Source: Bugula neritina (taxonomy: Eukaryota > Animalia > Bryozoa). Taken from it: a stretch of DNA of 64,000 nucleotides. Shown in pieces: positions 1-64,000 of the stretch (position 1 is the stretch's first letter; the number at the start of each line of letters is the position of its first letter). Location: positions 4,682,662 to 4,746,661 of the forward strand of contig OZ037770.1 in the NCBI GenBank assembly GCA_964035545.1. The letters run 5' to 3'. The notes beneath the pieces were generated by a model. The model had not been told where the DNA came from. It worked only from the letters and a program-made list of their open reading frames with translations, and searched no databases. The position numbers were made by a program, and so were the translations under genes.

Positions 1-220
1 ACTAATAGTTTAGTTTACACTGGTTTAGGTGACTAGAGGATATAGGTACTCTGGTAGTTGTGTAGGAATTTTCACCTCACTGTCTTACTGTCATCATTAT
101 AAACCCTCTTCTAGTAATCTTCTTTTACCAGCAGTAAATATATATTAAGAGTAGAAATAGTAAGACTATGTAAGTCTCCAATCAGTACTCCAGAGTAGGA
201 GATACCAACTACAAGTCTCT

Positions 221-3200
221 TAGTCTAAAAGTAACCTCCCAAATAGTGCTCAAAAAATTGGCTTATTACACTTTACTAGGTGGCCACTCAAAAAAAGTTG
301 TTTTTAGATCAAAATTTTGTGCTGATTCTAAATCTACAAACTCTAGAATTATATCTCTACCCAAACTCAAGATATTGAAGAAAAAAATCGGCATCTTGGA
401 TGGGTGATAAAAAGAAATGTGGATTGTGCAAAATAGTATCCAATTTTACCAAGCTATGTTGAAGAAAAAATATTTGCTGAAATACCAAAAATAATTGCCT
501 CTTACTTAGAATTCTATGCTGATACTGAATTTAAAGACTGCAAGACACTATATCTCAAATGAAAACCAAGTTGTTTATATAAACATATATGTTTGTTATG
601 AATCAACATATTGCATGCGGCATAAGCATGCAGAATAATTGTATGACCAAGTTATTTATACAAAAATAAAAACAAAGTCATGCTGATGTATGAAAAATCT
701 ATATTTATAAAAGTATAGCACAAAATAAATGTTGAAATGAATAAATATTGAAATCTTTTGAGCACAGCCCAAGTGAATCATTTGCTATAGTCTGTCAGTA
801 TAGCTGTTAAACATCTGCAAAAATCAACAAGATTCTGTAAAATTATTTAGAGAAACAAAAGCATTAGAGATGATCAAAATCAAATTGGTAGTAGCAAAAT
901 ATATAACAAATGTCAAAAAATAGTGCTTCATTATGAAAAAGTATTCTCGCCATTTTTGTCACCGCCGTCAGTCTCATCAGCTACTTCTTCCCCAATATAG
1001 CCCTTCTTTTCAGACAATCCTTACTTTGACAAACATCAGTGCGCATGCACTGCATTTGGAGCTTCTGACATCCACATCTTGATATGTTGCAGCTGGTCTT
1101 ATAGGAGCAGTTTAAACTTTGCAACATACATGTTCAGGTTCAAAAGCTTGAATCATCTACTTTATATTTATGCTGCCATGACTCTCAACAATCCTTCCAT
1201 GATGTTCTGGGGTGGTGCATCAATATAGGCTGTTGTCACCCTTCTCCAAATGGCTGCCTGATAACTTGCTCTTTTTGCGTGCAAACTTAATTCATCTTTT
1301 GTTAGAGGCAAACGGACATCATCTATATTTGAATTTCCTGCTCCATAAAGTTTATAGACAAATTGTTCTACTTCAGCCGCTGTAATGGCTGGCAGTTGGA
1401 AATACTTCCAAAGGTGTTCAAAGCTTCCCATACATTCTGGATATTTTCTCAAAAGAGAGTAGGCTGTTCGCCATCCTTTTTCATAAAAAGCACTATGGTC
1501 GAATCACAACCTGTTAAAGCATGAAATCTAGTAAGTGCTGCACACAACTGCAGTCCGGATTTATTTGCTGCAATGTTGACTTCCAAATACCTAATATGAT
1601 TATGGTTTCCTCCCTATTTTTATTTTGTTATAATATATATTAATTTTACCTATATCACTGTTGTATTGATTGCTAAATAGCTAATATGCTAATAGCTATA
1701 ATATAGTAGCTAACATGAATTATCTAGAATATTATTCTATTATTTTTACGAATTTGTGTGGGACAAGAAGTAGTAATACATTAATAATAGACACTATCTT
1801 TAATGGATACTTGTTAACAAAATATCTTTTCAAACAACATGCAATATGTATAAAATATACAAAATTAATAAGTTTATGCAGATCAAAGGAATTTATTTAT
1901 GTGCTAAACAACAAGCAATTGATCCAAGTTTATTTTAATATATATACATATATTTCAGTTATATTAAAATAAATTGCACATAAAAATACTTTTTACTAAA
2001 ATAAATAACTAGTGTCTAAGTAGGAAATTTAGCCTAGTCTCTATCTAGGATGACACCATGATTACCAAACCCGTGAAAAAATATAATTGGTAAGAAGGTA
2101 ATGTTTTGCAAATAGCGAGACTTAAGATGAAAACTTCAGTGTCTTTAGATTTGATTATTACATTTGGGCTTATGATGTTCATAAGATATTTTGCATGTAA
2201 CGTACAAAGTTTGTGTACGTGCTTCCTCATGATCTAATTGTAAGCATTTGGGTTCTTTTTTCTGAAGAATTCTACCATGTTTGAAAAATTCTAGCTGAAT
2301 GCACTTTTTTTGGTATGCAACAACTATAATAACAATATCGTTCTCTAAAGTATTTTTACTCCATGTTTCACACAAAAATGCAGCAAAACGAAGCTTGTTT
2401 TATTTGCTGATAAGAAATTAATATTTTTGGGACAAATGGCATGCATGAAAAAAGTACATGCCTATGATCTTTGAATAAGGCAACCCAAGATCATTTTTCT
2501 AATGGGTGGCCTAAATATAACCATATATATTTTAAATTATAGGAAAGCTTTAGGGTATTTCTTCTGTAACTATAACTGAGCTAAATTGACTCTAGAGTCA
2601 TTATATTAAGATAGTATAAAAATATGCATTTTAACCAATAGCATTGTTTTAAAAACCAAATTGCTTATCTATATATAGTTCAGCTTAAATTTATTGGCAA
2701 AGCTCAATAATACACATTTAAAATATTATCTTATATTAGTCCAGACCACCCTGCCCATGCTTCTCATTACTTTTTTGTAAAAGTAGTTATTATAATAAAA
2801 ATCATGAAGAAAATCATTATCAGACACAGGTTTACTTATAATTCGGCTTTTTTATAGCTGTTCAATAAGAATGTTTGCCTTATAATTAAAAAAAACCCAT
2901 TTCTTTGCTTGTTTTCGTCCATTTAGTCCTTATTTTTTCAGATGTTTTCACAAGAAAATCACTAGAATGAAACTCAGAGAAGTGAAAAACATGTCTATGA
3001 TTATCTGCAAAAGTTTTTGCTTGTATATATAATAAACTAGCTTTAATAATTTCCAGATAATACTTAACAAATTTGGACAAAGTTGTGGGGAAACAACTCC
3101 TGTAAAAGTTTAAAGCACTTTTGTGACTAACTGAGCGGACAGAGAAATTTGGAGTTTTTATAACAGCAAAGTGAAAAAAGTATCTATAATTATCAGCTAA

Positions 3201-3457
3201 ATTATTTTGCTTATATAAAATAAATTAGCTTTAATAGTTCCAAGATATTTAGTCGCTTCACAAAACCGTTAAGAGAAGACAACTCCTGATTCCTTTTAAA
3301 AGTTTAAAGCACTTTTGTGGCTGACTGGGTGCACAGAACAGTCTAGAGTTTTCACAGATTAATTAGGACCCTTAAAACTCTCCATTTCTAAAAAAATTGC
3401 GTGGCCACCCCTCGGAGTGTAATGAGTGAAAGATAATTGGAGGTTACTTCTAGACTA
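221..3457 (-). mobile_element. Degenerate Academ (AcademX)-like DNA transposon, 3.2 kb
   Basis: 19-bp TIRs TAGTCTAAAAGTAACCTCC (221) and GGAGGTTACTTCTAGACTA (ending 3457), flanked by a 3-bp TSD TCT. The paralogous empty site reads CAAGTC-TCT-GTGTATG at ~45810. Minus-strand fragments FHALTGCDS, DTEVFIL, LPLTKDELSLHAKRASYQAAIW and a Cys-rich tail (~1035-1110) fit an XPG/PIN-like domain plus Cys finger. TAG..CTA ends and a 3-bp TSD fit Academ. Confidence 0.8.
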
Positions 3458-4662
3458 TCTGTTTATGTAGCCTTGTTATTTAATATAACAAATTAGGTAT
3501 AGCAGTGCATAGCTATGCTGAAGGGTATCATCTGTTATAACTGGCTGAGCATTGAACAATGGCAGACTAACGGTGATTCTATTTTTATCATAAGTATAAT
3601 TATATGAGAGGATATAAAATTCCAAGCTATAAGGATTGTCTTTATTTATCATTCTACATGCAGAGTTTCTACTAGCTTATTCATGTTTGGTCTCATTACA
3701 CATTATTTGCTATGCTAACTTGACTAAACAGAAAGTGCTATAACTTATATATGAAACGATTAAGAGTGTAGCTATAAGCTGTATGTTTTAGTGAGTTTAA
3801 ATAATTGCAAAATACTTGATTTGACAAAAGTGAACGTAGCTACTAGGCCACATGTATCAATAGCACTGCAGCTAGTAGAAGTCAGTAGGCTTGTAGAGTT
3901 AGTCATGAATGGTGGAATTTCCACATTTTGATAATTTTTACTCGTTATCCCCATCTCCTTAGACTACATAGCACTGTGTTTATATATAGTCATGTTATAG
4001 TACTTGGTCTATTTAGATAAGAGTATGTATAAGAGGCTATAAATTACTGGGTGATGATTATTTGATATAGCTCTGTTCAGCAGCAGAATATTGTGTAATA
4101 CTTCTGTCTTTGAGGAATTGCTGAAAGTGGTTTCTGCTGTTACACTATTATAACTCTCTAGCTTGTGTATTAAACCACTACTATTGAATGCTGTCACATT
4201 GTTATATTTAATTACCTTTTTGTATATTACTATATATGTGACTGTATCTAGCTTTATTTATCCCACTATATAAGTGATTGAAATATTCCAAAAATTCCTT
4301 CGATATGAGTTCTTTGCATTTTCTGTAAACTGTGTTAAATCAAATAAAAACTATCACTTTCTGTTTGAATCACAACTTATTCAACTTTAAAATGTTTGAT
4401 GCAAAGACATATTAGTAATTATTATATATTTATATAAAATAAATTATCTTAGTGTTTGAGAAAAGTATCAAACCCCCTGAAATAAATTTGTTGACCTGAT
4501 GTTTTGCTCAGCCCTTTCTGAGAAAATTTATGTACTTCAACAGTACAGAAAATAGCAGGTGACCATATTTTATTACTTCATGTATAATAAATGTTTTAGA
4601 TGGAGTTGTTACACCTTAGCTGATACTTATTACCAAGAAAGAGAATCTACTATTTGGTAGCC

Positions 4663-7600
4663 ATGGCAACAGCTGGTGAGTGAATTTTAATACTATTTTA
4701 TTCACTTATTTCTTGGAAAGCAGAAATATTCAAACTCTGAAGATATGTTGATATTATGCGACCAGAATTTAATATAATATATCTATAAGACTATTTTATT
4801 ATTACTACTGTCTATAGTACTGTTTTATGTCACCAATTAGTGTATTACTTTGAAAGTAGTAGAATAGATAAAATTATGCAAGCTGTTGGGTTAGAGTTGT
4901 CTTATCTCAACACAGTAAACACTGAACTACAAACCATACATTAAATGATTATTTAGAAAGAATAATTATAAATCTATCTAATAAAATATTTGTTACTTTA
5001 GTCATTATTCTGATTACTGAAATCCACCATATAAGAAATATATTCAATCAGTAGATGATAGGTGTCAGAATGATAGACACTACCTGCTAGCACTGTGTAA
5101 TAATCACTGCACTGTCACTGTATTATGTTACAGAGAATATGATAATCTGGTTCAGACATTCTGGACAGCCTCCTGTAAGCTGGTCAGATGTAAGGAGAGC
5201 TGATACCAAGTTATATACTACTGCTGAGGTGAAACATGAAGTTGGGAGTTATTACATCACAGATCTCAAGCTGGAGAGAACAATTCCAAGTAACATTGGA
5301 GAAATTGCGGGTAAAGCCCTGTGTCTACATGTTTCTAACCTGACTGACAGAGCAAGTCTAGACAAGTGAGTGTCTATTAAAATAGCTGTGTAAATGTTAA
5401 ACAAGTTCATTTATTAAATAATGATAATACTGCTATTTATGATGATGGATAAAATATAATGGATAATATAATATAAAATATACCTGATTGAATACACCAC
5501 TATAGTATACAGAGTACATACTACTTTTTGTGTTATTTATTAAATAATAATGGATAATAGACACTGAAGCTGAAGCATATTTTTGCTCATAATATATTCA
5601 TACAGTATAATATAAATCAACATAGTAATATGTGCAACATTGTATGTAATCCAAATGAGCTTATAAAACTGCCTCTACTGCTACTTCATAATATATGCTG
5701 AATCTAAGCATGCTTTTGCTCATAATATATGCATACAACATAATATACATCAACATAGTAATATGTGCAACAATGTATGTAATTCAACTAAGCTTATAGT
5801 TGTATAGAAACTAGGAAGTGCAAAACTGCCTCTACTCGATATCACTGACTAAATCATGTTTTATGTATATATAGCTAAAAATATGAGTAATGCACAGTCT
5901 ATAATATATTATACAAAAGACTATGTTATGCCCGCAACTGCAACTGCAAATGTTATTCAATATATTAATTTACAGAGCATTGTAGAGTGAGGCCTTGTGT
6001 ACTATAAACTGACAGCTAAGCTTGCTAAATGAAGCTTCCTCTTCCTACCTACAACATAATATTATAAGTGAAACTTTTTGTGTTTTTGTGTTACCAATAA
6101 GTGCGTTTCTTGCATATTTTACTTAGTTAAATACACAAGTAGCATGATATAATAGTATATATTATTTTGATATGGTAGACATAAATACATGACACACTTT
6201 ATATTACAGTCTATGTAAGCTGACTCAGTTAGAGAAACTAGACATAGGATGGAATCATCTCGACACAGTACCAGAAGTTGTGTCATCACTCACTTCACTT
6301 AAAGAGTTGAATATGGAAAACTGTAAATTATCTACTCTACCTGAGAGGTTTGTGGAACGCAGTCTTTCTTGTTTCAAACACTCAATAATTCACATGTTGA
6401 TATTATGCTTACCAAGTATTGGGAATTAGTATGTCACTATGTATTGTTGAAAAGCATAAAGCTGTAAATCACATATTCCTTGAGGCTATATGATATTAGA
6501 GTTTCTCAAAACTTAAAAATAAATATGTTTCAGTTATCTGGCATTACATTTCCTACTGCTATAAAACCTTCTTTAACAATTACTATAGCACCCACTTGTA
6601 GTTTACTAAAATCTAGTTCATGTTAAATGCTTTTTAGCTTTTGCTATTTTACTTTGAATTTGCCTTGTTGCAATAAATTTATTTCTTGGATATTTTACCT
6701 GATTGAATACACAAGTATAGAATACACAGTATATAATAATATCCTGATACAGTGGAATATATATATTATGCAGTTTATATTACAGTCTATGTCAGCTGAC
6801 TCGGTTAGAAAAACTACACATGAGAGATAATCCTCTCAACACAGTACCAGAAGTTGTGTCATCACTGACATCACTTAAAGAGTTGAATATGTGGAACTGT
6901 GGTTTATCTACTCTACCTCAGAGGTTTGTGTGTCAAAATAGTTATTTGTTTTGTATTAAACATTCTATATTTCACTTCTTTAATGCTTCTCAAGTAGTGT
7001 TATGCTATGATATCATAAATTGCCAACGTATGTTGAAAAACATAAACATGTATTCTTTTAACTTATCTAGTTGTTTGTCCTAACGTGGAAATAATACAAT
7101 TTTATAGTGAGCCATTGTATATCCTTATATCACAGAACTTTTTGTGATCAAAAATAAAGCAGCCCTCTCCAGTTTACTGACAATCATGGTAATAATCGAA
7201 TCTTTCTTAGCTTCTTGCGTCAAGCACTTTGACTATCCATTACCGGAATGAATTTTTTTTCTGCATTTTTTACTTGGCTGACTGTGCTTAGCAATATAAT
7301 ATGTACAGTGTATATTATTATGACACAGGAGACTACATACATCATACCCTTTATAATTATTGCAGTCTATGCCAGCTGACTCAGTTAGAGAAACTAAACT
7401 TAGGAGGAAATCCTCTCAACACAGTACCAGAAGTTGTGTCATCACTCACATCACTTAAGGAGTTGGATATAAAGAGCTGTGAATTATCTACTCTACCTGA
7501 GAGGTTTGTGGAACACAGTCTTTCTTGTTTCAAACATTCAATAATTCACATGTTGATATAATGCTTACCAAGTATTGCTAATTAGTATGTCACTATGTAT

Positions 7601-10600
7601 AGTTGAAAAGCATAAAGCTATAAATTACAATTTTCTTGAGGCTATATTGTATTTGAGTTTCTCAAAACTTGAAAATAAATATGTTTCAGTTTTCTGGCAT
7701 TACATTTCCTATTGCCATAAAAAGTTCTTCAACAAATACTATAGCACCGCTTGTACTTTACTAGAATCTATTTCAGATTAAATGTCTTTTACTTTAAATA
7801 TGCCTTGTCAAAATAAATTTTTTTTGCATGTTATACCATATTGAATACACCACTGTAGTATACACAGTACATAATATTATCCTGATACAGTGGATTGCAT
7901 ATATTATGCACTTTATATTACAGTCTGTGTCAGCTGACTAAGTTAGAGAAACTAAACATAAAATTGAATCCTCTCAACACAGTACCAGAAGTTGTGTCAT
8001 CACTCACCTCACTTAAAGAGTTGAAGATGTGGAACTGTGGTTTATCTACTCTACCTCAGAGGTTTGTGTGTCAAAATAGTTATTTGTTTTGTATTAAACA
8101 TTCTATATTTCACTTCTTTATTGCTTCTCAAGTAGTGTTATGCTATGATATCATAAATTGCCAACGTATGTTGAAAAACATAAACATGTATTCTTTTAAC
8201 TTATCTAATAGTTTGTCCTAACGTGGAAATAATACAATTTTATAGTGAGCCATTGTATATCCTTATATCACAATACTTTTTGTAATCAAAAATAAAGCAG
8301 CCCTCTCCAGTTTACTGACAATCATGGTAATAATCGAATCTTTCTTAGCTTCTTGCGTCAAGCACTTTGACTATCCATTACCGGAATGAATTTCTTTTCT
8401 GCATTTTTTACCTGGTTGACTGTGCTTAGCAATATAATATGTACAGTGTATATTATTATGACACAGTAGACTACATATATCATACACTTTATAATTATTT
8501 ATTGCAGTCTATGCCAGCTGACTCAGTTAGAGAAACTATACATAGGAGGAAATCCTCTCAACACAGTACCAGAACTTGTGTCATCACTCACCTCACTTAG
8601 GGTGTTGAATATGGAGAGATGTAACTTATCTACTCTACCTGAGAGGTTTGTGTGCCACAATAAGTTTTATATATCACTTTTAACATTCAATAATTGTTAT
8701 TTTGAAGCAGAATTTCAACACAGTAAATACTACATTAAGATGTTTATACTTTTTCTCTGCAAACCTACATATGAATCTCACCGTTGCTGGGGATATTGTC
8801 AATTAGCACACTATCTAGAAGTTTCCTCTGCTTCACAAGTTCTTTCATAGTATTTCTATATCTTTTTGAATATCTCCCATGATAGGTTGACTGGGCTGTT
8901 TTTCAGAAATCGTTTTAATAACTATTTTTATTATATTATAGTTATAGCTACTTCTGTACACATAATTTGCATATATATTATATTATTATAGTAACACAGT
9001 TTCTTTTTACTGTCTAATTGAATGCACAAGTGCTATATACAGTATCTACATAATATTATCCTGATACAGTGAATTACATATATTATGCACTTTATGTTAC
9101 AGTCTATGTAAGCTGACTCAGTTAGAGAAACTAGACATAAGTGGAAATCCTCTCTACACAGTACCAGAAGTTGTGTCATCACTCACATCACTTAAGGAGT
9201 TAAATATGGAAAACTGTAAAATATCTACTCTACCTGAGAGGTTTGTGAAACAGTCCTTCTTGTTTCAAACACTCAATAATTCACATGTTTTTATAATGCT
9301 TACCAAGTATTGTTAATTAGTTTGACAATATGTAGTGTTGAAAAGCATAAAGCTATAAATTACAATTTTCTTGAGGCTATATGATATTAGAGTTTCTGAA
9401 CACTTGAAAATAAATATGTTTCAGTTATTAGGCATTACATTTCCTATTGCTCTATAACCTTCTTTAGATAATACTATAGCACCCACTTGTGGTTTACTAG
9501 AATCTATTCCCCATTACATGCTTATTAGCTTTCGGTAGTTTACTTTGAATTTGCTTTGTTGCAATAAATTTGTTTCTTGATTATTTTTCCTGATTGAATA
9601 CACAAGTATGGTATAATATACAGTATATAATAACATCCTGATACAGTGGATTACATATATTATGCACTTTATATTACAGTCTATGTCAGCTGACTGAGTT
9701 AGAGAGACTATACATAGGATCGAATCCTCTCAAAACAGTACCAGAAGTTGTGTCATCACTCACTTCACTTGAAGAGTTGGATGTGGGGAGATGTGAATTA
9801 TCTAATCTACCTGAGAGGTTTGTGTGTCACTACAAATTGTACATCATTTTTAACGTTCAATAATTATTATTTTGTAGCAGAATTTCAGCACAGTAAATAC
9901 TACATTAAGATGTTTATACTTTTTCTCTGCAAACCTCCATATGAATCTCACCTTTACAGAGGATATTGTCAATTAGCACACTATCTAGAAGATTCCCGAT
10001 GTCACAAATAAGTTTATAGTATTCCAATATCTTTTTTGAAATGCTTCCCATGAGAGGTTGACTAGGCTTTTCTTAAGAAATTGTTTTATCAAACCTTTTC
10101 ATTATATTATAATGATTGTTACTTTTGTACCCATAATTGGTATATATTGTAGTAATTTTAGTAATTACTAGTTTTGTGGGCTTCTAGCGAGCAATATCTT
10201 TATATTATCTTCCAATAACATCACGGCTTGTAACAGGAATGAATGATTTATTAATACGCAGTAAAAGTATTAGCCAAACGATACATCCAGTATCAAGGGT
10301 AAAAATATACATCTATCTTACACTAACTAGCTATCACACTCTGAGTATGGCTGCTATCTACATCCGGCGCCCTCCGCGCATCGCTGGGGGTCTCATGTGA
10401 CGGATATCGGATTGGCTGGGGAGCACGTGGGATAACATACTACACTCCCCACTACACTGCCCCCCACCACAGCAGGAAGCCCACCTTCCTGATAATGCCA
10501 AAATAAAAAAATAAAATAACAACAAAAAAACAATAAGATATCTGCATCACCAGATCAAAATTTATACTTAGGCCAACGGTTTATTAAAAAAAAACATCTG

Positions 10601-13600
10601 GTTAAAATATAAAAATTAGGCACTATAAAACTAAGAGATTGTATCTGTACCAAGAGCTTTTTGTACGGCACCGAGAGATATGATGTGTAGAGAGACGGCA
10701 AGTGAGGCACCACCTGCGGCGTAGATCAGGAGGACAGCTGGAAAGAGTTAGGGACAGGGAAATAGAGAGGGGAAGGAGAACGTCATCTACGACACTGGGG
10801 TTGTCACAAAGATGGGTGTCGGGGCAATGTGGAAGGTAGACACTCAGTCTTTATCATCTCTCTTGAGCTGGGCCACAGAGTCCCGGAGAGCCTTGAGTTC
10901 AGAAGCGGCGGCTGATATCCTAGAAGCCAACCTCTCTCTCTCTAGTTCATGCATCCGTTGCTCCATCTCTCTTAGATTTCTAGCAACAGAGGAGTGGCGT
11001 TTGGGGATGAAGACTGCCATCGCCACTTACGAGAGGGTCGAGGGGAGACGGGTGAGGATGGGCATCATCTCTGGGGGACTTCTATCCGTTGTAAGACTAC
11101 TCGGGGTACGATGTTGGGACGGGGCGCAGTGTGAGCGGGGGTTTGGGGCGAGGTACCAGGAGCTTCTTGAGCCCAGGGGGTTTGGGGCAGGGTCCCTGGG
11201 TAATGGCACGGGGAGCGGGAAATTCTTGGCTCAGCCGTTCGTAACGAGCAGAGTCTGAGATGAATGGCTTGATGAGGCCGAGAAAAGTTATGAAGGAAAG
11301 CTTGTCCACATTGTAGAGATGTCCAACGTGACACTCCATAGTCCTCTGGTGACGGAGGGTGTAGTCCCTGTGGTAGCTGTACTCCCCACAGGGGCAGAAG
11401 GTGGTGATGAAATGTTGATGGATGTGTACTCGGAGGCGGCGAGGTGTGGTGAAATGCTGTTGACACAGCCGGCAGGTGGTGCAGTCGTCGTTTCCTCTAT
11501 CTTGTTGAATTATGTTCTCGATATCCTGGGTAACCCAGCTAGACCGGGTTATGAGTATCTCCGGTAGTGTAGCGGAAGTAGGTTCCGTCTCCCAAGCCAT
11601 CTCCAATGGTGGCATATCATCGTAGTTAGAAGAGCGAGTGATATCTGAAAGAGCAGAATTTTTGTTAGATCGAATTTGATCTTTACAGCATAATTCTGAT
11701 GACAATCGACTGTTACTAGTCTGAGAGTCATGCATCTTTTTGTACGGCACTTGAGAGACTGTGTTTAGACGTGTAGACTGACTGAGAAACATAGTGTCAA
11801 GCTCCAGATCTAGTAGATCGTCGGCCATTGTTATGTCCTCGTTTAGCCCAGTCTCCAGTAATTGTGATTCAACCGGAGTGATTAAATCAGAGTTAACTGA
11901 TGTCAGACCCGTTTCCATAGATAGGAATATTAGGACTAGGCAGGCTTACTTTGGAACTTGGTATTTGGAATCATACTCAACGTTCAAGTTTGGATTTTAG
12001 TGGTTTTAGTATGTGTACCTTTGGTGATGTCAGCGTAAGAAAAGACTGGACAGCGTGTTTATTTTGCATGGCTAGAACTGTTTGCCCCGGGCGCAATAAT
12101 TCCACCTAATACTCCGCCCTCGCAAAAGTTGATATTTTCGCGGTGTTCACAACTTCCTTCGTTTCGCTACCAGTCTCTCAGTACCGCACCCAGCTTGGCC
12201 TTCATGTCTGCCGCTTGTAACGCAGTCGCATACGAAGTCTCAAATATACTAGGGGTTGCCTAGTACGTTGTCCACTTTCTAAGGGAAATGGTGTGCTAGT
12301 TGGGGGAGATGGTGTAGTCACTGCTGGTGGGGGTGTACTCACTGGTGGACTTTTATGTTCCGCCGGGGGCGTTTTCGGCCTGCTATTGACTGTTGTATCA
12401 TTTTCAAGATTTCCGGATACAGCCCTCCCCCGGGGGGGTTTTGCACTTCCGGAGCTAAAACAGGTTCCGGAAGTGTTGGCGTTAGACTTGGCGCTGAGGG
12501 TGGTGGGCGCACTTCTGGTAACGGAAGTGGTCTTTCCTGCCTCACCAAGTCTTCTGCCCGCGGCATGACCACTTCATACTCTGGTTCATGTCGTCGCCGC
12601 TAGCGCGTTGCTGTCTGCCTCCTGGGCTCTAACAACCGGGGGGGAGGGGGGGTTCTCCAGCCGCACCTGGGCTAGCCCAATACAGCTTCAAGGGAGCCTC
12701 ATTCTGGATAGACACCTGTCCTGAGCGCTCAAGCTTGTAGGTGTGATTGGGCATCACTTCAACTACCGCGTAGGGTCCCACGAACTTAGGCTGTAGCTTA
12801 GCCGCCTGTCCTTGATGCCTACGGTAGTTGACCATCCACACCCAGTCTCTAACTTTGTAGAGGGGTGGTTCCTCGGAGTCTTCTTTTCGCACCTGCCACT
12901 GCTTTTCCCGTAGTATTGTGTGTGCGACCTTCATTTGCTTTACCAATTTGCTGACATACTCGTGGATGGGGTAGTCCTGCTCAGGAATGTGGTAGGTGAG
13001 GTCATCTGGCACCCTAGTCTTTCGAACGAGCATCAGGAGGTTAGGGGTCTCACCAGTACTGGTGTGCGGTGTGCTACGATAGGCCCGCATGACTTGCGGC
13101 AACACCGTATCCCATTTCTTCTGACTCCGGTCGAGGAGAACACTGCGGAGTGCATCGCCCAGCATCCGGTTGTTGCGCTCCACCACTCCGTTTTCCTGGG
13201 GGTAGTATGGAGTGGTCCTGCTTTAATTTACTCCTCAGAGGCAGCAAAGATCGCTCATCAGCTGAGACTAAAATTGAGCCCCCTGGTCCAAATGTATATG
13301 CTCAGGCAAGCCAAAATAGCAGAATACATGTTGGTCCAGCACCCTGGCCATTGTTGGAGCGGACGCATCTGGGATAGCCAGCGCGTCTGCCTACCTAGTG
13401 AAGTGGTCGGTTAATACTAGGATCCAACTGTTTCCTCTGGGGGTTAGGGGCATGGGTCCGACCAGGTTGACAGCCACCACTTGCCGCGGCCTTCCAGCAT
13501 ATAGCCTCCGCCGTCCCGTTTCACCAAGGAGACGACCATGCTTGCTGGCCTGGCAGATTTCGCACTGTCTTACTCTGATTCGTACATCACGCTCCATGCT

Positions 13601-16600
13601 AGGCCAGTACCACCGGAGTTGTAATTTGGTATGCACCCTCTGGACTCCTGCGTGAGCCTGTTTGTGGGTGTTCCATACTAACTCCCGGCGGATAGCAGCT
13701 GGGCAGACTACCCTCTTCTTCTCGGGGTGTCTGTTGCTTGCGGCCAATGTCATGGTCAGCAGAAAATCCGGCCCGATCCGCAGGGAGTCCCAACGTCGAC
13801 AATACAGCCGTAATTCGGCGCATCTCTGCCTCAGCTTTTCTTCATTGGGTCGTCGCCCCTCCTTCTTGGCTTGGTACACGTCGGCTACCACTCCCAGAGG
13901 GTTTTCCTGGAGTTTTCGTAGCTCCCTAACATTACTGGCCAAGACAGGGTTGTCGCGGAGGTTTTGTACTACCTTCGGAGGCGTACCCGCCTTCTGTTGG
14001 AGTTGACCCTGGTCCCAGTCATACTCTATCCCAGGGTGGTCCAGTGCCGTCAACTAGGACCGCAGGAAACTTCCATCCCTCTTCTCAATGTTGAGACACT
14101 GCCTTCACCCTTCGTCTGGTCGCCGGCTCAGTCCGTCTGCATTGCCGTGCTTCTTACCGGGTCGATGTTTGATCCGGTAAAATAACTCGGCCAGGACCTT
14201 GAGCCATCTCGCGACCTGGCTAGACAGTTCTGCTCTCTTGCACAACCAAATCACAGAGGTGTGGTCCGTACGCAGCCGGAACTTCCGGCCGTATAGATAA
14301 GGTCTAAAGGTCTTCACTGACTTGATTACTGCCAGCAGTTTCTTGCGGGTAGTGCAGAAGTGCCGTTCAGTGGGTGAGAGAGACTTGCTGTAATAGGCTA
14401 CTACTACTTCACTACGTTCCTGCACTTGCGACAGCACAGCGCCAACATTCTGGTCACTGGCGTCCGTGTCTAGGATATACACCAGAGTAAAGTTTGGGTA
14501 GGCCAAGATAGGAGCCTCCAGCAGACGGCCCTTGAGGCAGACGAACGCCCTCTGTTTGACGGAAGTCCACTTCCAGGTCACCCCCTTTGCGGTGAGCCGA
14601 ATTAACGGCTGTGCCACCCCTGCAAAGTCTGGTATGTATTGCCTGTAATACCCTACCAGCCCCAGGAAAGCCTGATGTCCGGTCAAATCATGGGGGTAAC
14701 CCAGTTTTCCACAGCTCGTACTTTTTCAGGATCAGTCGCCACGTAATGACGGCCGACGATGTGCCCGAGGTACCTCACCTCCGGCTGCAAGAGAGCGCAC
14801 TTGGAAGGTTTGAGCTTCAGATTGGCACCTCTGAGTCGTTCAAACACCTCCCGCAGACGACTGACGTGTGTCTGGAAGTCTGGGGAGATCACGATGACTT
14901 CATCGAGGTAGAGTAGCAGTGTCTTCCAGTGGAGCCCACTGAGGACCTGTTCCATGAGCCTCTGAAAAGTGGCAGGGGCGGAGGTCAACCCAAAGGGTAG
15001 TACTTTCCACTTCCACAGTCTGTCCCGTGTGATGAACACCGCCTTCTCCTGGGCGTCGGGACTCAGAGGGACCTGCCAATAACCGCTCAGCAAGTTTAGT
15101 GTACTAAAGTACTTGCTGCCGGCCAGGGCGTCCAGAGATTCATCAATCTCGGGTAAAGGATAGGCGTCCTGTATGGTTACGCTATTTAGTTTGCGGTAAT
15201 CCACGCAGAACCGCCAACTGCCGTCTTTCTTCTGGACCAGGACAACCGACGAGCTCCATTCACTATGTGCTGGCTCCTTCTCTTTTTCCGGCCCCAACCT
15301 CCTCATGGGTTGCCAGGTAGGGAGAGTCCCCACAGCCAACGGTATCTCATGACAGACAGCTCTAGTCAGGCCCATGTCATGGTCTCCGCTGCTGAACACT
15401 TCGTTGTACTCGCATAGCAACTTGGCCATAGCCTGTCGCTCCCCGTTGCTCGCGCAACTATCACAGGACGACTTGTACAACTCTTGGACATGTAGCGGGA
15501 CGGTCCCCCGCCCTGGAGACGGGCGTTGTTGGGGACCTTCCGTCGCATCTCCCAGCGACGGCCCTATATCCTTTTCCTGAACAGAATGGAAACGGCCCAG
15601 TACGGACCCTGATGGTAGCTGTACCGCTTCTGAGAAGGGGTTGACACACTGCATCAAGATTTCTCCTCGTTCAGTCAGCCGGTTAAGACTACTGGCGAGT
15701 TGGAATCTTGCGTGCGCGCCTTCGACAACTCCCAACCCAGAGATCTGGCTACTGTGTACTCTACAGTAAATGGTAGCCCGGGTACGGCCTGGTATTGTAC
15801 AGTTCCGTATTACCTGCACGCCTCCCACTAGGGGACGGCCAGACTTGTCGACACAAGTGAGCTCTTTGCCGGCCATCAGTATAGCTGACTTGTTAAAGTC
15901 AATGCGGCAACCATGTCGCTTCAAGAATGGCATCCCTAGTATAGCATCCTCCTCTAGTTGGCTGATGACGAAGGTTTCCTGGATGGCCCGGTCGCGGACG
16001 CGTCCAGTCAGCTCTATAATACCGTAGAATGGGATACGCGACCCGTCTGCAAGGGTGCCAGGTTCCCCGGTATAGGGAGCTAATTCTCTCCTCTCCTTAG
16101 GGGGAAGAGCGTCAAAGACCCGACGGCTGAGGAGATTCGTGGTACACCCGGAGTCTAACAGGAAAGTGACAGACCTGCCGGCCACCTTCCTGGTAAGAAA
16201 TAGCTATCTCCATGTGGTTGTACCCTTACTCCCCCAGCGTGCTCGGTCTCGGCCTGGTGGGGCAGTGCCCGTTTCGACCGCGGTTTTCGGGGCCTTTTAG
16301 GGCGAGGATTTCTCCGCGGAGGGGCGATTGGTTCCCCTCCGATGTCCGGATGGACCTTGCCAGCCGGCTCCATTTCTGGTAGCCAGCTGAAGCGGTTAGC
16401 GAGAGGCGGTGTGAATGGTTCCAGTCGCCGCTCTGGTCGACTGGTCCAATGGGGTGCCTGCCACTCGTGGGGGGTATACCGCGCTGTCCGTACGAACGCC
16501 CTGCGGTATCCACCTCGTGGTTCCTTCATTCTCGGCCTGCGGGGTTTGGAGGCGTCCGCGAGCCGTGGAAGTTTAATCGTTTCCCAGATTGTGGGCAACT

Positions 16601-19600
16601 CGAGCGGAGATTTCCTCGTGTGCTGCATCTTCAACATAAAGCAGCTGGCCTCAGAACCTCTACCCTCGGCCTCAAAGGTCCTTGGGTGGGTTCTGTGGGG
16701 TTGGCACGGGCTAGGATCGCCACCAACTGTTCTAACATGGCTATCATGCGGTCCACCTCCGCTTCAAGAGGAAGGGTGGTGGTGGCGGCAGCCACTTGGA
16801 CTGGATGGTCCGGTCCCGAAGTGATTTGTTGGGAGCTCACTTTAGCTCGATAGAATTGTTTGGCCAAGATATAGGCTTCACCTTCATGCAGTGCATCCTC
16901 TATCGTGGTCACCCCTCTTGCATGAAGCTGGTGGTGGAAACCCAAAACATTGAGGGACTGTACAAAGGCGTCATAGGTGTAATGTTCCCGGTGTGTTTCT
17001 CGCAAGTTGCTGTATGCGATCTGTGCCAGTCTCTTCACTAGGGTAGCATGATCCTGTAGTGGTGTGCGCGCTTCTTAGTGCAACCTTTGTGAACGGGCCC
17101 TGGCGTCCACAGCGGTGATGCCAAAACGGGCCCGCAGCTCAGCATAGATCCCGTTTACACTGGATCCCAGTCCGTACGACTTGGCTTACTTCGTCAGCGC
17201 TGTCCGTAGTTGAATCAGGGCTACTCGTGGTGGCTATCGAGTGATGGCCATGACTTCGTTGAATTCTCGAATAAATTGTTCAACATCTTCTAGGCCCGTA
17301 ACATACTACACTTCCCACTACAACATTATATATTTTTATAGTAACACAGTTTCTTATTATTGTCTAATTAGTAAGAAAACTACTTTCTTATATTTATAAT
17401 GACATCACATTGCAACATAATTGACTCAATCAACCGTATTGTATAAAGCTCATTAGTAAAAAATCACTTAGTAAATTATATAGTATGTTTGATTTAGGTA
17501 ATTCAAGTTCTACTTTTAATTATTTTGAAATAAAAGATCTGCTTTTATATTGTAAACCGAAGAGGACAAAAAGAATTATTATTTTTTTTCATGCTCTCCT
17601 TTGGTTATCTATCTCCGATTCTCAGTGTAATAGAAGCCAAATTTTGTCTTATTCCTGTTCTCAAACAGCCTGTTAATATATTGTTTCATAATTAATTTAC
17701 AATTCTAAATTACGAATCAACTGGCCTTTAAAGGTGCAACATGTTCCTGCAAGCCGATGACTTTCCAGAATTGTATTCTCTCATAGTGAAATAATTCACA
17801 ACTTCTATTTCCTGTCTAGAAACTGTAATACATTTATTAGGGTAATTAGTGAGAGGTTGTGGCAGAAGTATTTTATTTTACTTGAAATTACTTTAATGCT
17901 TTGCGTAGATGTTTCAGAGCTGTACTGTGTTCCTATTTGATGGTAAATTGCATGTATTATGGCACATAGAACAAAATTCCTTATAATGATAACATCCATA
18001 TAGTAGAATATCAGTGTGAACAGTTACTCAGTGATCAGAAGTGTCAGAAGTATTTTATTTTCACTTCACATTACTTTAATGCCTTATGCAGATGCCACAG
18101 AGCTGTAGCCTACCGTGTTCCTATTTGCTGATAACTGTGTTGTGGCACATACTAGGAATTTTCTACTCTGTAGTATAAAATATTATTCCTTCTGGTAGAA
18201 TACCAGTGTGAACAGTTACTCAGTTATCTGCCATATAAAAAAAGATGATAGTATTACATGTAGGTTGTTTTTTTATGACAGTACTTAGTACAAATGTAGC
18301 ACTTTTTTTACCAAATATATAGGGTTAACGGGGCACAACGGTCATAGGGGTACAAAAAGCCGGCCAAATTGTGAGAAAACTTATTGACTTAGAGTTGTGA
18401 TTTTTTTTTCATGAAACGATATTGACATAATTATTCAGCCTTTGTAGTTTCAACACTTTCGGAACATACGTGTTGAAAAGGCGAGTAAAAAACTGTTTTT
18501 ACCTACTTTTTGTAATTTTTTTAGGATGTCGTTGAAGCCTTATAACTTTTTACACTAAAAGGCAAGAAGCCTATATTTTACTAATATTGTTGCCATTGCT
18601 TGTCTCTACAATGCTTAACTAGTATAACAGCAAACACTGAAATAAATTTTCCTTGAGGCACATTTATTTTCAATTTTGGCCACACGGGGCACAATGGGCC
18701 ACGCTGACCGGGGCACAATGGGCCACCTGATTATTGCACCCTGATCACTGTTTTTAGTTTGTTTGCCCAAAAAGTTGGTTGAACTGTTACTAAAATCTAT
18801 AAATATAGCCATTTCTGACTTTTTTGTAAAATATCAAAGACATCATGGTAAGACTACAAAACTACAAGTTGAAGCTCCCCTAATACATACATCTGGTGAG
18901 GTTAAAGCTTTGCCATTTTATACATAATACAAAACACTTTGCTGTTGCTACTAGTAGATAGTCATGATAATCATTATATATTACACCATTGAGGGAATAT
19001 ACATGCATTTGACTGAAATAAGTTGTGATTTGCTCATTTGCTCCCCCCCCTCTCCCTTCTGTACTCCAGTCACAAACCTCAGCCATGGATGCACCATAGC
19101 TACAGTTCATTGAAAAAAGTTCACTCAGAATTTTGTAGTACATTTTAGTAAAGTTTTTTTTTAATAAGTGTTGTTCTGAAGTAAAAATAACAAAACATTT
19201 TTAGTTTTAAACAGTAATGATAATGGCACTGCAGAACCGAGTGACGTGCGTTTGATTTTGATTTTGCTATCCGTAGTGGCACAAACTGTACAGCTAAAAC
19301 ATGAATTTTGCTGTAGATCTGAAAGAGTATCTTTCTTTATTTGTATTATTAAATAAATAAAGATCAGATATAACAAAATACACAAAATTTCAATATATTT
19401 GTTGTGTCCCACCCAGTGGCCCATTGTACCCCGGTACCGGGGCACAATGGGCCAATTTTTTCGTCATGAAAATTTCATTATTCTGAAAGTTGTGAAAGAG
19501 ATAGAAACAACAAACTGGTACCTGTAATAGACAACAGATGTAGCATTAGGACTAGGGATTATTGAACTAGTAACTTGAAAAACAGACAAATGGGAGCAAC

Positions 19601-22600
19601 AATTGCAAAATTCGGCCCGTTGTGCCCCCGTTACCCCTACTTACAATTATACTGTTATATTATATATCTTTATAAAATACTTAAAATGTTATGAATCATA
19701 TATAATATGATACTCGTACATAATTGTAACTTAGACATACTTGTTTTCTTTCCTTAATTAATGTACTAAATCAAGGTATTGTATATAAACTTGTTATTGT
19801 AACTGCAACTTAGTACTATATTATGTGTAATTATTGTTATATTAATATTGGGTATCTTTATGAAAACTAATATATCAATTACCTGTATAGTTAAGTCTAA
19901 TAATAGAATTATTATATATTATTAGAATACAGAGATTAAAGAAGTTACAGGAACTCACAATTTCAGAGAATAACTTCACCAGTCTACCTTCTTCAGTATG
20001 TGCATTGAGTAATCTGCACACACTGGATATATCCAACAACAGATCCATGACGTCCTTGAACCCTGAGATACTACAGCTAACACATCTTGAGTCTTTCCGT
20101 ACACGTGAATGTGATGCTCTTACATCTCCTCCGCTAGAAATCTGTGTAAGTGGAGTGGATGCTGTGCGACAATACTACACAGACTTGGCTAAAGGTGCTG
20201 GTAGAAATCTTCCATTTGCTACAACAGTGGTGTTGGGGAACACCATGGCAGGTAAAACCAGTCTAATCAGAACATTACAGAGCACTGACAAGAAGAGAGT
20301 TCTGACTGACAGAAGTCCTAATGCAGAGTATGATGAGACCACAAAAGTGTTTAATGTGGAGAAGGTGGAGGTGGATGGTACAACTCTTCGTCTATTTGAT
20401 ATGGGAGGCCAAGAAGTTTACCATATCACATACCATTTAACACTGAGACAGAATTGTGTACCAGTCATTGTAGTCAACATGGAGCAGTATGATCAGATTT
20501 CGAAAATGTCTACAAACAGAGAGGCTGTGAGAAAGCTGGCTTTTGACTTCATGTCTCACCTCTATCTCGCTCATCCAACTCTTGGTCCGCCTAAGCTTGT
20601 CTTCACACACAAGGATAAGTTTCGGAGTGAAGTTTTCCACCAGCTTCGAAGAAAGTTTCTTGTAGTGTCCGAGCAGTTATGCAGAAATATTCTTGAAGAA
20701 GAGAAAAGTTTAGAAGGTGACTTTGCTCGAATTCAACATTTCACTAAATCAAATGGAAAAATCTTTGAAAATGAAAGCATCTATGAAGTTGGGAAATTTG
20801 ATGAGTACAAGATATTTGAATCGATTAGAAGATCTCTTCTTCAAAGTTGCCAACACTTTGTAAAGCCACTTCCAAAAGTCTGGGAGGATGCCAACAACAA
20901 CATTTTGTCCTTACAGACTCCACATAACACCTTTGATGAAGTATTGGCTGTGATAAACAAAAAGCAGGATAACATTGAAGCAAAGCAATTGGATACGATT
21001 ATCATGTACATGCATGATTGTGGCAAAGTTCTCTGGTATAAACATATTGATGCACTCAGGCCATACATATTTCACAAGATCACAGAAATAACCAAGCTAC
21101 TCTGTGTCTTGTATCATCATGATCCAGACATCTGGCAAAGGAGAGTTGATCAGTTCAAACCATATTGCTGCAGAGAAGGAGTGAGAATTGAAAAACAAGA
21201 TTTTGGAGAGTTTGTGAATTCCTTTAAAATAAATGGCTTGATGACGAAATCTCTTCTTGAATATTTGATCAGAAAAGAAACTTCGTTCACTGATGATAAT
21301 AATGTCGAAATTGCTGTTTGTTTGCTCAGAACATTCCGTTTATTGTATGGCCCTTTGAATAAGGATTCTGAAGATCCTTACTTTATAATCCCCCAGTTTG
21401 CCAAAGAATCCTACAGCCTCTCCTACACTCCACCAAAGGAGCTACTGCTTCATACCGACACACAGTTTAATGGTCTGGCATTACCGCTACATGTCTACCA
21501 TCAGATGACGGTTGGATTGCTAGAACTATTTGCTGACGATTCTGCCACAATACAAGTGAAAAGGAATGGAGCAAATGTATATCAAGATAAAATATACACA
21601 CAGCTGATACATGACTATGAATCCAGGAGAGTGTTGCTCTATACGTCATCTGGTGCTAATAATATTACCAAAGCGTGGGAAAAACTCATTTCAGTCAACA
21701 ACAACATCCTCAGACATGTTATGGAAATTTGGACTGCCAGTCGTCCAGTCACTGCCTGTATCTCTGCTCACTGCTTCCTGCTAGGTGTTCCATGTCCTAA
21801 AAAGTCTATTCATTCTAAATGGTGTTTTCGCTCCTTGAAGAAGCCTTCACCAGTTGTCAAGAAGTGCAGCGGATCTTCAACAATCTTGTGCAATAATGAG
21901 GAGATCCCAAGAGCTTTGATTTTCCCATGTATGTATCACTAATAGTGGTTATTACTATGTTTCTATAAATTGAAACTATTGCCTACTACATAAATAATTT
22001 TCATTACTACAAACTCTAAAAAAAACTTGCTAATTTTTTTTTAAATTTGAAAATATTTAAACCAAATACATTCTGTTCTGCGTAGATTTGTAACATTCTC
22101 GTAGTGGTTCTGCCGCAACTTATATTTTAGCTACCAAATACGTTGATTACGGTATACATAATAGGTGAGCTGGTCATAGTATATGTAGACTGGGTACATT
22201 TTACGTAATATGGAAGCTGGTTGTAGTACATGTAGACTGCACTGTTTTGTTCAGGTGAGGCATTGACTGAGACAGAAACCGATGAGCTGGTGAAGCTATT
22301 GACTCAACTTAAACTTCGTAAACAACAGAATGATGCAATCAGAATTGGTACATCTTTATAATACTCATTTTCTCAAAATCAGAGATCTACAATGTAGCAC
22401 TTTATTTACCTTGAATGGAAATTTTATAAGAAAATGCCTTTTTTCAGACAATCAATTAAAGTGCAACCTTGCAAACTTTTTCTTTTTCAATTTATCCTGG
22501 TATTAGCCAATCAAATCATGTGACTGCAGATGATGATGGTGATCTGAGTGATCTCTCTGATGATGATGACAATCTGTATCCTGATGAAGAGAATGAGGAA

Positions 22601-24971
22601 AACGTGAAGTTAATACAACCCAACCTAAAGACTACCAGAAACCTGAGGATTAAGAATCTATTCTCGAATGCTGAAAAGGTTGGTGTATCAGTTTAGGGTC
22701 ATAATTTTTGCCATTAAAGTATGCTCACTCAATTTATTAGATTTTTATGTTCATATTGTATAACGTATTCTTAGGCCAAACTTTATAAAAACATGCACCT
22801 GTAGCAAAATGACACTATTTACTGTTAGCTCTAATATTAGGCCATGTCTGCCTCAAACATGTTTAACTAGACGTACAAGTATGTTAACTATTACTATCAT
22901 TCATTACAGTGTTTAGTAATCTGTTCTAAGTATATTTTTATCCAGGTATTCAGTATGACAAGAAAGAGAGGAAGAGCTCTTATAATAAACAACAAGAACT
23001 TTGTTGAAAGACCAGACTTATGCAGGGAAGGATCAGATGCTGATGTTGAGAATATGTCTGCCATGTTGAAATCTCTCAAGTTTGATGTTGAGACACACAC
23101 AGACCTGACAGCAGAGGTATGTTGTTATGGTGGAAGTAATGCGAGCACTATTTAACCATCAAGTAGTTTTTCATATATAATGTCTTGTTTGTTCTTTAAC
23201 CAAATATTTTGTAAAGTTTGTAAAATATTTTACCAAAATATTTTTTTTTTACATTCACTGAATTATGTCTTTAATTGTACTTAAGAATTTTTCTAAAGCT
23301 ACATTGAAAATTTTGGGTCTTGTTAGTTTCTGCTCACTTTTTGGTCTTTTGTTAGGTTGATGAGAAAACTTTTTGCTCACATTGCATATAACTTTATAGC
23401 AATTATTTGACACTTTAAAATGAGGTAAATTTGTTTGACTGTTTAAATTCGTTTTCAAATTTGTAGGAAATGCTGTCTGCTGTGAAGTCTGAGGTGAAAA
23501 AGGGGAAACACAAAGAGTTTGGATGTCATATACTGGTTGTTATGACTCTTGGTAGAGAAGATAACTGTATCTATGGAACTGACCTCGAGAAGGTCAACCT
23601 CACTGACCTGTGTGATTTGCTCACTCCTTTGTATTTCGATGGAATAAGTAGAAAACCTAAGGTTGTCATACTAGAAGCCTGCAGTGGAGGTAGTTTGTAG
23701 TATAAATTTGAACTTTTAGTTCAATGGTTGAACTAGTAAATACTCCCTGTCAGAAACTAGTCATCTAATTAATTGGCGCTTCAACATGATTCATAGTTTG
23801 GATTGCTTGAGCAACTGGGTGTCTTGAGATTGTTTAGCTCACAATATTAAGGTCGTTGTTATGTATGTGTTACAGCAAACATTGAAGTAAGCCCAGACAG
23901 ATCTGGTCTTGCAGCAGATCAAGAAGAAGAAACTGAAGCTGCCTCTTCTACACCTTCTGAAGCTAATGAAGAAGACAATGATGAATATCCTGAACCGCCA
24001 AGAAAAAGAATTAGACCCATCAGACCAGTCTCACCACCAGAACCTAGAATAGAAGAGTGTAGAACTGTACGGGATATAGATGATCTTCTTGTTCTGAAGA
24101 GTAGCGTCTGCTGTAAGTATAGCAAGAGAAAGTTGTTCATTGGTTTGATAAATGTGCAGCTACAGTTTTTTTCAATCTAAAAGTCTGTTTCCTAAATTTA
24201 ATCTGACCATGCTATATGTAATCTTTTTCTTGTTCTTCGTAAATTGCGAGTTAATGTTCAAAATCAAACAGAATTTAGAAAATTTCAGGCTTGCTTTGTC
24301 TACACCATGCTTTGAGTTTCATTTAATTTTATTGCAGCATCAAAAAGACATCCTGAGTATGGATCTCCTATGATTAGAGCTCTAGTATCTTCAATCTACA
24401 AACATGCCTGTCATCGTGATCTCTACACCATCTTTCAGCAGGTGAGTTTAAAATGATAATTTTGTCAATTTCTACTTGTATATAGAATTATTTTTATGTT
24501 TAGCTGTGTGATAATTTACAATTTGCATGTCCAATGAATAAAATATAATGTAAATTAGGTAGCTTCTTAAAACGTGCTCGTATTTTTACTAATTTATATT
24601 TCTCCCACTGTGCCTGTTGTAAAGGTTAAAGCCCAACCTCAAGCTTTTCTTTAATATATTCTATAGTGGTAGCAGACAACTCTCAGGATCTACTTGCTTA
24701 GATTGAATATGAATAGGAAAGCCTAGTTTAGCAGCTGAGAGTTGTACCTTATCACAGCTATAAGTAGTTAGTTAGAACACAGTCTTACTAGTCATTACTT
24801 ACTCTACAGGTGGACACTAAACTAGTGAAGAAACTGTATACAGGTGAAGATTCAGAGAGAAGCAGAAATTTGGTTGCAATCTGGAATACTCTTCCATTCA
24901 GTAAAAGACTTTACCTTTTTCCTGGCTTCGATGGGTTTAATAGAGAGGACAACTCCTCACTCAGCACATAA
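4663..24971 (+). CDS. ROCO-caspase paralogue 1: LRR-Roc-COR-caspase-like fusion, ~1450 aa, caspase His lost
   Basis: Hand-spliced exons: 4663-4675 (GCCATGG Kozak), 5134-5365, seven 138-bp LRR exons, 19926-21928, 22255-22347, 22530-22678, 22946-23116, 23467-23689, 23876-24112, 24338-24441, 24810-24971 (TAA). All introns are GT-AG with compatible phases; total 4353 nt, open. Roc motifs GNTMAGKTSL / FDMGGQ / THKD; COR-type YMHDCGKVLWY; caspase RGRALIINN..REGSDAD, MTLG, EACSG, SKRHPEYGS, KRLYLFPG. Confidence 0.85.
6210..6347 (+). CDS. LRR cassette exon 1 of paralogue 1 (2x23-aa LRR)
   Basis: TTACAG|T...GAGAG|GTTTGT, 138 bp. LCKLTQLEKLDIGWNHLDTVPEVVSSLTSLKELNMENCKLSTLPE. Confidence 0.9.
6786..6923 (+). 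CDS. LRR cassette exon 2 of paralogue 1
   Basis: 138 bp, same splice signals. LCQLTRLEKLHMRDNPLNTVPEVVSSLTSLKELNMWNCGLSTLPQ. Confidence 0.9.
7366..7503 (+). CDS. LRR cassette exon 3 of paralogue 1
   Basis: 138 bp. LCQLTQLEKLNLGGNPLNTVPEVVSSLTSLKELDIKSCELSTLPE. Confidence 0.9.
7924..8061 (+). CDS. LRR cassette exon 4 of paralogue 1
   Basis: 138 bp. LCQLTKLEKLNIKLNPLNTVPEVVSSLTSLKELKMWNCGLSTLPQ. Confidence 0.9.
8508..8645 (+). CDS. LRR cassette exon 5 of paralogue 1
   Basis: 138 bp. LCQLTQLEKLYIGGNPLNTVPELVSSLTSLRVLNMERCNLSTLPE. Confidence 0.9.
9103..9240 (+). CDS. LRR cassette exon 6 of paralogue 1
   Basis: 138 bp. LCKLTQLEKLDISGNPLYTVPEVVSSLTSLKELNMENCKISTLPE. Confidence 0.9.
9680..9817 (+). 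CDS. LRR cassette exon 7 of paralogue 1
   Basis: 138 bp. LCQLTELERLYIGSNPLKTVPEVVSSLTSLEELDVGRCELSNLPE. Confidence 0.9.
10148..17322 (-). mobile_element. Ty3/Gypsy LTR retrotransposon (degenerate, intronic)
   Basis: Minus-strand gag remnant (16631-17290), protease LLDSGC, RT (WRFCVDYRKLN, PFGL, LYLDE), RNase H (DTDASD), integrase (zinc-binding H..H/CEIC, ERNNR, GPY), with frameshifts. 3' LTR 10148-10456 with TGTAGT..ACTACA ends and adjacent PPT GGTGGGGGGCAG. Only ~24 bp of the 5' LTR survives (17299-17322). Flanks resume the same intron type seen at ~8960-9000. Confidence 0.92.
11097..11918 (-). CDS. Extra retrotransposon ORF with C2H2-like zinc fingers
   Basis: 273-aa ORF between integrase and 3' LTR: CRLC-x12-HIHQH and CPCG..HQRTMECH, then a Pro-rich tail. 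A frameshifted coiled-coil continuation lies at 10844-11026. Confidence 0.55.
   Translation of the reverse strand: METGLTSVNSDLITPVESQLLETGLNEDITMADDLLDLELDTMFLSQSTRLNTVSQVPYKKMHDSQTSNSRLSSELCCKDQIRSNKNSALSDITRSSNYDDMPPLEMAWETEPTSATLPEILITRSSWVTQDIENIIQQDRGNDDCTTCRLCQQHFTTPRRLRVHIHQHFITTFCPCGEYSYHRDYTLRHQRTMECHVGHLYNVDKLSFITFLGLIKPFISDSARYERLSQEFPAPRAITQGPCPKPPGLKKLLVPRPKPPLTLRPVPTSYPE
18322..19637. mobile_element. Non-autonomous DNA transposon, 1.3 kb, TA-flanked
   Basis: Imperfect TIRs GGGTTAACGGGGCACAACGG and CCGTTGTGCCCCCGTTACCCC, with TA on both sides. Internal GGGCACAATGGGCC copies at ~18687, 18711 and 19441. Absent at the paralogous site (CCAAATATA|CTTATAATT, ~56800). Confidence 0.8.
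19926..21928 (+). CDS. Large exon of paralogue 1: last LRRs, Roc GTPase and COR
   Basis: Acceptor ATTAG|A at 19925/6 and donor T|GTATGT. 2003 bp, the same length as in paralogue 2. P-loop GNTMAGKT, G3 DMGGQ, G4 THKD; the pre-Roc motif LTSPPLEIC..G..AVRQY is typical of ROCO proteins. Confidence 0.92.
22946..24971 (+). CDS. Caspase-like domain exons of paralogue 1 (predicted catalytically impaired)
   Basis: p20 RGRALIINNKNF..CREGSDADV. The catalytic-His codon is CTT (Leu) at 23548-23550. EACSG at 23674-23688. p10 SKRHPEYGSPMIRAL..KHACH..KRLYLFPG resembles caspase-2/9-type C-termini. Confidence 0.85.
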
Positions 24972-25543
24972 ATCCAATATGAAACTGCGCAAATTTTAGT
25001 TTAGTCGTTGAACAAAGTTCTATGACATTTTACTCTACTTGCAGAGTGAGCTTGCGTGTATGGGGATAAATAATCATAGCCGACAGCTAAATTATCTACA
25101 TGAATCGAAGAGTTCTTACTTTTATATTTTACCTTGGATATAAACCTATGTTGATTACATCTATATCATTAAATTTCCTTGTGATGTCATTTCCTATCAC
25201 ATAATCATATTATTATATAATATTTTGTCTTCTCACATTACCGTTACATAATCAGTTCACTTCGGAGTTAGTATTTGTGTTTCTATATAGTATTTTATGC
25301 TGTATAGTAGTTATATTACCACTTAAATAAATATTTTTTGCCTTGTAAAACATTAACCATTCCTGCTTATTATATCAGTTATATGGTTTTTACTTAGCCA
25401 AATTGGTTATCATTTATATTTTGATCTAACATTAAGCACTGACTATGTTGTTTCGGCACATGTTCTAATGGCTATGGTAATATTATTATCATAATTATAG
25501 TAGCTTGCTAATATATATTGAAGTTTGCTCTTTATATTTTATC

Positions 25544-25549
25544 AATAAA
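25544..25549 (+). terminator. Candidate polyadenylation signal, paralogue 1
   Basis: AATAAA in the 3' region, conserved with paralogue 2 (63700-63705). The AT-rich background lowers its specificity. Confidence 0.4.
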
Positions 25550-26329
25550 TTTTATTCAAATATTTTATATAAAAAATTTCAATTGCTTTTAAGATTTCAA
25601 GTCTGGAAAATTTTATTTCAATAATCTGTGATTAAAGTAACGAGTACATTATTTACAAATAATGGTTATAAAATTTGTCATTTTCTTATCTGCATCTGCA
25701 AACCAATCATTTTTCAACTAAGCTAATGAAACGACAGCATCATTTTTCACTTAATGCTATTCAGACACTTTGTGCAGATATGACTCATTAGTTTTAGAAG
25801 ACATATCATTTAGGAGAAGGTAAACTTCAATCTCAACCCTCCGCTGCCAACCAAAGGAAAGGCTTAATCTGACAGTTCATGCAACGGCGCTGGTGCCGAA
25901 CTGTAACTGCTCCTGTAGGTACGCCAGCGACGTGGAGAGTGGGGACATGCTACACGGGCAACAGCCTGTCCTCCGTATGATCAATGCCCAGGCACACACC
26001 TGCACACAACCATCCTTTTCTTACTGTAGAGAAAACTCCGGATTTGCCTTCTGCGGAAACACAACACGGGGAGCGGTTATAAGCTGAAGCTCAATTTGTG
26101 TAGAGCAAGGCACAAGGTGTTGCTTCTGACGGTGGAAGAGGTCTCTAGATCTCGCTGGACAGTTACCACCCGCAATAAGCTGGAAAGCCTCCAGCCAGTT
26201 GAGTGATCTCCTGCCACAGTCCGCCTTCCTTATTGGGTGCAAGGAAAAAAGGGGACAACCGAACAGCAGACTGCAATCATTTACAGGGCAACAAAAAATT
26301 GAAAATAAGAGACCAGGTCCTAAATTGAA

Positions 26330-27600
26330 ATGTTTGAAGGTCCGTACTTTGCTAACTTTTCTATCTATCAATTTACAGAACATCAGAGACACCTGAAAAT
26401 CATCCACATAAACGATGAATTCAAGAGAATAAGCGTCGACATTACTACGTCCTTCAAGAAACGCAACTAGCTAATAGTGGCACTCTATAGAAAATTACTA
26501 CACATGTTACTGGCGGGAAAGAAGTTCTAATCAGCCAAAAGTGTATGAAGTTGGCTTTGCAGTGAAGAACAGTTTCTTGAGTATGGTAGAGCCATGTACT
26601 AGCAGCTCATAGCGTCAGAGCAATGTATAAGGGCATCGAGATGGCAATGGGACTAATCCAGAGCAAGATGCCTCCTCTCAAACCTTCCACTGGAGAAGTC
26701 ATCACCAAAAAAGAAAAGCAGATAGAAAGATAGGTAGAACACTAGACCCACCTACACTCTCACCAGAAAGTTGTGTCTTCCTCTGCTCTTGATGCAGTTG
26801 AATGTATGTCCACTATTGATGATTTTGATGACGAAACCACTGTAGTTAACCAATGGATAACGCCATTGATAGTTTGTCCTAGGGCAAGACACCTGGTAGT
26901 GATGGAATATCTCCTGATCACATCAATCGCTGCAAAACTAATCTTTTACATTCCCTGCATGAAGTTCTTTGTCAATGCTGAGAAGAAGGTGCTGTTCCAC
27001 AAGACATGAGAGATGCAAACATCACCAAACTTTACAAGAATGAGAGAGACAAAAAAAGGTCTCAACGACTAAAGAGGCATCTATTTCACTGCTCAGCACC
27101 GTTGGCAAAGTGTTTGCCAAAGTCATCCTGGCTCACCTACAGATACTAGCTAAACGGGTCTACCTGAGTCGCAGTGTGGTTTAAAGAGCAAAAGATGCCT
27201 TTTCATGTTGCCTTTGTCAAATTGACAAAGGCTTTTGTCCGGGTCAACAGAAAGGGGTTGCTAAAAATCCTTCCAAAGATCGGCTGCTCTTCAAAACTGC
27301 AAAGCATGATAGAATATTTCTACATGCAATAACAGGAAGGAGACAGCAATGTTTGACAGCGACTTTTCGGAACCCTTCGACATACGAAGTGGCGTCACAC
27401 AAGGCTGCATTCTTGCACCAACATCCTTTGGTGTCTTCTTTGCCACGCTCTAAAAGCACGCTTTTAATAATACATCAGAAGGTATTTACCTACAAACTAA
27501 ATTCAATAATAAACTCTTTAATTTTCCCTGACTCAGAGCATCCAAAAAGTTTTTCAAATTGTCATCAAAGACATGCTGGTTGCTCATGATGCTGCTTTGA
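26330..27600 (+). mobile_element. Decayed RTE-like non-LTR retrotransposon fragment
   Basis: Broken frames give DMRDANITKLYKN, LLSTVGKVFAKVILAHLQILAKRV..ESQCG, VAFVKLTKAF and SGVTQGCILAPTSF, typical of RTE-clade RT. The GC-richer stretch 25850-26270 may be its 5' UTR. Confidence 0.7.
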
Positions 27601-28572
27601 TATGAATAATTGCTTGCAATATAAGATATAAGATATAAGTTGGCATATGCAATGTGTTTTGTTGGTGAAACTTCAGGTTTCGGGGTTGTTTTCTCTCATA
27701 GCCCTATAATTATACTATATCAACTAACTAGGCAAAACTCTGTGGACATAAAATCGAATGAACAACTAATTGAGAATCATTCAACATTCTTTGTTTAAAA
27801 TATTATAATGCTGCTCACTAACACAGACTAACATGCATGATTGAATAACTTTTTAACAGACATTGAGTGTTTTTTAAAACAATTAAAATCTTAGGTGGTA
27901 TAAAGTAGCAAATTGTTAAACCCCTTAAGGTATTCTGCAGTTATAATCAACTATGACGAAGCCTACAGCTGAACGTAATTCTATTTCCTGTATTGCTCAT
28001 CTAGAACAGGCACATATGACACGCTAGGTATAGGACTGTGTTTGAGGTAGGCAAGTGACCCCATGTCAATTGATACATCTTACACCATCTTTAAACTCAA
28101 TATAAAATTATCTAGATATAAGAATGTGTGATGAACAAACCAATGTGACAAACATTACCAGATATGAATCAAAACCAGATAGTTTATCTCTCCAGGTTTG
28201 TTAATTTACATTGTCTTCATGTTTGTAATGATTAGCTAAAGCATCACTTCCAATACATAACTTTTTTATTTATCAAAAATTATTAAACTTGCTTTGATGT
28301 CGATGAAATTATATATATATATTTTTCAATGTATAATAATGTTTGTGAGAATTGGTGAAAAAATACATAACGTGCAACTTTCTTGCAAAAACATAAATAG
28401 TTTTTGCAGACAAAAAATGGATCCCAGTGCATATAAAAAATATGTATATAGATCTCGTATATGCTTTGTATTTTCACAAATGATAATATTCTACACTATA
28501 ATGTGTCCAATACCAAAATATGAACGTGATCAAACAGTAATAGAGTATTCTAAGAAAAACATTCTTAACTTT

Positions 28573-31500
28573 TCACCCCATAATCCTGTATTTTAATTCA
28601 GAGTTGAGGAGTTGTCGTTCTTGTCTAGAGTTGGCTATCAGAGAGGAATTTTCATGAGACCGTCTAGACAGATATGGCAAAGACTGGCTGATTTTACCAA
28701 CAGCCACTGATTTATACACAGGATATCCCTTTTGACTTAAATACAACAGGATATTGATAATAAATACTTATTGACAAGCTTCTCGTATAATTCGATGGAA
28801 GTTGTCTTTTTTTTAAAGAATAGCTTTCCTGAAATAGGTATATATAGTTGGCTGAGTGTCATAGGTTTAGATAGCTCTTAAGAATTATTAACTACAGATG
28901 AAGGTATATTTAAACCGGTCAAGTTCCGTTGGGTTTTGAATTTTTACTGAGTTTAAAACAGTGCGACATTGAATTTTATTGCATGATTCTCATCTGCATT
29001 GAAGAGTTTAAAGTTGATTTGTAACTTCATAAATTTTCCAGGTTTATATTCGCCAACCCTACAAAAGTCCCAGATAGAAAAAGTAAGCTACATTTTTCTC
29101 TTTTATGTTGTAAAAGAAACTTATGAGTGAGTGCCCTTCTTCAACTCACCAGTGGCCTTTGTATAAGATAGAACTGCTGTCTATATGCTTACTAAGCCTG
29201 TGCTTTAACCACTAGATCATGCTGCAATAGTTACACTTACCTAGAGTATATGTTATGTGGTCACACATCCCATAAACCTGAGCAAGTATCACTTTCCTCT
29301 CTTCACTTGAAATACCATAACTTCTCATTCTACATGAGAATAATAATACTAACTATCTTGAGTTTATATAATATATAATGCGTGCACATGGATATAATGT
29401 ATATATGCACATTGCATCAGAGAGGAATGGATTATGCAAAGTCGTTAGTAATAAAACATTTGATCAGTTTCCACCACATGACCAGCTACAATTAAACTGG
29501 TAAAACTATATCTACCTTTGTACAGCCTGTTTGATGGAGTCTTGGTTATGAGAAGCGAGAACAAATCTGATTTGTCTCCCCTGGTTGCTGTTATCACGGA
29601 TCTTCTGCAGTAGCCAGTTGGCTGTAGAGTTGTACGAGTTATGTGTAGCCTGTATTCCATCGTGTACAGGACAAGGATGATCTTGAATTTTAGCTTCATT
29701 TTCCTCAGCTACCATGTACGCGCCCCTTACCAACTTAGCTGAAATATCAAACACACAGTTTTTAGAACCTCAGCCTTCTGTTATATAAACAGGATGAAAT
29801 TAAATAATTCTACATAATATTTGTGTGAATCAGTCAAAAGGAAGTAAATGAACATTCCTAAGTAATTAAACAAATATAATATTGAACTATACTCATCTGT
29901 TGATAAAAGTTTTAAGTTAGCTGCATTTTGTCAAAGTTTATATTATGAACAAGCTCATTATAATATAAGTCAAGTGTTTTGTTTTTTACAAGAACCCAAC
30001 ATTGTAGAATCCTTAGAGTACAATTAGATGCGTCAATAACTTTTAAAATGCATTTTGAGTTATGCCAATCAGCTGAATAAAGGACATTGGAAGGTCACAT
30101 GAATCCACAAATTAGAGTCTAAACTGTAATAGATTTTCTCAAATCAATCTTTAATCTAATATACAATATGTTTGTGATTGTGAAGCAGAATTTCCTATCA
30201 ATTATTTATGTGTTTGCTAGTTCAACCTATTGGGAATTTTAATTATTATTTATATACTTGGGAGTTGCCCTCTTAAATTATGGTGAAGGCCAGAGTATAG
30301 ACAACTCCGTATGCTAATCAGCTAATCAACTGGAAAACTGACTGACTCACCTCCATAGTGAAGGTTATTCTTCTCGGCAAAATTGAATTCCCACTGCAAG
30401 GCCTCAGATGACTTCTACAATGTGCAAGAAACAACCAACATAGTGTGCACACATGAAGACATCTTTGTAGAATAAGTTATACAATTACCAAAAATATATT
30501 TACATGGAGAAACAAAAACACATCTTCTGCACCTTGAGAACCAATTTGGATCAAGTTTAAATGTTTATTAGAAAAAATAATGAAAGAAAGACAACTTTTG
30601 TTTGGTCTGTAAATCCACATTCTGAAACTTACTATCTGTAGATAACAGCAGTCTAACCTTGAGGTAGCATTGGGTTGTGTTCCAAACAACAGCCTTAGTC
30701 CTATTACACACTAGACTGAGAGCCATGGCCAAAGCTGTGAGAGCCGGGTTCGTGTTGGTATACTCAGCGTCCACCATCAACACAGTATCCGTGACAACAG
30801 CTTTTTGTCCCACTTCACCGAGCAGAATCAGCCCCGACAGCATTTCTGGGATGATGCCAGAAGCCCCAGGTGTCTCCGCTAGCCACCTCAGGGTGTCTAC
30901 AGGTACAGCCTATGTGCTGTATAATGCAGTAGAAGTAGTTATGAATATCAGGACAGTTCTTAGTTAATATTTGGATTCTTTGAAATGAGTCAACAAACTT
31001 ATCTAATATGACAAAACCCAGAGAAGTTTAAAGTCTCTATCCTTGATGGTATAAGGAACATTTTAAAAGCTGACTAAAGGCTTAAATTATTATGTGGCAC
31101 ACCAGTAAATCACACATGACCTTTACTGAGATTGACCCCATCACCTTGGTGTTACTAAGTTAGAAATCTAACCCCTAAACCACTGCTGCTTCCTAACATA
31201 TGTATAGGATAAGTAGAAGGTATAATAATACGCCAATTTGGTGAAGTCTAAATTTTTTTAAACTAATATCTTTGTGCTTTACAATTGGCACGTTGAATCT
31301 GCACTCCAAACCAAAACACATGATTACAGTATAGGAACTTAAGCCATATCTCATACAATATATAGACCTAAAGGACTTCTCCTTTACACAGATTACAGAC
31401 TATAATCACTGCTTCTCACTGCTACAAGACTATCAGGACTATCAAGAGAAAAGATTTAATGTGAACCAGTTACAACTGGCTTCAACCAAAACATTGGGAT

Positions 31501-34500
31501 ATGTAAATTCTTTTTCAATGATGGCTGTCACTGAGACATGACAAGATGACAGACTATGATAAGCTGACTGACAGCACAATACTAGGGAGACTGAAAAACT
31601 CATTAGTTATGAATTATAATATTTATTTTGTAACAAATATAAAATCTGCCAGCCTACACTGCAAATGCTCTTATATAATTGAGAGCTCCTCCCCCTCCCC
31701 CTACACTATGCCTTTTGTATAACCCCCGTTTCCCCTTCCCACACCACTTACACTCACTGCATGTCCATCATTGGGTTAAGTGAATGAATTGTTCATTTGG
31801 TCAACATGCAGAAACAACTACTTTGAATGAAACCACAACCATAGGTTAATACAAACTACAAGCACAATTTAATCTGTTAACATAATGACAGCCTAGCTTT
31901 TTGATGTAGAATGTTCTAGAAATATAATGAATAAACTATGGGGTTGTTTAAATACACAATGGCGTTGTTTCCATGACAACAAAGTCCGTCTACATTCACA
32001 CTAAACATTACATTATCTTGATTGTTATTCTTAAACTTGTGTAAGTCTTGTAAGTCTATGTAAACTCATGTAATTCTTGATTGTTTTTTTTTCCAAATTC
32101 TCAAATAGAATTCACACTTTCTATAAAGTGTATATATTTGCAGTTGAAATTGAAATTTATGATTTCTAGTTAAAAGTCTGGGTGCAGAGCGAAATTAGGT
32201 TACTGTTATAGTAATATAGGTGAAAACCAAAATATATAAAAAGAACTACAGCCTTAAAAAGGAATCAAAACCTAAATTATAGCCCAAGTCCTAACAGACT
32301 AAAAGAAATATCAGATGTTATACCAGGGTTGTGGGTGCGCATGTACTCAGCTGAACTATAAATAACTTTCTCTCTCACTTCATCAGACAGTAGGGACAGT
32401 GACTTCTGTTCAAATACAATAATAATATATCTTATAAGTATATCAACAGATGAACAGAAGTCTTAAATTATAATTAGACAATTGCAATTTTTAATGCTTT
32501 CATAAACATAACATACATAGATTTTCACAGGATAAATCTAATTCCGTTGAACTAAATGCCAAGTTTTACCAATTAAAATACTGAAACCAGAAATAGTAGC
32601 TAAAACAACAAAGCAAGCAGTGAACTCACCAACAGGTGTGAAGTGAACATAGCAGAAATACGAATTTGCATGTAGGAGCCATACGGAGTTATCTTTTCAG
32701 TAATACCTTCCATCATTTTGATAATGTTTTTAGCATTGCCATTAGCTTCCTCCACCCTTTAAAGCAATATATTTCAATTGCAAAACTTGAATGGAGCCAA
32801 AAATAACAAACATTTTTTTATTCTTAGTTCGCAGTCACAGTTGTCGTTTTGATAAAGATACAAAATATTGTTAGTAAAAACTTTTGTAATAAAAAGATGC
32901 TGATGTATCACTAATGATAGAGTACACCATATGACGTGTGTGGATCTTAAAAGTAACAGTATAAGATAAAAGTCAAACATGTTATATAAATTTGAATATG
33001 TCATATAACATTTGTTGATACCTTATGACACATTTTCAAGCATACAGTATTGGGCTGCATGCGCTGCAAAAAGCTTTAATGTGAAGTTTGCTATGTTAAT
33101 TATAATCAGCAAAGTACTGAATCAAATCATATCTCAGATCAAGTCACAGTTCAAGTCAATTATGGCAATGCATGACTTTATAGCATTTAATGAATTGAAA
33201 ATTCAATAAAACCAATGAATTGCTCTAACAGCATTTATCACAGTTTCTAAAATACTTTTTTGTAATCATAATACCAAAAACTTAATTGCAACAGATAGTT
33301 CAAGTCCTTGCTATAAAGTTATTAAATACAATTTTATTGATTCCATATTCTATAAAACTATTGTCACCACTCGGTACTGATCCCGACACCCGCCAGTTGC
33401 AAGTGCAGACGCACTAACCATTACACCAAAAGGTCTATTGGATAATCGCAATAATACACACTTGCTCAAAACTTAACTCATTCCAGAACATTTTTGAGAA
33501 CAAGTTGCATGTAGTCAACACTCTAACTAAGTCCACAGGTGACTTGAATAAAATCAGCTTGAATAAACTCTGAGAATTAGTAAGTCATTTAGCTGTCTCA
33601 TGCATAAAGAAGGTAGACAACTTAAAAATTGTTAACTTAGGTCTTTCATGAACTACACATTGCTACGCTTCGGGCCGTCATATACCAACCCTCTAATCTA
33701 CTTGAAAGAGAAAGGAAACTCACTTGTCTATGGCCTCCATTACCATCAGAACAAATGTGCCACTGTTGGCTTTAGCCAGTTTATCAATATTATATCTAAC
33801 ATCGGCTATAGTCACACCCCCAACAAACTGGTCATAGAACAAAGGCTTTACAACGGCAGAAGACAGTCTTTTACCCAGAATTCTCTGTGTCCTTTCAAAT
33901 ATCTGTAACAAAACAATTGCTGCTCAAGACTTTGCAAATATTTTTCATCTGAGACATAATATATGTACAGAACTATCAATATTCTATAACATTGTTACAC
34001 CTTTATATTATATCTGTTTAAATTACTGAGTGAAGCACATCACCAATTGATGTGATGGTAAAGGTAACTGATATCATTGAATTCGATAAAATTGCTAAAG
34101 AATATTTTATTCACTTTTTTATTTACTTTGCTTTCTATAAAATTAGCCTACATAATAATTGGCAAATTTCCAAGTTTTACTGGTTAAGAGTTGTATGCTC
34201 CTGCCACTTATCACAGTATTATATTGAGTTATAAGAAGCACACTGAGATGTAAATTATAATAAACTGTCATATCACATTGTGCAATTTTACAACTTCACT
34301 ATAATAAGATAATGATGTGCAATATTATATAAAGTTGTGGGGTTTTGTAATACAATACCCTATATAATTCACATAATAAGTTTCAAAAGTAATGTAAAGC
34401 AAGACTTAGTATGTAACACATAACCTCTGCTGATCTGCTCACAAACGTCCTGTTGGAACAGACTCTGAAGACTGTCAGAGCTCTCACAATCTCCCACAAT

Positions 34501-34679
34501 GACTTCTCTTTGAAAGCTTGCTTGTGATCAGTGAAATCCAAATCTGCAACTGGAGATGTCGCTGTATCTTCTGCAACTGTTTCTTGGTTTATTAAAACTG
34601 CCTTTTGCTGACGGGGCAAGACAGTTGATAGATATTTCTGCTGCTGAAAATGTCGGGCAGAGAGCTTGAGAAAAGACAT
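28573..34679 (-). CDS. PRODH2: Proline/hydroxyproline dehydrogenase (PRODH2-like), mitochondrial, multi-exon
   Basis: Exons ~34679-34425 (mito-like N-terminus, LDFTDHKQAFKEKSLWEIVRAL), 33902-33724 (FYDQFVGG), ~32756-32629, ~32405-32325, ~30910-30658 (LMVDAEYT..NPAL, VWNTTQCYLK), ~30414-30350, ~29777-29516 (KLVRGAY, ASHNQDS), ~29329-29241 (AQVYGMCDHITYTL), ~28737-28573 (YKSV..PYLSRRSHEN, TGA). DAEYT and YKS fit PRODH2 better than PRODH1. Some internal boundaries are approximate. Confidence 0.8.
33364..33432 (-). other. tRNA-derived SINE head or tRNA pseudogene (intronic)
   Basis: Reverse strand reads TTGGTGTAATGGTTAGTGCG (A-box-like), an anticodon-like arm and a degenerate B-box GGGATCAGTACC. 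It does not give a clean cloverleaf. Confidence 0.45.
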
Positions 34680-35802
34680 TACTGGACAAGTCAAAATCTG
34701 AGTGCAAATTAAACTTGTTTTACAAAACAATGTTGTGAGAGAATCTAATGTCAGCTGTCAAGTGTGGTTACTGCAGAGTGTGTTGTACTGTGGACAGTAA
34801 ACTTCTAACACTCAGTTTGATTGGCTTAACAGGAATATCTGGTCAGTTACTTACAACAAACCAGCCACTGTGTAACATATTAATATAACACTGAAGTAAA
34901 GATTTACACTATAATCTGATTGGTATAGATATATCATTTGCCTACATCAGTGTTGGTATATTTAGCTTGCCTCCAAGGACTGCATTGTGCAAACAAATTT
35001 CTCATTGACCAATGGAGACAGTGCTATTGCAGGCACAAATTCATTCAAACAGTTCTATCAAATTAAATAAGGGCTTACACTATAATCTGATTGATATAAA
35101 AATACATTATTATTTGCATAAGCTTTTATATATGTCAGCATATTAAACCAACTGAGCAACTGGAAGTAGGAAAAGACAAACATCTGGTTGAATGAAAGCT
35201 AATGTTGTCACAAAATATTCCGCTAAAAATGTAAAATGAAACTGAAGTTGCATTTCATACTTTCACAACTTTCAGTCAAAAATTCAATTTGGTCAAATTA
35301 AACATTTTACCAAGTTGAATTGCATTGGAAAAGCCAGTTGCAAAAGTCTTCAATTGTGACAACCTAATTAGCCAATTTTAAAATAACACTTAAAAAAGAA
35401 GATAACTCCTTGTGGATGGTGATATTCAGTTATGACTTTAAAGACTAGATGACATATTTAAAGTATGTTTATAATTATATTGGCTACGCCTTTTATTATT
35501 ACTTTAAATTGCAATCAGCTTTACAAATTAACTACAGTCTCAAATGACTTCAAATAGCAATTAAGTCAGCCATATTTGACTGTTAGAAAGTGAGTTTCAG
35601 CAGCAATAAGATTTCAATGGGTTTCAATAATTTATTATAAAAGAGTACTCGCTCAAGTGAAATTGACTGAAACCGGCACTTTTTTCGAAATAAAAATAAA
35701 AATCAGCAACTAGTAGTTCGAGACATCAATGTAATTAATATTTCAGATGTCAAATCATGGTTATAGTAAAAGAGGGGTATCGTCACATTGGCAGTGAGAG
35801 GT

Positions 35803-37497
35803 TACTGAGAAGAGGACACCGAGAGGAGGATACTGAGAGGAGGATACTGAGAGAAGGGTAGTGAGAGGAGGATACTGAGAGGAGGATACTGAGAGGAGGA
35901 TACTGTGAGGAGGGTACTGAGAGGAGGATACTGTGAGGAGGATACTGAGAGGAGGGTACTGAGAGGAGAATACTGAGAAGAGGGTACTGAGAGGGTACTG
36001 AGAGGAGGGTACTGAGAGAAGGATACTGAGAGGAGGATACTGAGAGGAGAGTACTGAGAGGAGGATACTGAGAGGAGGATACTGAGAGGAGGATACTGTG
36101 AGGAGGGTACTGAGAGGAGGATACTGTGAGGAGGGTACTGAGAGGAGGGTACTGAGAGGAGAATACTGAGAAGAGGGTACTGAGAGGGTACTGAGAGGAG
36201 GGTACTGAGAGAAGGATACTGAGAGGAGGATACTGAGAGAAGAGGATACTGAGAGGAGGACACTGAGAGGAGGATACTGAGAGGAGGACACTGAGAGGAG
36301 GATACTGAGAGGAGGGTACTGAGAGGAGGATACTGTGAGGAGGGTACTGAGAGGAGGGTACTGAGAGGAGAATACTGAGAAGAGGGTACTGAGAGGGTAC
36401 TGAGAGGAGGGTACTGAGAGAAGGATACTGAGAGGAGGATACTGAGAGGAGAGTACTGAGAGGAGGATACTGAGAGGAGGATACTGAGAGGAGGATACTG
36501 AGGGGAGGATACTGAGAGGAGGGTACTGAGAGGAGGGTACTGAGGGGAGGATACTGAGAGGAGGATACTGAGAGGAGGATACTGAGAGAAGGATACTGAG
36601 AGGAGGGTAGTGAGAGGAGGATACTGAGAGGAGGATACTGAGAGGAGGGTAGTAAGAGGAGGGTACTGAGAGGAGGATACCAAGAGGAGAGTACTGAGAG
36701 GAAGGTACTGAGAGGAGGGTACTGAGAGGAGAATACTGAGAAGAGGGGAATGAGAGGAGGGTACTGAGAAGAGGATACTGAGAGGAGGGTAGTAAGAGGA
36801 GGGTACTGAGAAGAGGATACTAAGAGGAGAGTACTGAGAGGAGGGTACTGAGAGGAGGGTACTGAGAGGAGGGTACTGAGAGGAGGGTACTGAGAGGAGG
36901 GTACTGAGAGGAGAGTACTGAGAGGAGGGTACTGAGAGGAGGGTAGTGAGAGGAGGGTACTGAGAAGAGGGTACTGAGAAGAGGATACTGAGAAGAGGGT
37001 ACTGAGAGGAGGATACTGAGAGGAGGGTACTGAGAGGAGGGTATTGAGAGGAGGGTATTGAGAGGAGAGTACTGAGAGGAGGGTACTGAGAGGAGGATAC
37101 TGAGAGGAGGACACTGAGAGGAGGATACTGAGAGGAGGGTACTGAGAGGAGGATACTGTGAGGAGGGTACTGAGAGGAGGGTACTGAGAGGAGAATACTG
37201 AGAAGAGGGTACTGAGAGGGTACTGAGAGGAGGGTACTGAGAGAAGGATACTGAGAAGAGGATACTGAGAGGAGAGTACTGAGAGGAGGATACTGAGAGG
37301 AGGATACTGAGAGGAGGATACTGAGGGGAGGATACTGAGAGGAGGGTACTGAGAGGAGGGTACTGAGGGGAGGATACTGAGAGGAGGATACTGAGAAGAG
37401 GATACTGAGAGGAGGGTACTGAGAGGAGGGTACTGAGAGGAGGATACTGAGGGGAGGATACTGAGAAGAGGGTATTGAGAGAAAGGTACTGAGAGAA
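35803..37497. repeat. 14-bp purine-rich minisatellite (TACTGAGAGGAGGR)n, ~1.7 kb
   Basis: Roughly 120 tandem units with recurring variant blocks (higher-order structure). It explains the spurious SSQYPPLS ORFs in all three minus frames. Confidence 0.95.
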
Positions 37498-37582
37498 GTT
37501 TATGCTGTTACAGAGCCCGGTACGGCAATGTGTGAACAAGGGGATAGTCTTCTTTGCCCCAATTTGTTCAGATAACCATAAT

Positions 37583-37640
37583 ATTGCATTGCATTGCATT
37601 GCATTGCATACGGATAATGTATAATGCATTGCATTGCATT
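37583..37640. repeat. (GCATT)n microsatellite
   Basis: Two short runs of TTGCA repeats. Confidence 0.8.
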
Positions 37641-38499
37641 AGGTCAAACAAGTGTTTGGTTAAACTGACCAAGTTAAACAAAAGTTAGGGTAGATGCTCA
37701 GTGGCTCATTTCTATACTACATATAAATATATATTCTTCAACTAAGCTATAATAATATGCACAATATAACTGATACAATATCATATAATACATGTTGTTC
37801 ATGTTGCTATATACTTGGTAAAAGCGTTCATCACTCAATCACAACCAAGCAATATAAGTTATTCATGAAGTTCTAAAGTGTGACTGTACAAGGAAAAAAT
37901 TATATCACCTCACTAGTGCCCAACTGCTAGCTACTAATAAATGTCACACGCATCAACGAAAATATAAAACAAAGTCATGCAATACTAGAATGAAAAAACA
38001 ACATTAACTATTAGATGCATATTATGTTGATTTTATTTTTAGAATATATTCACAGACATTATTTTAAATTAATCTTCATAAGACTAACTTATAAAATGTG
38101 ATAAATATAAACTCAAGACTGGTAAATTTAGTATATTCTCACAAAAAATATATGTTTTGTAGTGGAAATTTCAGATCAAATTACATGTTTATTAAAATGG
38201 TAAATCACTATAATTGATAAACAATACTTTTGATTTGATAAGTTTTACAGGGGCTAGTCCTAACTAATGTAGTATTTACCATGTACTGTGGTATTAACAA
38301 ATTTAGTATTGACCATGTACTGTGGTATTAACTAATGTAGTATTGACCATCATGTACTGTGGCATTATAAACTACTGTAGTTTTAACCACTACAATATAC
38401 CTTACTAGTTAACACTCGTGGATGTCTTAGATAAGCTTAGGTTAAGTTTCTGAAGAAAACCATAACTTTGCGTTGCTCAAAAATTTCTTAAGTCAGATG

Positions 38500-39254
38500 C
38501 ACAGGATAGTTAAGGGCAACCTTTTAGTTCTAGCTGCTATGCTGATGATGCATTGTTATCATATAAGAAATCAGTCCCAGTAAAATAAAATCTTACCTAA
38601 TTATGCTAGAATCAAAATTTAAAAACTATGTTGTAGATAGCTTTCTTCCTCAGCGCGGTTTTTTTGGAATTTTTAATTTTCCATTTTTTGGCTAAGCTAC
38701 AGACAAAAAACTACCCTTTTTCTCCTATTTTTAGCTGAAAAAACATCATGTCAGTCCCAGTAAAATATCTCAGCAGGAAAACATAATATCTGAAAAAAGA
38801 AAACACTGTTGGAATCCTGAGATGTTTCTGCAGCGTGGTTTTTGTAATGTTTTTAATAGCTTTTATAGATTTTCTATAAATTAGTGATTTATACGCTGAA
38901 AATGAGATAATTTTTCTTTATTAATAAGCACTGCGCATCACTTCACGCTTCAGTGAACGCGTAGAGATGAGAAGATTTTGGCTTGTCCATTACTAATTAC
39001 AGACCTGCTAGACTACAAGCTAGTGAATAGCTTGGTGTGTAATTCATTTATAGAGTAGCCACAATGGAATGTTGATATATAATGCAGCCCTAATTGAGCT
39101 TGCTGTTTATTGGTCATAGTCTAATATTAGGCTAAACATACACAGGCAGGCAACACGCATGCCACCCACAGAACAATATTATAGCAAGAACCTAGACTAC
39201 ATTGTGAGCTAAATTTATGATATTCTTAGTAAGGATGCCCTTAACTATCCTGTG
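38500..39254. mobile_element. MITE, CMC/EnSpm-like, copy 1
   Basis: TIR CACAGGATAGTTAAGGGCA..TGCCCTTAACTATCCTGTG with 2-bp TSD TG. Homologous along its length to 41005-41754 in inverted orientation. Confidence 0.85.
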
Positions 39255-41004
39255 TGTGCAGTCAATAATAACTGGGTGACTAATTTTATTGTGATAAAAG
39301 GGAGATGACTCGCATCAAGTAACATGAAAAGTTGACATGAAAGTAAACATATTTTTTAGTTGACTTCTCTGTAAATCATTATAGTAACAACTTCTACACA
39401 CTGTGCCGTATGTTATATAGGGACTCCCTCACCTGCTTTAACTTATATTACTGCTAATATTAGTGGGTATTTAAACTGTGTGAAAGAATAACACAAATAG
39501 TTCACTTTGTATGTGTACATTTAGCAGTGCTTTTGTTAGCTCTAACCGATACAATTTTCTCACAAAGAGAACAAAATGCAGCATTACTTCTTAATTAAAA
39601 TTATATTGAGTATTATTTTTGCTTTGAAAAAAGTTTTTGTTTAAACTGGCAAATCTAAACAATGCTGTAAAAATATACACAATGGCTGAGCACAATGATC
39701 ATTTTTAATATTTGAGCCGGCAAATCTAAGCAGCACCCTAAAATTTCTATTAACTGCTGTGTATGTTGCCATGTACTCAGTATGAACATTATTAAGTCAA
39801 TTATATGTTTTTGTTGCAGCTGCATAGTAACAGGAGGAGTAACAAATCAACAGGCAGTTGACTTTTACTTCAACATTGCAAGTCGAGGCTGAAGGATCGT
39901 TTGAGTGTAGAAACTACAACTAGAGACTAGCCATTTGTAGTAAATGACAACTAGTAACTAAGAAGTGACAACCAGCAACTCTCTAATAATCAACAGCTCA
40001 CCCTTATCCTGAAAAGTAAGTTTCAAAGTTGTTCCAATAAATTTTAAGTTGGCTCCTAATTGCAGTGATTGTGTCTCACAGTTGTAATAATTACACAAAT
40101 CTATACACTGACATAAGTCATACAAATGTCATTTACTTCCCATGTAATAGAAGTATAACTGATTCAGTTTAATTACTATGACTAAATAATATTATGTAAG
40201 AGAAAACATACCTTATTTGATATTATAATTGGGCTTTTATGAGGTGCAGTATCTGATATAGAATTACTATAGTGAATTCGTAAGAAACCAATGCTCAAAA
40301 CATTTACAATCTTTGTTACAAGAGAAAAGTGAAAACTGTTATTCGGTCAGAAGGTAGACTTGTTGATAAGAAAAGTTTAAGTCTGACTACACACATAACT
40401 GCATTATGGTAATTAAGCCTTTCATCCTACTTATATGTGGTTTAGTATTGTTATCTGCTTCGTCTATTAAAGGCAAACTGTTTACAGCGTAGTGACTGTC
40501 GTCTGGCCATTCTCCCTTTGCTAATATGTCGTTATCTTGCTATTTAAATTAAATCATCTCGAGGGTCAGTCAATAAGTAGGTAGTGAGAATTTAGTTATA
40601 ACTTTTCATTCGAATGGGAGAGAGCTTTACAATTTTTTTCACTTTTCAACATAATCCTTTTATTTTTTATGCATTTGTTCCACCTTCCTACAAAATTTTT
40701 AATTTTGGCCTCCTATTTCTCTGGCTCCTCTCAAGGGTGGCTGGCTTTTGCAATCTTGCCTGCTCTGCGGGTGAGTGTGAGTTTCCTTAGCTATCTTAGC
40801 TATATTGAAAACATACATAGAAAAGCTTTCTACAGTACAGCTAGTGCTAACTAAAAGACCTCTGGCACTTGATAATAGCAGGAGCTAGTGAACTAGCTGA
40901 TATTTGTTGAGAGCAAAAATAGTAGGTCATTTATATTAATTGTATTGTTTCTTTTTTTGTGGATTACAGCTGTTTGTAGTTTTCATATTGTTTATTTATG
41001 TTTA

Positions 41005-41754
41005 CACAGGATAGCTAAGGGCATCCTCACTAAGAATATCATAAATTTCTCTCAAAATGTAGTTTAGGTTCTTGAATAATATGGCTTTGTGGGTGGCATG
41101 TGTGTTGCCTACTTGCAATTGTTTAGCCTAAGATCAAACTACAACCAATAAGCAGCAACCTTCATTAGGGCTGCGTAATCTATCAACATTTCATTATGGG
41201 TGCTACATAAACAAAGTACAAAGCGAGCTATTCATTATAGCCTGCCAGCTAGCAAGCCTGTAATTAGTATGTTAGCGCCAATATCTTCTCATCCCTACGT
41301 GCTCATTGAAGCATGAAGTACTGCAGCTGCTAATTTTCTATGAAAAAATATAGCATTTTCAGTGTATCAATCACCAATTTATGGGCAATCTAGAAGAGTT
41401 ATTGGAAAAAAAAAGTTGCACTGGAGAAATATCTCAGGATTCCAGCAGTGCAATTTTTATTCAGATGTCATGTTTTCCTGCTGAGATATTTTACTGGTAC
41501 TGAAAAGTCAGCTTTTCAGGCAAAATTGGTCAAAATTGGGCAGTTTTTTGTCTATAACTTTGCAAAAAAATGAAAATTGAAATTTACAAAAAACTTACAC
41601 TGGGGAAAAAGAAGATCTACAACATAGTTTTTAAATTTTGACTCTAGCACAATTAGGTGAGATTTTATTTTACTGGTACTGAATTCTTATATGATTACAA
41701 TGCAAACCTCAGCAAGGCAGTTGCAGCTAAAAGGTTGCCCTTAACTATCCTGTG
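41005..41754. mobile_element. MITE, CMC/EnSpm-like, copy 2 (inverted)
   Basis: TIR CACAGGATAGCTAAGGGCA..TGCCCTTAACTATCCTGTG with 2-bp TSD TA. Confidence 0.85.
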
Positions 41755-41884
41755 TATGCTGATATTATTTAAGTTTTGAATTGCAATTGCAGTCTTTACG
41801 ATGTCAATAGAAGTCAATCAGTGTCAAATGAGATCAACCAATGTAATCTTAGAATAATAATATAATAAAGGACATCAGTGAGTA

Positions 41885-43700
41885 TTTATTGCCCAAAATC
41901 ACAGCCTATTTCACTACACCCCCCACGCCCACCGCAAGGATGGGGATGTCCTCTAACCGTGGATTTAGGATTGGGACTGGCTAGTCTAGAGTTGTAAGTT
42001 AAGAGGGCGGTTTTGGTTTGAGATTTCGCTCCGTTGTCCTGGGGACAAAGATCTCCCACTCTATGGTTCATGTCACCCTTCCTCTGGTATTTAGTTGACA
42101 AGTAGGCTCCAGTAAGGGGGGCTTCTCCAACTGCCTCTGGGCTGACATGGTAGGGCTTCAGATGCTGCTGGCTGGCTCTAAGCTGAAATCCGCTCAGAGT
42201 GTTCAACATGGTATGCGTTGTTCGGCAGTGTTTCCACCACACAATAAGGACCCACAAACTTGGGCTGTAACTTAGCCGACTGTCTGCGTCTCTTACGATA
42301 ACTGACCATTCAAACCCAGTTTCTAACCTGGTATAGGGGAGGCTTTTCTGAGTCTTCCGTCCGTACCTTCCACTGCTTCTCTCACAGGATGGTGTCTTCT
42401 TTCAGCTAGCTTACTATACTTCAAGGTAGTGTAATGATGCCGTAGAAAATAATACATGATTTGTCTGCCAATGTGCATCTTCATAGGGCTCAAGGTTCAT
42501 CCGCTGTTGGGCACCACGAATGGCAAAGAGATGCCAGCTCAAAAGGTTAGTAGTGCACCCAATGTTCAGTAAGAATGTGGCAGTTTTACCCAAAACATTT
42601 TTATGTAGGAAGTAGCTGCTTTCATATGGCTGGGTACTCCTGGAGCGGTTAGTCTTTGGGGGAGACACTACATGAGTCTTTATAGAGGGCCTTCTCTTCG
42701 TCTTGACGTCACCGGAGATTTCTGAGTTTAGGAGGGTAAATTCGGGAACTCATTTGAGTGAGCTGAATCCTCCTCTACAACCTCCTCGGGCAACTTCGCA
42801 AACCGGTTGTAAAGCTGCAAATCCTGAAGATCAGGTAGACATTGCGGTCTCTGAAATCTCCAAAGTGCTTGCCACCTTGCATGATGAGGCTCTACCCAGT
42901 TACAAAATAGTCAGGCAGGAGGTTCGGATAAACCTTTCGACCTCCAACTCCAATGTGTTTGCCATTCAATATCAACAGGCCCCTTGGGCGTCTTCCTGGA
43001 CTTTTCCACAGATGAGGCTGGCTTGGGGCCTATGGTTGGCAAAAGTTACCATGGACCTTGAGCGTTTAAAGACACCCATCTTTCATTAAGACAGTGTCTT
43101 TACACATGTCCTGATATGCCACCATTCTAACAAGTGAGATGTAGGGATCGAACAGAGTTTTCCCAAGATTTGAGAGCCTGCCTGTCAGCCTGTTTGAGTT
43201 GTAGCTCCGCCACCGTAGTCTGCAGGCGCTTCATCATGTCCATCAACATGGTCAGCTCCGGTGACCTAGTGGTGACCTAGTGACCTAGTGACCTGAACAT
43301 ATGTAAAAAAACAAAAATTGTTGCTTCTCCTAAAGCCTGGATAGCTGAGTGACATTTTTAAAAAAAGCAGGGTTTGCATTGCAACAAGCATTTTGATATT
43401 ACTGGGAGACAGGTCGAGTTGAAATTGACCAGTTTCCTACCTGTACGCACCCACCTTCTCTATCTGTTTTTCAGCGTCAGAGCAAGAAGGGTGTCTCCGT
43501 CCCCCTGTACATTTTGGTACTGCTTACAGTTCTCTTTAGGTTGTCAGCTCAGTTCATCTGCATTGACATAGTTCTTCCCGGGTTGCGTTTCAATTTGGGA
43601 GGAAAACTCATCAAGGATCTCAAGCCAATGCACGACCAGACCCATTATCTCTTTCTAGCAAAGAGTGGAGCTTTCCGACAAACAAACCAGCTGGTTACTC
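41885..43700 (-). mobile_element. Heavily deleted Gypsy relic related to the 10148-17322 element
   Basis: Fragments SSYFL..TFLLNIGCTTNLLS (protease) and integrase C-terminus (KLQPKFVGPY-like at ~42245-42275; ..KPYHVSPEAVGEAP) parallel the more intact element. RT and RNase H are missing. Ends are approximate. Confidence 0.7.
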
Positions 43701-45124
43701 TACCAGAGCTATGAAAAGATTGATGCATTGTACTAAAAATCATCTGTGTATATCTAGCTAAATCAGGTTATTGCATGGCTAACTGTACCCTTTCATGTTT
43801 CTTTTCCACGACTCCTAACCTGGAAATTTTCCTACAGTTCACTCTACAGTAAACTGTTGCCCAAATTCCAAATAATATTCAGCTTTGCACAGCCTGCACT
43901 CCCCACTATAAAGGTTTGTCAAAGTTGTCAACACAAAGAAGCTAAGGCCTTACCAATAACAACACTGATTTGATAAAGTATATATGGCGCTCTTGTCTTT
44001 CGAGAACGGCATTGCTTGACAAAGTAGAATCAATTTACTGTTACCTGTAGGAGACACTACTACCAATGTCAAGAACATAATACTTTTTGGAAACCAATTA
44101 ATAGAAAGCATTTCACCTGGAAATTGCATTCTCCTTTTTGCATTGCAAAAAAACTATGTTCAATAAGCTAGATTCTAAGAATGCAAAAATTTTCACAATA
44201 TGGTTGTTTCTGATAATTTGATGCAACATTTGTAGCAGTATGTATCAAAGTTGTATATCATTTTGATGGTGATAATAGATACTAACCTAATTCTTAGCTT
44301 TACTATGCATGTAAATTTTTTAAATATGATTACTATCCTAATTACTATACATTTTATCTGCTCAACTGCATTACCAACAGTGACTGTAATAGAAAAAATG
44401 TGATTATTAGTTATGATGAAGCTACACTACGGCATTTTAAATTATAACTTAATATTGATATTAAACATGCTTTCAACTAAGTTGAAAGTTCGGATTAAAG
44501 TCTTTTATTGCATTTTCTTTGCATTCCTCAGAATAGCCAAACCTTACTAGTATAATTGCATGATTTTTTGAAAGGGCAGTCAGCTAATAACATCTGGTTA
44601 ACTAGCTTTTGAGTTACTGCAAGTGGCATATGCTCCTAATATAGCACATTATAAATAATCTAACATTTTTAAAAGATGATGAAATGCTGCTGAAAATTAA
44701 TCTTTTATTCATCAATTACTGTATACAATATTACTTTGTTTAATTCTAATGCGTAGAATATGACTCCATTTATATGTAATGAGTAAAATAATATTGTCTT
44801 TTTATATTCAATGAAGGGAATGCTCAATGAACCAGTTTGATTAAATTGTATGTATCTGTCATAGAAATTATTTGATTTAAAGAGATTATATTTGCATAAA
44901 TCAATTACTAGTCACTAGTTACATACTTCGACTGTTTTTGTGTTCATGTTGATTGCTTCTTTCAGAGATAATCTTGTTATTTTTATAGATGACTGTATGT
45001 GTCTGGATATGAAATATGATGCAGAATCTGCTGGTTCAGCCTCCAACTGGTGGATCTCTGGGTATGTGTATTTAAACTATTTATTCAACTCCTGACTTGA
45101 CTGATTGTCACTGTGAATAGTTAG

Positions 45125-45632
45125 CACTAATATTCTACCTTACACTAATATTCTACCTTACACTAATGGTCTACTTTACACTAATACTCTACCTTACACT
45201 AATATTCTACCTTACACTAATATTCTACCTTACACTAATATTCTACCTTACACTAATATTCTACTTTGCACTGATAGTCTACCTTACACTAATAGTCTAC
45301 CTTACACTAATATTCTACCTTACACTAATATTCTACCTTACACTAATAGTCTACTTTACACTAATACTCTACCTTACACTAATATTCTACCTTACACTAA
45401 TATTCTAGCTTACACTAATAGTCTACATTGCACTAATGTTCTACCTTACACTAATACTCTACCTTACACTAATAGTCTACCTTACACTAATATTCTACCT
45501 TACACTAATGTTTTACCTTACACTAATAGTCTACCTTACACTAATATTCTAGCTTACACTAATAGTCTACCTTGCACTAATGTTCTACCTTACACTAATA
45601 GTCTAGCTTACACTAATAGTCTAGATTACACT
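45125..45632. repeat. 18-bp minisatellite (CACTAATATTCTACCTTA)n
   Basis: About 28 tandem units, giving the spurious YLTLIF ORF. Window positions 1-21 match its terminal unit, so a copy probably also precedes paralogue 1. Confidence 0.95.
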
Positions 45633-47007
45633 GGGTGACTGGAGAACACAGGTATTCTGGTAGCTGTGTAGGTATCTTCACCTCACTGTCATCACTCTAA
45701 ACACTCTTCTGGTAATCATCTCTTCTCAGCAGTAAAGTTATATTAAGAGTAGAAATAGTAAAACTAGGTAAGTCTCTAATTAGTACTACAGAGTAGGAGA
45801 TACAGACTACAAGTCTCTGTGTATGTAGCCTTGTTATCTAATGATACACATTAGGTATAGCAGTGCATAGGTATGCTGAAGGGTATCATCTTTTATAGTT
45901 TGTTCAGCATCGAACAATAGAATATAACAATGGCAGATTAAATGTGATTTTTTATATAGCTATTCTATTTTCATCATATAAGTATAACTATGAGAGGATA
46001 AGCTATAAGGATTGTCTTTACTTATCATTCTATAGAGTTTCTGATCGCTAATTCATGTTTGGTTTCATTACACATTATTTGCTATGCTAACTTGACTAAA
46101 CAGAAAGTGCTATACTTATATATGAAACAATTAAGAGTGTAGCTATAAGTTGTATGTTTTATTGAGTCTAAATAAATACAAAATACTTAATTTGAAAAGG
46201 TGAACATAAGCTACTACAAGACATGTTTCAATAGCACTGTAGCTAGTAGAGGTCAGTAATCTTGTAGAATTAGTCATAAATGGTGGAATTTCTGATTTTC
46301 AATATGTCTCCATATTAGACTGCATAGTGCTGTGTTTATATATATATAGCCATGTTGTAGTACTTGGTCTATTTATATAAGAGGTTATAAATTACTGGGT
46401 GATGATTATTCGATACAGCTTCAGAAGTTCAGAAGTAAAATATTATGTAATACTTCTGCCTTTGAGGAATTTCTGAATCCAGTTTAGGATTCTGCTGTTA
46501 CACTGTTTTAACTATCTTGTAGTTTGTGTATTAAACCACTACTATTGGATGCTGTTACACTGTTATATTTAATTACCTTTTTGTATAAGAATATATGTGA
46601 CTGTATCTAGCTTTGTTTATCCCACTATATAAGTGATTGAAATATTCCAAAAATTCCTTTGATATGAGTTTTTTGCATTTTCCGTAAACTGTGTTAAGTC
46701 AAATAAAAACTTTGAGCCGCAACTTATTCAACTTGTTTGATGCAAAGAAATATTAGTTATGATTATTTATTTATATATAATAAATAATAAATTATATAAG
46801 TGTTTAAGAAAGTTGTCAAAATCCTTGAATAAAGTTTGTTGACCTGATGTTTTGTTCAGCCCTCTCTGGGAAAATTTATGTACTACAATACTGAAAATAG
46901 CAGGTGACCATATTTTATTACTTCATGGATAATAAATGTTTTAGATGGAGTTGCTACACCTTAGCTGATAATTATTACCAAGAAGGACAATCTACTATTT
47001 GGTAGCC

Positions 47008-50000
47008 ATGGCAACAGCTGGTGAGTGAATTTAAATACTATTTTATACACTTATTTCTTGGAAAGTAGAAATGTTTAAACTCTGAAGATATGTTGATAAT
47101 ATGCCACCGCAATATAATACATCTATAAAACTATTTGATTATCACTACTCTCTATAGCACTGTTTTATGTCACCAATTAGCGTATTGCTTTGAGAATAGT
47201 AGAATAGATAATATTATGCAAGCAGTTGGGTTAGAGTTGTCTTATCTCAACACAATAAACACTGAACTATAAACCATACATTAATTGATTATTTAGAAAG
47301 AATATAAAGCTATCCGATAAAATATATGTTATGTTAGTCATTTTTATGATTACTGAAATCCACCATAATATATGACAGGTGTCAGAACGACATACATCAT
47401 CGGCTAGCACTGTGTAATAATCACACTGTCACTGTATGATGTTACAGAGAAGATGAGAATTTGGTTCAGACATTCTGGACAGCCTCCTGTAGACTGGTTA
47501 GATGTACTGTGTGCTGATACCAAGTCATATACTACTGCTGAGGTAAAACGTGAAGTTGGGAGTTACGATATCACAGATCTCCAACTGGAGAGAACAATTC
47601 CAAGTAACATTGGAGAGATTGCTGGTAAAGCCCTGTGTCTACATGTTTCTAACCTGACTGACGGAGCAAGTCTAGACAAGTGAGTGTCTATTAAAATAAT
47701 AGTGCAAATGTTAAACAAGTTCATTTGTGTTATTTATTAAATGATAATTGATAATATGTGGTGCTGAAGCATGTTTTTGCTCATAATATATTCATACAAT
47801 ATAATATACATAAAAATTAGAACATGTGCAACATTGCATGTAATCCAAATGAGCTTATAGCTGCAATAGCTAGGGAGTGTAAAACTGCCTGTACTGTTAT
47901 TCGATGTCATAGACTAAATCATATTTTATGTAAATATAGCTAAAATATGAGTAATGTACAGAATATGATATATTATACAAAAGACTATCTTATGTCATCA
48001 ACTGCAAATATACAATATGAAACATTACTTAATATATTAACTTACATAGCAATTTAGACTGAGGCCTTATGTACTATAAACTCACAGCTAACTTTGCAAA
48101 ATGAAGCTTCCTCTCCTCACCTACAACATAATATAACTGAAACTCTTTGCTGTTTTTGCAACAATGTATCTGTTTTCTGCATGTTTTTTTCGGTTAAATA
48201 CACAAGTAGCATGATATAATAGCATATATTATTTTAATATGGTAGACATAAATACATGACACACTTTATATTACAGTGTGTGTCAGCTGACTCAGTTAGA
48301 GAAACTAGACATAGGATGGAATCCTCTCAACACAGTACCAGAAGTTGTGTCATCACTTACATCACTCAAAGAGCTGGTTATGTGGAGCTGTGGTTTATCT
48401 ACTCTACCTGAGAGGTTTGTGTTTCACAATATTTCTTCTGTTTCAAACATCCAATATTGCACATCTTTAATGCTTCTCAAGTAGTGGTATGCTATGTTAT
48501 CATAATATATTGCCAACATATGTTAAAAACATAAGTATAAGCATTTTTTGAACTTATCTAATAGTTTGTCCTAACTTGGAAATAATACAGTTTTATGGTA
48601 TGCCATTGTATATTCTTATATCACAATTATTTTTTTAATTATAATAATAAAAGAGCCATCTGTAGTTTACTTGCGATCATGGAAATAACTGAATGCTTCT
48701 TAGCTTCTTGTCTTATTGACTTTGACTATCCATTACCAAAATGAATCTGTATTTTGCATGTTTTACCTGGTTGAGTGCACCAAATGAATATAATCTATAC
48801 AATATATATTATTATGATACAGTAGACTATATATATCCTATTTTTTATGATTATTACAGTCTATGATAATGAATAATATATGCTGAAGCTGAAGCATATT
48901 TTTGCTCATAATATATTCATACAATATAATATACATCAACATAGTAATATGTGCAACATTGTATGTAATCTAAATGAGATTATAGTTGTAGAAACTAGAG
49001 AAGCTGCCTCTACTGTTACTTGACAGTGTTGATTAAATCATGTTTTATGTATATATAGCTAAAAACTGAAGTAGTGTACAGTTTACAATATATTATACAA
49101 AAGACTATGTTATGTCATCAACTGCAAATGTACAATCTTAAACATTAGTTAATATATTAATTTACATAGCAATTTAGAGTGAGGCCTCATGTACTATAAA
49201 CTAACAGCTAACCTTGCATAATGAAGTTTCCTCTCCTCACCTACAACATAATATAACTGAAACTCTTTGCTGTTTTTTGCAACAATATATCTGTTTCCTG
49301 CATCTTTTATGTTGAATACACAAGTAGTCCGATATAATGGTATATATTATTTTGATATATGGTAGGCATAAATACATGACACACTTTATATCATGTTACA
49401 AAACCTAAATATGCATATTTTTTGAAGTTATCTAATAGCTTGTCCTAACGTGTAAATAATACAGTTTAATGGCATGCCATTGTATATCCTTATATCACAG
49501 AACTTTTGATAATCAATAATAAAACAGCCATCTGCGGTTTACTGGCAATCATGGTAATAATCGAATCTTTCTTAGCTTCTTGCATCAATCACTTTGATTA
49601 TCCATTACCGCAATGAATTTGTTTTCTGCATTTTTTACCTGGTGGACCGTGCTTAGCAATATTATATGACGTAACATGAACCTCCCCAACTCTGACAAAA
49701 TAAGACCAGCTAAAGCCACCTTTAATTCTGAGATGAATAAAAATGATTATATGTATAGATACAACACCCGGGAAAATAAAGCATCTACATTTTGTACACC
49801 AGACCTATCTCCTGAAGAGCGTGACCGTGACTATAAACTTAGAAAACTGAGGGACGAATTAAAAGCAACTCACTCAGACAAAATGTTTCAAGTAAGAAGT
49901 TTGCCCATGACTCTGATACTATTGCTTCAGAATCTCTCTGGGACCCCAGCAAGACTAACACCACAACTGATAAAAACACAGCTGGACATTAAATATATAC

Positions 50001-53000
50001 AAGTCATACTTACCACTCTACTGCTAACTAACCTGTCCAACTCAACTATCATGGCAGAACAAAAAGAGTTTAAAGTAATATCTTGGATTTGCAATGGTAT
50101 CAGGGGTAAAATACATGAACTTTCCATGCTATTAGATCAGCAATCGCCAGATATCTTTTGCTAATGTGAAACAAAACTAGATTCATCAGTTTCTGCTAAT
50201 GAGTTAAACAGAGACTACACCCTGTACCGGCGTGATCGAACTGACGGACTAGGACGTGGAGGTGGAGTCCTTATAGGCCTATCCAATGAATGTCCCTTTG
50301 TTGTTAGTAGAATCAATGTCTCACACCCTGGGGAAATCATTGCCCTTGATTTATCAATCTGTGGATACTCTTTCACTATTGCATGCTATTACCGTAGGCC
50401 CTGTATAAAACAAGTAGAAGATATAGTAAATTGGTATTATGATCAAACCAATCCGAACATTGTTATGGTTTGGGATTTTAACCTACCTGACATTGGCTGG
50501 AATGATAGTAACAGGCCTGTACTTAAAACAACAAGAGAAACTAACTTGCATCAATTGTTCGTAGATTTTATAATTTCGAATAATCTTTCTCAGGCTATCA
50601 ATAAACCTACTCACGACAAAGGTAATACGCTTGATCTAATTGTTACAAATGTAACTACCACTAACCCCTGAGTTGAGTCATCCTGCTCTGACCATTTTAT
50701 TATCAATTTCAATGTGTTGGCGGATAATGTTATTCAAAGGACAGCATCTTTAACCAAACCAAAACCATATTGGCAGTTTGAAAAGGCAGACATAACGAAC
50801 ATCACCGTGGACTGTTACTCCCTACATTGTAAAATTACCTAAGAAATGTAGCGCTGAACAATTATGGCATAATCTCAAATCTGGAATACTTCAGGTAGCA
50901 CATTCTAATATCCCATACAAATTTAGAAAGAAAAAAAATCAGAACTCTGGATATCCCAAGAAACTGAAAGTGAGATCAGAAAAAGAAAACACCTCCACCT
51001 AGCTTGCCTTAATGATCGCACGCCGCACAACATTTTAAAACACGCTACCCAGTCCCGGTACTGCAAGAAATTGTGTAACAGGGACTATAATAATTATATA
51101 AACAAACACATATGCAATACATTAGAGCAGGGTGATTCAACACCTCTTTATCAGTTCATAGCAAATAAAAAGGGCAGCTCAAATACTGTACGCCAACTAG
51201 ACAACATCCCCCCTAACAACAATACTGCTATAGCTGAATCTTTTGCGGACTCCTTTGCTTCTGTGTTTTCTATTGATGATGGTAATATCCCTCCCTGCAT
51301 TCCACCTCAAACTATATCATCTCCTATACAATTTGATCCTCGGGGAGTCCTAACACAGCTCACCAAACTCGATCCACGAAAAGGTGCTGGCCCAGATGAG
51401 CTTTCTCCTGCACTTCTAAAATATCTTGCACATTATATATATGAGCCCCTGACAAAGGTTTTTCAGTACTTTTACGATACATCTCAGACACCACAAGACT
51501 GGAAAACAGCAAACATTGTACCGATCTTCAAGAAATGAAGTCGTACAGACCCGCTGAATTATAGGCCAATATCACTCACTTCTATCATATCCAAAATCTT
51601 CGAGCATATCGTATCACATAATATCAACTGTTTCCTCAAATCAAATGACCTGTTTTACCCACACCAACATGGTTTCAGGACAAATCATGGCTGCGATACT
51701 CAGTTGTTGAATACCGTGAGTGAATTTATAGATTTTTTCAACGAAATGATAGCGGTTGCCCTCGCTGTCTTAGATTTTTCAAAGGCCTTTGACGCTGTGC
51801 CGCACCAAAAACTACAGATAAACTGCTAAATATCGGAATAGCTGATAAAACTGTCAAATGGATTTTTTCATGGCTTCAGAGGCGTCTTCTTTCAGTCTGT
51901 GTCAACAACGTCAAATTGGCCACTAGACATGTGACCTCAGGAGTGCGCCAAGGCAGTGTTTTAGGACCATTGTTATTTAATGTGTACATAAATGACATGC
52001 ACTCTGCGGTAGCCAACAGCAAGCTTAAACTATATGCGGATGATTCCTTGTTGTACAAACCAATCACAACACCTGCTGATTCTAGTTTATTTCAGAATGA
52101 CTTAGACCATCTTATAACTTGGGCAGACAGTTCTCAGATGAAGTTCAATATAAATAATTGCGAGCATATGACAATTCAACGCTCCACTGCAAATCCTCTA
52201 GTGTCTCAATACAGCATGAATAATGACCCCTTACAATGTGTTGACAAAGTATTATACCTTGGTGTCACGATTGATAATAAACTGTCATTCGATCAACATA
52301 TAATAAACATTTGCTCAAAAGCTAATAAATTATTACACATGCTGATGCGCTGTCTAAAAAAGGCTAAAAGTAAAACCAGAGCCATAGCTTATGAAACAGT
52401 CTGTTGCCCTATACTAGAATCTGCGACCCACACCTGGTCTCTATTTAAATTGAAAAACATCAACATCATAGAAGGTATAAATAGAAAAGCCTTCAGGTGG
52501 AAATTCTGTAAGAGAAAACGAGATCATATAACTGAGCTCATCACAAACTCTAATTGGGATAGCCTTGCACTAAGACGTGACAATGCAGACCAAAAAATGT
52601 ACTTTTGTATGCTTTCTGGTAGTGCCGCTATAGACCAGGGCCGGTTCTCCCTTCATTTTGCAGAGTCTCACAATACTAGACATGGTGCTATTAAGGGCAA
52701 TATCCTTACCAAAACTGCCAAACATTCATATAAACATCGCATCCATAAACTTTTCTAATGATTCTAGCTGCTTTGCCTAACTGATTATAAGCACTTAACA
52801 CCGACTCTGCTTCGTAACATCTGAAGCAGTGCTGTGTATATTTATTTATTTATTTACTTTTTTTTTCTCTCCTGGCAGTAGCTAGCTATTGAGCTTTGAA
52901 TCAAAGCATAATTAACTATATTCTTATCTCGTAGACAAAATGGTTTTCTTCCCTGCTACTGATAATCTAAACAATTGTTCATACACCACTGCATCTCGAT

Positions 53001-56000
53001 AAAGGAGCCAAAGCGCTCCGAGTGAGATTAATTAGATGAGATGAGATGAGATGAGATGAGATGACGTTCCATTGCTGGAATTATTGTGTTTTCTGCACTT
53101 TTACCTGGCTGACTGTGCTTAAGCAATATAGTCTATACAGTGTATAGTATTATCACACAGTAGACTACATATATCTCACCCTTTATGATTATACAGTCTA
53201 TGTCAGCTGACTCAGTTAGAGAACCTATACATAGCAGGGAATCCTTTCAACACAGTACCAAAAGTTGTGTCATCACTCACATCACTTGAGGAGTTGGATA
53301 TGAGGATCTGTAAATTATCTGCTCTACCTGAGAGGTTTGTGGAGTCTTTTATTATTTCGATCATTCAATAATTCACATTTTGATATAATGCTTACCAAGT
53401 ATTGCTAAATAGTGTATCCTTATGTACCGTTAAAAAGCATAAAGCTATAAATTGTAATTTGCTTGAGATTTTATTATATTATAGTTTCTAGAAACTTGAA
53501 AATAAACATGTTTTAATCATTTGGCATTACATACTCTAATGGTATAAACCTTGGTTAACAAATAATGTAAACTATCAGCCCTGGTTTGTAAACAGGCTCA
53601 TTGTGGTCTTCAGTCTCTACTGATGTTTTATTGGTAAAACTGTCGTGAAAACTACAATTAATGAAATAGTGAATATGCCATAATGAATGATAATATGTGA
53701 TAAAACTTTCATCAGTGATAATTTGACACTAACTAATAAGCTTCAAGTAAAGAACAAGTCTTGCTATAAAAATCAATATACACCATCTAAATTATTAAAA
53801 TTGATATTAAAAAAGATAATACAAATGCCATAAATGATTGTCAAAAATACTACAATAACAATAATTACCTTGTTAGACCATCCGGGAATGAAGCTTATAA
53901 CTTTGATGTTAATGCAGTAGGTATTTATTCTCTACTTTGATAATATTGATTTAAATGGAACAAAATATTTAACATAACAAGTGAAAAGTTACTCAGCAGG
54001 TTATGCTACATGTTAGCTGACTGAAAGTGTAGCATAGAATGAGAGCTGAGAGTAAAATATTCTTTAATGAATTAATCATTTCAGGAAGCTGATGGTGTAA
54101 AAAACTATTTATATAACTTAGTCATAGTAAAATTATACACATGAGGAAATCATGTTGACTGTCGTGTGCAAAATTGTCACAGCCATAAAAGCAAAACAGC
54201 TACATATACATGACTAAGCAATGGTTTTTCTAATTATAGGCACGTTGGTTAACTTTGTTTGTTTTGATGAGAGCAAGAAATTTTACTGGCATTCCAATTA
54301 ATTACAAATAATATATAGCACCAACTTCTAGTTTACTAGAATCTATTTCAATCATTCAATAATTCACATTTTGATATAATGCTTACCAAGTATTGCTAAA
54401 TAGTGTATCATTGTGTACCATTTAAAAGCATAAAGCTATAAATTGTAACTTTGCTTGAGATTATATTAAAGTTTTACGAAACTTGAAAATAAACATGTGT
54501 TAATCATTTGGCATTATATACTCTAACGGTATAAACCTTCCTTAACAAATAATATAGCACCCACTTGTAGTTTACTATAGTATCTATTTCCCATTAAATG
54601 CTTATTAGCTTTCTGTATTTCACTTTGAATACGCATTGTCAGAATAAATTTGTTTCTTGGATATTTTACCTGATTGGATATACAAGTAGTATAATATACA
54701 GTATATATTATTATCCTGATACAGTGGATTACATATATTATGTACCTTTTATTACAGTTTATGTGAGCTGACTCAGTTAGAGAAACTACACATAGCAGGG
54801 AATCCTCTCAACACAGTACCAGAAGTTGTGTCATCACTCACATCACTTGAAGAGTTAGATATGAGAATGTGTGAATTATCTAATCTACCTGAGAGGTTTG
54901 TGGAGTATTTAATTGTTTCAAGCATTCAATAATTCACTATTTGATATAATGCTTACCAAGTATTGCTAAATCGTCTATCATTATGTACAGTTAAAATGTA
55001 TAAAGCTATAAATTGTAATTTGCTTGAGAATATATTGTATTAAAAATTCACGAAACTTGAAAATAACCATGTTTTAATCATTTGGCATTACATACTCTAA
55101 TGCGGTATAAACCTTGGTTAACAAATAATATAGCACCCACTTGTACTTTACTAGTATCTATTTCCCATTAATAGTTTATTAGCTTTCTGTATTTTACTTT
55201 GAATACGCATTGTCAGAATAAATTTGTTTCTTGGATATTTCACCTGATTGGATATACAAGTAGTATAATATACAGTATATAATATTATCCTGATAGAGTT
55301 TATTACATATATTATGTACCTTTTATTACAGTCTATGTCAGCTGACTCAGTTAGAGAAACTAGACATAGAAGGGAATCCTCTCAACACAGTACCAGAAGT
55401 TGTGTCATCACTCACATCACTTAAAGAGTTGAATATGCAGAGCTGTGAAATATCTACTCTACCTGAGAGGTTTGTGTGTCACAATAAGTTTTATATATCA
55501 CTTTTAACATTCAATAACTATTATTTCATAGCCATATTTCAACACAGTAAATACTACATTAAGATGCAAACCTACATATGAATCTCACCGTTTCTGGGGA
55601 TATTGTCAATTAACACACTATAATCTATAGAAGTTTCCTCGACTTCACAAATTATTTTATAGTATTTCAATATCTTTTTTGAAATGCTTACCATGATAGG
55701 TTGACTAGGCTTTTTTTCAGAAATCGTTTTAATAACTCTTTTCAATATATTTTAACTATAGCCACTTTTGTACACAAAATTAGTTTTTATTATTTTATTA
55801 TAATAACATATTATCTCATTATTTTCAAATTAGTCAGAAAACCACTTCCTTATATTTTTAATGACATCATGTATGACATACTTGACTCAATCAACTGTAT
55901 TGTGTAAGGCTCATTAGTAACAATGCACAGTGGATTATAATATGGTATGTTTTACTTGAATAATTCAAGTTTGAGGTACAATTATTTCGACATGAAAGAT

Positions 56001-59000
56001 CTGACATTATATTTTTAACCTAAGAAGAGAAAACAAATCATATATTGCCACCTTGTTTTTTGCATGCTCTACTTTAGTTGTCTATTTCAACTCTCACTTT
56101 ACTAGAAGCCAATTTTTATTCTATTCCTGTTCTCAAATAACCCATGAATATATTTCTTTATATTTACTTTACATTTATAAGTTACTAATTAACTGCCCTT
56201 TAGAAGTGTAACATGTTCCTTGCGAGACTATGACTTTCCAGAGTTGTATTCTCTCTTAGTGAAATAATTCACAACTTCTACTTCCTGTCTAAAAATATGC
56301 TGCATTTATTAGAATACTTAGTGGGAAGTTGTGTCAGAAGTATTTTTTTTTTTATTGAAACTACTTTAATGCCTTGTGTAGGTGTTTCAGAGCTGTACTG
56401 TGTTCCTATTTGATGATAAATTACATGTATTATGGCACATAAAACAATATTCCTTATAATTATAACATCCATATAGTAGAATATCAGTGTGAACAGTTAC
56501 TCAGTGATCAGAAGTGTCAGAAGTATTTTATTTTTACTTCACATTACTTTAATGCCTTATGCAGCTGCCACAAAGCTGTAGCCTACCATGTTCCTATTTG
56601 CTGATAACTGTATTATGCATATGGCACATACTAGGAATTTTGTACTCTGTACTATAAAATATTATTCCTTCTAATAGAATACTTGTGTGAACAGTTACTC
56701 AGTGATCTGCCATATAAATGAAGATTTCTGTATGATAGTATTCTGTCTAGGGTGTGTTTTTATGACAGTTCTTAGTACGAATGTAGCACTTTTCTTACCA
56801 AATATACTTATAATTATGCTGTTATATATATATATCTCTATGAAATACTTGAAACTTTATGCATCGTATATATATATAACATGGTACCCGTACATAATTG
56901 TAACTTAGACATACTTGTTTCTTTCCTTAATTAATGTACTAATTCAAGGTATTGTATATAAACTTGTTATAGTAACTGCAACTTAGTACTATATTATGTG
57001 TAATTATTGTTATACTAATATTGGGTATCTTTATGAAAACTATTATATCAATTACCTGTATAGTTAGGTCTAATAATAGAAATATTATATATTATTAGAA
57101 TACAGAGATTAAAGAAGTTACAGAAACTCAACATTTCAACGAATAACCTCACCACTCTCCCATCTTTAGTGTGTGCATTGAGTAATCTGTACACACTGAA
57201 TTTATCTGGCAACAAATCCATGACATCCTTGAACCCTGAGATACTACAGCTAACACATCTTGGGTTCTTCTATACATCTGGATGTGATGCTCTTACATCT
57301 CCTCCACTAGAAGTCTGTGAAAGAGGACTGGATGCTGTGCGACAATACTACACAGATTTGGCTAAAGGTGCTGGTAGAAATCTTCCAGTTGCGACAATAG
57401 TCATGCTGGGGAACACAATGGCAGGAAAAACCAGTTTGATCAGAACATTACAGAGCACTGACAAGAAGAGAGTTTTAACTGACCGAAGTCCTAATGCAGA
57501 GTATGATGAGACCACAAAAGTTTTCAATGTGGAAGAGGTGGAGGTGAATGGTACAACTCTTCGTCTCATAGATATGGGAGGCCAGGAGGTCTACCATATC
57601 ACATACAATTTAACACTGAGACAAAATTGTGTACCAGTAATTGTAGTCAACATGGAGCAGTATGATCAGATTTCGAAAATGTCTACAGACAGAGAGGCTG
57701 TGAGAAAGTTGGCCTTTGACTTCATGTCTCACCTCTATCTCGCTCATCCATTTCTTGGCCCACCTAAGCTTGTCTTCACACACAAAGATAAGTTTCGGAG
57801 TGAAGTTTTTCAACAGCTTCGAAGAAATTTCCTTAAAGTGTCTGAGCAGTTTTGCAAAAATATTCTTGAAGAAGAGAAAGGTTTAGAAGGTGACTTTGCT
57901 CGAATTCAACATTTCACTCAATCAAACGGAAAAGTGTTCTCCGACGACAACATATATGAAGTTGGAAAATTTGACGAGTACAAGATATTTGAATCGATTA
58001 AAAAATCTCTTCTTCAAAGTTGCCGACACTTTATCAAACCCCTTCCAAAAGTCTGGGAGGATGTCAACACAAAAGTGTTGTCCTTGCAGTCCGCACACAA
58101 TACCTTTGATGAAATCCTGGCAGAGATGAAGAAAGAACGGAATGATATTGATAGAAACCAATTGGATACCATCATCATGTACATGCATGATTGTGGAAAA
58201 GTTCTCTGGTATAAGAATGTTGATGCACTCAGGCCATACATATTTCACAAGATTACAGAAGTTACCAAACTGCTGTGTGTCTTGTATCACCATGATCCAA
58301 ACATCTGGCAGAGCAGAGTAGATCAGTTCAAACCATATTTTTCAAGAGGAGTGAGAATTGAGAAGCAGGACTTTGAAGAGTCTGTGAACTACTTCCAAGC
58401 AACTGGCCTAATGATGCAATCCCTTCTTGAATATCTGATAGCTCAGGAAACTTTATTTAGAAATCCGGGTGATGTTGAAATTGGGCTTTGTTTGCTCAGC
58501 ACGTTCCGTTTGTTGTATGGCCCTAGGAATGATGAATCCTATGATTCCTACTTCATAATCCCTCAGTTTGCCAAAGAATCTTACAGCCTCTCCTACACTC
58601 AACAAAAGGAGTTACTGCTTCATACTGAGACTCAGTTTAATGGTCTGGCATTACCGCAGCATGTCTACCATCAAATGACTGTTGGTTTGTTAGAGATGTT
58701 TTCTAAAGAGTTTGCTACAATGCAAGTGGAGAGGAATGGTGCTAACGTCTACCAAGATGAAATATACACACAACTGGTACACGATTACGCATTGAGAAGA
58801 GTTTTACTCTACGTTTCATCTGATGCGTCCAACATTTCCAGAATGTGGGAGAATCTCATTTCGGTCAACAACAACATCCTCAGACATGTTATGGAGACTT
58901 GGACTGCTAGTCGACCAGTCACTGCCTGCATTTGTGCTCACTGCTTGCTACTTGGGGTTTCCTGTCCTAAAAAACTCTTTCACTCCAAATGGTGTCTTCG

Positions 59001-62000
59001 ATCCTTAAAAAACCTGCTGCCACCTAATGTCAAGAAGTGTGGTGGAGCTTCAAAGATGTTATGTAATGGAGAGGAGGTCCCTAGCGCTTTAATCCACCCA
59101 TGTATGTTCACTCATAAAATTGAATTTCAACAGAAATATTTTCAATAATTGTTTCAACAAATAAATATTTACTACTTTGTGTTGCAAAAAAACTTTTAGT
59201 AAAAATTTTGAGCAATTAGTTGAATATTTTGTCTTAATTATAAAATCGCAACTTAAAAGCATGAGCTCCTATTCACATGTCATTATCTCGTAATTTAAAT
59301 TATTTAAGGTTTAGTAATACAAATCTTGTTTGTTCTATTCAGGTGAGAAATTGTCAGAAACAGAATCAAATAAGTTGAAAAAGCTAGTTGCTGAGCTCAA
59401 ACTGCGAGGAGATCAGAACAATTCAACTGGTAAATTTTTTTAGACAGAACTTGATGTGGGTCATTTTACTTAATTTAGTACAGGAGTATGACCTGTGTCA
59501 TGAACACACCTAAATAATCAAACCTCCTCCTAATTTTGCTTGATTTCCCATGTTTTTTCCTAATTATTCAGCTACTTTTGACTGCAGACTGTCATGAAAA
59601 AACCATATTTCTCTGAAATCAAAAGTAGCTGAATAATTAGGAAAAAATATGGGAAATCAAGCAAAATTTAGAAGAACCTTGATTTTTTAGGTGTGTTCAT
59701 TTAAGCTTTACTACTTTTGGGCAAAACTGATGTTCATTAGCAGCTAAAATGTAAAAAAATAGCTAAAAACAGGTGTGTTCATCACTTTTGGGCAAAAACT
59801 TATGTTAATTAGCAGTTAAATTGTAAAAAATAGCTAAAAACTGGAGATTTCCAGTGTGTACTAAATTAAGTAAAATGACCTATGTGTACAGCCACCACTT
59901 GATAAAACTCCTTGTTTTGCAAAGCTGGCCATACATGTAGATATCTAAGAGCTTTTTTATGCATGCGTTCATTGTAATCCATTGCTTTTTGCTGCTAGTG
60001 GTTGAGAAAAATTTTAATTGTATGGCTTTTAAATGATGACAAAAATCAACTGTTCACATGACTGTCTAGAAATATTAGCTGATGATCTGAGTGATCTCTC
60101 TGAAGATGATGACAATCTGTACCTTGATGGAGAGAATGGGGAAGGCCTGAAGCTGATACAACTTGAATTGAAGCCAACCACCAACCCAAAGATAAAGCAG
60201 CTATTCTCAGATACTGACAAGGTGAATGTATATTCAGTTGATGAATATACGTCTATAGACTCTTTTTACTAGATAATCATGACTATAGTCGTTCAATTAC
60301 TTTTAGAAAAAGTTCAATCTGAACGCAATTTTTCCATTTACTTCAGTTAACTTTTAATTTTTAGCCATGTCTGTTTTTGGGCTGTGTCTGTTTGGTTAAG
60401 GTTTAATCTGTTGTCACACGGTTAGGAAATATTTGTAGTGTCGAGATTTCTGGCCCCTTTGATGTATTGATTTGTGCACCTGCATGCATGGTTGAATATT
60501 TTCTGCAACATATTCTGATTTTTTTGTGAAGAGTAGCAGTAGTATAAACGTTATTCCAAAAGATATTAAAGGTCAGATGTAAATAAAGACTAAAAGAGAG
60601 GTAGAGAGGTCCGTGGTGTCCTTAAGAAATAAACTGGATGTAGTGTTAAGATCGCCTATAAGTCTCTGTGGAATAATCTCAGTGGGACAAAATTGTTTTT
60701 CGCCTGGAACCTTAAACTTTTCTGTACCTTCGCCATAATTTGCTATTGCATTCTATGGTATCTTTAAAGTTAGTAAATACTTTGTTGAAGAGGTTTGGCT
60801 TTTGAAGTTTAGTTCACATATAATGGTTTAAATGTCAAAATTGATGATATCTTGTCAGTATGGCCATGCATTGTCATTATTTACTTCCATAGCTTTACCA
60901 ATTTATATACTTGATTTAGAAAAATGTAGGATTAATTACAAGCTATTATCAACAAATCAGAATTAATATACTTGTAGCCTGCTATTGTTTTTTAAACCAT
61001 ACCTCAATGATATTTTTTTATGCTTAACCGACTACCAAATGCAATGAACTATTTCGTTAGTAAAATTATCATTCGGTCTGATACATTAAAATTAATTTTA
61101 TTCTAGTTTATGCTACCCAATTGGCTAATAAAATAAAATCTAAAATACAAAAAGCAATTGAGATATAAAATGTTTTTTTTTCAAAAGTATGTAATTTGAC
61201 TGGTTTTTTACAAGACTTAAAAATTTAAGACTTGTTTGGAGTTTGTGAATTACTACTGTATGCAATGCTTTAAGCATATTTGTATCCAGGTGCTCAGTAT
61301 GACCAGAGAGAGAGGAAGAGCTCTGATAATAAACAACAAAAATTTTGTTGAAAGACCAGACTTATGCAGGGAAGGTTCAGATGCTGATGTTGAGAACGTG
61401 TCTGTCATGTTGAAATCTCTCAAGTTTGATGTTGAGACAAACACAGACCTAAAGGCAGAGGTATGTTGTTATGGTGAAAACAATGCGAGCACTATTTAAC
61501 CATCACACTTGAAAGTTGACCCAATGATGGACTGTAATTGTTCAGTTTATCAATGCCTAAAAATTAGGACTATATAAAAACCATAAGCATGTTTGCGGGT
61601 TACAATTTTGTTTTTTGCAGGTTGGATAATTGTTATTTTATTCAGTTTTCATAACTTTGTATCAGTTATTAAACATAGTTATTTTCATATTGGTAGGAAA
61701 TGATGTCTGCTGTGAAGTCTGAGATAAGAATAGAGAAAAACAATGGCTTGGGCTGTCAAATACTGGTTATTATGACGCATGGTGGAGAAGATAACTGCAT
61801 CTATGGAACTGACCTTGAGCAGGTCAACCTTACAGACTTCTATGATTTTCTCGCTCCTCTGAGTCTGAAGCCTAAACCTACAGTTGTCATCCTACAAGCT
61901 TGCAGTGGAGGTAATTACATTTTTGTATAGAAAACTTTCATTTTTAGTCAAGTAGTGAAAATAATACAGAGACCCTTGAAAAGTTTTTTCTGTACTGATC

Positions 62001-63137
62001 AAATTTCTTTTTTACTCATCACGGTGCAAGTTTGAATGCGTTTGTTTTTCTTGCAGCAAACATTGATGTGAATCCAGACAGATCAGGTCTTGCAGCAGCT
62101 CAAGAAGAAGAAACTGAAGCTGTCTCTTCTACACATTCTGAAGCTGATGGTGATATTGTATATCCTGAAACACCCATTGTAATGAGACCCATCAGACCTG
62201 TCTCACCACCAGAATATAGAGTAGAAGAACACATGACAAGACTGGATATTGATAATCTTCTTGTTCTGAAGAGTAACGTCTGCTGTAAGTATAATAAGAG
62301 ACAATGATAGGCTGATATTTCTAAACTGTTGTACTTTGTCACCTATCTAAAAATTGTTCTTTGCCGTTTTCTTGCGTTACTTCCACATTTTTAATCTTGT
62401 TGATTTGATAAGCTTCTAAACTGAGGTGACTAAAATGTTTTCTAGAACTTTGAAATTTAAATTGTGTTACACTTTAGCTTAAAACATCTTATACTTTGTC
62501 TGACTAGACCATGATTTTGGCTGCATTTAAAATTATTATAGCATCAAAAAGACATCCTGAGTATGGATCTCCCATGATTAGAGTCCTAGTATCTTCAATC
62601 TACAAACATGCCTGTCACCGTGATCTCTACACCATCTTTCAGCAGGCAAGTTAAAAGCTCAAAAGTTTTTTTGCTGTTTTAACTTTTACGCCAGAAACTA
62701 TTTCTCATCGTGGCACCTCTTTCATCTCCATGTTCAAACCATTATGTCATTTGAAAGAAACAATTTAAGTTGTTCTGAGTACGAGAGAAAGTCATTCAGT
62801 GCTTTACTCGTTTGAATCGTAACTAGTCCCCTTTATCAAATGACATTACTGTAGTGGACAACTCCAAAAGTTTTACTACTCAGAATTGTTAAAGTAGGAT
62901 GCAATATTCTAACAGCTCAGAGTTGTACCTTATTACTTATGATAGTGAATTTATGAACAGTCTTACTAGTCATTACTTACTCTACAGGTACAGACTAAAT
63001 TAGTGAAGAAACTGTATGCAGATAAAGATTCAGAGAAAAGCAGAAATTTGATTGTAATCTGGAATACTTTTCCTCCCCGTAAAAGACTTCACCTGTTTCC
63101 AGGCTTTGATGGATTTGGTGAAGAGGCCAAATCTTAA
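47008..63137 (+). CDS. ROCO-caspase paralogue 2: LRR-Roc-COR-caspase, ~1301 aa, catalytic dyad intact
   Basis: Exons 47008-47020, 47448-47679, LRR cassettes 48277-48414, 53197-53334, 54758-54895, 55332-55469, then 57099-59101, 59343-59429, 60070-60221, 61290-61460, 61697-61910, 62057-62284, 62542-62645 (GC donor), 62988-63137 (TAA). Total 3906 nt, open. MTHG (CAT 61778-61780) and QACSG (61895-61909). Confidence 0.85.
48277..48414 (+). CDS. LRR cassette exon A of paralogue 2
   Basis: 138 bp. VCQLTQLEKLDIGWNPLNTVPEVVSSLTSLKELVMWSCGLSTLPE. Confidence 0.9.
49673..53060 (+). mobile_element. 5'-truncated CR1/L2-group LINE (ORF1 end plus APE-RT ORF2, decayed)
   Basis: ORF1-like tail TPDLSPEERDRDYKL; endonuclease motifs (CETKLD, GGGVL, DFN, TLDLI, SDHF); RT QGSVLGPLLF and YADD; in-frame stops; 3' (GATGA)n tail at ~53035-53064. 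Possible TSD ATGACGT (49666-49672 and 53061-53067). Confidence 0.9.
53197..53334 (+). CDS. LRR cassette exon B of paralogue 2
   Basis: 138 bp. LCQLTQLENLYIAGNPFNTVPKVVSSLTSLEELDMRICKLSALPE. Confidence 0.9.
54758..54895 (+). CDS. LRR cassette exon C of paralogue 2
   Basis: 138 bp. LCELTQLEKLHIAGNPLNTVPEVVSSLTSLEELDMRMCELSNLPE. Confidence 0.9.
55332..55469 (+). CDS. LRR cassette exon D of paralogue 2
   Basis: 138 bp. LCQLTQLEKLDIEGNPLNTVPEVVSSLTSLKELNMQSCEISTLPE. Confidence 0.9.
57099..59101 (+). CDS. Large exon of paralogue 2: last LRRs, Roc GTPase and COR
   Basis: 2003 bp. GNTMAGKTSL, IDMGGQ, THKD, YMHDCGKVLWY; collinear with 19926-21928. Confidence 0.92.
59459..59880. mobile_element. MITE/foldback element with internal hairpin (intronic)
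   Basis: 24-bp perfect TIR GGTCATTTTACTTAATTTAGTACA / TGTACTAAATTAAGTAAAATGACC, with ATGT on both flanks. Internal ~80-bp inverted repeat at 59500-59700. Absent from the matching intron of paralogue 1. Confidence 0.8.
61290..63137 (+). CDS. Caspase (peptidase C14A) domain exons of paralogue 2
   Basis: RGRALIINN, CREGSDAD, MTHG, QACSG, SKRHPEYGS, KRLHLFPG. The His/Cys dyad and the Arg/Gln/Arg S1-pocket residues are present. Confidence 0.88.
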
Positions 63138-64000
63138 CTCAATACATGACTCTATTTGTAATTTGCACAACACTCAGTTTAAGTTTGACTAAAATCCCGT
63201 AACCATTGAACCTAAACAGATAGTGAGTTTGTGCAAATGGGTGATGTTTACTCAACAGTCAAATTATCTATCAACGATTTTTAACTTTTGTATCTTATTT
63301 TGAGTATAGAGCTATATACTGATAACATTTACTTCTGTAGATTAGCTTGTGATGTCATCTCATATTGAATAATCATATTATATGGTATGCTGTCCTGTCA
63401 GATTACATGTATTATATAATCAGTTCACTTGTGAATTTGTATGTTTTGCCTATATAGATTACTATGTTATAGTATTTAGTATAATATGGTTGCAGTTGAT
63501 TTTATGTCCTGTAAAACATTAACCATTCCCGCTTATATGGTTTTTACTTAGCCAAATTTTTGTTTTGTTTATATTTTGATGTGACACTAAGCACTGACTA
63601 TGTTGTTTCATCCACATGTTCTAATGCCTATGCTAACATTATTATCATAATTGCAGTAGCTTGCTAGTATATATCGAAGTTTGCTTTTTATATTTTATCA
63701 ATAAATTTATTCAAATATTTTATGTGAAAATTGTTTGCTGATATGATTTCAAGGTCTGAATATTTTACTTCAATAATCTGTGACTAAAGAAACGAGTCCA
63801 TTATCTACAAATAATAGTTATGAAATCAGTCATTTTCTTATCTGCATCTGCAACCAATCAATTCTCAAATGAGCTAATGAAATGATGACATTATTCTTTA
63901 TTTAATGCTATTCAGACATTATGTGCAGATGGGGCTCATTAGTCTGTGAAGACAGCTCATTTAGGAGAAGAAACATTCTGATCTCAAACCTCTGCTGCCT

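Follow-up and report, generated by a model that had tools for sequence, protein, structure and literature searches.

Can an animal gene join an LRR array, a Roc-COR switch and a caspase in one polypeptide, and what would such a protein do? The question is raised by two paralogous genes in the window, a stretch of 64,000 nucleotides of Bugula neritina DNA. The fused LRR-Roc-COR-caspase gene structure was confirmed in both copies: LRR cassette exons come first, then a single large Roc-COR exon, a pair of short linker exons and finally the caspase, split over five exons; all lie on the forward strand and are in phase. The sequence-only reading had taken the Roc-COR exon in frame through the two linkers into a p20/p10 caspase, and the splice model returned identical coordinates for both copies.

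Copy 1 opens with a coding exon at 5139..5365 (ATG, 75 codons and 2 nt), placed by its homology with the first coding exon of copy 2 (47453..47679), with the donor AA|GTGAGT. This exon carries no Pfam domain and no obvious signal peptide. Seven phase-symmetric cassettes of 138 nt, each encoding two LRRs, follow in copy 1 (6210..9817; individually 6210-6347, 6786-6923, 7366-7503, 7924-8061, 8508-8645, 9103-9240 and 9680-9817), and four cassettes of 138 nt in copy 2 (48277..55469; 48277-48414, 53197-53334, 54758-54895 and 55332-55469). The cassette exons give Pfam LRR matches. Retroelements are present in introns of both copies; among the LRR cassettes of copy 2, an intron holds a non-LTR reverse-transcriptase element (49676-52758). 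The large exon (19926..21928 in copy 1, 57099..59101 in copy 2) encodes the last LRRs, the Roc GTPase, COR-A, COR-B and a Cys/His-rich tail. Its donor in copy 1, CAT|GTATGT at 21928, is in phase 1 in the splice model. Introns of both copies are GT..AG, with the single exception of a GC..AG intron at the copy 2 donor 62646.

The two copies belong to a large, clustered, lineage-specific family. At least 69 full-length Roc-COR exons were found in the genome, 66 of them open and 3 with a stop, and in 53 a caspase exon lies 0.7-10 kb downstream. The remaining 16, which appeared unpaired, were considered as carriers of a different effector; this was rejected, as all three that were sampled carry a more divergent caspase. 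Tallies for the family rest on 29 loci, out of 49 paired paralogues, and 3 extra. Exon order is colinear in all 29 fetched paralogues, and comparison of paralogues gave dN/dS values of 0.17-0.35 for Roc-COR, L1, L2, p20 and p10. In the tree the expansion within this genome is monophyletic, and the bryozoan clade is separate from the MFHAS1-like outgroups.

The Roc-COR module was examined with profiles, motifs and structure prediction. Pfam Roc was detected above the gathering score in both large exons (E 5e-08 and 6e-08), and COR-A below it (24 and 19 bits vs 35.3). The P-loop GxxxxGK[ST] is kept in 28 of 28 paralogues, and DxxG and T-H-K/R-D each in 29 of 29; GTP-binding motifs are essentially invariant across the family, and binding of GTP is predicted. 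The AlphaFold model of Roc-COR (pLDDT 89) finds its best fold matches in LRRK1, CtRoco and LRRK2, aligning with LRRK1 8E05 (E 7e-22), with CtRoco 6HLU/3DPU and, at a TMt of 0.62-0.66, with the COR-only structure 3DPT. By sequence, the best matches among solved structures are the prokaryotic Rocos MbRoco2 and CtRoco, and the alignment with MbRoco2 4WNR covers both Roc and COR-A. Sequence and model together point to a ROCO protein, in which a Roc domain with intact G motifs is directly followed by a predicted COR-A/COR-B. No exon gave a Pfam match to a NACHT/NB-ARC STAND ATPase, the switch of an NLR. The switch of this family is a Ras-like GTPase; the protein is no NLR, though it may function like one.

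Between COR and p20 lie only about 80 residues. Linker exon L1 (22255..22347 in copy 1, phase 1-1; 59343..59429 in copy 2) encodes a helical piece of 28-31 residues, and L2 (22530..22678, with the motif DLSDLSDDDDNLY, and 60070..60221) is acidic. It had been claimed that no CARD, DED, death or kinase exon intervenes here, and this held: a profile scan detected no Pfam domain in L2, and the N-terminal CARD/DED prodomain of the initiator caspases recruited through death folds (caspase-8/-9/-2, CED-3) was likewise not found in the Pfam scan of L2.

The caspase domain is encoded by p20 exon a (22946..23116 in copy 1, 61290..61460 in copy 2), p20 exon b (23467..23689 and 61697..61910), a long intersubunit linker exon (23876..24112 and 62057..62284), p10 exon a (24338..24441, with SKRHPEYGSPMIRAL, and 62542..62645, next to the GC..AG intron) and a terminal exon with the stop (24810..24971, with LYLFPGFDG, and 62988..63137). 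Exons were searched singly, and a Watersipora protein from public databases stood in as proxy for the window's caspase domain. Peptidase_C14 scored above the gathering score in individual p20 exons of both copies (E 3.5e-11 in copy 1 and 6.9e-09 in copy 2, exon a), and the full domain in the Watersipora members of the family scored E 1e-36 to 5e-40. Against solved structures the proxy matched caspase-3 (E 5e-22), then CED-3, caspase-9 and caspase-8. The domain is accordingly predicted to have the p20/p10 caspase fold (MEROPS C14A). Alignment to caspase-3 through the proxy places the S1-pocket arginines at CREGSD (Arg64) and SKRH (Arg207), both present in both copies. Conserved Asp sites stand at the two ends of the intersubunit linker (NIEVSPD|RSG ... 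RDIDD|LLVLKS in copy 1; NIDVNPD|RSG ... RLDID|NLLVLKS in copy 2).

We favor, at a probability of roughly 0.55, the reading that the two copies belong to a large family, expanded within this lineage, whose products are cytosolic LRR-Roc-COR-caspase receptors for cell death or immunity, each in a single chain. In their layout, an N-terminal array of shuffled 138-nt LRR cassettes is followed by Roc, COR-A/COR-B, a helical and acidic tether of about 80 residues and an animal-type caspase. The hypervariable concave face of the LRRs would bind a non-self or danger ligand, and the Roc-COR nucleotide switch would set the threshold by release of autoinhibition, by a change in oligomeric state, or both. 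Two tethered caspase domains could then meet and become active in the manner of initiator caspases, a mode that the long intersubunit linker with its Asp sites at both ends would suit, and would cut downstream substrates, with death of the cell or a signal as the outcome. Paralogues without a working catalytic dyad, copy 1 among them, may act as partners, decoys or regulators, as cFLIP does. The biological role is likely to be innate immunity or colony allorecognition. The trigger put forward in the sequence-only reading, nucleotide-dependent Roc-COR dimerisation that fires the caspase, runs against CtRoco, the best-studied LRR-Roc-COR protein, in which GTP is reported to drive monomerisation and activation (PMC11052575); a simple scheme in which GTP means dimer and dimer means active caspase may thus be wrong. 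Complex prediction with two COR-B/tail chains, each spanning residues 446-644 encoded by the large exon of copy 2, gave no verdict and a score of 0.00 in a run without controls; it speaks neither for nor against dimerisation.

The state of the catalytic residues bears directly on what the caspase does. The sequence-only reading had two complete caspases; structurally both are complete, but the copies are not equivalent. In copy 2 both residues of the His-Cys dyad are present (MTHG and a canonical QACSG), whereas in copy 1 the Cys is retained (EACSG) and the His is replaced by Leu (MTLG, CAT>CTT). Among the 29 paralogues the His is retained in 28, the Cys in 21 and both in 20; in the eight that lack the Cys, it is replaced by Ser (seven) or Ala (one). 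Next to the catalytic Cys, Glu replaces the Gln of the S1 pocket in 26 of the 29 sampled genes, which mostly read EACSG and not QACxG, and in one subclade (L033 and L037-L040) the S1 Arg of p10, at the SKRH position, is Ile or Ser. With Glu in 26/29 and His or Cys lost in 9/29, many members may lack Asp specificity or have no protease activity whatever. From these replacements, from the caspase exons that are still conserved despite them and from the Asp sites flanking the intersubunit linker, one could argue that the fusion is real and that the caspase is a signalling or self-processing protease (MALT1-like) or a pseudo-enzyme scaffold, which signals without killing. We consider this unlikely, though a serious contender, as the full His-Cys dyad survives in most genes, the domain most resembles the apoptotic caspases-3, -9 and -8 and CED-3, and the C-terminal position in bacterial counterparts has been interpreted as that of a toxic effector (PMC8195603).

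The LRRs had been proposed to be the variable sensor, and this is supported because replacements gather at the x positions of LxxLxLxxN, the predicted concave face, to which the variation is confined (39-48 replacement vs 0-9 silent pair differences). Such faces, in a large, clustered and lineage-specific family of a colonial host, would also suit a colony histocompatibility system and not a pathogen sensor, with the LRRs reading polymorphic self markers and the caspase executing border rejection. Bryozoans are named among the colonial animals with allo-incompatibility (PMC8195603). Known animal allorecognition receptors, however, are surface proteins, and the proteins described here appear cytosolic, judged from a first exon without signal peptide or membrane segment; we regard an exclusive role of this kind as improbable.

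Favoring the single-chain receptor requires that the domains are indeed made as one protein. Retention of the intron behind the Roc-COR exon leads to an in-frame stop in each copy (21942 in copy 1, 59148 in copy 2), and a Met opens the p20 exon (22955 and 61299), a conserved Met before the caspase core being found in nearly all paralogues. From these features Roc-COR and caspase might be mostly separate proteins, and the fusion either a splice form of minor importance or an error of annotation. Contigs that look like RNA, from three or four independent studies, argue otherwise. The joint 59101>59343 was found in contigs of three studies, 59428/9>60069/70 in those of four, and the joint of L2 to p20 (60219/21>61288/90) in those of one, all GT..AG; the GT..AG joints 61908/10>62055/57 and 62284>62542 were likewise found, and contigs with loose ends at 62646 continue into the last exon of copy 2. 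Single contigs span Roc-COR, L1 and L2. The joints are covered piecewise, no contig holding a full-length fused transcript, and transcript ends are beyond what such contigs can resolve, a point that leaves some room for separate proteins. That the sequencing runs were of RNA is our guess, with which the GT..AG joints and empty introns are consistent. The contigs with these joints diverge by 4-5% from the sequence of copy 2, and paralogue L016 shares 25 of their 31 variant letters; what they document is thus the splicing of a very close paralogue or an allele, and not demonstrably that of copy 2. Neither L1 nor L2 contains a start codon, and both are under purifying selection (dN/dS 0.26-0.35). 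Splice phases, said to be common to both copies, are so, and the L1/L2 phase is kept in 29 of 29 fetched paralogues. The same architecture appears in RefSeq models of another bryozoan, Watersipora subatra, where NCBI predicted the joined domains independently, and in a Logan contig from another run. Separate proteins are therefore very improbable. The reading of the array as decaying repeated DNA, a set of pseudogenes without present function that duplication and transposable elements have multiplied, could appeal to the intronic retroelements, the stop in 3/69 Roc-COR exons and the lost catalytic residues; it is scarcely credible and already contradicted by 66/69 open frames, dN/dS well below 1 in every exon, invariant GTPase motifs and the existence of spliced RNA-like contigs.

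If the function proposed for the receptor-caspase family is true, it would constitute a class of animal immune or cell-death receptors with recognition, nucleotide switch and protease in one polypeptide, and a Ras-like GTPase would stand where NLRs and Apaf-1 have a STAND ATPase. It would also offer a simple system for the control that a Roc-COR switch exerts over the enzyme fused to it, an open question for LRRK2, for caspase activation without death-fold adaptors, and for the making of large recognition repertoires from cassette exons in colonial invertebrates. Only tentatively, and at somewhat less than even odds, could one go further and propose that in bryozoans NLR- or apoptosome-type machinery has been replaced or supplemented by a GTPase-gated, single-chain receptor-caspase repertoire. 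In it, dozens of paralogues with hypervariable LRR faces would detect non-self within cells, and dead and active paralogues would pair to adjust the strength of a death or signalling response; animals would here have invented independently the sensor-switch-executioner design of bacterial conflict systems.

The architecture had been thought uncharacterised in animals. That part stands in so far as a literature search, covering journals outside subscription, found no paper on an animal LRR-Roc-COR-caspase; the architecture itself has a bacterial precedent (PMC8195603) and is present in the Watersipora RefSeq models, where the family is hidden under the names 'MFHAS1 homolog' or 'uncharacterized'. 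A word-indexed search for protein homologues returned only Watersipora proteins, which does not imply absence elsewhere. Searching a protein-cluster atlas with the Watersipora protein gave generic MFHAS1/ROCO clusters with scores <0.9, none with Roc and Peptidase_C14, and none of the MFHAS1-like proteins examined outside bryozoans carries Peptidase_C14.

In bacteria, LRR-AP-GTPase(Roc)-COR proteins whose C-terminal effectors, of about 24 kinds, include a caspase have been described computationally and interpreted as immune sensors (Kaur, Iyer, Burroughs and Aravind 2021, PMC8195603). These conflict proteins share with the bryozoan family fast-evolving N-terminal LRRs, Roc, COR and a C-terminal effector, many paralogues per genome and a predicted sensor-switch-effector logic. 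In the bryozoan, by contrast, the effector is a p20/p10 caspase of the animal type, with caspase-3, caspase-9 and CED-3 as its closest matches, and the genes, at least 69 in an animal host, are intron-rich with cassette LRR exons. The position of the bryozoan Roc-COR clade next to animal MFHAS1-like proteins in the tree suggests an assembly independent of the bacterial fusions. MFHAS1/MASL1-like animal ROCOs are the nearest annotated animal relatives and have the LRR-Roc-COR core in common; invertebrate members also vary at the C-terminus, those examined in Branchiostoma carrying GT4-conflict or Death domains and no caspase, whereas the bryozoan proteins form a clade of their own with Peptidase_C14.

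The predicted Roc-COR-A-COR-B fold matches that of LRRK1, LRRK2 and CtRoco at a sequence identity of only 12-16%. The LRRK1/2 kinase and the bryozoan caspase are both C-terminal to COR, the caspase standing for kinase-WD40, and ankyrin or armadillo repeats are absent from the bryozoan family. In brown algae, LRR-ROCO genes whose LRR exons are shuffled, candidate immune receptors (PMC11378527), likewise form large families with in-phase LRR cassettes, there under diversifying selection; they have no effector domain, and their cassettes are of 72 nt (one LRR) against 138 nt (two LRRs) in the bryozoan. As in cFLIP, the caspase fold is conserved in copy 1 and in 8/29 paralogues while His or Cys is lost, with active-looking neighbours beside them, but unlike cFLIP these defective paralogues have no DEDs and are still fused to the LRR-Roc-COR receptor. 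The proposed logic resembles that of NLR inflammasomes and the Apaf-1/CED-4 apoptosome, with an LRR (or WD40) sensor, an NTPase switch and caspase activation by induced proximity; it differs from NLRs and Apaf-1 in having a Ras-like GTPase for the STAND ATPase, and a caspase that is covalently attached and not recruited via CARD, PYD or DED.

Two tandem genes lie on the plus strand of the window, copy 1 (~5.1-25.0 kb) and copy 2 (~47.5-63.1 kb), and the LRR-Roc-COR-caspase fusion described for them in the sequence-only reading is an accurate observation of a real feature. The copies were aligned exon by exon at 78-91% identity, the introns being mostly unalignable. Each starts with a first coding exon of 227 nt, followed by LRR cassette exons of 138 nt (seven in copy 1, four in copy 2). 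Every cassette exon has 1 nt of a split codon at entry and 2 nt at exit, a common intron phase, so that any number of cassettes can be joined in frame. The final LRRs, Roc and COR all lie in a single exon of ~2.0 kb in each copy (Pfam Roc and COR-A). Downstream of this Roc-COR exon are two short linker exons (L1, helical; L2, acidic) and five caspase exons (p20a, p20b, intersubunit linker, p10a and last); in both copies the p20 exons score above the gathering threshold of the Pfam caspase family Peptidase_C14. The splice junctions proposed earlier were reproduced exactly by an independent splice model, and the phases claimed to be conserved are identical in the two copies. The intron after p10a has a GC donor (CAG/GCAAGT) at 62646 in copy 2 and GT in copy 1.

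For transcript evidence, RNA-like contigs were aligned to copy 2; they came from four runs in four studies, and the RNA nature of the runs was guessed. GT..AG joints were present at 59101>59343 in three studies, at 59428/9>60069/70 in all four and at 60219/21>61288/90 in one, along with those at 61908/10>62055/57 and 62284>62542. Loose contig ends at 62646 continue into the last exon, and the GC-donor intron is thus spliced. Two contigs consist over their whole length of Roc-COR, L1 and L2 (364+86+41 = 491 nt and 265+86+41 = 392 nt), and contig depth falls to about zero across the long copy 2 intron (60.35-61.15 kb). No contig spanning Roc-COR through p20 was found among the RNA-like contigs of the four runs. 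The joint-bearing contigs are 4-5% divergent from copy 2, and their variant letters match paralogous locus L016 at 25 of 31 positions and L017 at 23 of 31. They thus demonstrate splicing of a very close paralogue or allele. The proposed Roc-COR>L1>L2>p20 splicing is therefore supported by joints, but these belong to that relative, and splicing of copy 2 itself would follow by homology. A joint with non-canonical ends (GA..CC) at 60129>61288, present in all four runs, could represent an alternative isoform; it is probably due to contigs derived from a paralogue with an unalignable distal L2 exon.

The survey was extended to the 216 Mb genome, where a first look gave 140 Roc-COR exon candidates. 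At least 69 of these are full-length, 66 of them without a stop, and they are clustered on contigs C6, C1 and C5. Of the at least 69 exons, 53 are followed, on their own strand and at a distance of 0.7-10 kb, by a caspase p20 exon. L1, L2 and the caspase exons were also found in all three sampled genes that had appeared unpaired; their caspase has diverged further and is closer to the canonical form (IMSHG, QACSG/HACSG, GTWFI). Loci L042-L044 belong to a second family cluster with such a caspase (C1:34.0-34.9 Mb); of these three sampled loci, L042 carries a stop in the p10 exon. In all 29 fetched paralogues with Roc-COR and caspase, the exons are colinear in the order Roc-COR, L1, L2, p20a, p20b, linker, p10a and last. 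Pooled Nei-Gojobori dN/dS values, which are rough as the pairs are non-independent, were 0.27 for Roc-COR, 0.35 for L1, 0.26 for L2, 0.23 for p20a, 0.29 for p20b and 0.17 for p10a, and 0.60 and 0.46 for the intersubunit linker and the last exon. Neither L1 nor L2 contains a start codon, and both evolve under coding constraint, which is hard to explain unless they link COR to the caspase. The family is thus large and conserved, and under purifying selection.

The GTPase motifs are near-invariant among the sampled paralogues (P-loop 28/28, DxxG 29/29, T-H-K/R-D 29/29). The catalytic His of the caspase is retained in 28 of the 29, the exception being copy 1, in which CAT is changed to CTT (Leu) in the exon at 23467-23689; the corresponding copy 2 exon (61697-61910) has the His. 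Since all 28 other sampled paralogues keep this residue, the copy 1 change is a loss private to that gene and of recent date; the gene is intact in other respects and has a fully canonical neighbour. The catalytic Cys is present in 21 of the 29, replaced by Ser (TGC>AGC) in seven (L025, L027, L029-L032 and L035) and by Ala in one (L034). The caspase exons of these eight Cys-less paralogues are conserved and open. In the tree the Ser genes are spread over at least two clades, which recurrent mutation or gene conversion could explain. Immediately before Ala-Cys, 26 of the 29 paralogues have Glu; the canonical Gln is restricted to copy 2 and the two paralogues closest to it. Judged by its catalytic residues, copy 2 is a fully canonical member of the family; copy 1 is probably a pseudo-caspase. 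The complete p20/p10 caspase attributed earlier to both copies stands as to structure, but in copy 1 it lacks the catalytic His. Close to each end of the intersubunit linker, which spans ~75 residues, lies a conserved Asp site, V-S/N-P-D (then R) right after the active-site pentapeptide and D-I/V-D-D/N (then L) right before the p10 core. A long intersubunit linker with Asp sites at both ends is like that of initiator and unlike that of effector caspases.

The Roc-COR exon of copy 2 was modelled with AlphaFold from a 42-sequence alignment (pLDDT 89.3, pTM 0.88). The model matches LRRK1, the CtRoco LRR-Roc-COR and Roc-COR tandem structures, an isolated COR domain and LRRK2; by sequence, the closest solved relatives are prokaryotic Rocos. 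The ~60 terminal residues of the exon, after COR-B (58930-59101 in copy 2, 21760-21928 in copy 1), contain a conserved Cys/His pattern, C-x-H-C ... W-C ... C ... P-C, of which H591 and C592 are invariant among the 42 homologues. This tail may be a metal-binding module without Pfam annotation. The caspase comparison was carried out on a public Watersipora protein as proxy for the family. Its closest match was caspase-3 (E 5e-22), followed by CED-3, caspase-9 and caspase-8; by this similarity, the family enzyme is an animal caspase, neither a metacaspase nor a bacterial orthocaspase.

Differences among the 11 LRR cassettes of the window (6210-9817 and 48277-55469) are confined to codons 11, 13, 14, 34, 36, 37 and 39, which correspond to the x residues of LxxLxLxxN/C and are predicted to lie on the concave face. 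At these codons 39-48 replacement differences were counted against 0-9 silent ones, most of the remaining codons being identical. Such a pattern is expected of diversifying selection on a concave binding face in repeats that are otherwise homogenised. The long intron of copy 1 holds an LTR-type retroelement (11097-16850, minus strand) that is rich in G+C (54%) and has ORFs for an aspartyl protease and a reverse transcriptase. In copy 2, a non-LTR-type reverse-transcriptase element (49676-52758, plus strand) lies in an intron that separates LRR cassettes. A 14-bp minisatellite, GAGGATACTGAGAG, in ~122 copies, and an 18-bp repeat in 28 copies occupy 35798-37495 and 45125-45632, the latter directly upstream of copy 2. 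The strong GC skew and spurious long minus-strand ORFs are due to the minisatellite.

The architecture, the intact GTP-binding motifs, the canonical caspase of copy 2, the variable LRR face and the purifying selection have been shown; the mechanism is inferred. A ligand would bind the LRR, a nucleotide-dependent release or re-arrangement would follow, and the tethered caspases would be activated by proximity; catalytically dead paralogues might act as modulators. The sequence-only reading had proposed GTP-dependent dimerisation as the trigger, which is uncertain. In published LRRK2 structures the effector domain is shielded by the LRR. For CtRoco, GTP is reported to drive monomerisation and activation (PMC11052575). 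In view of both, relief of autoinhibition followed by ligand-driven clustering seems at least as likely as the dimerisation trigger.

With the Roc-COR exon as query, an exhaustive HMMER search returned 92 proteins at E < 1e-30. The long matches come from the cheilostome bryozoan Watersipora subatra, for which RefSeq has at least ten models that combine LRR, Roc/COR and Peptidase_C14 under the names 'MFHAS1 homolog' or 'uncharacterized' (for example XP_067947674.1, 1419 aa, and XP_067948342.1, 1413 aa). The identical exon order is present in a Logan contig of another run. Next in relatedness come MFHAS1-like proteins from Lingula, Owenia and Branchiostoma, whose C-termini are empty or carry GT4-conflict or Death, and in which no caspase was found. 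A quick ML tree groups the bryozoan proteins with a linked caspase into a single clade (SH-aLRT 100), separate from the MFHAS1-like outgroups. The 29 genes of the genome are one lineage-specific expansion, bar a metagenome ORF (JGI_P0001) nested inside, with copy 1 and copy 2 in different subclades. On this evidence the source of the window is most likely a bryozoan.

No animal LRR-Roc-COR-caspase was described in the literature searched, and the architecture is to that extent uncharacterised, as had been supposed; a caspase-bearing precedent does, however, exist in bacteria. In the literature, ROCO modules of Aplysia are fused to TIR or Death, and LRR-ROCO genes of brown algae, in which in-phase LRR exons are shuffled, are described as candidate immune receptors (Teng et al. 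2024, PMC11378527). In bacteria, LRR-AP-GTPase-COR proteins, read as immune sensors, carry a C-terminal effector drawn from a set of at least 24 domains, a caspase among them (Kaur et al. 2021, PMC8195603). The bryozoan family belongs with ROCO proteins carrying attached effectors, its function being predicted, and the likewise attached caspase of the bacterial proteins is the precedent for its fusion.

What the first reader, a model, noticed from the sequence alone, without database searches (positions are those of the whole stretch)
6210..9817. Array of frame-symmetric 138-bp LRR cassette exons with hypervariable concave-face residues
Seen: 7 exons here and 4 in paralogue 2, all exactly 138 bp and phase 2-2, each encoding two 23-aa LRRs. 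The framework (LCQLTQLEKL..NPLNTVPEVVSSLTSL.EL..C.LSTLPE) is nearly invariant even at the DNA level. Variation concentrates in the x positions of LxxLxLxxN/C. Repeat 1: DIGW, HMRD, NLGG, NIKL, YIGG, DISG, YIGS, DIGW, YIAG, HIAG, DIEG. Repeat 2: NMEN, NMWN, DIKS, KMWN, NMER, NMEN, DVGR, VMWS, DMRI, DMRM, NMQS. Known: these positions form the ligand-binding beta-sheet surface diversified in lamprey VLRs and plant NLRs, and exon-per-repeat LRR shuffling is described for brown-algal (Ectocarpus) ROCO genes. Inference: diversifying selection on a pathogen or non-self recognition surface, reached convergently in an animal.
Basis: partly seen in the sequence, partly recalled or inferred. Interest (0 to 1): 0.9.

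Follow-up and report, generated by a model that had tools for sequence, protein, structure and literature searches.

The report
Hypervariable LRR exon cassettes, ROCO-caspase gene
Seven near-identical 138-base exons build the sensor arm of a moss-animal (bryozoan) gene that joins leucine-rich repeats, a GTP switch and a cell-death protease, and only the codons on the predicted binding face are being diversified, as in fast-evolving immune receptors.

Summary

They are the sensor arm of two tandem paralogues of an LRR-Roc-COR-caspase (ROCO) gene. The genome is probably Bugula neritina. It holds at least 134 such Roc-COR exons and at least 349 candidate cassettes.

In 162 cassettes, variation sits at seven codons: 11, 13, 14, 34, 36, 37 and 39. 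These are LRR motif positions 5, 7, 8 and 10. Their dN is about 4.6 times the divergence of the neighbouring introns. A site model gives omega of about 7, with posterior 1.0 at exactly those seven codons. Codons 11 and 34 use all four bases at the first position while the synonymous third position is fixed. The scaffold has omega of about 0.5 and looks homogenised.

Part of the excess comes from exchange of exons or patches between cassettes. Three of the seven codons also have fast synonymous change.

Diversifying selection is supported. The ligand (pathogen or non-self) and any somatic mixing of cassettes are untested.

This is an animal, caspase-ended counterpart of the brown-algal LRR-ROCO exon-shuffling system. 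The scan has already noted and followed up this family on at least eight other stretches of the same genome, with the same reading.

The parts
5133..5365 (+). First coding exon of paralogue 1 (ATG at 5139; 75 codons plus 2 bases; phase-2 donor). It has no signal-peptide-like hydrophobic stretch.
   Evidence: ORF. Acceptor and donor read. The RNA-labelled run X5 has GT..AG joints starting at 5365. Maximum Kyte-Doolittle 15-residue mean is 0.87. No Pfam family.
6210..6347 (+). Cassette exon 1 (quartets DIGW / NMEN)
   Evidence: Pfam LRR_4 and LRR_1
6786..6923 (+). Cassette exon 2 (HMRD / NMWN)
7366..7503 (+). Cassette exon 3 (NLGG / DIKS)
   Evidence: X5 joint from about 6347 to 7366
7924..8061 (+). 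Cassette exon 4 (NIKL / KMWN)
   Evidence: X5 joint 5365 to 7924
8508..8645 (+). Cassette exon 5 (YIGG / NMER)
   Evidence: X5 joint 5365 to 8508
9103..9240 (+). Cassette exon 6 (DISG / NMEN)
9680..9817 (+). Cassette exon 7 (YIGS / DVGR)
   Evidence: positional homologue of L001:7958 with flank p = 0.018 and 2 exon differences
19926..21928 (+). Large exon of paralogue 1: last LRRs and cap, Roc GTPase, COR, and a Cys/His-rich tail. The acceptor at 19926 completes the split AGN codon. The donor near 21928 is inferred only; the frame is open to 21942.
   Evidence: Pfam Roc 33.6 bits against a cut-off of 27. phmmer hits to C. tepidum and M. barkeri Roco structures. AlphaFold model pLDDT 88.3. Foldseek best matches are LRRK1, C. 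tepidum LRR-Roc-COR 6hlu, Roc-COR 3dpu and COR 3dpt. Boundaries.
23467..23689 (+). Caspase (peptidase C14) large-subunit exon of paralogue 1. The catalytic His position reads Leu (TLG where paralogue 2 has THG), and the Cys pentapeptide reads EACSG.
   Evidence: Pfam Peptidase_C14 25.9 bits against a cut-off of 21.4; translations compared; boundaries read (inferred).
47453..47679 (+). First coding exon of paralogue 2. Its end is inferred by analogy with paralogue 1.
   Evidence: ORF; 90% DNA repeat with 5101-5400 (D13)
48277..48414 (+). Paralogue 2 cassette 1 (DIGW / VMWS)
53197..53334 (+). Paralogue 2 cassette 2 (YIAG / DMRI)
54758..54895 (+). Paralogue 2 cassette 3 (HIAG / DMRM)
55332..55469 (+). 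Paralogue 2 cassette 4 (DIEG / NMQS)
57099..59101 (+). Paralogue 2 LRR-cap/Roc/COR exon (donor inferred)
   Evidence: Pfam Roc 33.3 bits. 80% amino-acid identity to paralogue 1, dS 0.49, dN 0.11, omega 0.22.
61700..61930 (+). Paralogue 2 caspase exon with THG and QACSG intact (ORF coordinates)
   Evidence: Pfam Peptidase_C14 27.2 bits

Best explanation
The stretch is the germline-encoded sensor arm of a cytosolic LRR-Roc-COR-caspase (ROCO) protein of a bryozoan, probably Bugula neritina.

SHOWN. The arm is an array of tandemly duplicated exon-plus-intron units. Every exon is 138 bp and phase 2-2, so gain, loss or swap of a unit never breaks the frame. Paralogues carry from 4 to at least 17 units. 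Each exon encodes two LRRs whose scaffold is conserved (omega about 0.5). The scaffold's synonymous divergence between the two window genes (0.12) is four times lower than in their Roc-COR exons (0.49). Motif positions 5, 7, 8 and 10 turn over 4-12 times faster than the flanking introns, with omega of about 7. The seven sites give 141 distinct combinations in 153 unique cassettes. The same design, with its own scaffold, is found in other clusters of the genome (more than 130 genes in all) and, as 141-bp exons, in the bryozoan Watersipora.

INFERRED. Variety is made in the germline by point substitution under diversifying selection, plus unequal crossing-over and short-tract exchange between cassettes. 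The variable residues line the concave beta-sheet and bind diverse ligands, most likely pathogen-derived. Ligand binding changes the Roc-COR GTPase/dimerisation state and brings the fused caspase domains together, which triggers proteolysis and cell death. This would be a one-chain sensor-switch-executioner, analogous to NLR inflammasomes and to bacterial LRR-GTPase conflict systems with caspase effectors.
For: Anatomy: exons, phase; LRR, Roc, caspase Pfam hits; Roc-COR by sequence and by fold, pLDDT 88, matches LRRK1, CtRoco and the COR domain.
Family size: 349 cassette candidates; 134 Roc-COR candidates; 68 scored, 66 of them open.
Hypervariability: (entropy).
Selection:
- 78 independent flank-matched pairs give intron d 0.083, framework dS 0.077, framework dN 0.041 and HV dN 0.38. 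In the 21 youngest pairs, intron d is 0.0106 and HV dN is 0.1245.
- codon 11 is NAC in 134 of 153 cassettes, with first base G48/A41/T32/C13 and third base C in 134 of 134. Codon 34 is NAT with third base T140/C1. Column diversity is 0.56 at HV first positions against 0.09 at framework third positions.
- binomial P = 0.0037 to 2.5e-5 for the shortage of synonymous changes at codons 11 and 34.
- M1a against M2a gives 2dlnL = 553 and omega2 = 7.35, with posterior 1.0 at exactly codons 11, 13, 14, 34, 36, 37 and 39.
- the nonsynonymous rate is 4.5-15 times the exon-average neutral rate at all seven sites, and it exceeds the synonymous rate significantly at codons 11, 37, 39 and 34.
- against the collinear array in L001, the window array shows intron 3.07%, framework 3.4% and HV codons 12.7% (Fisher P = 5e-6).
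Scaffold homogenisation.
General design: other clusters; Watersipora 141-bp phase 2-2 cassettes; Watersipora LRR-Roc-COR-caspase proteins of about 1400 residues; amphioxus has the same architecture; a brachiopod has a CARD instead of the caspase.
Surface: strands cover motif positions 3-7; canonical LRR solenoid: SHOC2, internalin A, CtRoco LRR.
Transcription and splicing at family level: (exon-only depth and GT..AG joints in X5).
Cytosolic location.
Analogy: PMC3341825, PMC11378527, PMC8195603.
Against: - There are no functional, challenge or ligand data; the immune role is an inference from architecture and evolutionary pattern.
- Tree-based tests assume no recombination, which is clearly violated here, and the codon models are my own implementation, not codeml or HyPhy.
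- Three of the seven sites (13, 14, 36) do not show nonsynonymous rate above synonymous rate because their synonymous rate is also high.
- NG86 omega within the HV codons is only about 2 overall and 1.2-1.9 in the window alone.
- A count of distinct codon states gave no nonsynonymous excess.
- Motif positions 2 and 3 of the concave face are conserved.
- Paralogue 1 carries a 6-kb retroelement in its last LRR intron, and its caspase lacks the catalytic His, so this particular copy may not be an executioner.
- The RNA evidence comes from short contigs of a run whose RNA nature is a guess, and they cross-map among paralogues.
- The window's own spliced array was not folded; a Watersipora homologue stood in.
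Confidence: 0.6

Rival explanations
1. Concerted evolution plus exchange only. The scaffold is homogenised by gene conversion and unequal crossing-over, and the variable codons are merely tolerated (relaxed) positions whose old variants are shuffled between cassettes. On this view no adaptive diversifying selection is needed.
For: Pairs with 100% identical 380-bp flanks differ by 6-20 exon bases, in a bimodal pattern. Framework dS between the two window genes (0.12) is far below their Roc-COR dS (0.49). The synonymous rate is also high at codons 13, 14 and 36. The codon-state count shows no nonsynonymous excess.
Against: Relaxation cannot push dN above the neutral rate, yet HV dN is 4-12 times intron divergence. 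At codons 11 and 34 the first base is saturated while the adjacent synonymous third base is invariant in 134/134 and 140/141 codons; neutral or merely shuffled old variants would carry synonymous differences too. The nonsynonymous rate significantly exceeds the synonymous rate at codons 11, 34, 37 and 39. The same motif positions vary in other subfamilies with different DNA and in Watersipora.
Confidence: 0.08
2. The variable surface tracks polymorphic partners of the animal itself (allorecognition between colonies, or paralogue-specific endogenous clients in developmental or metamorphic apoptosis) rather than pathogens.
For: Bryozoans are colonial animals, named in PMC8195603 among the colonial animals that show allo-incompatibility, and no bryozoan allorecognition locus surfaced in the papers read here. 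There is a large clustered family with variable copy number. The human ROCO relatives act as scaffolds with endogenous partners (established knowledge of LRRK2 and MFHAS1; SHOC2 is among the best LRR fold matches).
Against: The protein has no signal peptide or transmembrane-like segment in its N-terminal exon, whereas known invertebrate allorecognition determinants are cell-surface or secreted (established knowledge of Hydractinia Alr and Botryllus FuHC). More than 130 paralogues with 141 surface combinations in 153 cassettes fit a broad recognition repertoire better than one or a few allotype loci.
Confidence: 0.17
3. Somatic diversification. Individual cells mix the frame-neutral cassettes by alternative splicing (DSCAM-like, as reported for Ectocarpus ROCO genes) or by DNA rearrangement or conversion (VLR-like).
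For: Every cassette is phase 2-2, so any subset splices in frame. X5 contigs join exon 5365 to cassettes 4 and 5, and cassette 1 to cassette 3, with GT..AG ends. Alternative splicing of LRR exons is reported for brown-algal ROCO genes (PMC11378527).
Against: The joints come from contigs of about 100-230 bases laid at 90% likeness or more in a family of at least 349 near-identical cassettes, so they can equally be normal neighbour joints of paralogues. The germline genes are complete and spliceable, unlike VLR loci. No somatic DNA comparison was possible.
Confidence: 0.08
4. Assembly artefact: the arrays are mis-assembled or mis-expanded repeats, or uncollapsed haplotypes, so some 'paralogue' differences are allelic.
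For: L001 and L004 lie 310 kb apart and share stretches with identical flanks. The repeats are about 580 bp long and highly similar.
Against: The cassettes occur in runs from two independent studies, 2016 and 2023. There are 162 intact in-frame exons without a single stop. The same design is seen in an independent genome of another bryozoan genus. Even if some copies were allelic, the hypervariability would stand.
Confidence: 0.03

Closest known systems
Brown-algal (Ectocarpus, Saccharina) LRR-ROCO genes with shuffled LRR exons (Zambounis et al. 2012, PMC3341825; Teng et al. 2024, PMC11378527)
   Same: Both have N-terminal LRRs followed by Roc-COR. The LRRs are encoded by equal-length, frame-neutral repeated exons, the genes are clustered and vary in repeat number, and positively selected sites lie on the concave face. 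Both are proposed as immune receptors.
   Different: The algal genes have one LRR per 72-bp exon and no caspase. Here there are two LRRs per exon (138 bp; 141 or 144 bp in other subfamilies), phase 2-2 with a split AGN codon, in an animal, with a C-terminal caspase and a family of more than 130 genes. The origin is very probably independent.
Metazoan ROCO proteins (MFHAS1/MASL1, LRRK1/2, DAPK1); NCBI names the Watersipora homologues 'MFHAS1 homolog'
   Same: The LRR-Roc-COR core is shared. The fold of the window's large exon matches LRRK1, LRRK2 and C. tepidum Roco.
   Different: MFHAS1 has no caspase, and LRRK and DAPK carry kinases. None is known to have hypervariable cassette-exon LRRs or such an expansion. 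Orthology to MFHAS1 was not tested.
Bacterial 'AP-GTPase' (Roco-type) conflict systems with rapidly evolving N-terminal LRRs and variable C-terminal effectors, including caspase (Kaur et al. 2021, PMC8195603)
   Same: The order of parts is the same, LRR sensor, Roc-COR switch, effector, and a caspase is among the effectors.
   Different: Those are prokaryotic single-ORF genes, and their diversity does not come from intron-bounded cassettes. No direct homology of the caspase part was tested.
Lamprey and hagfish variable lymphocyte receptors
   Same: An LRR solenoid with an invariant scaffold and hypervariable concave-face positions, built from modular cassettes.
   Different: VLRs are assembled somatically from flanking cassettes into an incomplete germline gene and are secreted or GPI-anchored. 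Here the genes are complete in the germline, spliced conventionally and cytosolic, and no somatic process is shown.
NLR receptors (animal NACHT-LRR, plant NB-ARC-LRR) and inflammasome/apoptosome caspase activation
   Same: A sensor-LRR, NTPase switch and death effector logic, diversifying selection on xxLxLxx residues, and clustered, fast birth-and-death families.
   Different: The switch here is a Roc GTPase with COR, not a STAND ATPase. The LRRs are N-terminal, and the caspase is fused rather than recruited through CARD or death domains.

Membership tests
ROCO proteins | Roc (Ras of complex proteins) GTPase domain | tested here: met
   Pfam PF08477 scores 33.6 and 33.3 bits against a cut-off of 27. 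The P-loop G-x4-GKT, DxxG and THKD motifs are visible in the translation. phmmer matches C. tepidum and M. barkeri Roco structures at E = 6e-7 to 5e-6.
ROCO proteins | COR domain directly following Roc in the same chain | tested here: met
   Pfam COR-A reaches only 24 bits against a cut-off of 35.3, so the sequence evidence is sub-threshold. The AlphaFold model (pLDDT 88.3) matches Roc-COR 3dpu, LRR-Roc-COR 6hlu, COR alone 3dpt (TM by target 0.64-0.67), LRRK1 and LRRK2.
MFHAS1 (MASL1) orthologue | LRR-Roc-COR with no further enzymatic domain; one-to-one orthology with the vertebrate gene | tested here: not met
   The gene continues into a caspase domain and belongs to a lineage-specific expansion of at least 134 copies. 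The name comes from automatic annotation of Watersipora proteins. No orthology tree was built.
Caspases (peptidase C14) | C14 fold or profile match | tested here: met
   Pfam PF00656 scores 25.9 and 27.2 bits against a cut-off of 21.4.
Caspases (peptidase C14) | Catalytic His (SHG-type motif) and Cys (QACxG) | tested here: inconclusive
   Paralogue 2 has THG and QACSG. Paralogue 1 has TLG and EACSG, so the His is lost. Only the large-subunit exon was examined, and activity was not assayed.
Canonical LRR solenoid | Tandem LxxLxLxxN/CxL motifs with a period of 20-30 residues that form a parallel beta-sheet on the concave side | tested here: met
   Pfam LRR_4, LRR_1 and LRR_8 on a single cassette. 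The period is 23. The model of a homologous Watersipora array has strands every 23-24 residues covering motif positions 3-7. Fold matches include SHOC2, Leptospira LRR proteins, internalin A and CtRoco LRR.
Brown-algal type LRR-ROCO exon-shuffling system | Equal-length, frame-neutral LRR exons that vary in number and are exchanged | tested here: met
   All 162 cassettes are 138 bp and phase 2-2. Arrays have 4 to at least 17 units. There is a one-unit indel relative to the collinear array in L001. Exon and intron histories are discordant. The design differs in having two LRRs per exon rather than one.
Brown-algal type LRR-ROCO exon-shuffling system | Positive selection on concave-face residues | tested here: met
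Brown-algal type LRR-ROCO exon-shuffling system | Alternative splicing of LRR exons | tested here: inconclusive
   X5 joints skip cassettes, but the short contigs cross-map among paralogues.
VLR-like somatic assembly | Incomplete germline gene completed somatically from donor cassettes | tested here: not met
   The germline genes are complete: a start exon, spliceable cassettes with AG/GT, then Roc-COR and caspase exons. Somatic DNA was not compared.
NLR (STAND NTPase-LRR) | NACHT or NB-ARC ATPase | tested here: not met
   No NACHT or NB-ARC hit; the NTPase is Roc.

The most novel reading that the evidence does not exclude
The frame-neutral cassettes are combined differently in different cells or zooids, by regulated exon choice or by somatic exchange between arrays. 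That would give a colonial invertebrate an individually variable repertoire of cytosolic LRR-GTPase-caspase receptors that serves immunity or colony self/non-self discrimination.
Probability: 0.1. Interest if true: 0.92.

Novelty: new variant of a known kind. Interest (0 to 1): 0.68.

Why it matters
If the reading holds, bryozoans carry a very large family of one-chain receptors of a kind not described in animals in the papers I could search. The family has at least 134 Roc-COR exons in a 216-Mb genome. Each protein has a hypervariable LRR surface, a Roc-COR GTP switch and a fused caspase.

Three consequences follow:
- It would be an independent animal re-invention of the exon-cassette LRR-ROCO design known from brown algae, and of the sensor-switch-caspase logic known from bacterial conflict systems and NLR inflammasomes.
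- It would give the poorly understood ROCO family, which includes LRRK2 and MFHAS1, a natural system in which ligand sensing by the LRR arm can be linked to a simple read-out, caspase activation.
- It offers candidate genes for immunity, and possibly allorecognition, in a phylum where neither is understood at the molecular level.

Tried and rejected
1. A count of distinct codon states per site (minimum spanning tree) gave a normalised N/S of 0.48 at HV sites and 0.54 in the framework. It counts each state once and ignores recurrence and frequency, so it does not measure rate. I report it as a non-supporting result.
2. Half-exon swapping, suggested by two other readers' notes: pairs sharing only the upstream or only the downstream intron type show only a weak matching bias of the LRR1 or LRR2 patch (0.407 against 0.444, and 0.407 against 0.355). 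It was neither confirmed nor excluded.
3. DGR-like adenine mutagenesis by the nearby retroelement was considered because codons 11 and 34 are NAY. I rejected it. Only the first base varies and the second A is kept. The element is an ordinary Ty3/gypsy-type insertion on the other strand. The same sites vary in more than 150 cassettes elsewhere.
4. Site-specific hypermutation is unlikely. Synonymous change at codons 11 and 34 (pS 0.034 and 0.074) is no higher than in introns (0.078).
5. Laying reads to detect exon skipping or allelic variants did not work. Only contigs were available and they cross-map among paralogues, so no claim is made.
6. One fuzzy-regex scan timed out and was replaced by a Hamming scan.

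Full report
OBSERVATION.
The stretch 6210-9817 holds seven exons, and paralogue 2 holds four more. Coordinates are under 'parts'. Each is exactly 138 bp, preceded by AG and followed by GT, and open in a single frame laid out as 1 base + 45 codons + 2 bases. The intron therefore splits an AGN codon after its second base on both sides, which is phase 2-2. Each exon gives 46 residues, or two 23-residue LRRs. Pfam finds LRR_4, LRR_1 and LRR_8 on a single cassette. A Hamming scan with the 41-base invariant core finds exactly these 11 copies in the window. The introns are repeated as well, in a few types, so the unit of duplication is exon plus intron.

WHAT THE GENE IS.
- Upstream, a first coding exon (ATG at 5139, donor at 5365, phase 2) encodes 75 residues with no hydrophobic signal-like stretch and no Pfam family.
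- Downstream of the last cassette, a roughly 2-kb exon (from 19926) encodes the last LRRs, a Roc GTPase and COR. The evidence: Pfam Roc is above its cut-off and COR-A below it. phmmer matches the C. tepidum and M. barkeri Roco structures. An AlphaFold model from 39 homologues has pLDDT 88.3, and its best fold matches are LRRK1, C. tepidum LRR-Roc-COR, Roc-COR, COR alone and LRRK2.
- Further on is a caspase (C14) exon.
- Paralogue 2 (47.4-62 kb) repeats the plan with four cassettes.
- Full-length annotated homologues in the bryozoan Watersipora subatra (1413-1419 residues, automatically named 'MFHAS1 homolog') have the same LRR-Roc-COR-caspase order. Amphioxus also has LRR-Roc-COR-caspase proteins, and a brachiopod has LRR-Roc-COR-CARD.
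- The genome is 216,009,554 bases. That matches the 216.00 Mb reported for Bugula neritina (PMC11480708, abstract). Partial holders of the stretch include 'symbiont metagenome' runs. The species name is an inference.

FAMILY.
The cassette has at least 349 first-look candidates in the genome, mostly on contig C6 between 2.5 and 6.3 Mb. The Roc-COR exon has at least 134 candidates; 68 were scored, all but two near full length, and 66 have no stop. They lie on seven contigs. I fetched 20 loci and found 162 cassettes in the window plus those loci. All are 138 bp and none has a stop codon; 161 have a GT donor and one has GC. Arrays range from 4 to at least 17 units. More distant clusters on C1, C5, C8, C4 and distal C6 use two-LRR cassettes with a different scaffold, but the same motif positions vary. 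In Watersipora the cassettes are 141 bp, with one extra codon in LRR1, the same phase 2-2 and the same split AG|A codon. The design is therefore older than the split of these two bryozoan lineages.

WHERE THE VARIATION IS.
Across 162 cassettes, amino-acid entropy exceeds 2 bits only at codons 11, 13, 14, 34, 36, 37 and 39. Every other codon is at or below 1.1 bits. In the motif L1-x-x-L4-x-L6-x-x-N/C9-x-L11 these are positions 5, 7 and 8 of LRR1 and 5, 7, 8 and 10 of LRR2, offset by exactly 23 codons. Positions 2 and 3 are conserved. The seven sites give 141 distinct combinations in 153 unique cassettes, with only weak association between sites.

SELECTION TESTS.
(a) Pairs matched by flanks. 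I matched cassettes by their flanking introns alone (190 + 192 bases, splice sites removed) into 78 independent pairs.
- Intron distance is 0.083.
- Framework dS is 0.077 and dN is 0.041 (omega 0.54).
- Over the seven HV codons, dN is 0.38 and dS is 0.19.
- In the 21 youngest pairs, intron distance is 0.0106 and HV dN is 0.1245.

(b) Direct reading of the columns.
- Codon 11 is NAC in 134 of 153 unique cassettes. Its first base is G48/A41/T32/C13 and its third base is C in all 134.
- Codon 34 is NAT, with third base T140/C1.
- Mean column diversity is 0.56 at HV first positions, 0.37 at HV second positions and 0.09 at framework third positions.
- Synonymous change at these two codons is no faster than in introns, so a local mutational hot spot is unlikely.
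- The shortage of synonymous differences has binomial P between 0.0037 and 2.5e-5.

(c) My own GY94/F3x4 likelihood code on a FastTree tree.
- M0 gives omega = 1.42 for the whole exon.
- M1a has lnL -5075.6 and M2a has lnL -4799.2, so 2dlnL = 553.
- Omega2 is 7.35, with posterior 1.0 at exactly the seven codons.
- With site-specific synonymous and nonsynonymous rates, the nonsynonymous rate is 4.5-15 at all seven sites (framework medians 0.75 and 0.5).
- The nonsynonymous rate significantly exceeds the synonymous rate at codons 11, 37, 39 and 34. It does not at 13, 14 and 36, where the synonymous rate is also high.

(d) A window-specific test. I aligned the window array 6700-10000 to its collinear array in L001.
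- Introns differ at 3.07% (76 of 2473).
- Framework codons differ at 3.4%.
- HV codons differ at 12.7% (16 of 126; Fisher P = 5e-6).
- The two arrays differ by one cassette unit.

(e) Contrast with the signalling core. The Roc-COR exons of the two window paralogues have dS 0.49, dN 0.11 and omega 0.22.

CAVEATS ON MECHANISM.
The excess at HV codons does not come from point substitution alone.
- Pairs whose 380-bp flanks are identical or 99% identical either have 0-2 exon differences or have 6-20. In the second group the framework differences are as many as between random cassettes. Whole exons or patches have therefore been exchanged relative to their introns, or the introns have been homogenised around protected exons.
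- Framework synonymous distance between the two window genes' cassettes (0.12) is four times lower than in their Roc-COR exons (0.49). Family-wide framework third-position distance (0.09) is well below typical intron-flank distance (mode 0.2-0.3). The scaffold evolves in concert.
- Recombination violates the single-tree assumption of test (c). Tests (a), (b) and (d) do not depend on a tree.
- The codon-state count gave no nonsynonymous excess and is not a rate measure.

SURFACE.
Instead I folded an annotated Watersipora cassette array (P0023:98-375). pLDDT is about 80 over the five cassettes. DSSP strands recur every 23-24 residues and cover motif positions 3-7, so positions 5 and 7 alternate with the core leucines and point the same way; position 8 follows directly. 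The model matches canonical LRR solenoids at about 2.2 Å rmsd over 190 columns, among them SHOC2, Leptospira LRR proteins, internalin A and the C. tepidum Roco LRR. That the exposed strand residues form the concave ligand-binding face is established knowledge for LRR proteins. No coordinates were available to measure co-faciality directly.

EXPRESSION.
One run labelled metagenomic RNA-Seq (X5, RNA by guess) has depth on the exons and almost none on the introns, whereas the DNA runs cover both. It also has GT..AG joints at exactly the predicted boundaries: 5365 to 7924, 5365 to 8508, and about 6347 to 7366. The records are short contigs laid at 90% likeness or more in a large family. They show family-level splicing at these sites, and nothing about exon skipping in this particular gene.

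COMPARISON AND NOVELTY.
- The closest described system is the LRR-ROCO family of brown algae. It has 72-bp one-LRR exons, exon shuffling, positive selection on the concave face and alternative splicing (PMC3341825, PMC11378527).
- Bacterial Roco-type GTPases with fast-evolving LRRs and caspase effectors are described as conflict systems (PMC8195603).
- Five literature searches found no description of the bryozoan family or of cassette-exon LRRs in an animal ROCO gene. The library is incomplete.
- I therefore class it as a new variant of a known kind.
- The scan itself has noted and followed up the same family on at least eight other stretches of this genome, with concordant readings. My tests were run independently, before I read those notes.

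VERDICT.
Diversifying selection on the predicted binding face is supported, with exchange between cassettes as a second source of variety. The identity of the ligand, the immune role and any somatic mixing remain untested.

Noticed in passing
window 10800-17050, minus strand: A GC-rich (about 54% against 31% background) Ty3/gypsy-type LTR retroelement sits in the intron between the last cassette and the Roc-COR exon of paralogue 1. Its aspartic protease/RT, RNase H, integrase zinc-finger and Tf2-type SH3 pieces lie in separate ORFs, so its reading frame is interrupted.
   Followed up: partly
window 49676-52758, plus strand: ORFs of a non-LTR-type element carrying reverse transcriptase are inserted inside the cassette array of paralogue 2, between cassettes 1 and 2. 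Repeats of cassette-intron sequence without an exon lie at 48.5-49.7 kb (families D6, D9, D11), which suggests that one or more cassettes were lost there.
   Followed up: partly
window 23467-23689 against 61700-61930: The caspase exon of paralogue 1 has Leu in place of the catalytic His (TLG against THG) and EACSG in place of QACSG. Paralogue 2 keeps both. This makes a pseudo-caspase next to an apparently intact copy, also noted by another reader (s1-453731).
   Followed up: partly
window 21700-21928 (end of the large exon); alignment A1: After COR there is a conserved Cys/His cluster: W558, C587, H589 and C590 are invariant or nearly so, and C629 and C642 are nearly invariant across 39 homologues. 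The model shows small beta elements here. It may be a zinc-binding module between COR and the acidic linker.
   Followed up: no
window 35650-37500 and 45017-45736: Two long minisatellites lie between the paralogues. One has a 14-bp unit (more than 100 copies, strongly G-rich strand, GC skew 0.59) and the other an 18-bp unit (about 40 copies).
   Followed up: no
L011 (G000:C6:5032001-5042000): A very recent higher-order amplification: a block of three or four cassettes repeats about four times with near-identical flanks (flank p 0.000-0.03) and 0-4 exon differences. This is exon-array expansion caught in progress.
   Followed up: partly
L001 (C6:4543-4553 kb) against L004 (C6:4853-4863 kb): Cassettes 310 kb apart share 100% identical 380-bp intron flanks yet differ at 6 exon bases, 5 of them in the LRR1 hypervariable codons. 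This is either a patch conversion or very fast substitution after a segmental duplication. The possibility of uncollapsed haplotypes was not excluded.
   Followed up: partly
window 29445-29754, minus strand: Short ORFs between the two ROCO paralogues look like exons of an unrelated enzyme gene. Not examined.
   Followed up: no

Follow-up and report, generated by a model that had tools for sequence, protein, structure and literature searches.

Mosaic two-repeat cassette exons in the LRR arrays of two predicted LRR-Roc-COR-caspase genes of Bugula neritina

Background

In brown algae (Ectocarpus, Saccharina), the phase-2 LRR exons of LRR-ROCO genes are shuffled and are subject to diversifying selection (Zambounis et al. 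2012, PMC3341825; Teng et al. 2024, PMC11378527). One 72-bp exon codes for one LRR, and introns hold additional LRR exons, intact or inactivated, some of them on the non-coding strand (PMC3341825, PMC11378527). Exon shuffling in these genes is the closest precedent for the locus described here, a 64-kb stretch of the Bugula genome (the window) that holds two arrays of LRR cassette exons.

The Bugula array and the algal genes share the LRR-Roc-COR order, the COR domain being putative in Bugula, and a tandem arrangement of equal-sized phase-2 exons, so that the reading frame is kept with any number of exons. In both, clustered recent paralogues differ mainly in their LRR exons and vary in cassette number, and LRR surface positions appear to be under diversifying selection. 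Unlike the algal exons, however, the Bugula exon measures 138 bp and encodes two 23-residue LRRs rather than a single LRR in 72 bp; the gene belongs to an animal, its protein continues into a caspase domain, and the window contains no cassettes on the non-coding strand. The joins documented in Bugula fall inside exons and generate hybrids, rather than amounting to the gain and loss of whole exons alone.

Related forms of diversification are known from other gene families. The LRR arrays of plant resistance genes (Cf-4/Cf-9, RPP5, and the flax L and M loci) undergo intragenic unequal crossing-over and sequence exchange. The VLR system of lampreys and hagfish and the conversion of chicken immunoglobulin genes by pseudogenes copy cassettes somatically from templates and involve an incomplete germline gene, donors that are not spliced, a cytidine deaminase and lymphocyte-like cells. 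In the snake-venom PLA2 and conotoxin families, recent duplicates show accelerated evolution of exons compared to introns.

Results

The window contains 11 exons of exactly 138 bp, all on the + strand, each preceded by AG, trailed by GT, in one open frame and with phase 2 at each end. One exon corresponds to two 23-residue LRRs, with the consensus L..L..LxxLxIxxNxL / L..LxMxxCxL, which follows the LxxLxLxxN/C pattern at a 23-residue spacing; three cassette peptides score 28.4–31.1 bits with the two-repeat Pfam profile LRR_4, for which the gathering threshold is 27. Together with an intron of ~440 nt, the exon forms a module of ~575 bp. The seven exons of copy 1, with their two variable patches, are e1 (6210–6347; DIGW and NMENCK; 28.4 bits against LRR_4), e2 (6786–6923; HMRD and NMWNCG..LPQ), e3 (7366–7503; NLGG and DIKSCE), e4 (7924–8061; NIKL and KMWNCG..LPQ), e5 (8508–8645; YIGG and NMERCN), e6 (9103–9240; DISG and NMENCKI) and, as the last, e7 (9680–9817; YIGS and DVGRCE). 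The array of copy 2, located 42 kb downstream, consists of f1 (48277–48414), f2 (53197–53334), f3 (54758–54895) and f4 (55332–55469). A search of both strands of the window with a 48-bp core of the exon returned 11 matches at three or fewer mismatches, compared to none expected, all on the + strand and none on the non-coding one. A preliminary description of the window had called this core constant; only 3 of the 11 exons match it exactly, so "invariant" overstates its conservation, and among 130 cassettes its pairwise difference amounts to 6.6% of sites, compared to about 15% in each flank.

The two arrays are the LRR sensor arms of two predicted tandem LRR-Roc-COR-caspase genes. In gene 1, a large exon with an open frame (19891–21939, + strand) encodes terminal LRRs, the Roc GTPase and COR, with Pfam LRR_4/LRR_8 matches at its start and a Roc score of 33.6 bits (cut-off 27), and caspase-domain exons are found at 22871–23697 (+ strand; open-frame pieces 22871–23152 and 23467–23697; Pfam Peptidase_C14, E 9e-11 and 3e-6). 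The Roc-COR exon of gene 2 is located at 57169–59148 (+ strand; Roc 33.3 bits). COR-A occupies its expected place after Roc but scores 24 and 19 bits, below the cut-off of 35.3; in the protein database, relatives have PF08477 and some of them also PF16095. The order, strand and phase of the exons suggest that a single transcript joins the LRR cassettes to the Roc exon. At least 357 candidate cassette exons are present in the genome (the 40 that were scored are at least 91% identical), and nearly all of them form a multi-megabase cluster at 2.5–6.25 Mb of C6, the contig of the window. The number of cassettes per paralogue varies from 7 and 4 in the window to at least 13 in the paralogues designated L031, L033 and L044. 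Among 133 sampled cassettes, 130 are flanked by AG and GT, open and in phase 2-2, and the other three lack a splice site or the frame.

The introns that follow the cassettes belong to three families, in the order A-B-A-B-C-A-C in copy 1 and B-A-A-C in copy 2, exactly as in the preliminary description. Family A includes the introns after e1, e3, e6, f2 and f3 (86–88% identity within copy 1), family B those after e2, e4 and f1, and family C those after e5, e7 and f4 (84–87% identity). Families A and B are distant kin, with about 66% identity, and C has sequence in common with A only in the last 70–90 nt. In copy 1, the A-type intron i1 (6348–6785) is identical to i3 (7504–7923) at 372 of 422 positions and to i6 (9241–9679) at 386 of 437. 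The B introns i2 (6924–7365) and i4 (8062–8507), already reported as nearly identical, agree at 426 of 438 positions (97%). The C-type i5 (8646–9102) agrees with the intron after e7, which starts at 9818, at 290 of 344 positions and with that after f4 at 308 of 355. In copy 2, the B-type intron after f1 spans 4782 nt and contains a reverse-transcriptase fragment, and the intron after f2, with an A-type start, spans 1423 nt. Compared to paralogues, i2 is 97–100% identical, per 80-nt interval, to B introns of L031, L036 and L038, and i3 is identical to an L036 intron (420 of 420 positions) and has 1–3 differences from two L031 introns.

The mosaicism reported below the level of the exon is real. 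A change-point test identified a single low-divergence tract of 620 bp on the + strand, 6829–7449, matching 7967–8591, which comprises the core and 3' half of e2, a B intron, and the 5' half and core of e3 (19 of 622 positions differ inside and 88 of 658 outside, 3.1% versus 13.4%; 2*dlogL 48; column-shuffle p<=0.003). In e2/e4 as in e3/e5, the tract ends at a point that separates the first variable patch from the second. As originally noted, e2 and e4 have a common 3' half (98%) and unlike 5' halves (77%), and e3 and e5 a common 5' half (95%) and unlike 3' halves (83%). For e1 and e6, the common 3' half with intron A was confirmed (94%), but the 5' halves are alike as well (91%) despite unrelated upstream introns, indicating that in this pair the whole exon moves with the downstream intron. 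In addition, e1 is identical to the paralogue cassette L031:2514 in its 5' part and upstream flank, e3 differs from L031:7084 at 2 of 138 positions, and e6 is colinear with L031:9380 across both introns.

Exon e5 combines two cassettes that are neighbours in L031 into a hybrid: its 5' flank and first ~17–31 nt resemble L031:8222, the rest and the C intron resemble L031:8784, and the join is at exon positions 17–32. Single-switch hybrids with zero violations are L031:4212, L036:7245, L036:7780 and L038:5718, the first with a clean core junction at positions 59–89, an interval within which L038:6286 switches as well. In L038:9663, the 5' half has been replaced and shows 97% similarity to cassettes elsewhere, compared to 88% to its positional counterpart. 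A search of the assembly for the donors of three replaced half-exons gave no exact match, the best other copies having 2–3 differences in 67 nt, and no close relative was found for the 5' half of e4, whose best other genome copy is 96% identical over 67 nt; templated conversion of the patches is therefore an inference. The PHI test on 122 unique exons was not significant (p 0.6–0.9); homoplasy is equally high between adjacent and distant sites, an outcome that recurrent substitution at the hypervariable sites would also produce.

Contrary to what had been proposed, the joins are not focused in the core. Across 130 cassettes the core, in which few informative sites make a join unresolvable, accounts for 34% of the junction mass and 35% of exon length, and the 5' framework accounts for 42% of the junctions. 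The proposed unit of inheritance, consisting of a 3' half-exon, an intron and a 5' half-exon, was not recovered either, as half-exons that flank one intron are uncorrelated (Spearman 0.025). The suggestion that half-exons travel with the adjacent intron holds as a weak, significant tie (Mantel 0.12 and 0.17, p=0.001, versus 0.02 and 0.06 for the far intron) but not as a general rule, the half-exons on either side of i3 being 15–20% different from those of its near-identical paralogue introns (15% and 19% in the case of the fully identical one). Within the window, the Mantel correlation is 0.43 (p=0.004) between the 3' half and the downstream intron and -0.03 between the 5' half and the upstream intron; family-wide, the two halves of one exon are almost uncorrelated (0.10). 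Where divergence is at most 4% at one intron end and the opposite side is unrelated, 92–94% of pairs have their first exon mismatch as early as the adjacent framework or patch. Patch 1 is "close" in only 5% of the pairs in which the upstream intron is close and the downstream one far, a share equal to background. A switch to at least 20% divergence occurs across the exon in 35% of close pairs and across an equally long intron interior in 8%, a 4.3-fold excess that is insecure under whole-locus resampling (P(exon<=intron)=0.105). Module pairs do not represent independent events.

The histories of exons and introns are decoupled, in both directions. In modules with intron ends ~1.2% diverged, exons differ at 4.9% of sites (61/1242 versus 33/2700, Fisher p=2e-11) and 39% of the hypervariable codons differ, two thirds of these by one base and a third by 2–3. 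In modules with unrelated introns (about 36% divergence), framework pS is only 0.11. Relative to intron divergence, synonymous divergence in the framework is 3-fold higher in near-identical modules and 3-fold lower in unrelated ones. A single synonymous codon is used in 92–100% of cassettes at nearly every framework position, and this homogeneity spans the whole exon framework, not the core alone; purifying selection on synonymous sites, for example in splicing enhancers, could be part of the cause. The hypervariable codons, 11, 13, 14, 34, 36, 37 and 39, map to the concave face and specify 8–16 different amino acids; in near-identical modules pN/pS is 2.6 at these seven codons and 0.76 in the framework.

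Discussion

On the basis of these data, we consider it likely that cassettes exchanged sequence in the germline by ordinary unequal crossing-over and short gene conversion, and that this, combined with diversifying selection on the seven concave-face codons, produced the mosaic. The anatomy, the tract, the hybrid exons and the decoupled histories of exons and introns are direct observations; the mechanism of recombination, its action in the germline and the part played by selection are inferred. Homologous recombination between misaligned or paralogous modules would build the mosaic in the germline, with unequal crossing-over altering cassette number and creating hybrid exons, and gene conversion contributing tracts of various lengths. 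Modules of different type can be aligned with each other only within the exon and across the final ~90 nt of the intron, so that exchanges between them would have to resolve in the exon framework. This framework can be viewed as three blocks, 5' (positions 1–29), "core" (44–91) and 3' (119–138), which take joins roughly in proportion to their length, the core having no special status. Short exchanges confined to the exon would keep the framework uniform, synonymous sites included, and diversifying selection would keep the seven codons hypervariable, so that exons would diverge faster than their near-identical introns. Variation of cassette number between paralogues is expected because of unequal exchange. 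The hallmarks of concerted evolution are all observed: copy number differs, hybrid repeats are joined where homology is shared, and identity is raised in a discrete tract.

The model of the preliminary description, in which the half-exon/intron unit recombines with end points focused in the 48-bp core and thereby pairs patches combinatorially, appears unlikely. It agrees with the position of both tract ends between patch 1 and patch 2, with the switches of L031:4212 and L038:6286 inside positions 59–89, and with the correlation between 3' half and downstream intron in the window, next to the near independence of exon halves family-wide. These points are outweighed by a core junction share that equals its share of length, the larger share in the 5' framework and the join of e5 outside the core, as well as by the absence of correlation between half-exons around the same intron and between 5' half and upstream intron in the window, the background-level closeness of patch 1, an i3 that is 100% identical to its paralogue intron between half-exons that are not, and the whole exon shared by e1 and e6. 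It is quite unlikely that sub-exon recombination is absent altogether and that whole modules duplicated in tandem while diversifying selection drove very rapid point substitution in the patches. The elevated pN/pS at the seven codons, the PHI result, the three replaced halves lacking an exact donor and the predominance of single-base differences among hypervariable codons are compatible with such a history, but the intron types that flank the exons combine freely (A-B, A-C, A-A, B-A, B-C, C-A), which requires joins at or inside exons, and e5 and several other cassettes switch cleanly at framework sites, not hypervariable ones. Substitution by itself is also at odds with the 3-fold departures of framework synonymous divergence from that of introns, with the third of differing hypervariable codons that carry 2–3 changes despite a neutral divergence of about 1%, and with the greater similarity of the L038:9663 5' half to distant cassettes than to its positional counterpart.

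Programmed diversification, by somatic or germline-targeted rearrangement, conversion or hypermutation with the framework blocks as homology anchors, would suit the large cassette pool with its uniform framework and hypervariable patches and the far faster change of exons than of flanking introns, and similar speculation has been made for brown-algal ROCO genes (PMC3341825). According to a later study, however, somatic recombinant ROCO loci were not found in brown algae (PMC11378527). The window cassettes have one orientation and intact AG/GT within complete genes, so that ordinary splicing is enough, and the observed mosaics are fixed in the assembly and common to paralogues, which points to a germline origin; we regard a programmed process as highly improbable. 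It is very unlikely, too, that the framework blocks act as anchors for targeted patch copying among the at least 350 cassettes, germline-biased or somatic in the zooids of the colony; if true, this would be templated receptor diversification in a colonial invertebrate, with a logic like that of chicken immunoglobulin conversion or lamprey VLR. Chimeric joins between near-identical modules during assembly of the tandem array are the least probable explanation of all: an array that repeats every 575 bp or so, with 85–100% identity between modules, is prone to mis-joining, but module length and frame are intact in 130 of 133 cassettes, like mosaic relations recur in several independent paralogues, and the assembled contig is 16 Mb long, with neighbouring modules 3–15% diverged and thus resolvable by long reads.

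The Bugula array is an animal counterpart of the brown-algal ROCO and plant resistance genes, and a new mechanism is not required. Its value is that of a well-marked case, in which the intron families label the ancestry of modules like natural barcodes and provide an unusually clear record of receptor-surface diversification: a uniform framework, seven surface codons that change several-fold faster than introns, and a cassette number that shifts via hybrid exons. The gene family represents a large set of candidate immune or cell-death receptors, and the locus is suited to the long-standing question of whether a colonial animal diversifies such genes somatically or in the germline.

With the plant arrays, Bugula shares repeat-number variation, chimeric repeats, patchwork similarity of clustered paralogues, and hypervariable solvent-exposed xxLxLxx residues with signs of positive selection. 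Plant LRR arrays reside mostly within one exon, whereas in Bugula an intron is present at every second repeat boundary and the intron families are therefore independent markers of module ancestry. A large cassette bank, short conserved blocks around variable patches and joins within those blocks are reminiscent of VLR and chicken immunoglobulin genes, although each Bugula cassette is a normal spliceable exon of a complete gene, in one orientation, rather than a non-spliced donor to an incomplete one. As in the venom PLA2 and conotoxin families, introns of paralogues are near-identical, coding differences are several-fold more frequent and pN exceeds pS; unlike in those families, the excess in Bugula is concentrated in seven codons and occurs together with hybrid exons and a homogenised framework, which suggests that recombination has contributed in addition to substitution.

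Cassette exons and the genes that carry them

A probe with the 48-bp core block of the cassette exon (exon positions 44–91) has 11 matches in the window, all on the + strand where none is expected by chance, seven at 6.2–9.8 kb and four at 48.3–55.4 kb. The cassette unit around every core is exactly 138 bp long, has AG before it and GT after it, and contains 45 whole codons in an open reading frame; each unit ends with two bases of a codon that the opening base of the next unit completes, which places the introns on both sides in phase 2. Each cassette peptide consists of two 23-residue leucine-rich repeats (LRRs) and scores above the gathering threshold of Pfam LRR_4 ("two copies"). Downstream of each array, a large exon (20005–21942 in gene 1, 57169–59148 in gene 2) has domain matches to terminal LRRs, a Roc GTPase and, below threshold, COR-A, and in gene 1 it is followed by exons at 22.9–23.7 kb (22871–23697) that match the caspase domain Peptidase_C14 and in which the region at the usual catalytic histidine and cysteine appears altered. 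On the basis of this succession of arrays, Roc/COR exons and, in gene 1, caspase exons, the window contains two tandem LRR-Roc-COR-caspase genes, and from order, strand and phase we infer that cassettes and later exons belong to a single transcript. A protein database search returned metagenome-derived relatives only, and an Rfam scan of the whole window assigned no RNA family to the introns of conserved length.

In the 216-Mb assembly the exon has at least 357 candidate copies, nearly all of them on the same contig as the window, at 2.5–6.25 Mb. The sample used for family-wide tests, made up of the window and twenty stretches of 9–10 kb, holds 133 cassettes, of which 130 are intact, and the tests cover these 130 of the at least 357. 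In the other three (L038:8557, L045:7996 and L046:3752, named by sampled stretch and position) the GT donor is lost or there is an internal deletion; decayed cassettes are therefore present inside otherwise intact arrays. Sampled introns are closely sized, around 420–460 nt, and the number of cassettes varies among genes (4, 7, 13 or more). In the neighbouring gene of stretch L033 (G000:C6:4640000-4649999), positions 3097–5454 form a perfect three-cassette tandem duplication, with 0–1 differences over exons and intron ends and including two unusually short introns of 118 nt, which is evidence of a very recent unequal exchange.

Intron families and the mosaic of exon halves

Local alignment of the 440 nt 3' of each exon recovered exactly the three intron families, and their orders, of the preliminary description: A-B-A-B-C-A-C after exons e1–e7 of copy 1 and B-A-A-C after exons f1–f4 of copy 2. 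Family A follows e1, e3, e6, f2 (first ~234 nt) and f3, with 86–88% identity within copy 1; family B follows e2, e4 and f1, the introns of e2 and e4 being identical at 426 of 438 positions and ~81% identical to that of f1; family C follows e5, e7 and f4, with 84–87% identity. A and B introns are alignable over their full length at ~66% identity, whereas C and A have only the final 70–90 nt in common, and all three families are found again in many paralogues. In copy 2, the intron between f1 and f2 (48415–53196), of type B, is enlarged to 4782 nt and includes a reverse-transcriptase fragment (51916–52758); the next intron, of 1423 nt, retains family A sequence only over its first ~234 nt.

The preliminary description had proposed that a unit of 3' half-exon, intron and 5' half-exon recombines through joins in an invariant core. 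The three examples of exon sharing on which it drew all hold, except that the 5' half of e1 and e6 is not tied to its own intron: these exons are alike throughout (91% in the 5' half, 94% in the 3' half) despite unrelated upstream introns. "Invariant" overstates the conservation of the core, which is exact in only 3 of the 11 window copies. When e1 to e3 were aligned against e3 to e5, a change-point scan detected one low-divergence tract, 6829–7449 versus 7967–8591, with 19 differences in 622 positions inside and 88 in 658 outside (p ≤ 0.003). Both ends of this tract do lie between the hypervariable patches, as proposed, but e5, a hybrid of the 11th and 12th cassettes of paralogue L031, switches at exon positions 17–32, in the 5' framework and not in the core. 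Since the A-B-A-B period is also present in L031, where the introns of both types are ~99% alike, the boundaries of the window tract are better read as joins from later unequal exchanges.

Mantel tests relate the 3' half of the exon to its downstream intron, both among the 11 window exons (r = 0.43, p = 0.004) and among 120 exons of the family (0.17, p = 0.001), and the 5' half to its upstream intron in the family (0.12, p = 0.001) with r = -0.03 in the window. Far-side values are 0.03 (window) and 0.02 (family) for the 5' half with the downstream intron and -0.01 and 0.06 for the 3' half with the upstream intron; the two halves correlate with each other at 0.17 and 0.10. The half-exons on either side of one intron are uncorrelated (Spearman 0.025), and the proposed block is not inherited as a unit. 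In pairs related on one side only (one intron end ≤4% diverged, the other side unrelated), the first exon mismatch from the close side falls within the adjacent framework or patch in 92–94%, and tracts extend to the core in only 6–8%; patch 1 is "close" in 5%, the background level. Junctions were mapped in 25 exons whose upstream and downstream introns each have a different close relative, and the 14 with at most one violation were used. The 5' framework and the sequence before it take 42% of the junction mass, compared with 34% for the core, 14% for the 3' end and 9% for the patches; the core, which makes up 35% of exon length, is thus not a privileged join site. The PHI test on 122 unique exons was not significant at any window and does not support distance-dependent recombination within the exon. 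Relationships switch across an exon in 35% of close pairs and across an equally long intron interior in 8%, a 4.3-fold excess that is insecure when bootstrapped over loci (P = 0.105). Sub-exon joins are real, then, and are probably enriched in exons; the observed mosaic stands, and its interpretation is partly supported.

Decoupled histories of exons and introns

Painting of the window array against other loci in 80-nt steps showed that its introns are typically 97–100% identical to introns of paralogues 100–170 kb away, and that the best match falls to 91–96% across e1, e2, e4, e5 and e7. The intron at 7504–7923 has no difference in 420 nt from one ~110 kb away (L036:8495–8914), while the half-exons beside it differ from their counterparts at 7 of 47 and 8 of 43 positions (15–19%). 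Between paralogues, introns are generally better conserved than cassette exons. In near-identical modules (a module being a cassette exon with its intron), defined by ≤4% divergence of both flanking intron ends (mean ~1%), the seven hypervariable codons (11, 13, 14, 34, 36, 37 and 39) have a pN of 0.15–0.20 and a pN/pS of ~2.6, and framework codons a pS of 0.026–0.036. Nine non-overlapping pairs of this kind differ at 61 of 1242 exon nucleotides versus 33 of 2700 in the flanks (Fisher p = 2e-11), and 39% of their hypervariable codons differ, a third of these by 2–3 bases. Conversely, where the introns of two modules are unrelated (~36% divergence when alignment is forced), framework pS reaches only 0.11. 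The decoupling of exon from intron histories runs in both directions. At almost every framework codon a single synonymous codon is used in 92–100% of cassettes, and as this uniformity spans the whole exon, core included, the "core" is simply the framework between the hypervariable patches (positions 30–43 and 92–118).

Proposed mechanism and known systems

The most economical account is ordinary germline homologous recombination within a large cluster of tandem repeats. Misalignment of cassettes and unequal crossing-over would alter cassette number and create hybrid exons, conversion tracts of varied length would spread introns among paralogues, and short exchanges within exons would maintain the uniformity of the framework. 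As such recombination depends on homology, which unlike modules share only over the exon and the final ~90 nt of intron sequence, their joins are expected to fall there, in conserved blocks. Patches would be kept different by diversifying selection at the x positions of LxxLxLxxN/C, which lie on the concave face of LRRs of known structure. Multi-base codon differences at ~1% neutral divergence favour templated replacement of patches. One replaced half-exon also is 97% like cassettes elsewhere but 88% like its positional counterpart. Against templating, none of three replaced half-exons had an exact donor in the assembly when the whole genome was searched, and within the 130-cassette sample only 6 of 30 replaced patches are matched exactly by a cassette with at least one intron that is not close.

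A programmed or somatic process could also be considered behind the mosaicism, and in the closest described system, the brown-algal LRR-ROCO family (PMC3341825, PMC11378527), somatic recombination was hypothesised in 2012 (PMC3341825), but somatic recombinant loci had still not been found by 2024 (PMC11378527). The window genes share with that family the domain order, phase-2 cassettes, clustering and selection signature, and differ in the 138-bp two-LRR exon, animal host, caspase end and documented intra-exon joins. Further analogies are offered by plant resistance-gene LRR arrays, VLR assembly, chicken immunoglobulin gene conversion and the accelerated exons of venom genes. Nothing seen here demands a programmed or somatic process; the case is well marked and mechanistically ordinary, one of recombination and selection in an LRR cassette array.

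Other elements in the window

A GC-rich retroelement (~54% versus 31%) on the - strand at ~10.3–17.5 kb lies in the gene 1 intron that separates the final LRR cassette from the Roc-COR exon; its open reading frames encode protease, reverse-transcriptase and integrase zinc-finger domains, and a search for long terminal repeats around 10–18 kb found no direct repeat of ≥100 nt. A minisatellite at 35798–37495 (14-bp unit, 122 copies, 88% matches) accounts for a strong GC-skew spike and for long spurious minus-strand open reading frames.

Follow-up and report, generated by a model that had tools for sequence, protein, structure and literature searches.

A young His-to-Leu change in one copy of a tandem LRR-Roc-COR-caspase family of Bugula neritina

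The window analysed here, a 64,000-nucleotide stretch of Bugula neritina contig OZ037770.1, contains two LRR-Roc-COR-caspase genes, the first of which (copy 1) has a Leu codon in place of the catalytic His. The change is single, young and private to copy 1, and lies on a terminal branch of the family. Copy 1 is probably a young loss-of-function allele, unfixed or haplotype-specific, in a birth-and-death family. A sequence-only reading had proposed that copy 1 and the second gene (copy 2) form a cFLIP-like or sensor/executor pair; that proposal does not hold, as the cluster has about 27 members and nothing singles out copy 2. The alternatives offered with it, that copy 1 is an early-stage pseudogene or that the allele is rare, have the better support, given that the change is a singleton and young and that the contigs of all four public sequencing runs read His instead. 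The features discussed are listed in Table 1.

Table 1. Positions in the window of the features of copies 1 and 2.
Feature	Position	Strand	Details
Copy 1 gene, LRR-Roc-COR-caspase	4663..24971	+	16 coding exons, 1419 aa
Copy 1, seven LRR exons	6210..9817	+	138 nt, phase 2
Copy 1, exon with LRR end, Roc and COR	19926..21928	+	2003 nt; Pfam, motifs
Copy 1, caspase exon A	22946..23116	+	Arg179-equivalent; Peptidase_C14 E 9.4e-11
Copy 1, caspase exon B	23467..23689	+	Both catalytic-dyad positions; Pfam, alignment to solved caspases
Copy 1, CTT (Leu) for catalytic His CAT	23548..23550	+	Single-base change at 23549, seen in copy 1 only
Copy 1, EACSG motif	23672..23686	+	Glu ancestral in family, Cys intact
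Copy 1, exon C	23876..24112	+	Acidic intersubunit linker, start of small subunit
Copy 1, exon D	24338-24441	+	Arg341-equivalent, small subunit
Copy 1, exon E	24810-24971	+	Small subunit
Copy 2 gene	47008..63137	+	13 coding exons, 1269 aa, open frame
Copy 2, caspase exon B	61697..61910	+	His CAT 61778-61780, QACSG

In the exon model the frame of copy 1 is open, with GT-AG borders at every intron and no internal stops, and the caspase-exon junctions are those joined in RNA-like contigs of family members from public runs. The frame, splice sites and GTPase motifs had been described beforehand as intact, which they are; the length given, about 1450 codons, is replaced by the 1419 residues of the model. 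The earlier counts of seven LRR cassettes in copy 1 and four in copy 2 were verified as exons of 138 nt each. When exons were searched one by one against Pfam and the PDB, rather than as a joined spliced protein, Peptidase_C14 matched exons A and B of copy 1, and the top PDB matches were caspases. The p10 motifs were found by alignment, exons D or E alone giving no Pfam match. Copy 1 has both the p20 and p10 homology of a Peptidase C14A fold, which is complete and keeps its linker and both S1 arginines. It also shows the Roco order of Roc followed by COR; Roc is above the Pfam cut-off (E 5.5e-08), and COR-A is below it (E 4.5e-05; 23.8 bits, cut-off 35.3). The P-loop, switch I Thr, DxxG and THKD motifs of Roc are intact in both copies.

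A micro-exon missing between exons C and D was considered and rejected, as the end of a contig from the RNA-like run X10 splices C straight to D. Exon 2 of copy 1 (5134-5365) encodes a conserved 77-residue N-terminal segment that has no Pfam match. Intron 9 (about 10200-17300) holds a broken Ty3/gypsy-type retroelement on the minus strand, with protease, RT, RNase H and integrase pieces in separate frames; a search for flanking LTRs found no direct repeat of at least 40 bases.

Copy 2 follows copy 1 on the same strand, head-to-tail, after a gap of about 22 kb. One of its introns has a GC donor (exon D, 62646-62647), and a GC donor at exon D is also present in three unrelated paralogues, L011, L024 and L026. 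Its intron 3 (about 49670-52760) contains a broken LINE on the plus strand, with endonuclease and RT in pieces. Between the two genes lie two tandem repeat arrays with spurious long ORFs (35794-37498, unit of about 28 bases; 45118-45633, unit of about 18 bases) and a pair of inverted repeats of about 760 bases that are 79% identical (38493-39255 and 41004-41762), possibly the ends of a DNA transposon.

The motifs first reported for the catalytic exon, MTLG and EACSG in copy 1 and MTHG and QACSG in copy 2, read as claimed at their positions. The Leu of MTLG aligns with the catalytic His of solved caspases, and the Glu of EACSG with the Gln of QACxG. Of the dyad of an active caspase, copy 1 thus has Leu for His and retains Cys. 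The Cys of a caspase cannot be activated without the His, and catalysis is very probably lost in copy 1; any protein made from it would, on this chemistry, be a dead protease.

The catalytic His and the S1 Gln had both been taken as changed, a claim that stands for the His and falls for the Gln. GAA (Glu) is found in 27 of the 30 nearest copies, both outgroups (EVCSG) included, while CAA (Gln) is confined among these 30 to copy 2 and the two copies closest to it. Across the whole genome, Glu occupies the position in 29 of the 34 motif matches that bear the Cys, on several contigs. This polarity rules out the Glu of copy 1 as a second lesion: because Glu is the ancestral and majority state of the family, copy 1 has one catalytic-site lesion, not two, and the canonical Gln of the small copy 2 clade is derived. 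The caspase S1 pocket is formed by Gln283, Arg179 and Arg341, and Gln283 is replaced by Asp in meta- and paracaspases (PMC2064784). Copy 1 keeps the equivalents of both arginines and has Glu at the Gln position, as do most paralogues. The Glu carried family-wide beside both arginines makes the S1 pocket unusual. Since both arginines are kept, specificity for Asp is the likelier guess for the Glu-bearing caspases.

In the genome of 216 Mb the catalytic exon of copy 2 has 132 matches, of which about 27 form a cluster at 3.5-6.3 Mb of the same contig; the 30 nearest were read and the other 102 assessed by motif matches only. A Roc-COR exon lies within 7 kb in 19 of the 20 copies with enough upstream DNA (18 whole, one partial). 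Trees of Roc-COR and of the caspase disagree, so the family copies are mosaics. Copy 1 is itself a mosaic, 89% like its upstream neighbour L020 and its sibling L023 near exon A; from exon B onwards its likeness to L023 is 99%. The caspase-exon frames are free of indels in 26 of 28 close copies. Among the lesions found, L004 has a 2-base insertion in an AG run of exon A (possibly an assembly slip) and L010 a 5-base insertion in the Roc-COR exon; L013 may be incomplete, exons D and E not being found within 2.7 kb. JGI-sample contigs of related proteins yielded only other paralogues (L052 with His and EACSE; L053 and L054 with EVCSG), and a metagenome pattern scan for the catalytic exon, in a collection from which records of this genome may be absent, gave no match. 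Neither Roco-caspase fusions nor expansions of bryozoan caspases turned up in the literature searches, and we found no paper describing LRR-Roc-COR-caspase fusions in animals.

Loss of the His is restricted to copy 1 among the 30 nearest copies, and the proposed survey for recurrent His loss therefore returned no further case in this set. In a genome-wide motif census His was matched 78 times (4 times in the control) and Leu twice, once in copy 1 and once at a place that no caspase match covers. The sibling L023, 285 kb downstream, keeps the His and differs from copy 1 at 15 positions in about 1750 bases of exons B-E; L020 keeps it too. In total, 61 private amino-acid changes have accumulated in the caspase exons of 18 Cys-intact copies, among which 0.47 dyad hits are expected at random (probability of at least one, 38%), so a single hit needs no special explanation.

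Base 23549 is A in every covering contig of the four public runs. Runs X5, X2 and X10 have no contig of the copy 1 sub-clade at this site (all have G at 23554). Run X1 has an exact match to a 124-base stretch of intron from copy 1, at which the nearest paralogues compared differ at 15 or more places, and its contigs of copy 1/L023 type (A at 23554, depth about 159) encode His. X1 shares only 0.47 of the words, differs at many sites and is probably another colony. The suggested check for CTT in other individuals thus came out negative in the contigs of four runs, with the copy 1 sub-clade covered in X1 only; neither a Leu-codon transcript nor a second individual with Leu was seen in these Logan contigs, which drop rare variants. 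The Leu codon is either haplotype-specific or an assembly error.

Private changes in copy 1 comprise 11 synonymous and 17 non-synonymous (p 0.07 against neutrality), compared with 138 and 227 in live copies (Fisher p 1.0), changes before and after the lesion not being separable in this count. The non-synonymous share of the private changes of copy 1 is no higher than in live copies and gives no sign of decay. In the course of events that we favour, one A>T substitution recently struck the catalytic His codon of copy 1, an ordinary gene of this large, mosaic tandem family; with about 17 neighbours that retain both catalytic residues, the loss would be tolerated. The allele would most likely be headed for loss or for overwriting by gene conversion, and probably has no selected role. 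The recency of the lesion, and not a demonstrated decoy role, would account for the intact state of the rest of copy 1; an open frame is expected either way, under decay or under a selected role. The His>Leu copy itself is then minor, an expected product of turnover in a large immune-like family. A point against simple turnover is that 7 of 10 long-exon-B copies on the contig are conserved Cys>Ser pseudo-caspases; this sub-type tolerates, and may favour, loss of activity.

The catalytic Cys is replaced by Ser in nine of the 30 nearest copies; seven of these read AGC (L019, L021, L022, L024-L027) and two TCC (L010, L011), so that with CAT>CTT in copy 1 there are three independent dyad losses in the set (CAT>CTT, one copy; TGC>AGC, seven; TGC>TCC, two). 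The seven AGC copies (pS 0.20) are under purifying selection like live copies, with omega of about 0.3: dN/dS of the caspase core is 0.28 (0.31 in live copies), omega in the lesion exon is 0.27 (0.28-0.37 in live copies), and group-private alleles alone give 0.32 (p 0.002 against neutrality). These are counting estimates made without a recombination model, and part of the divergence may be older than the lesion. The Roc-COR exons of L019 and L021 are open and fall in different clades. The Cys>Ser copies are stronger decoy candidates than copy 1; the idea of a dead regulator fits this set, not copies 1 and 2. The conserved group offers a real test case for the repeated evolution of pseudo-caspases outside vertebrates.

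Whether copy 1 could itself be a recent, independent recruit to such a role was weighed against this background. If expressed, it would dampen or tune many live paralogues, not copy 2 specifically, through putative COR and caspase small-subunit oligomers, acting as a scaffold or broad damper in the manner of the Cys>Ser copies. The three independent dyad losses, the omega of 0.27-0.32 in the lesion exon of the AGC group and the intact fold, linker and pair of S1 arginines of copy 1 are consistent with recruitment, but about half a dyad hit is expected by chance (0.47), selection cannot yet be read from so young a lesion, and the Leu codon has neither a transcript nor a second individual in the contigs of four runs. 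We regard recruitment as unlikely. A broader version, about as doubtful, is a network in which selection maintains about one-third of the closest copies as dead proteases, of at least three independent origins, with shuffled LRR and Roc-COR halves, restraining or signalling via active paralogues, copy 1 being the newest recruit.

It is less likely still that the assembly consensus is wrong to give T at 23549, a site in a multi-copy region, copy 1 being in truth normal and active. In favour of this, T appears in no contig of the four runs, and three other bases private to copy 1 (23032, 23782 and 24488) are likewise absent from X1. Against it, the scarcity of indels in the caspase exons of close copies (26 of 28 free of them) suggests an accurate consensus, the site lies outside any homopolymer, and X1, with its many differences, probably derives from a different colony.

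That copies 1 and 2 form a dedicated pair, cFLIP-like or sensor/executor, joined as a heterodimer via Roc-COR, is very improbable. The two are adjacent, share one architecture, combine a dead with a live caspase and differ in LRR number, and CFLAR shares a chromosomal region with CASP8 and CASP10 (PMC7586951). However, the live upstream neighbour L020 is far closer to copy 1 in sequence. The Roc-COR of copy 1 is 79.7% identical to that of copy 2, as against 86-89% to five other copies, and eight other copies equal or beat copy 2 as its match; the caspase identity of 77% is among the lowest. These identities rule out copy 2 as the closest partner. Adjacency of dead and live copies was also rejected as a pairing signal, a live neighbour being found for 0.78 of dead copies along the cluster against 0.89 by chance. 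Both genes keep full LRR arrays, so that there is no division into sensor and executor. A window with two genes can suggest a pair that the wider family does not support.

Comparison with known systems leads the same way. Like cFLIP-L beside caspase-8, copy 1 is a full-length caspase-fold paralogue that would lack catalysis near active paralogues. In cFLIP-L (CFLAR), both dyad residues are replaced (His>Arg and Cys>Tyr), the replacements are conserved across vertebrates, and the protein is recruited by DEDs to a proven partner (PMC7586951). Copy 1, in contrast, has one recent His>Leu change with Cys kept, LRR-Roc-COR instead of tandem DEDs and a putative partner; its lesion is a terminal singleton, absent from a sibling 99% alike and, on the limited evidence of four runs, unseen elsewhere. 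Expanded bivalve caspase families likewise include copies lacking His or Cys, with a putative function, and are a lineage-specific expansion, but carry CARD, DED, DD or short prodomains with LRR unmentioned (PMC7836458), whereas the Bugula copies are fused to LRR-Roc-COR.

Roco proteins such as MFHAS1-like proteins, LRRK2 and bacterial CtRoco share the LRR-Roc-COR core with intact GTPase motifs and differ in lacking the C-terminal caspase of copy 1. The sole named full match is a Watersipora subatra MFHAS1 homologue (32%), which has no caspase match. CtRoco is a dimer with GDP and a monomer with GTP (PMC5714945), and a stable Roc-COR heterodimer therefore cannot be assumed.

Paired plant NLRs (sensor and executor, for example RRS1/RPS4) are typically head-to-head, co-inherited and functionally split. 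The Bugula genes resemble them as neighbouring LRR-bearing immune-like paralogues and differ in being head-to-tail members of a 27-copy mosaic array, with no fixed two-gene unit around copies 1 and 2.

It is hardly credible that the whole Glu-bearing subfamily is weakly or not proteolytic, its caspase fold a scaffold and live versus dead no real contrast. Glu at Gln283, Ser after the Cys, a short segment preceding the Arg341-equivalent and the recurrent dyad losses might suggest it, but the His is kept in 29 and the Cys in 21 of the 30 close copies, across several contigs, together with both S1 arginines.

Elsewhere on the contig, in a minus-strand block at 3.52-4.16 Mb, dead long-exon-B copies nearly alternate with short-exon-B copies, an arrangement suggestive of the duplication of a unit of two genes; this block would be a better place than the window to test pairing.
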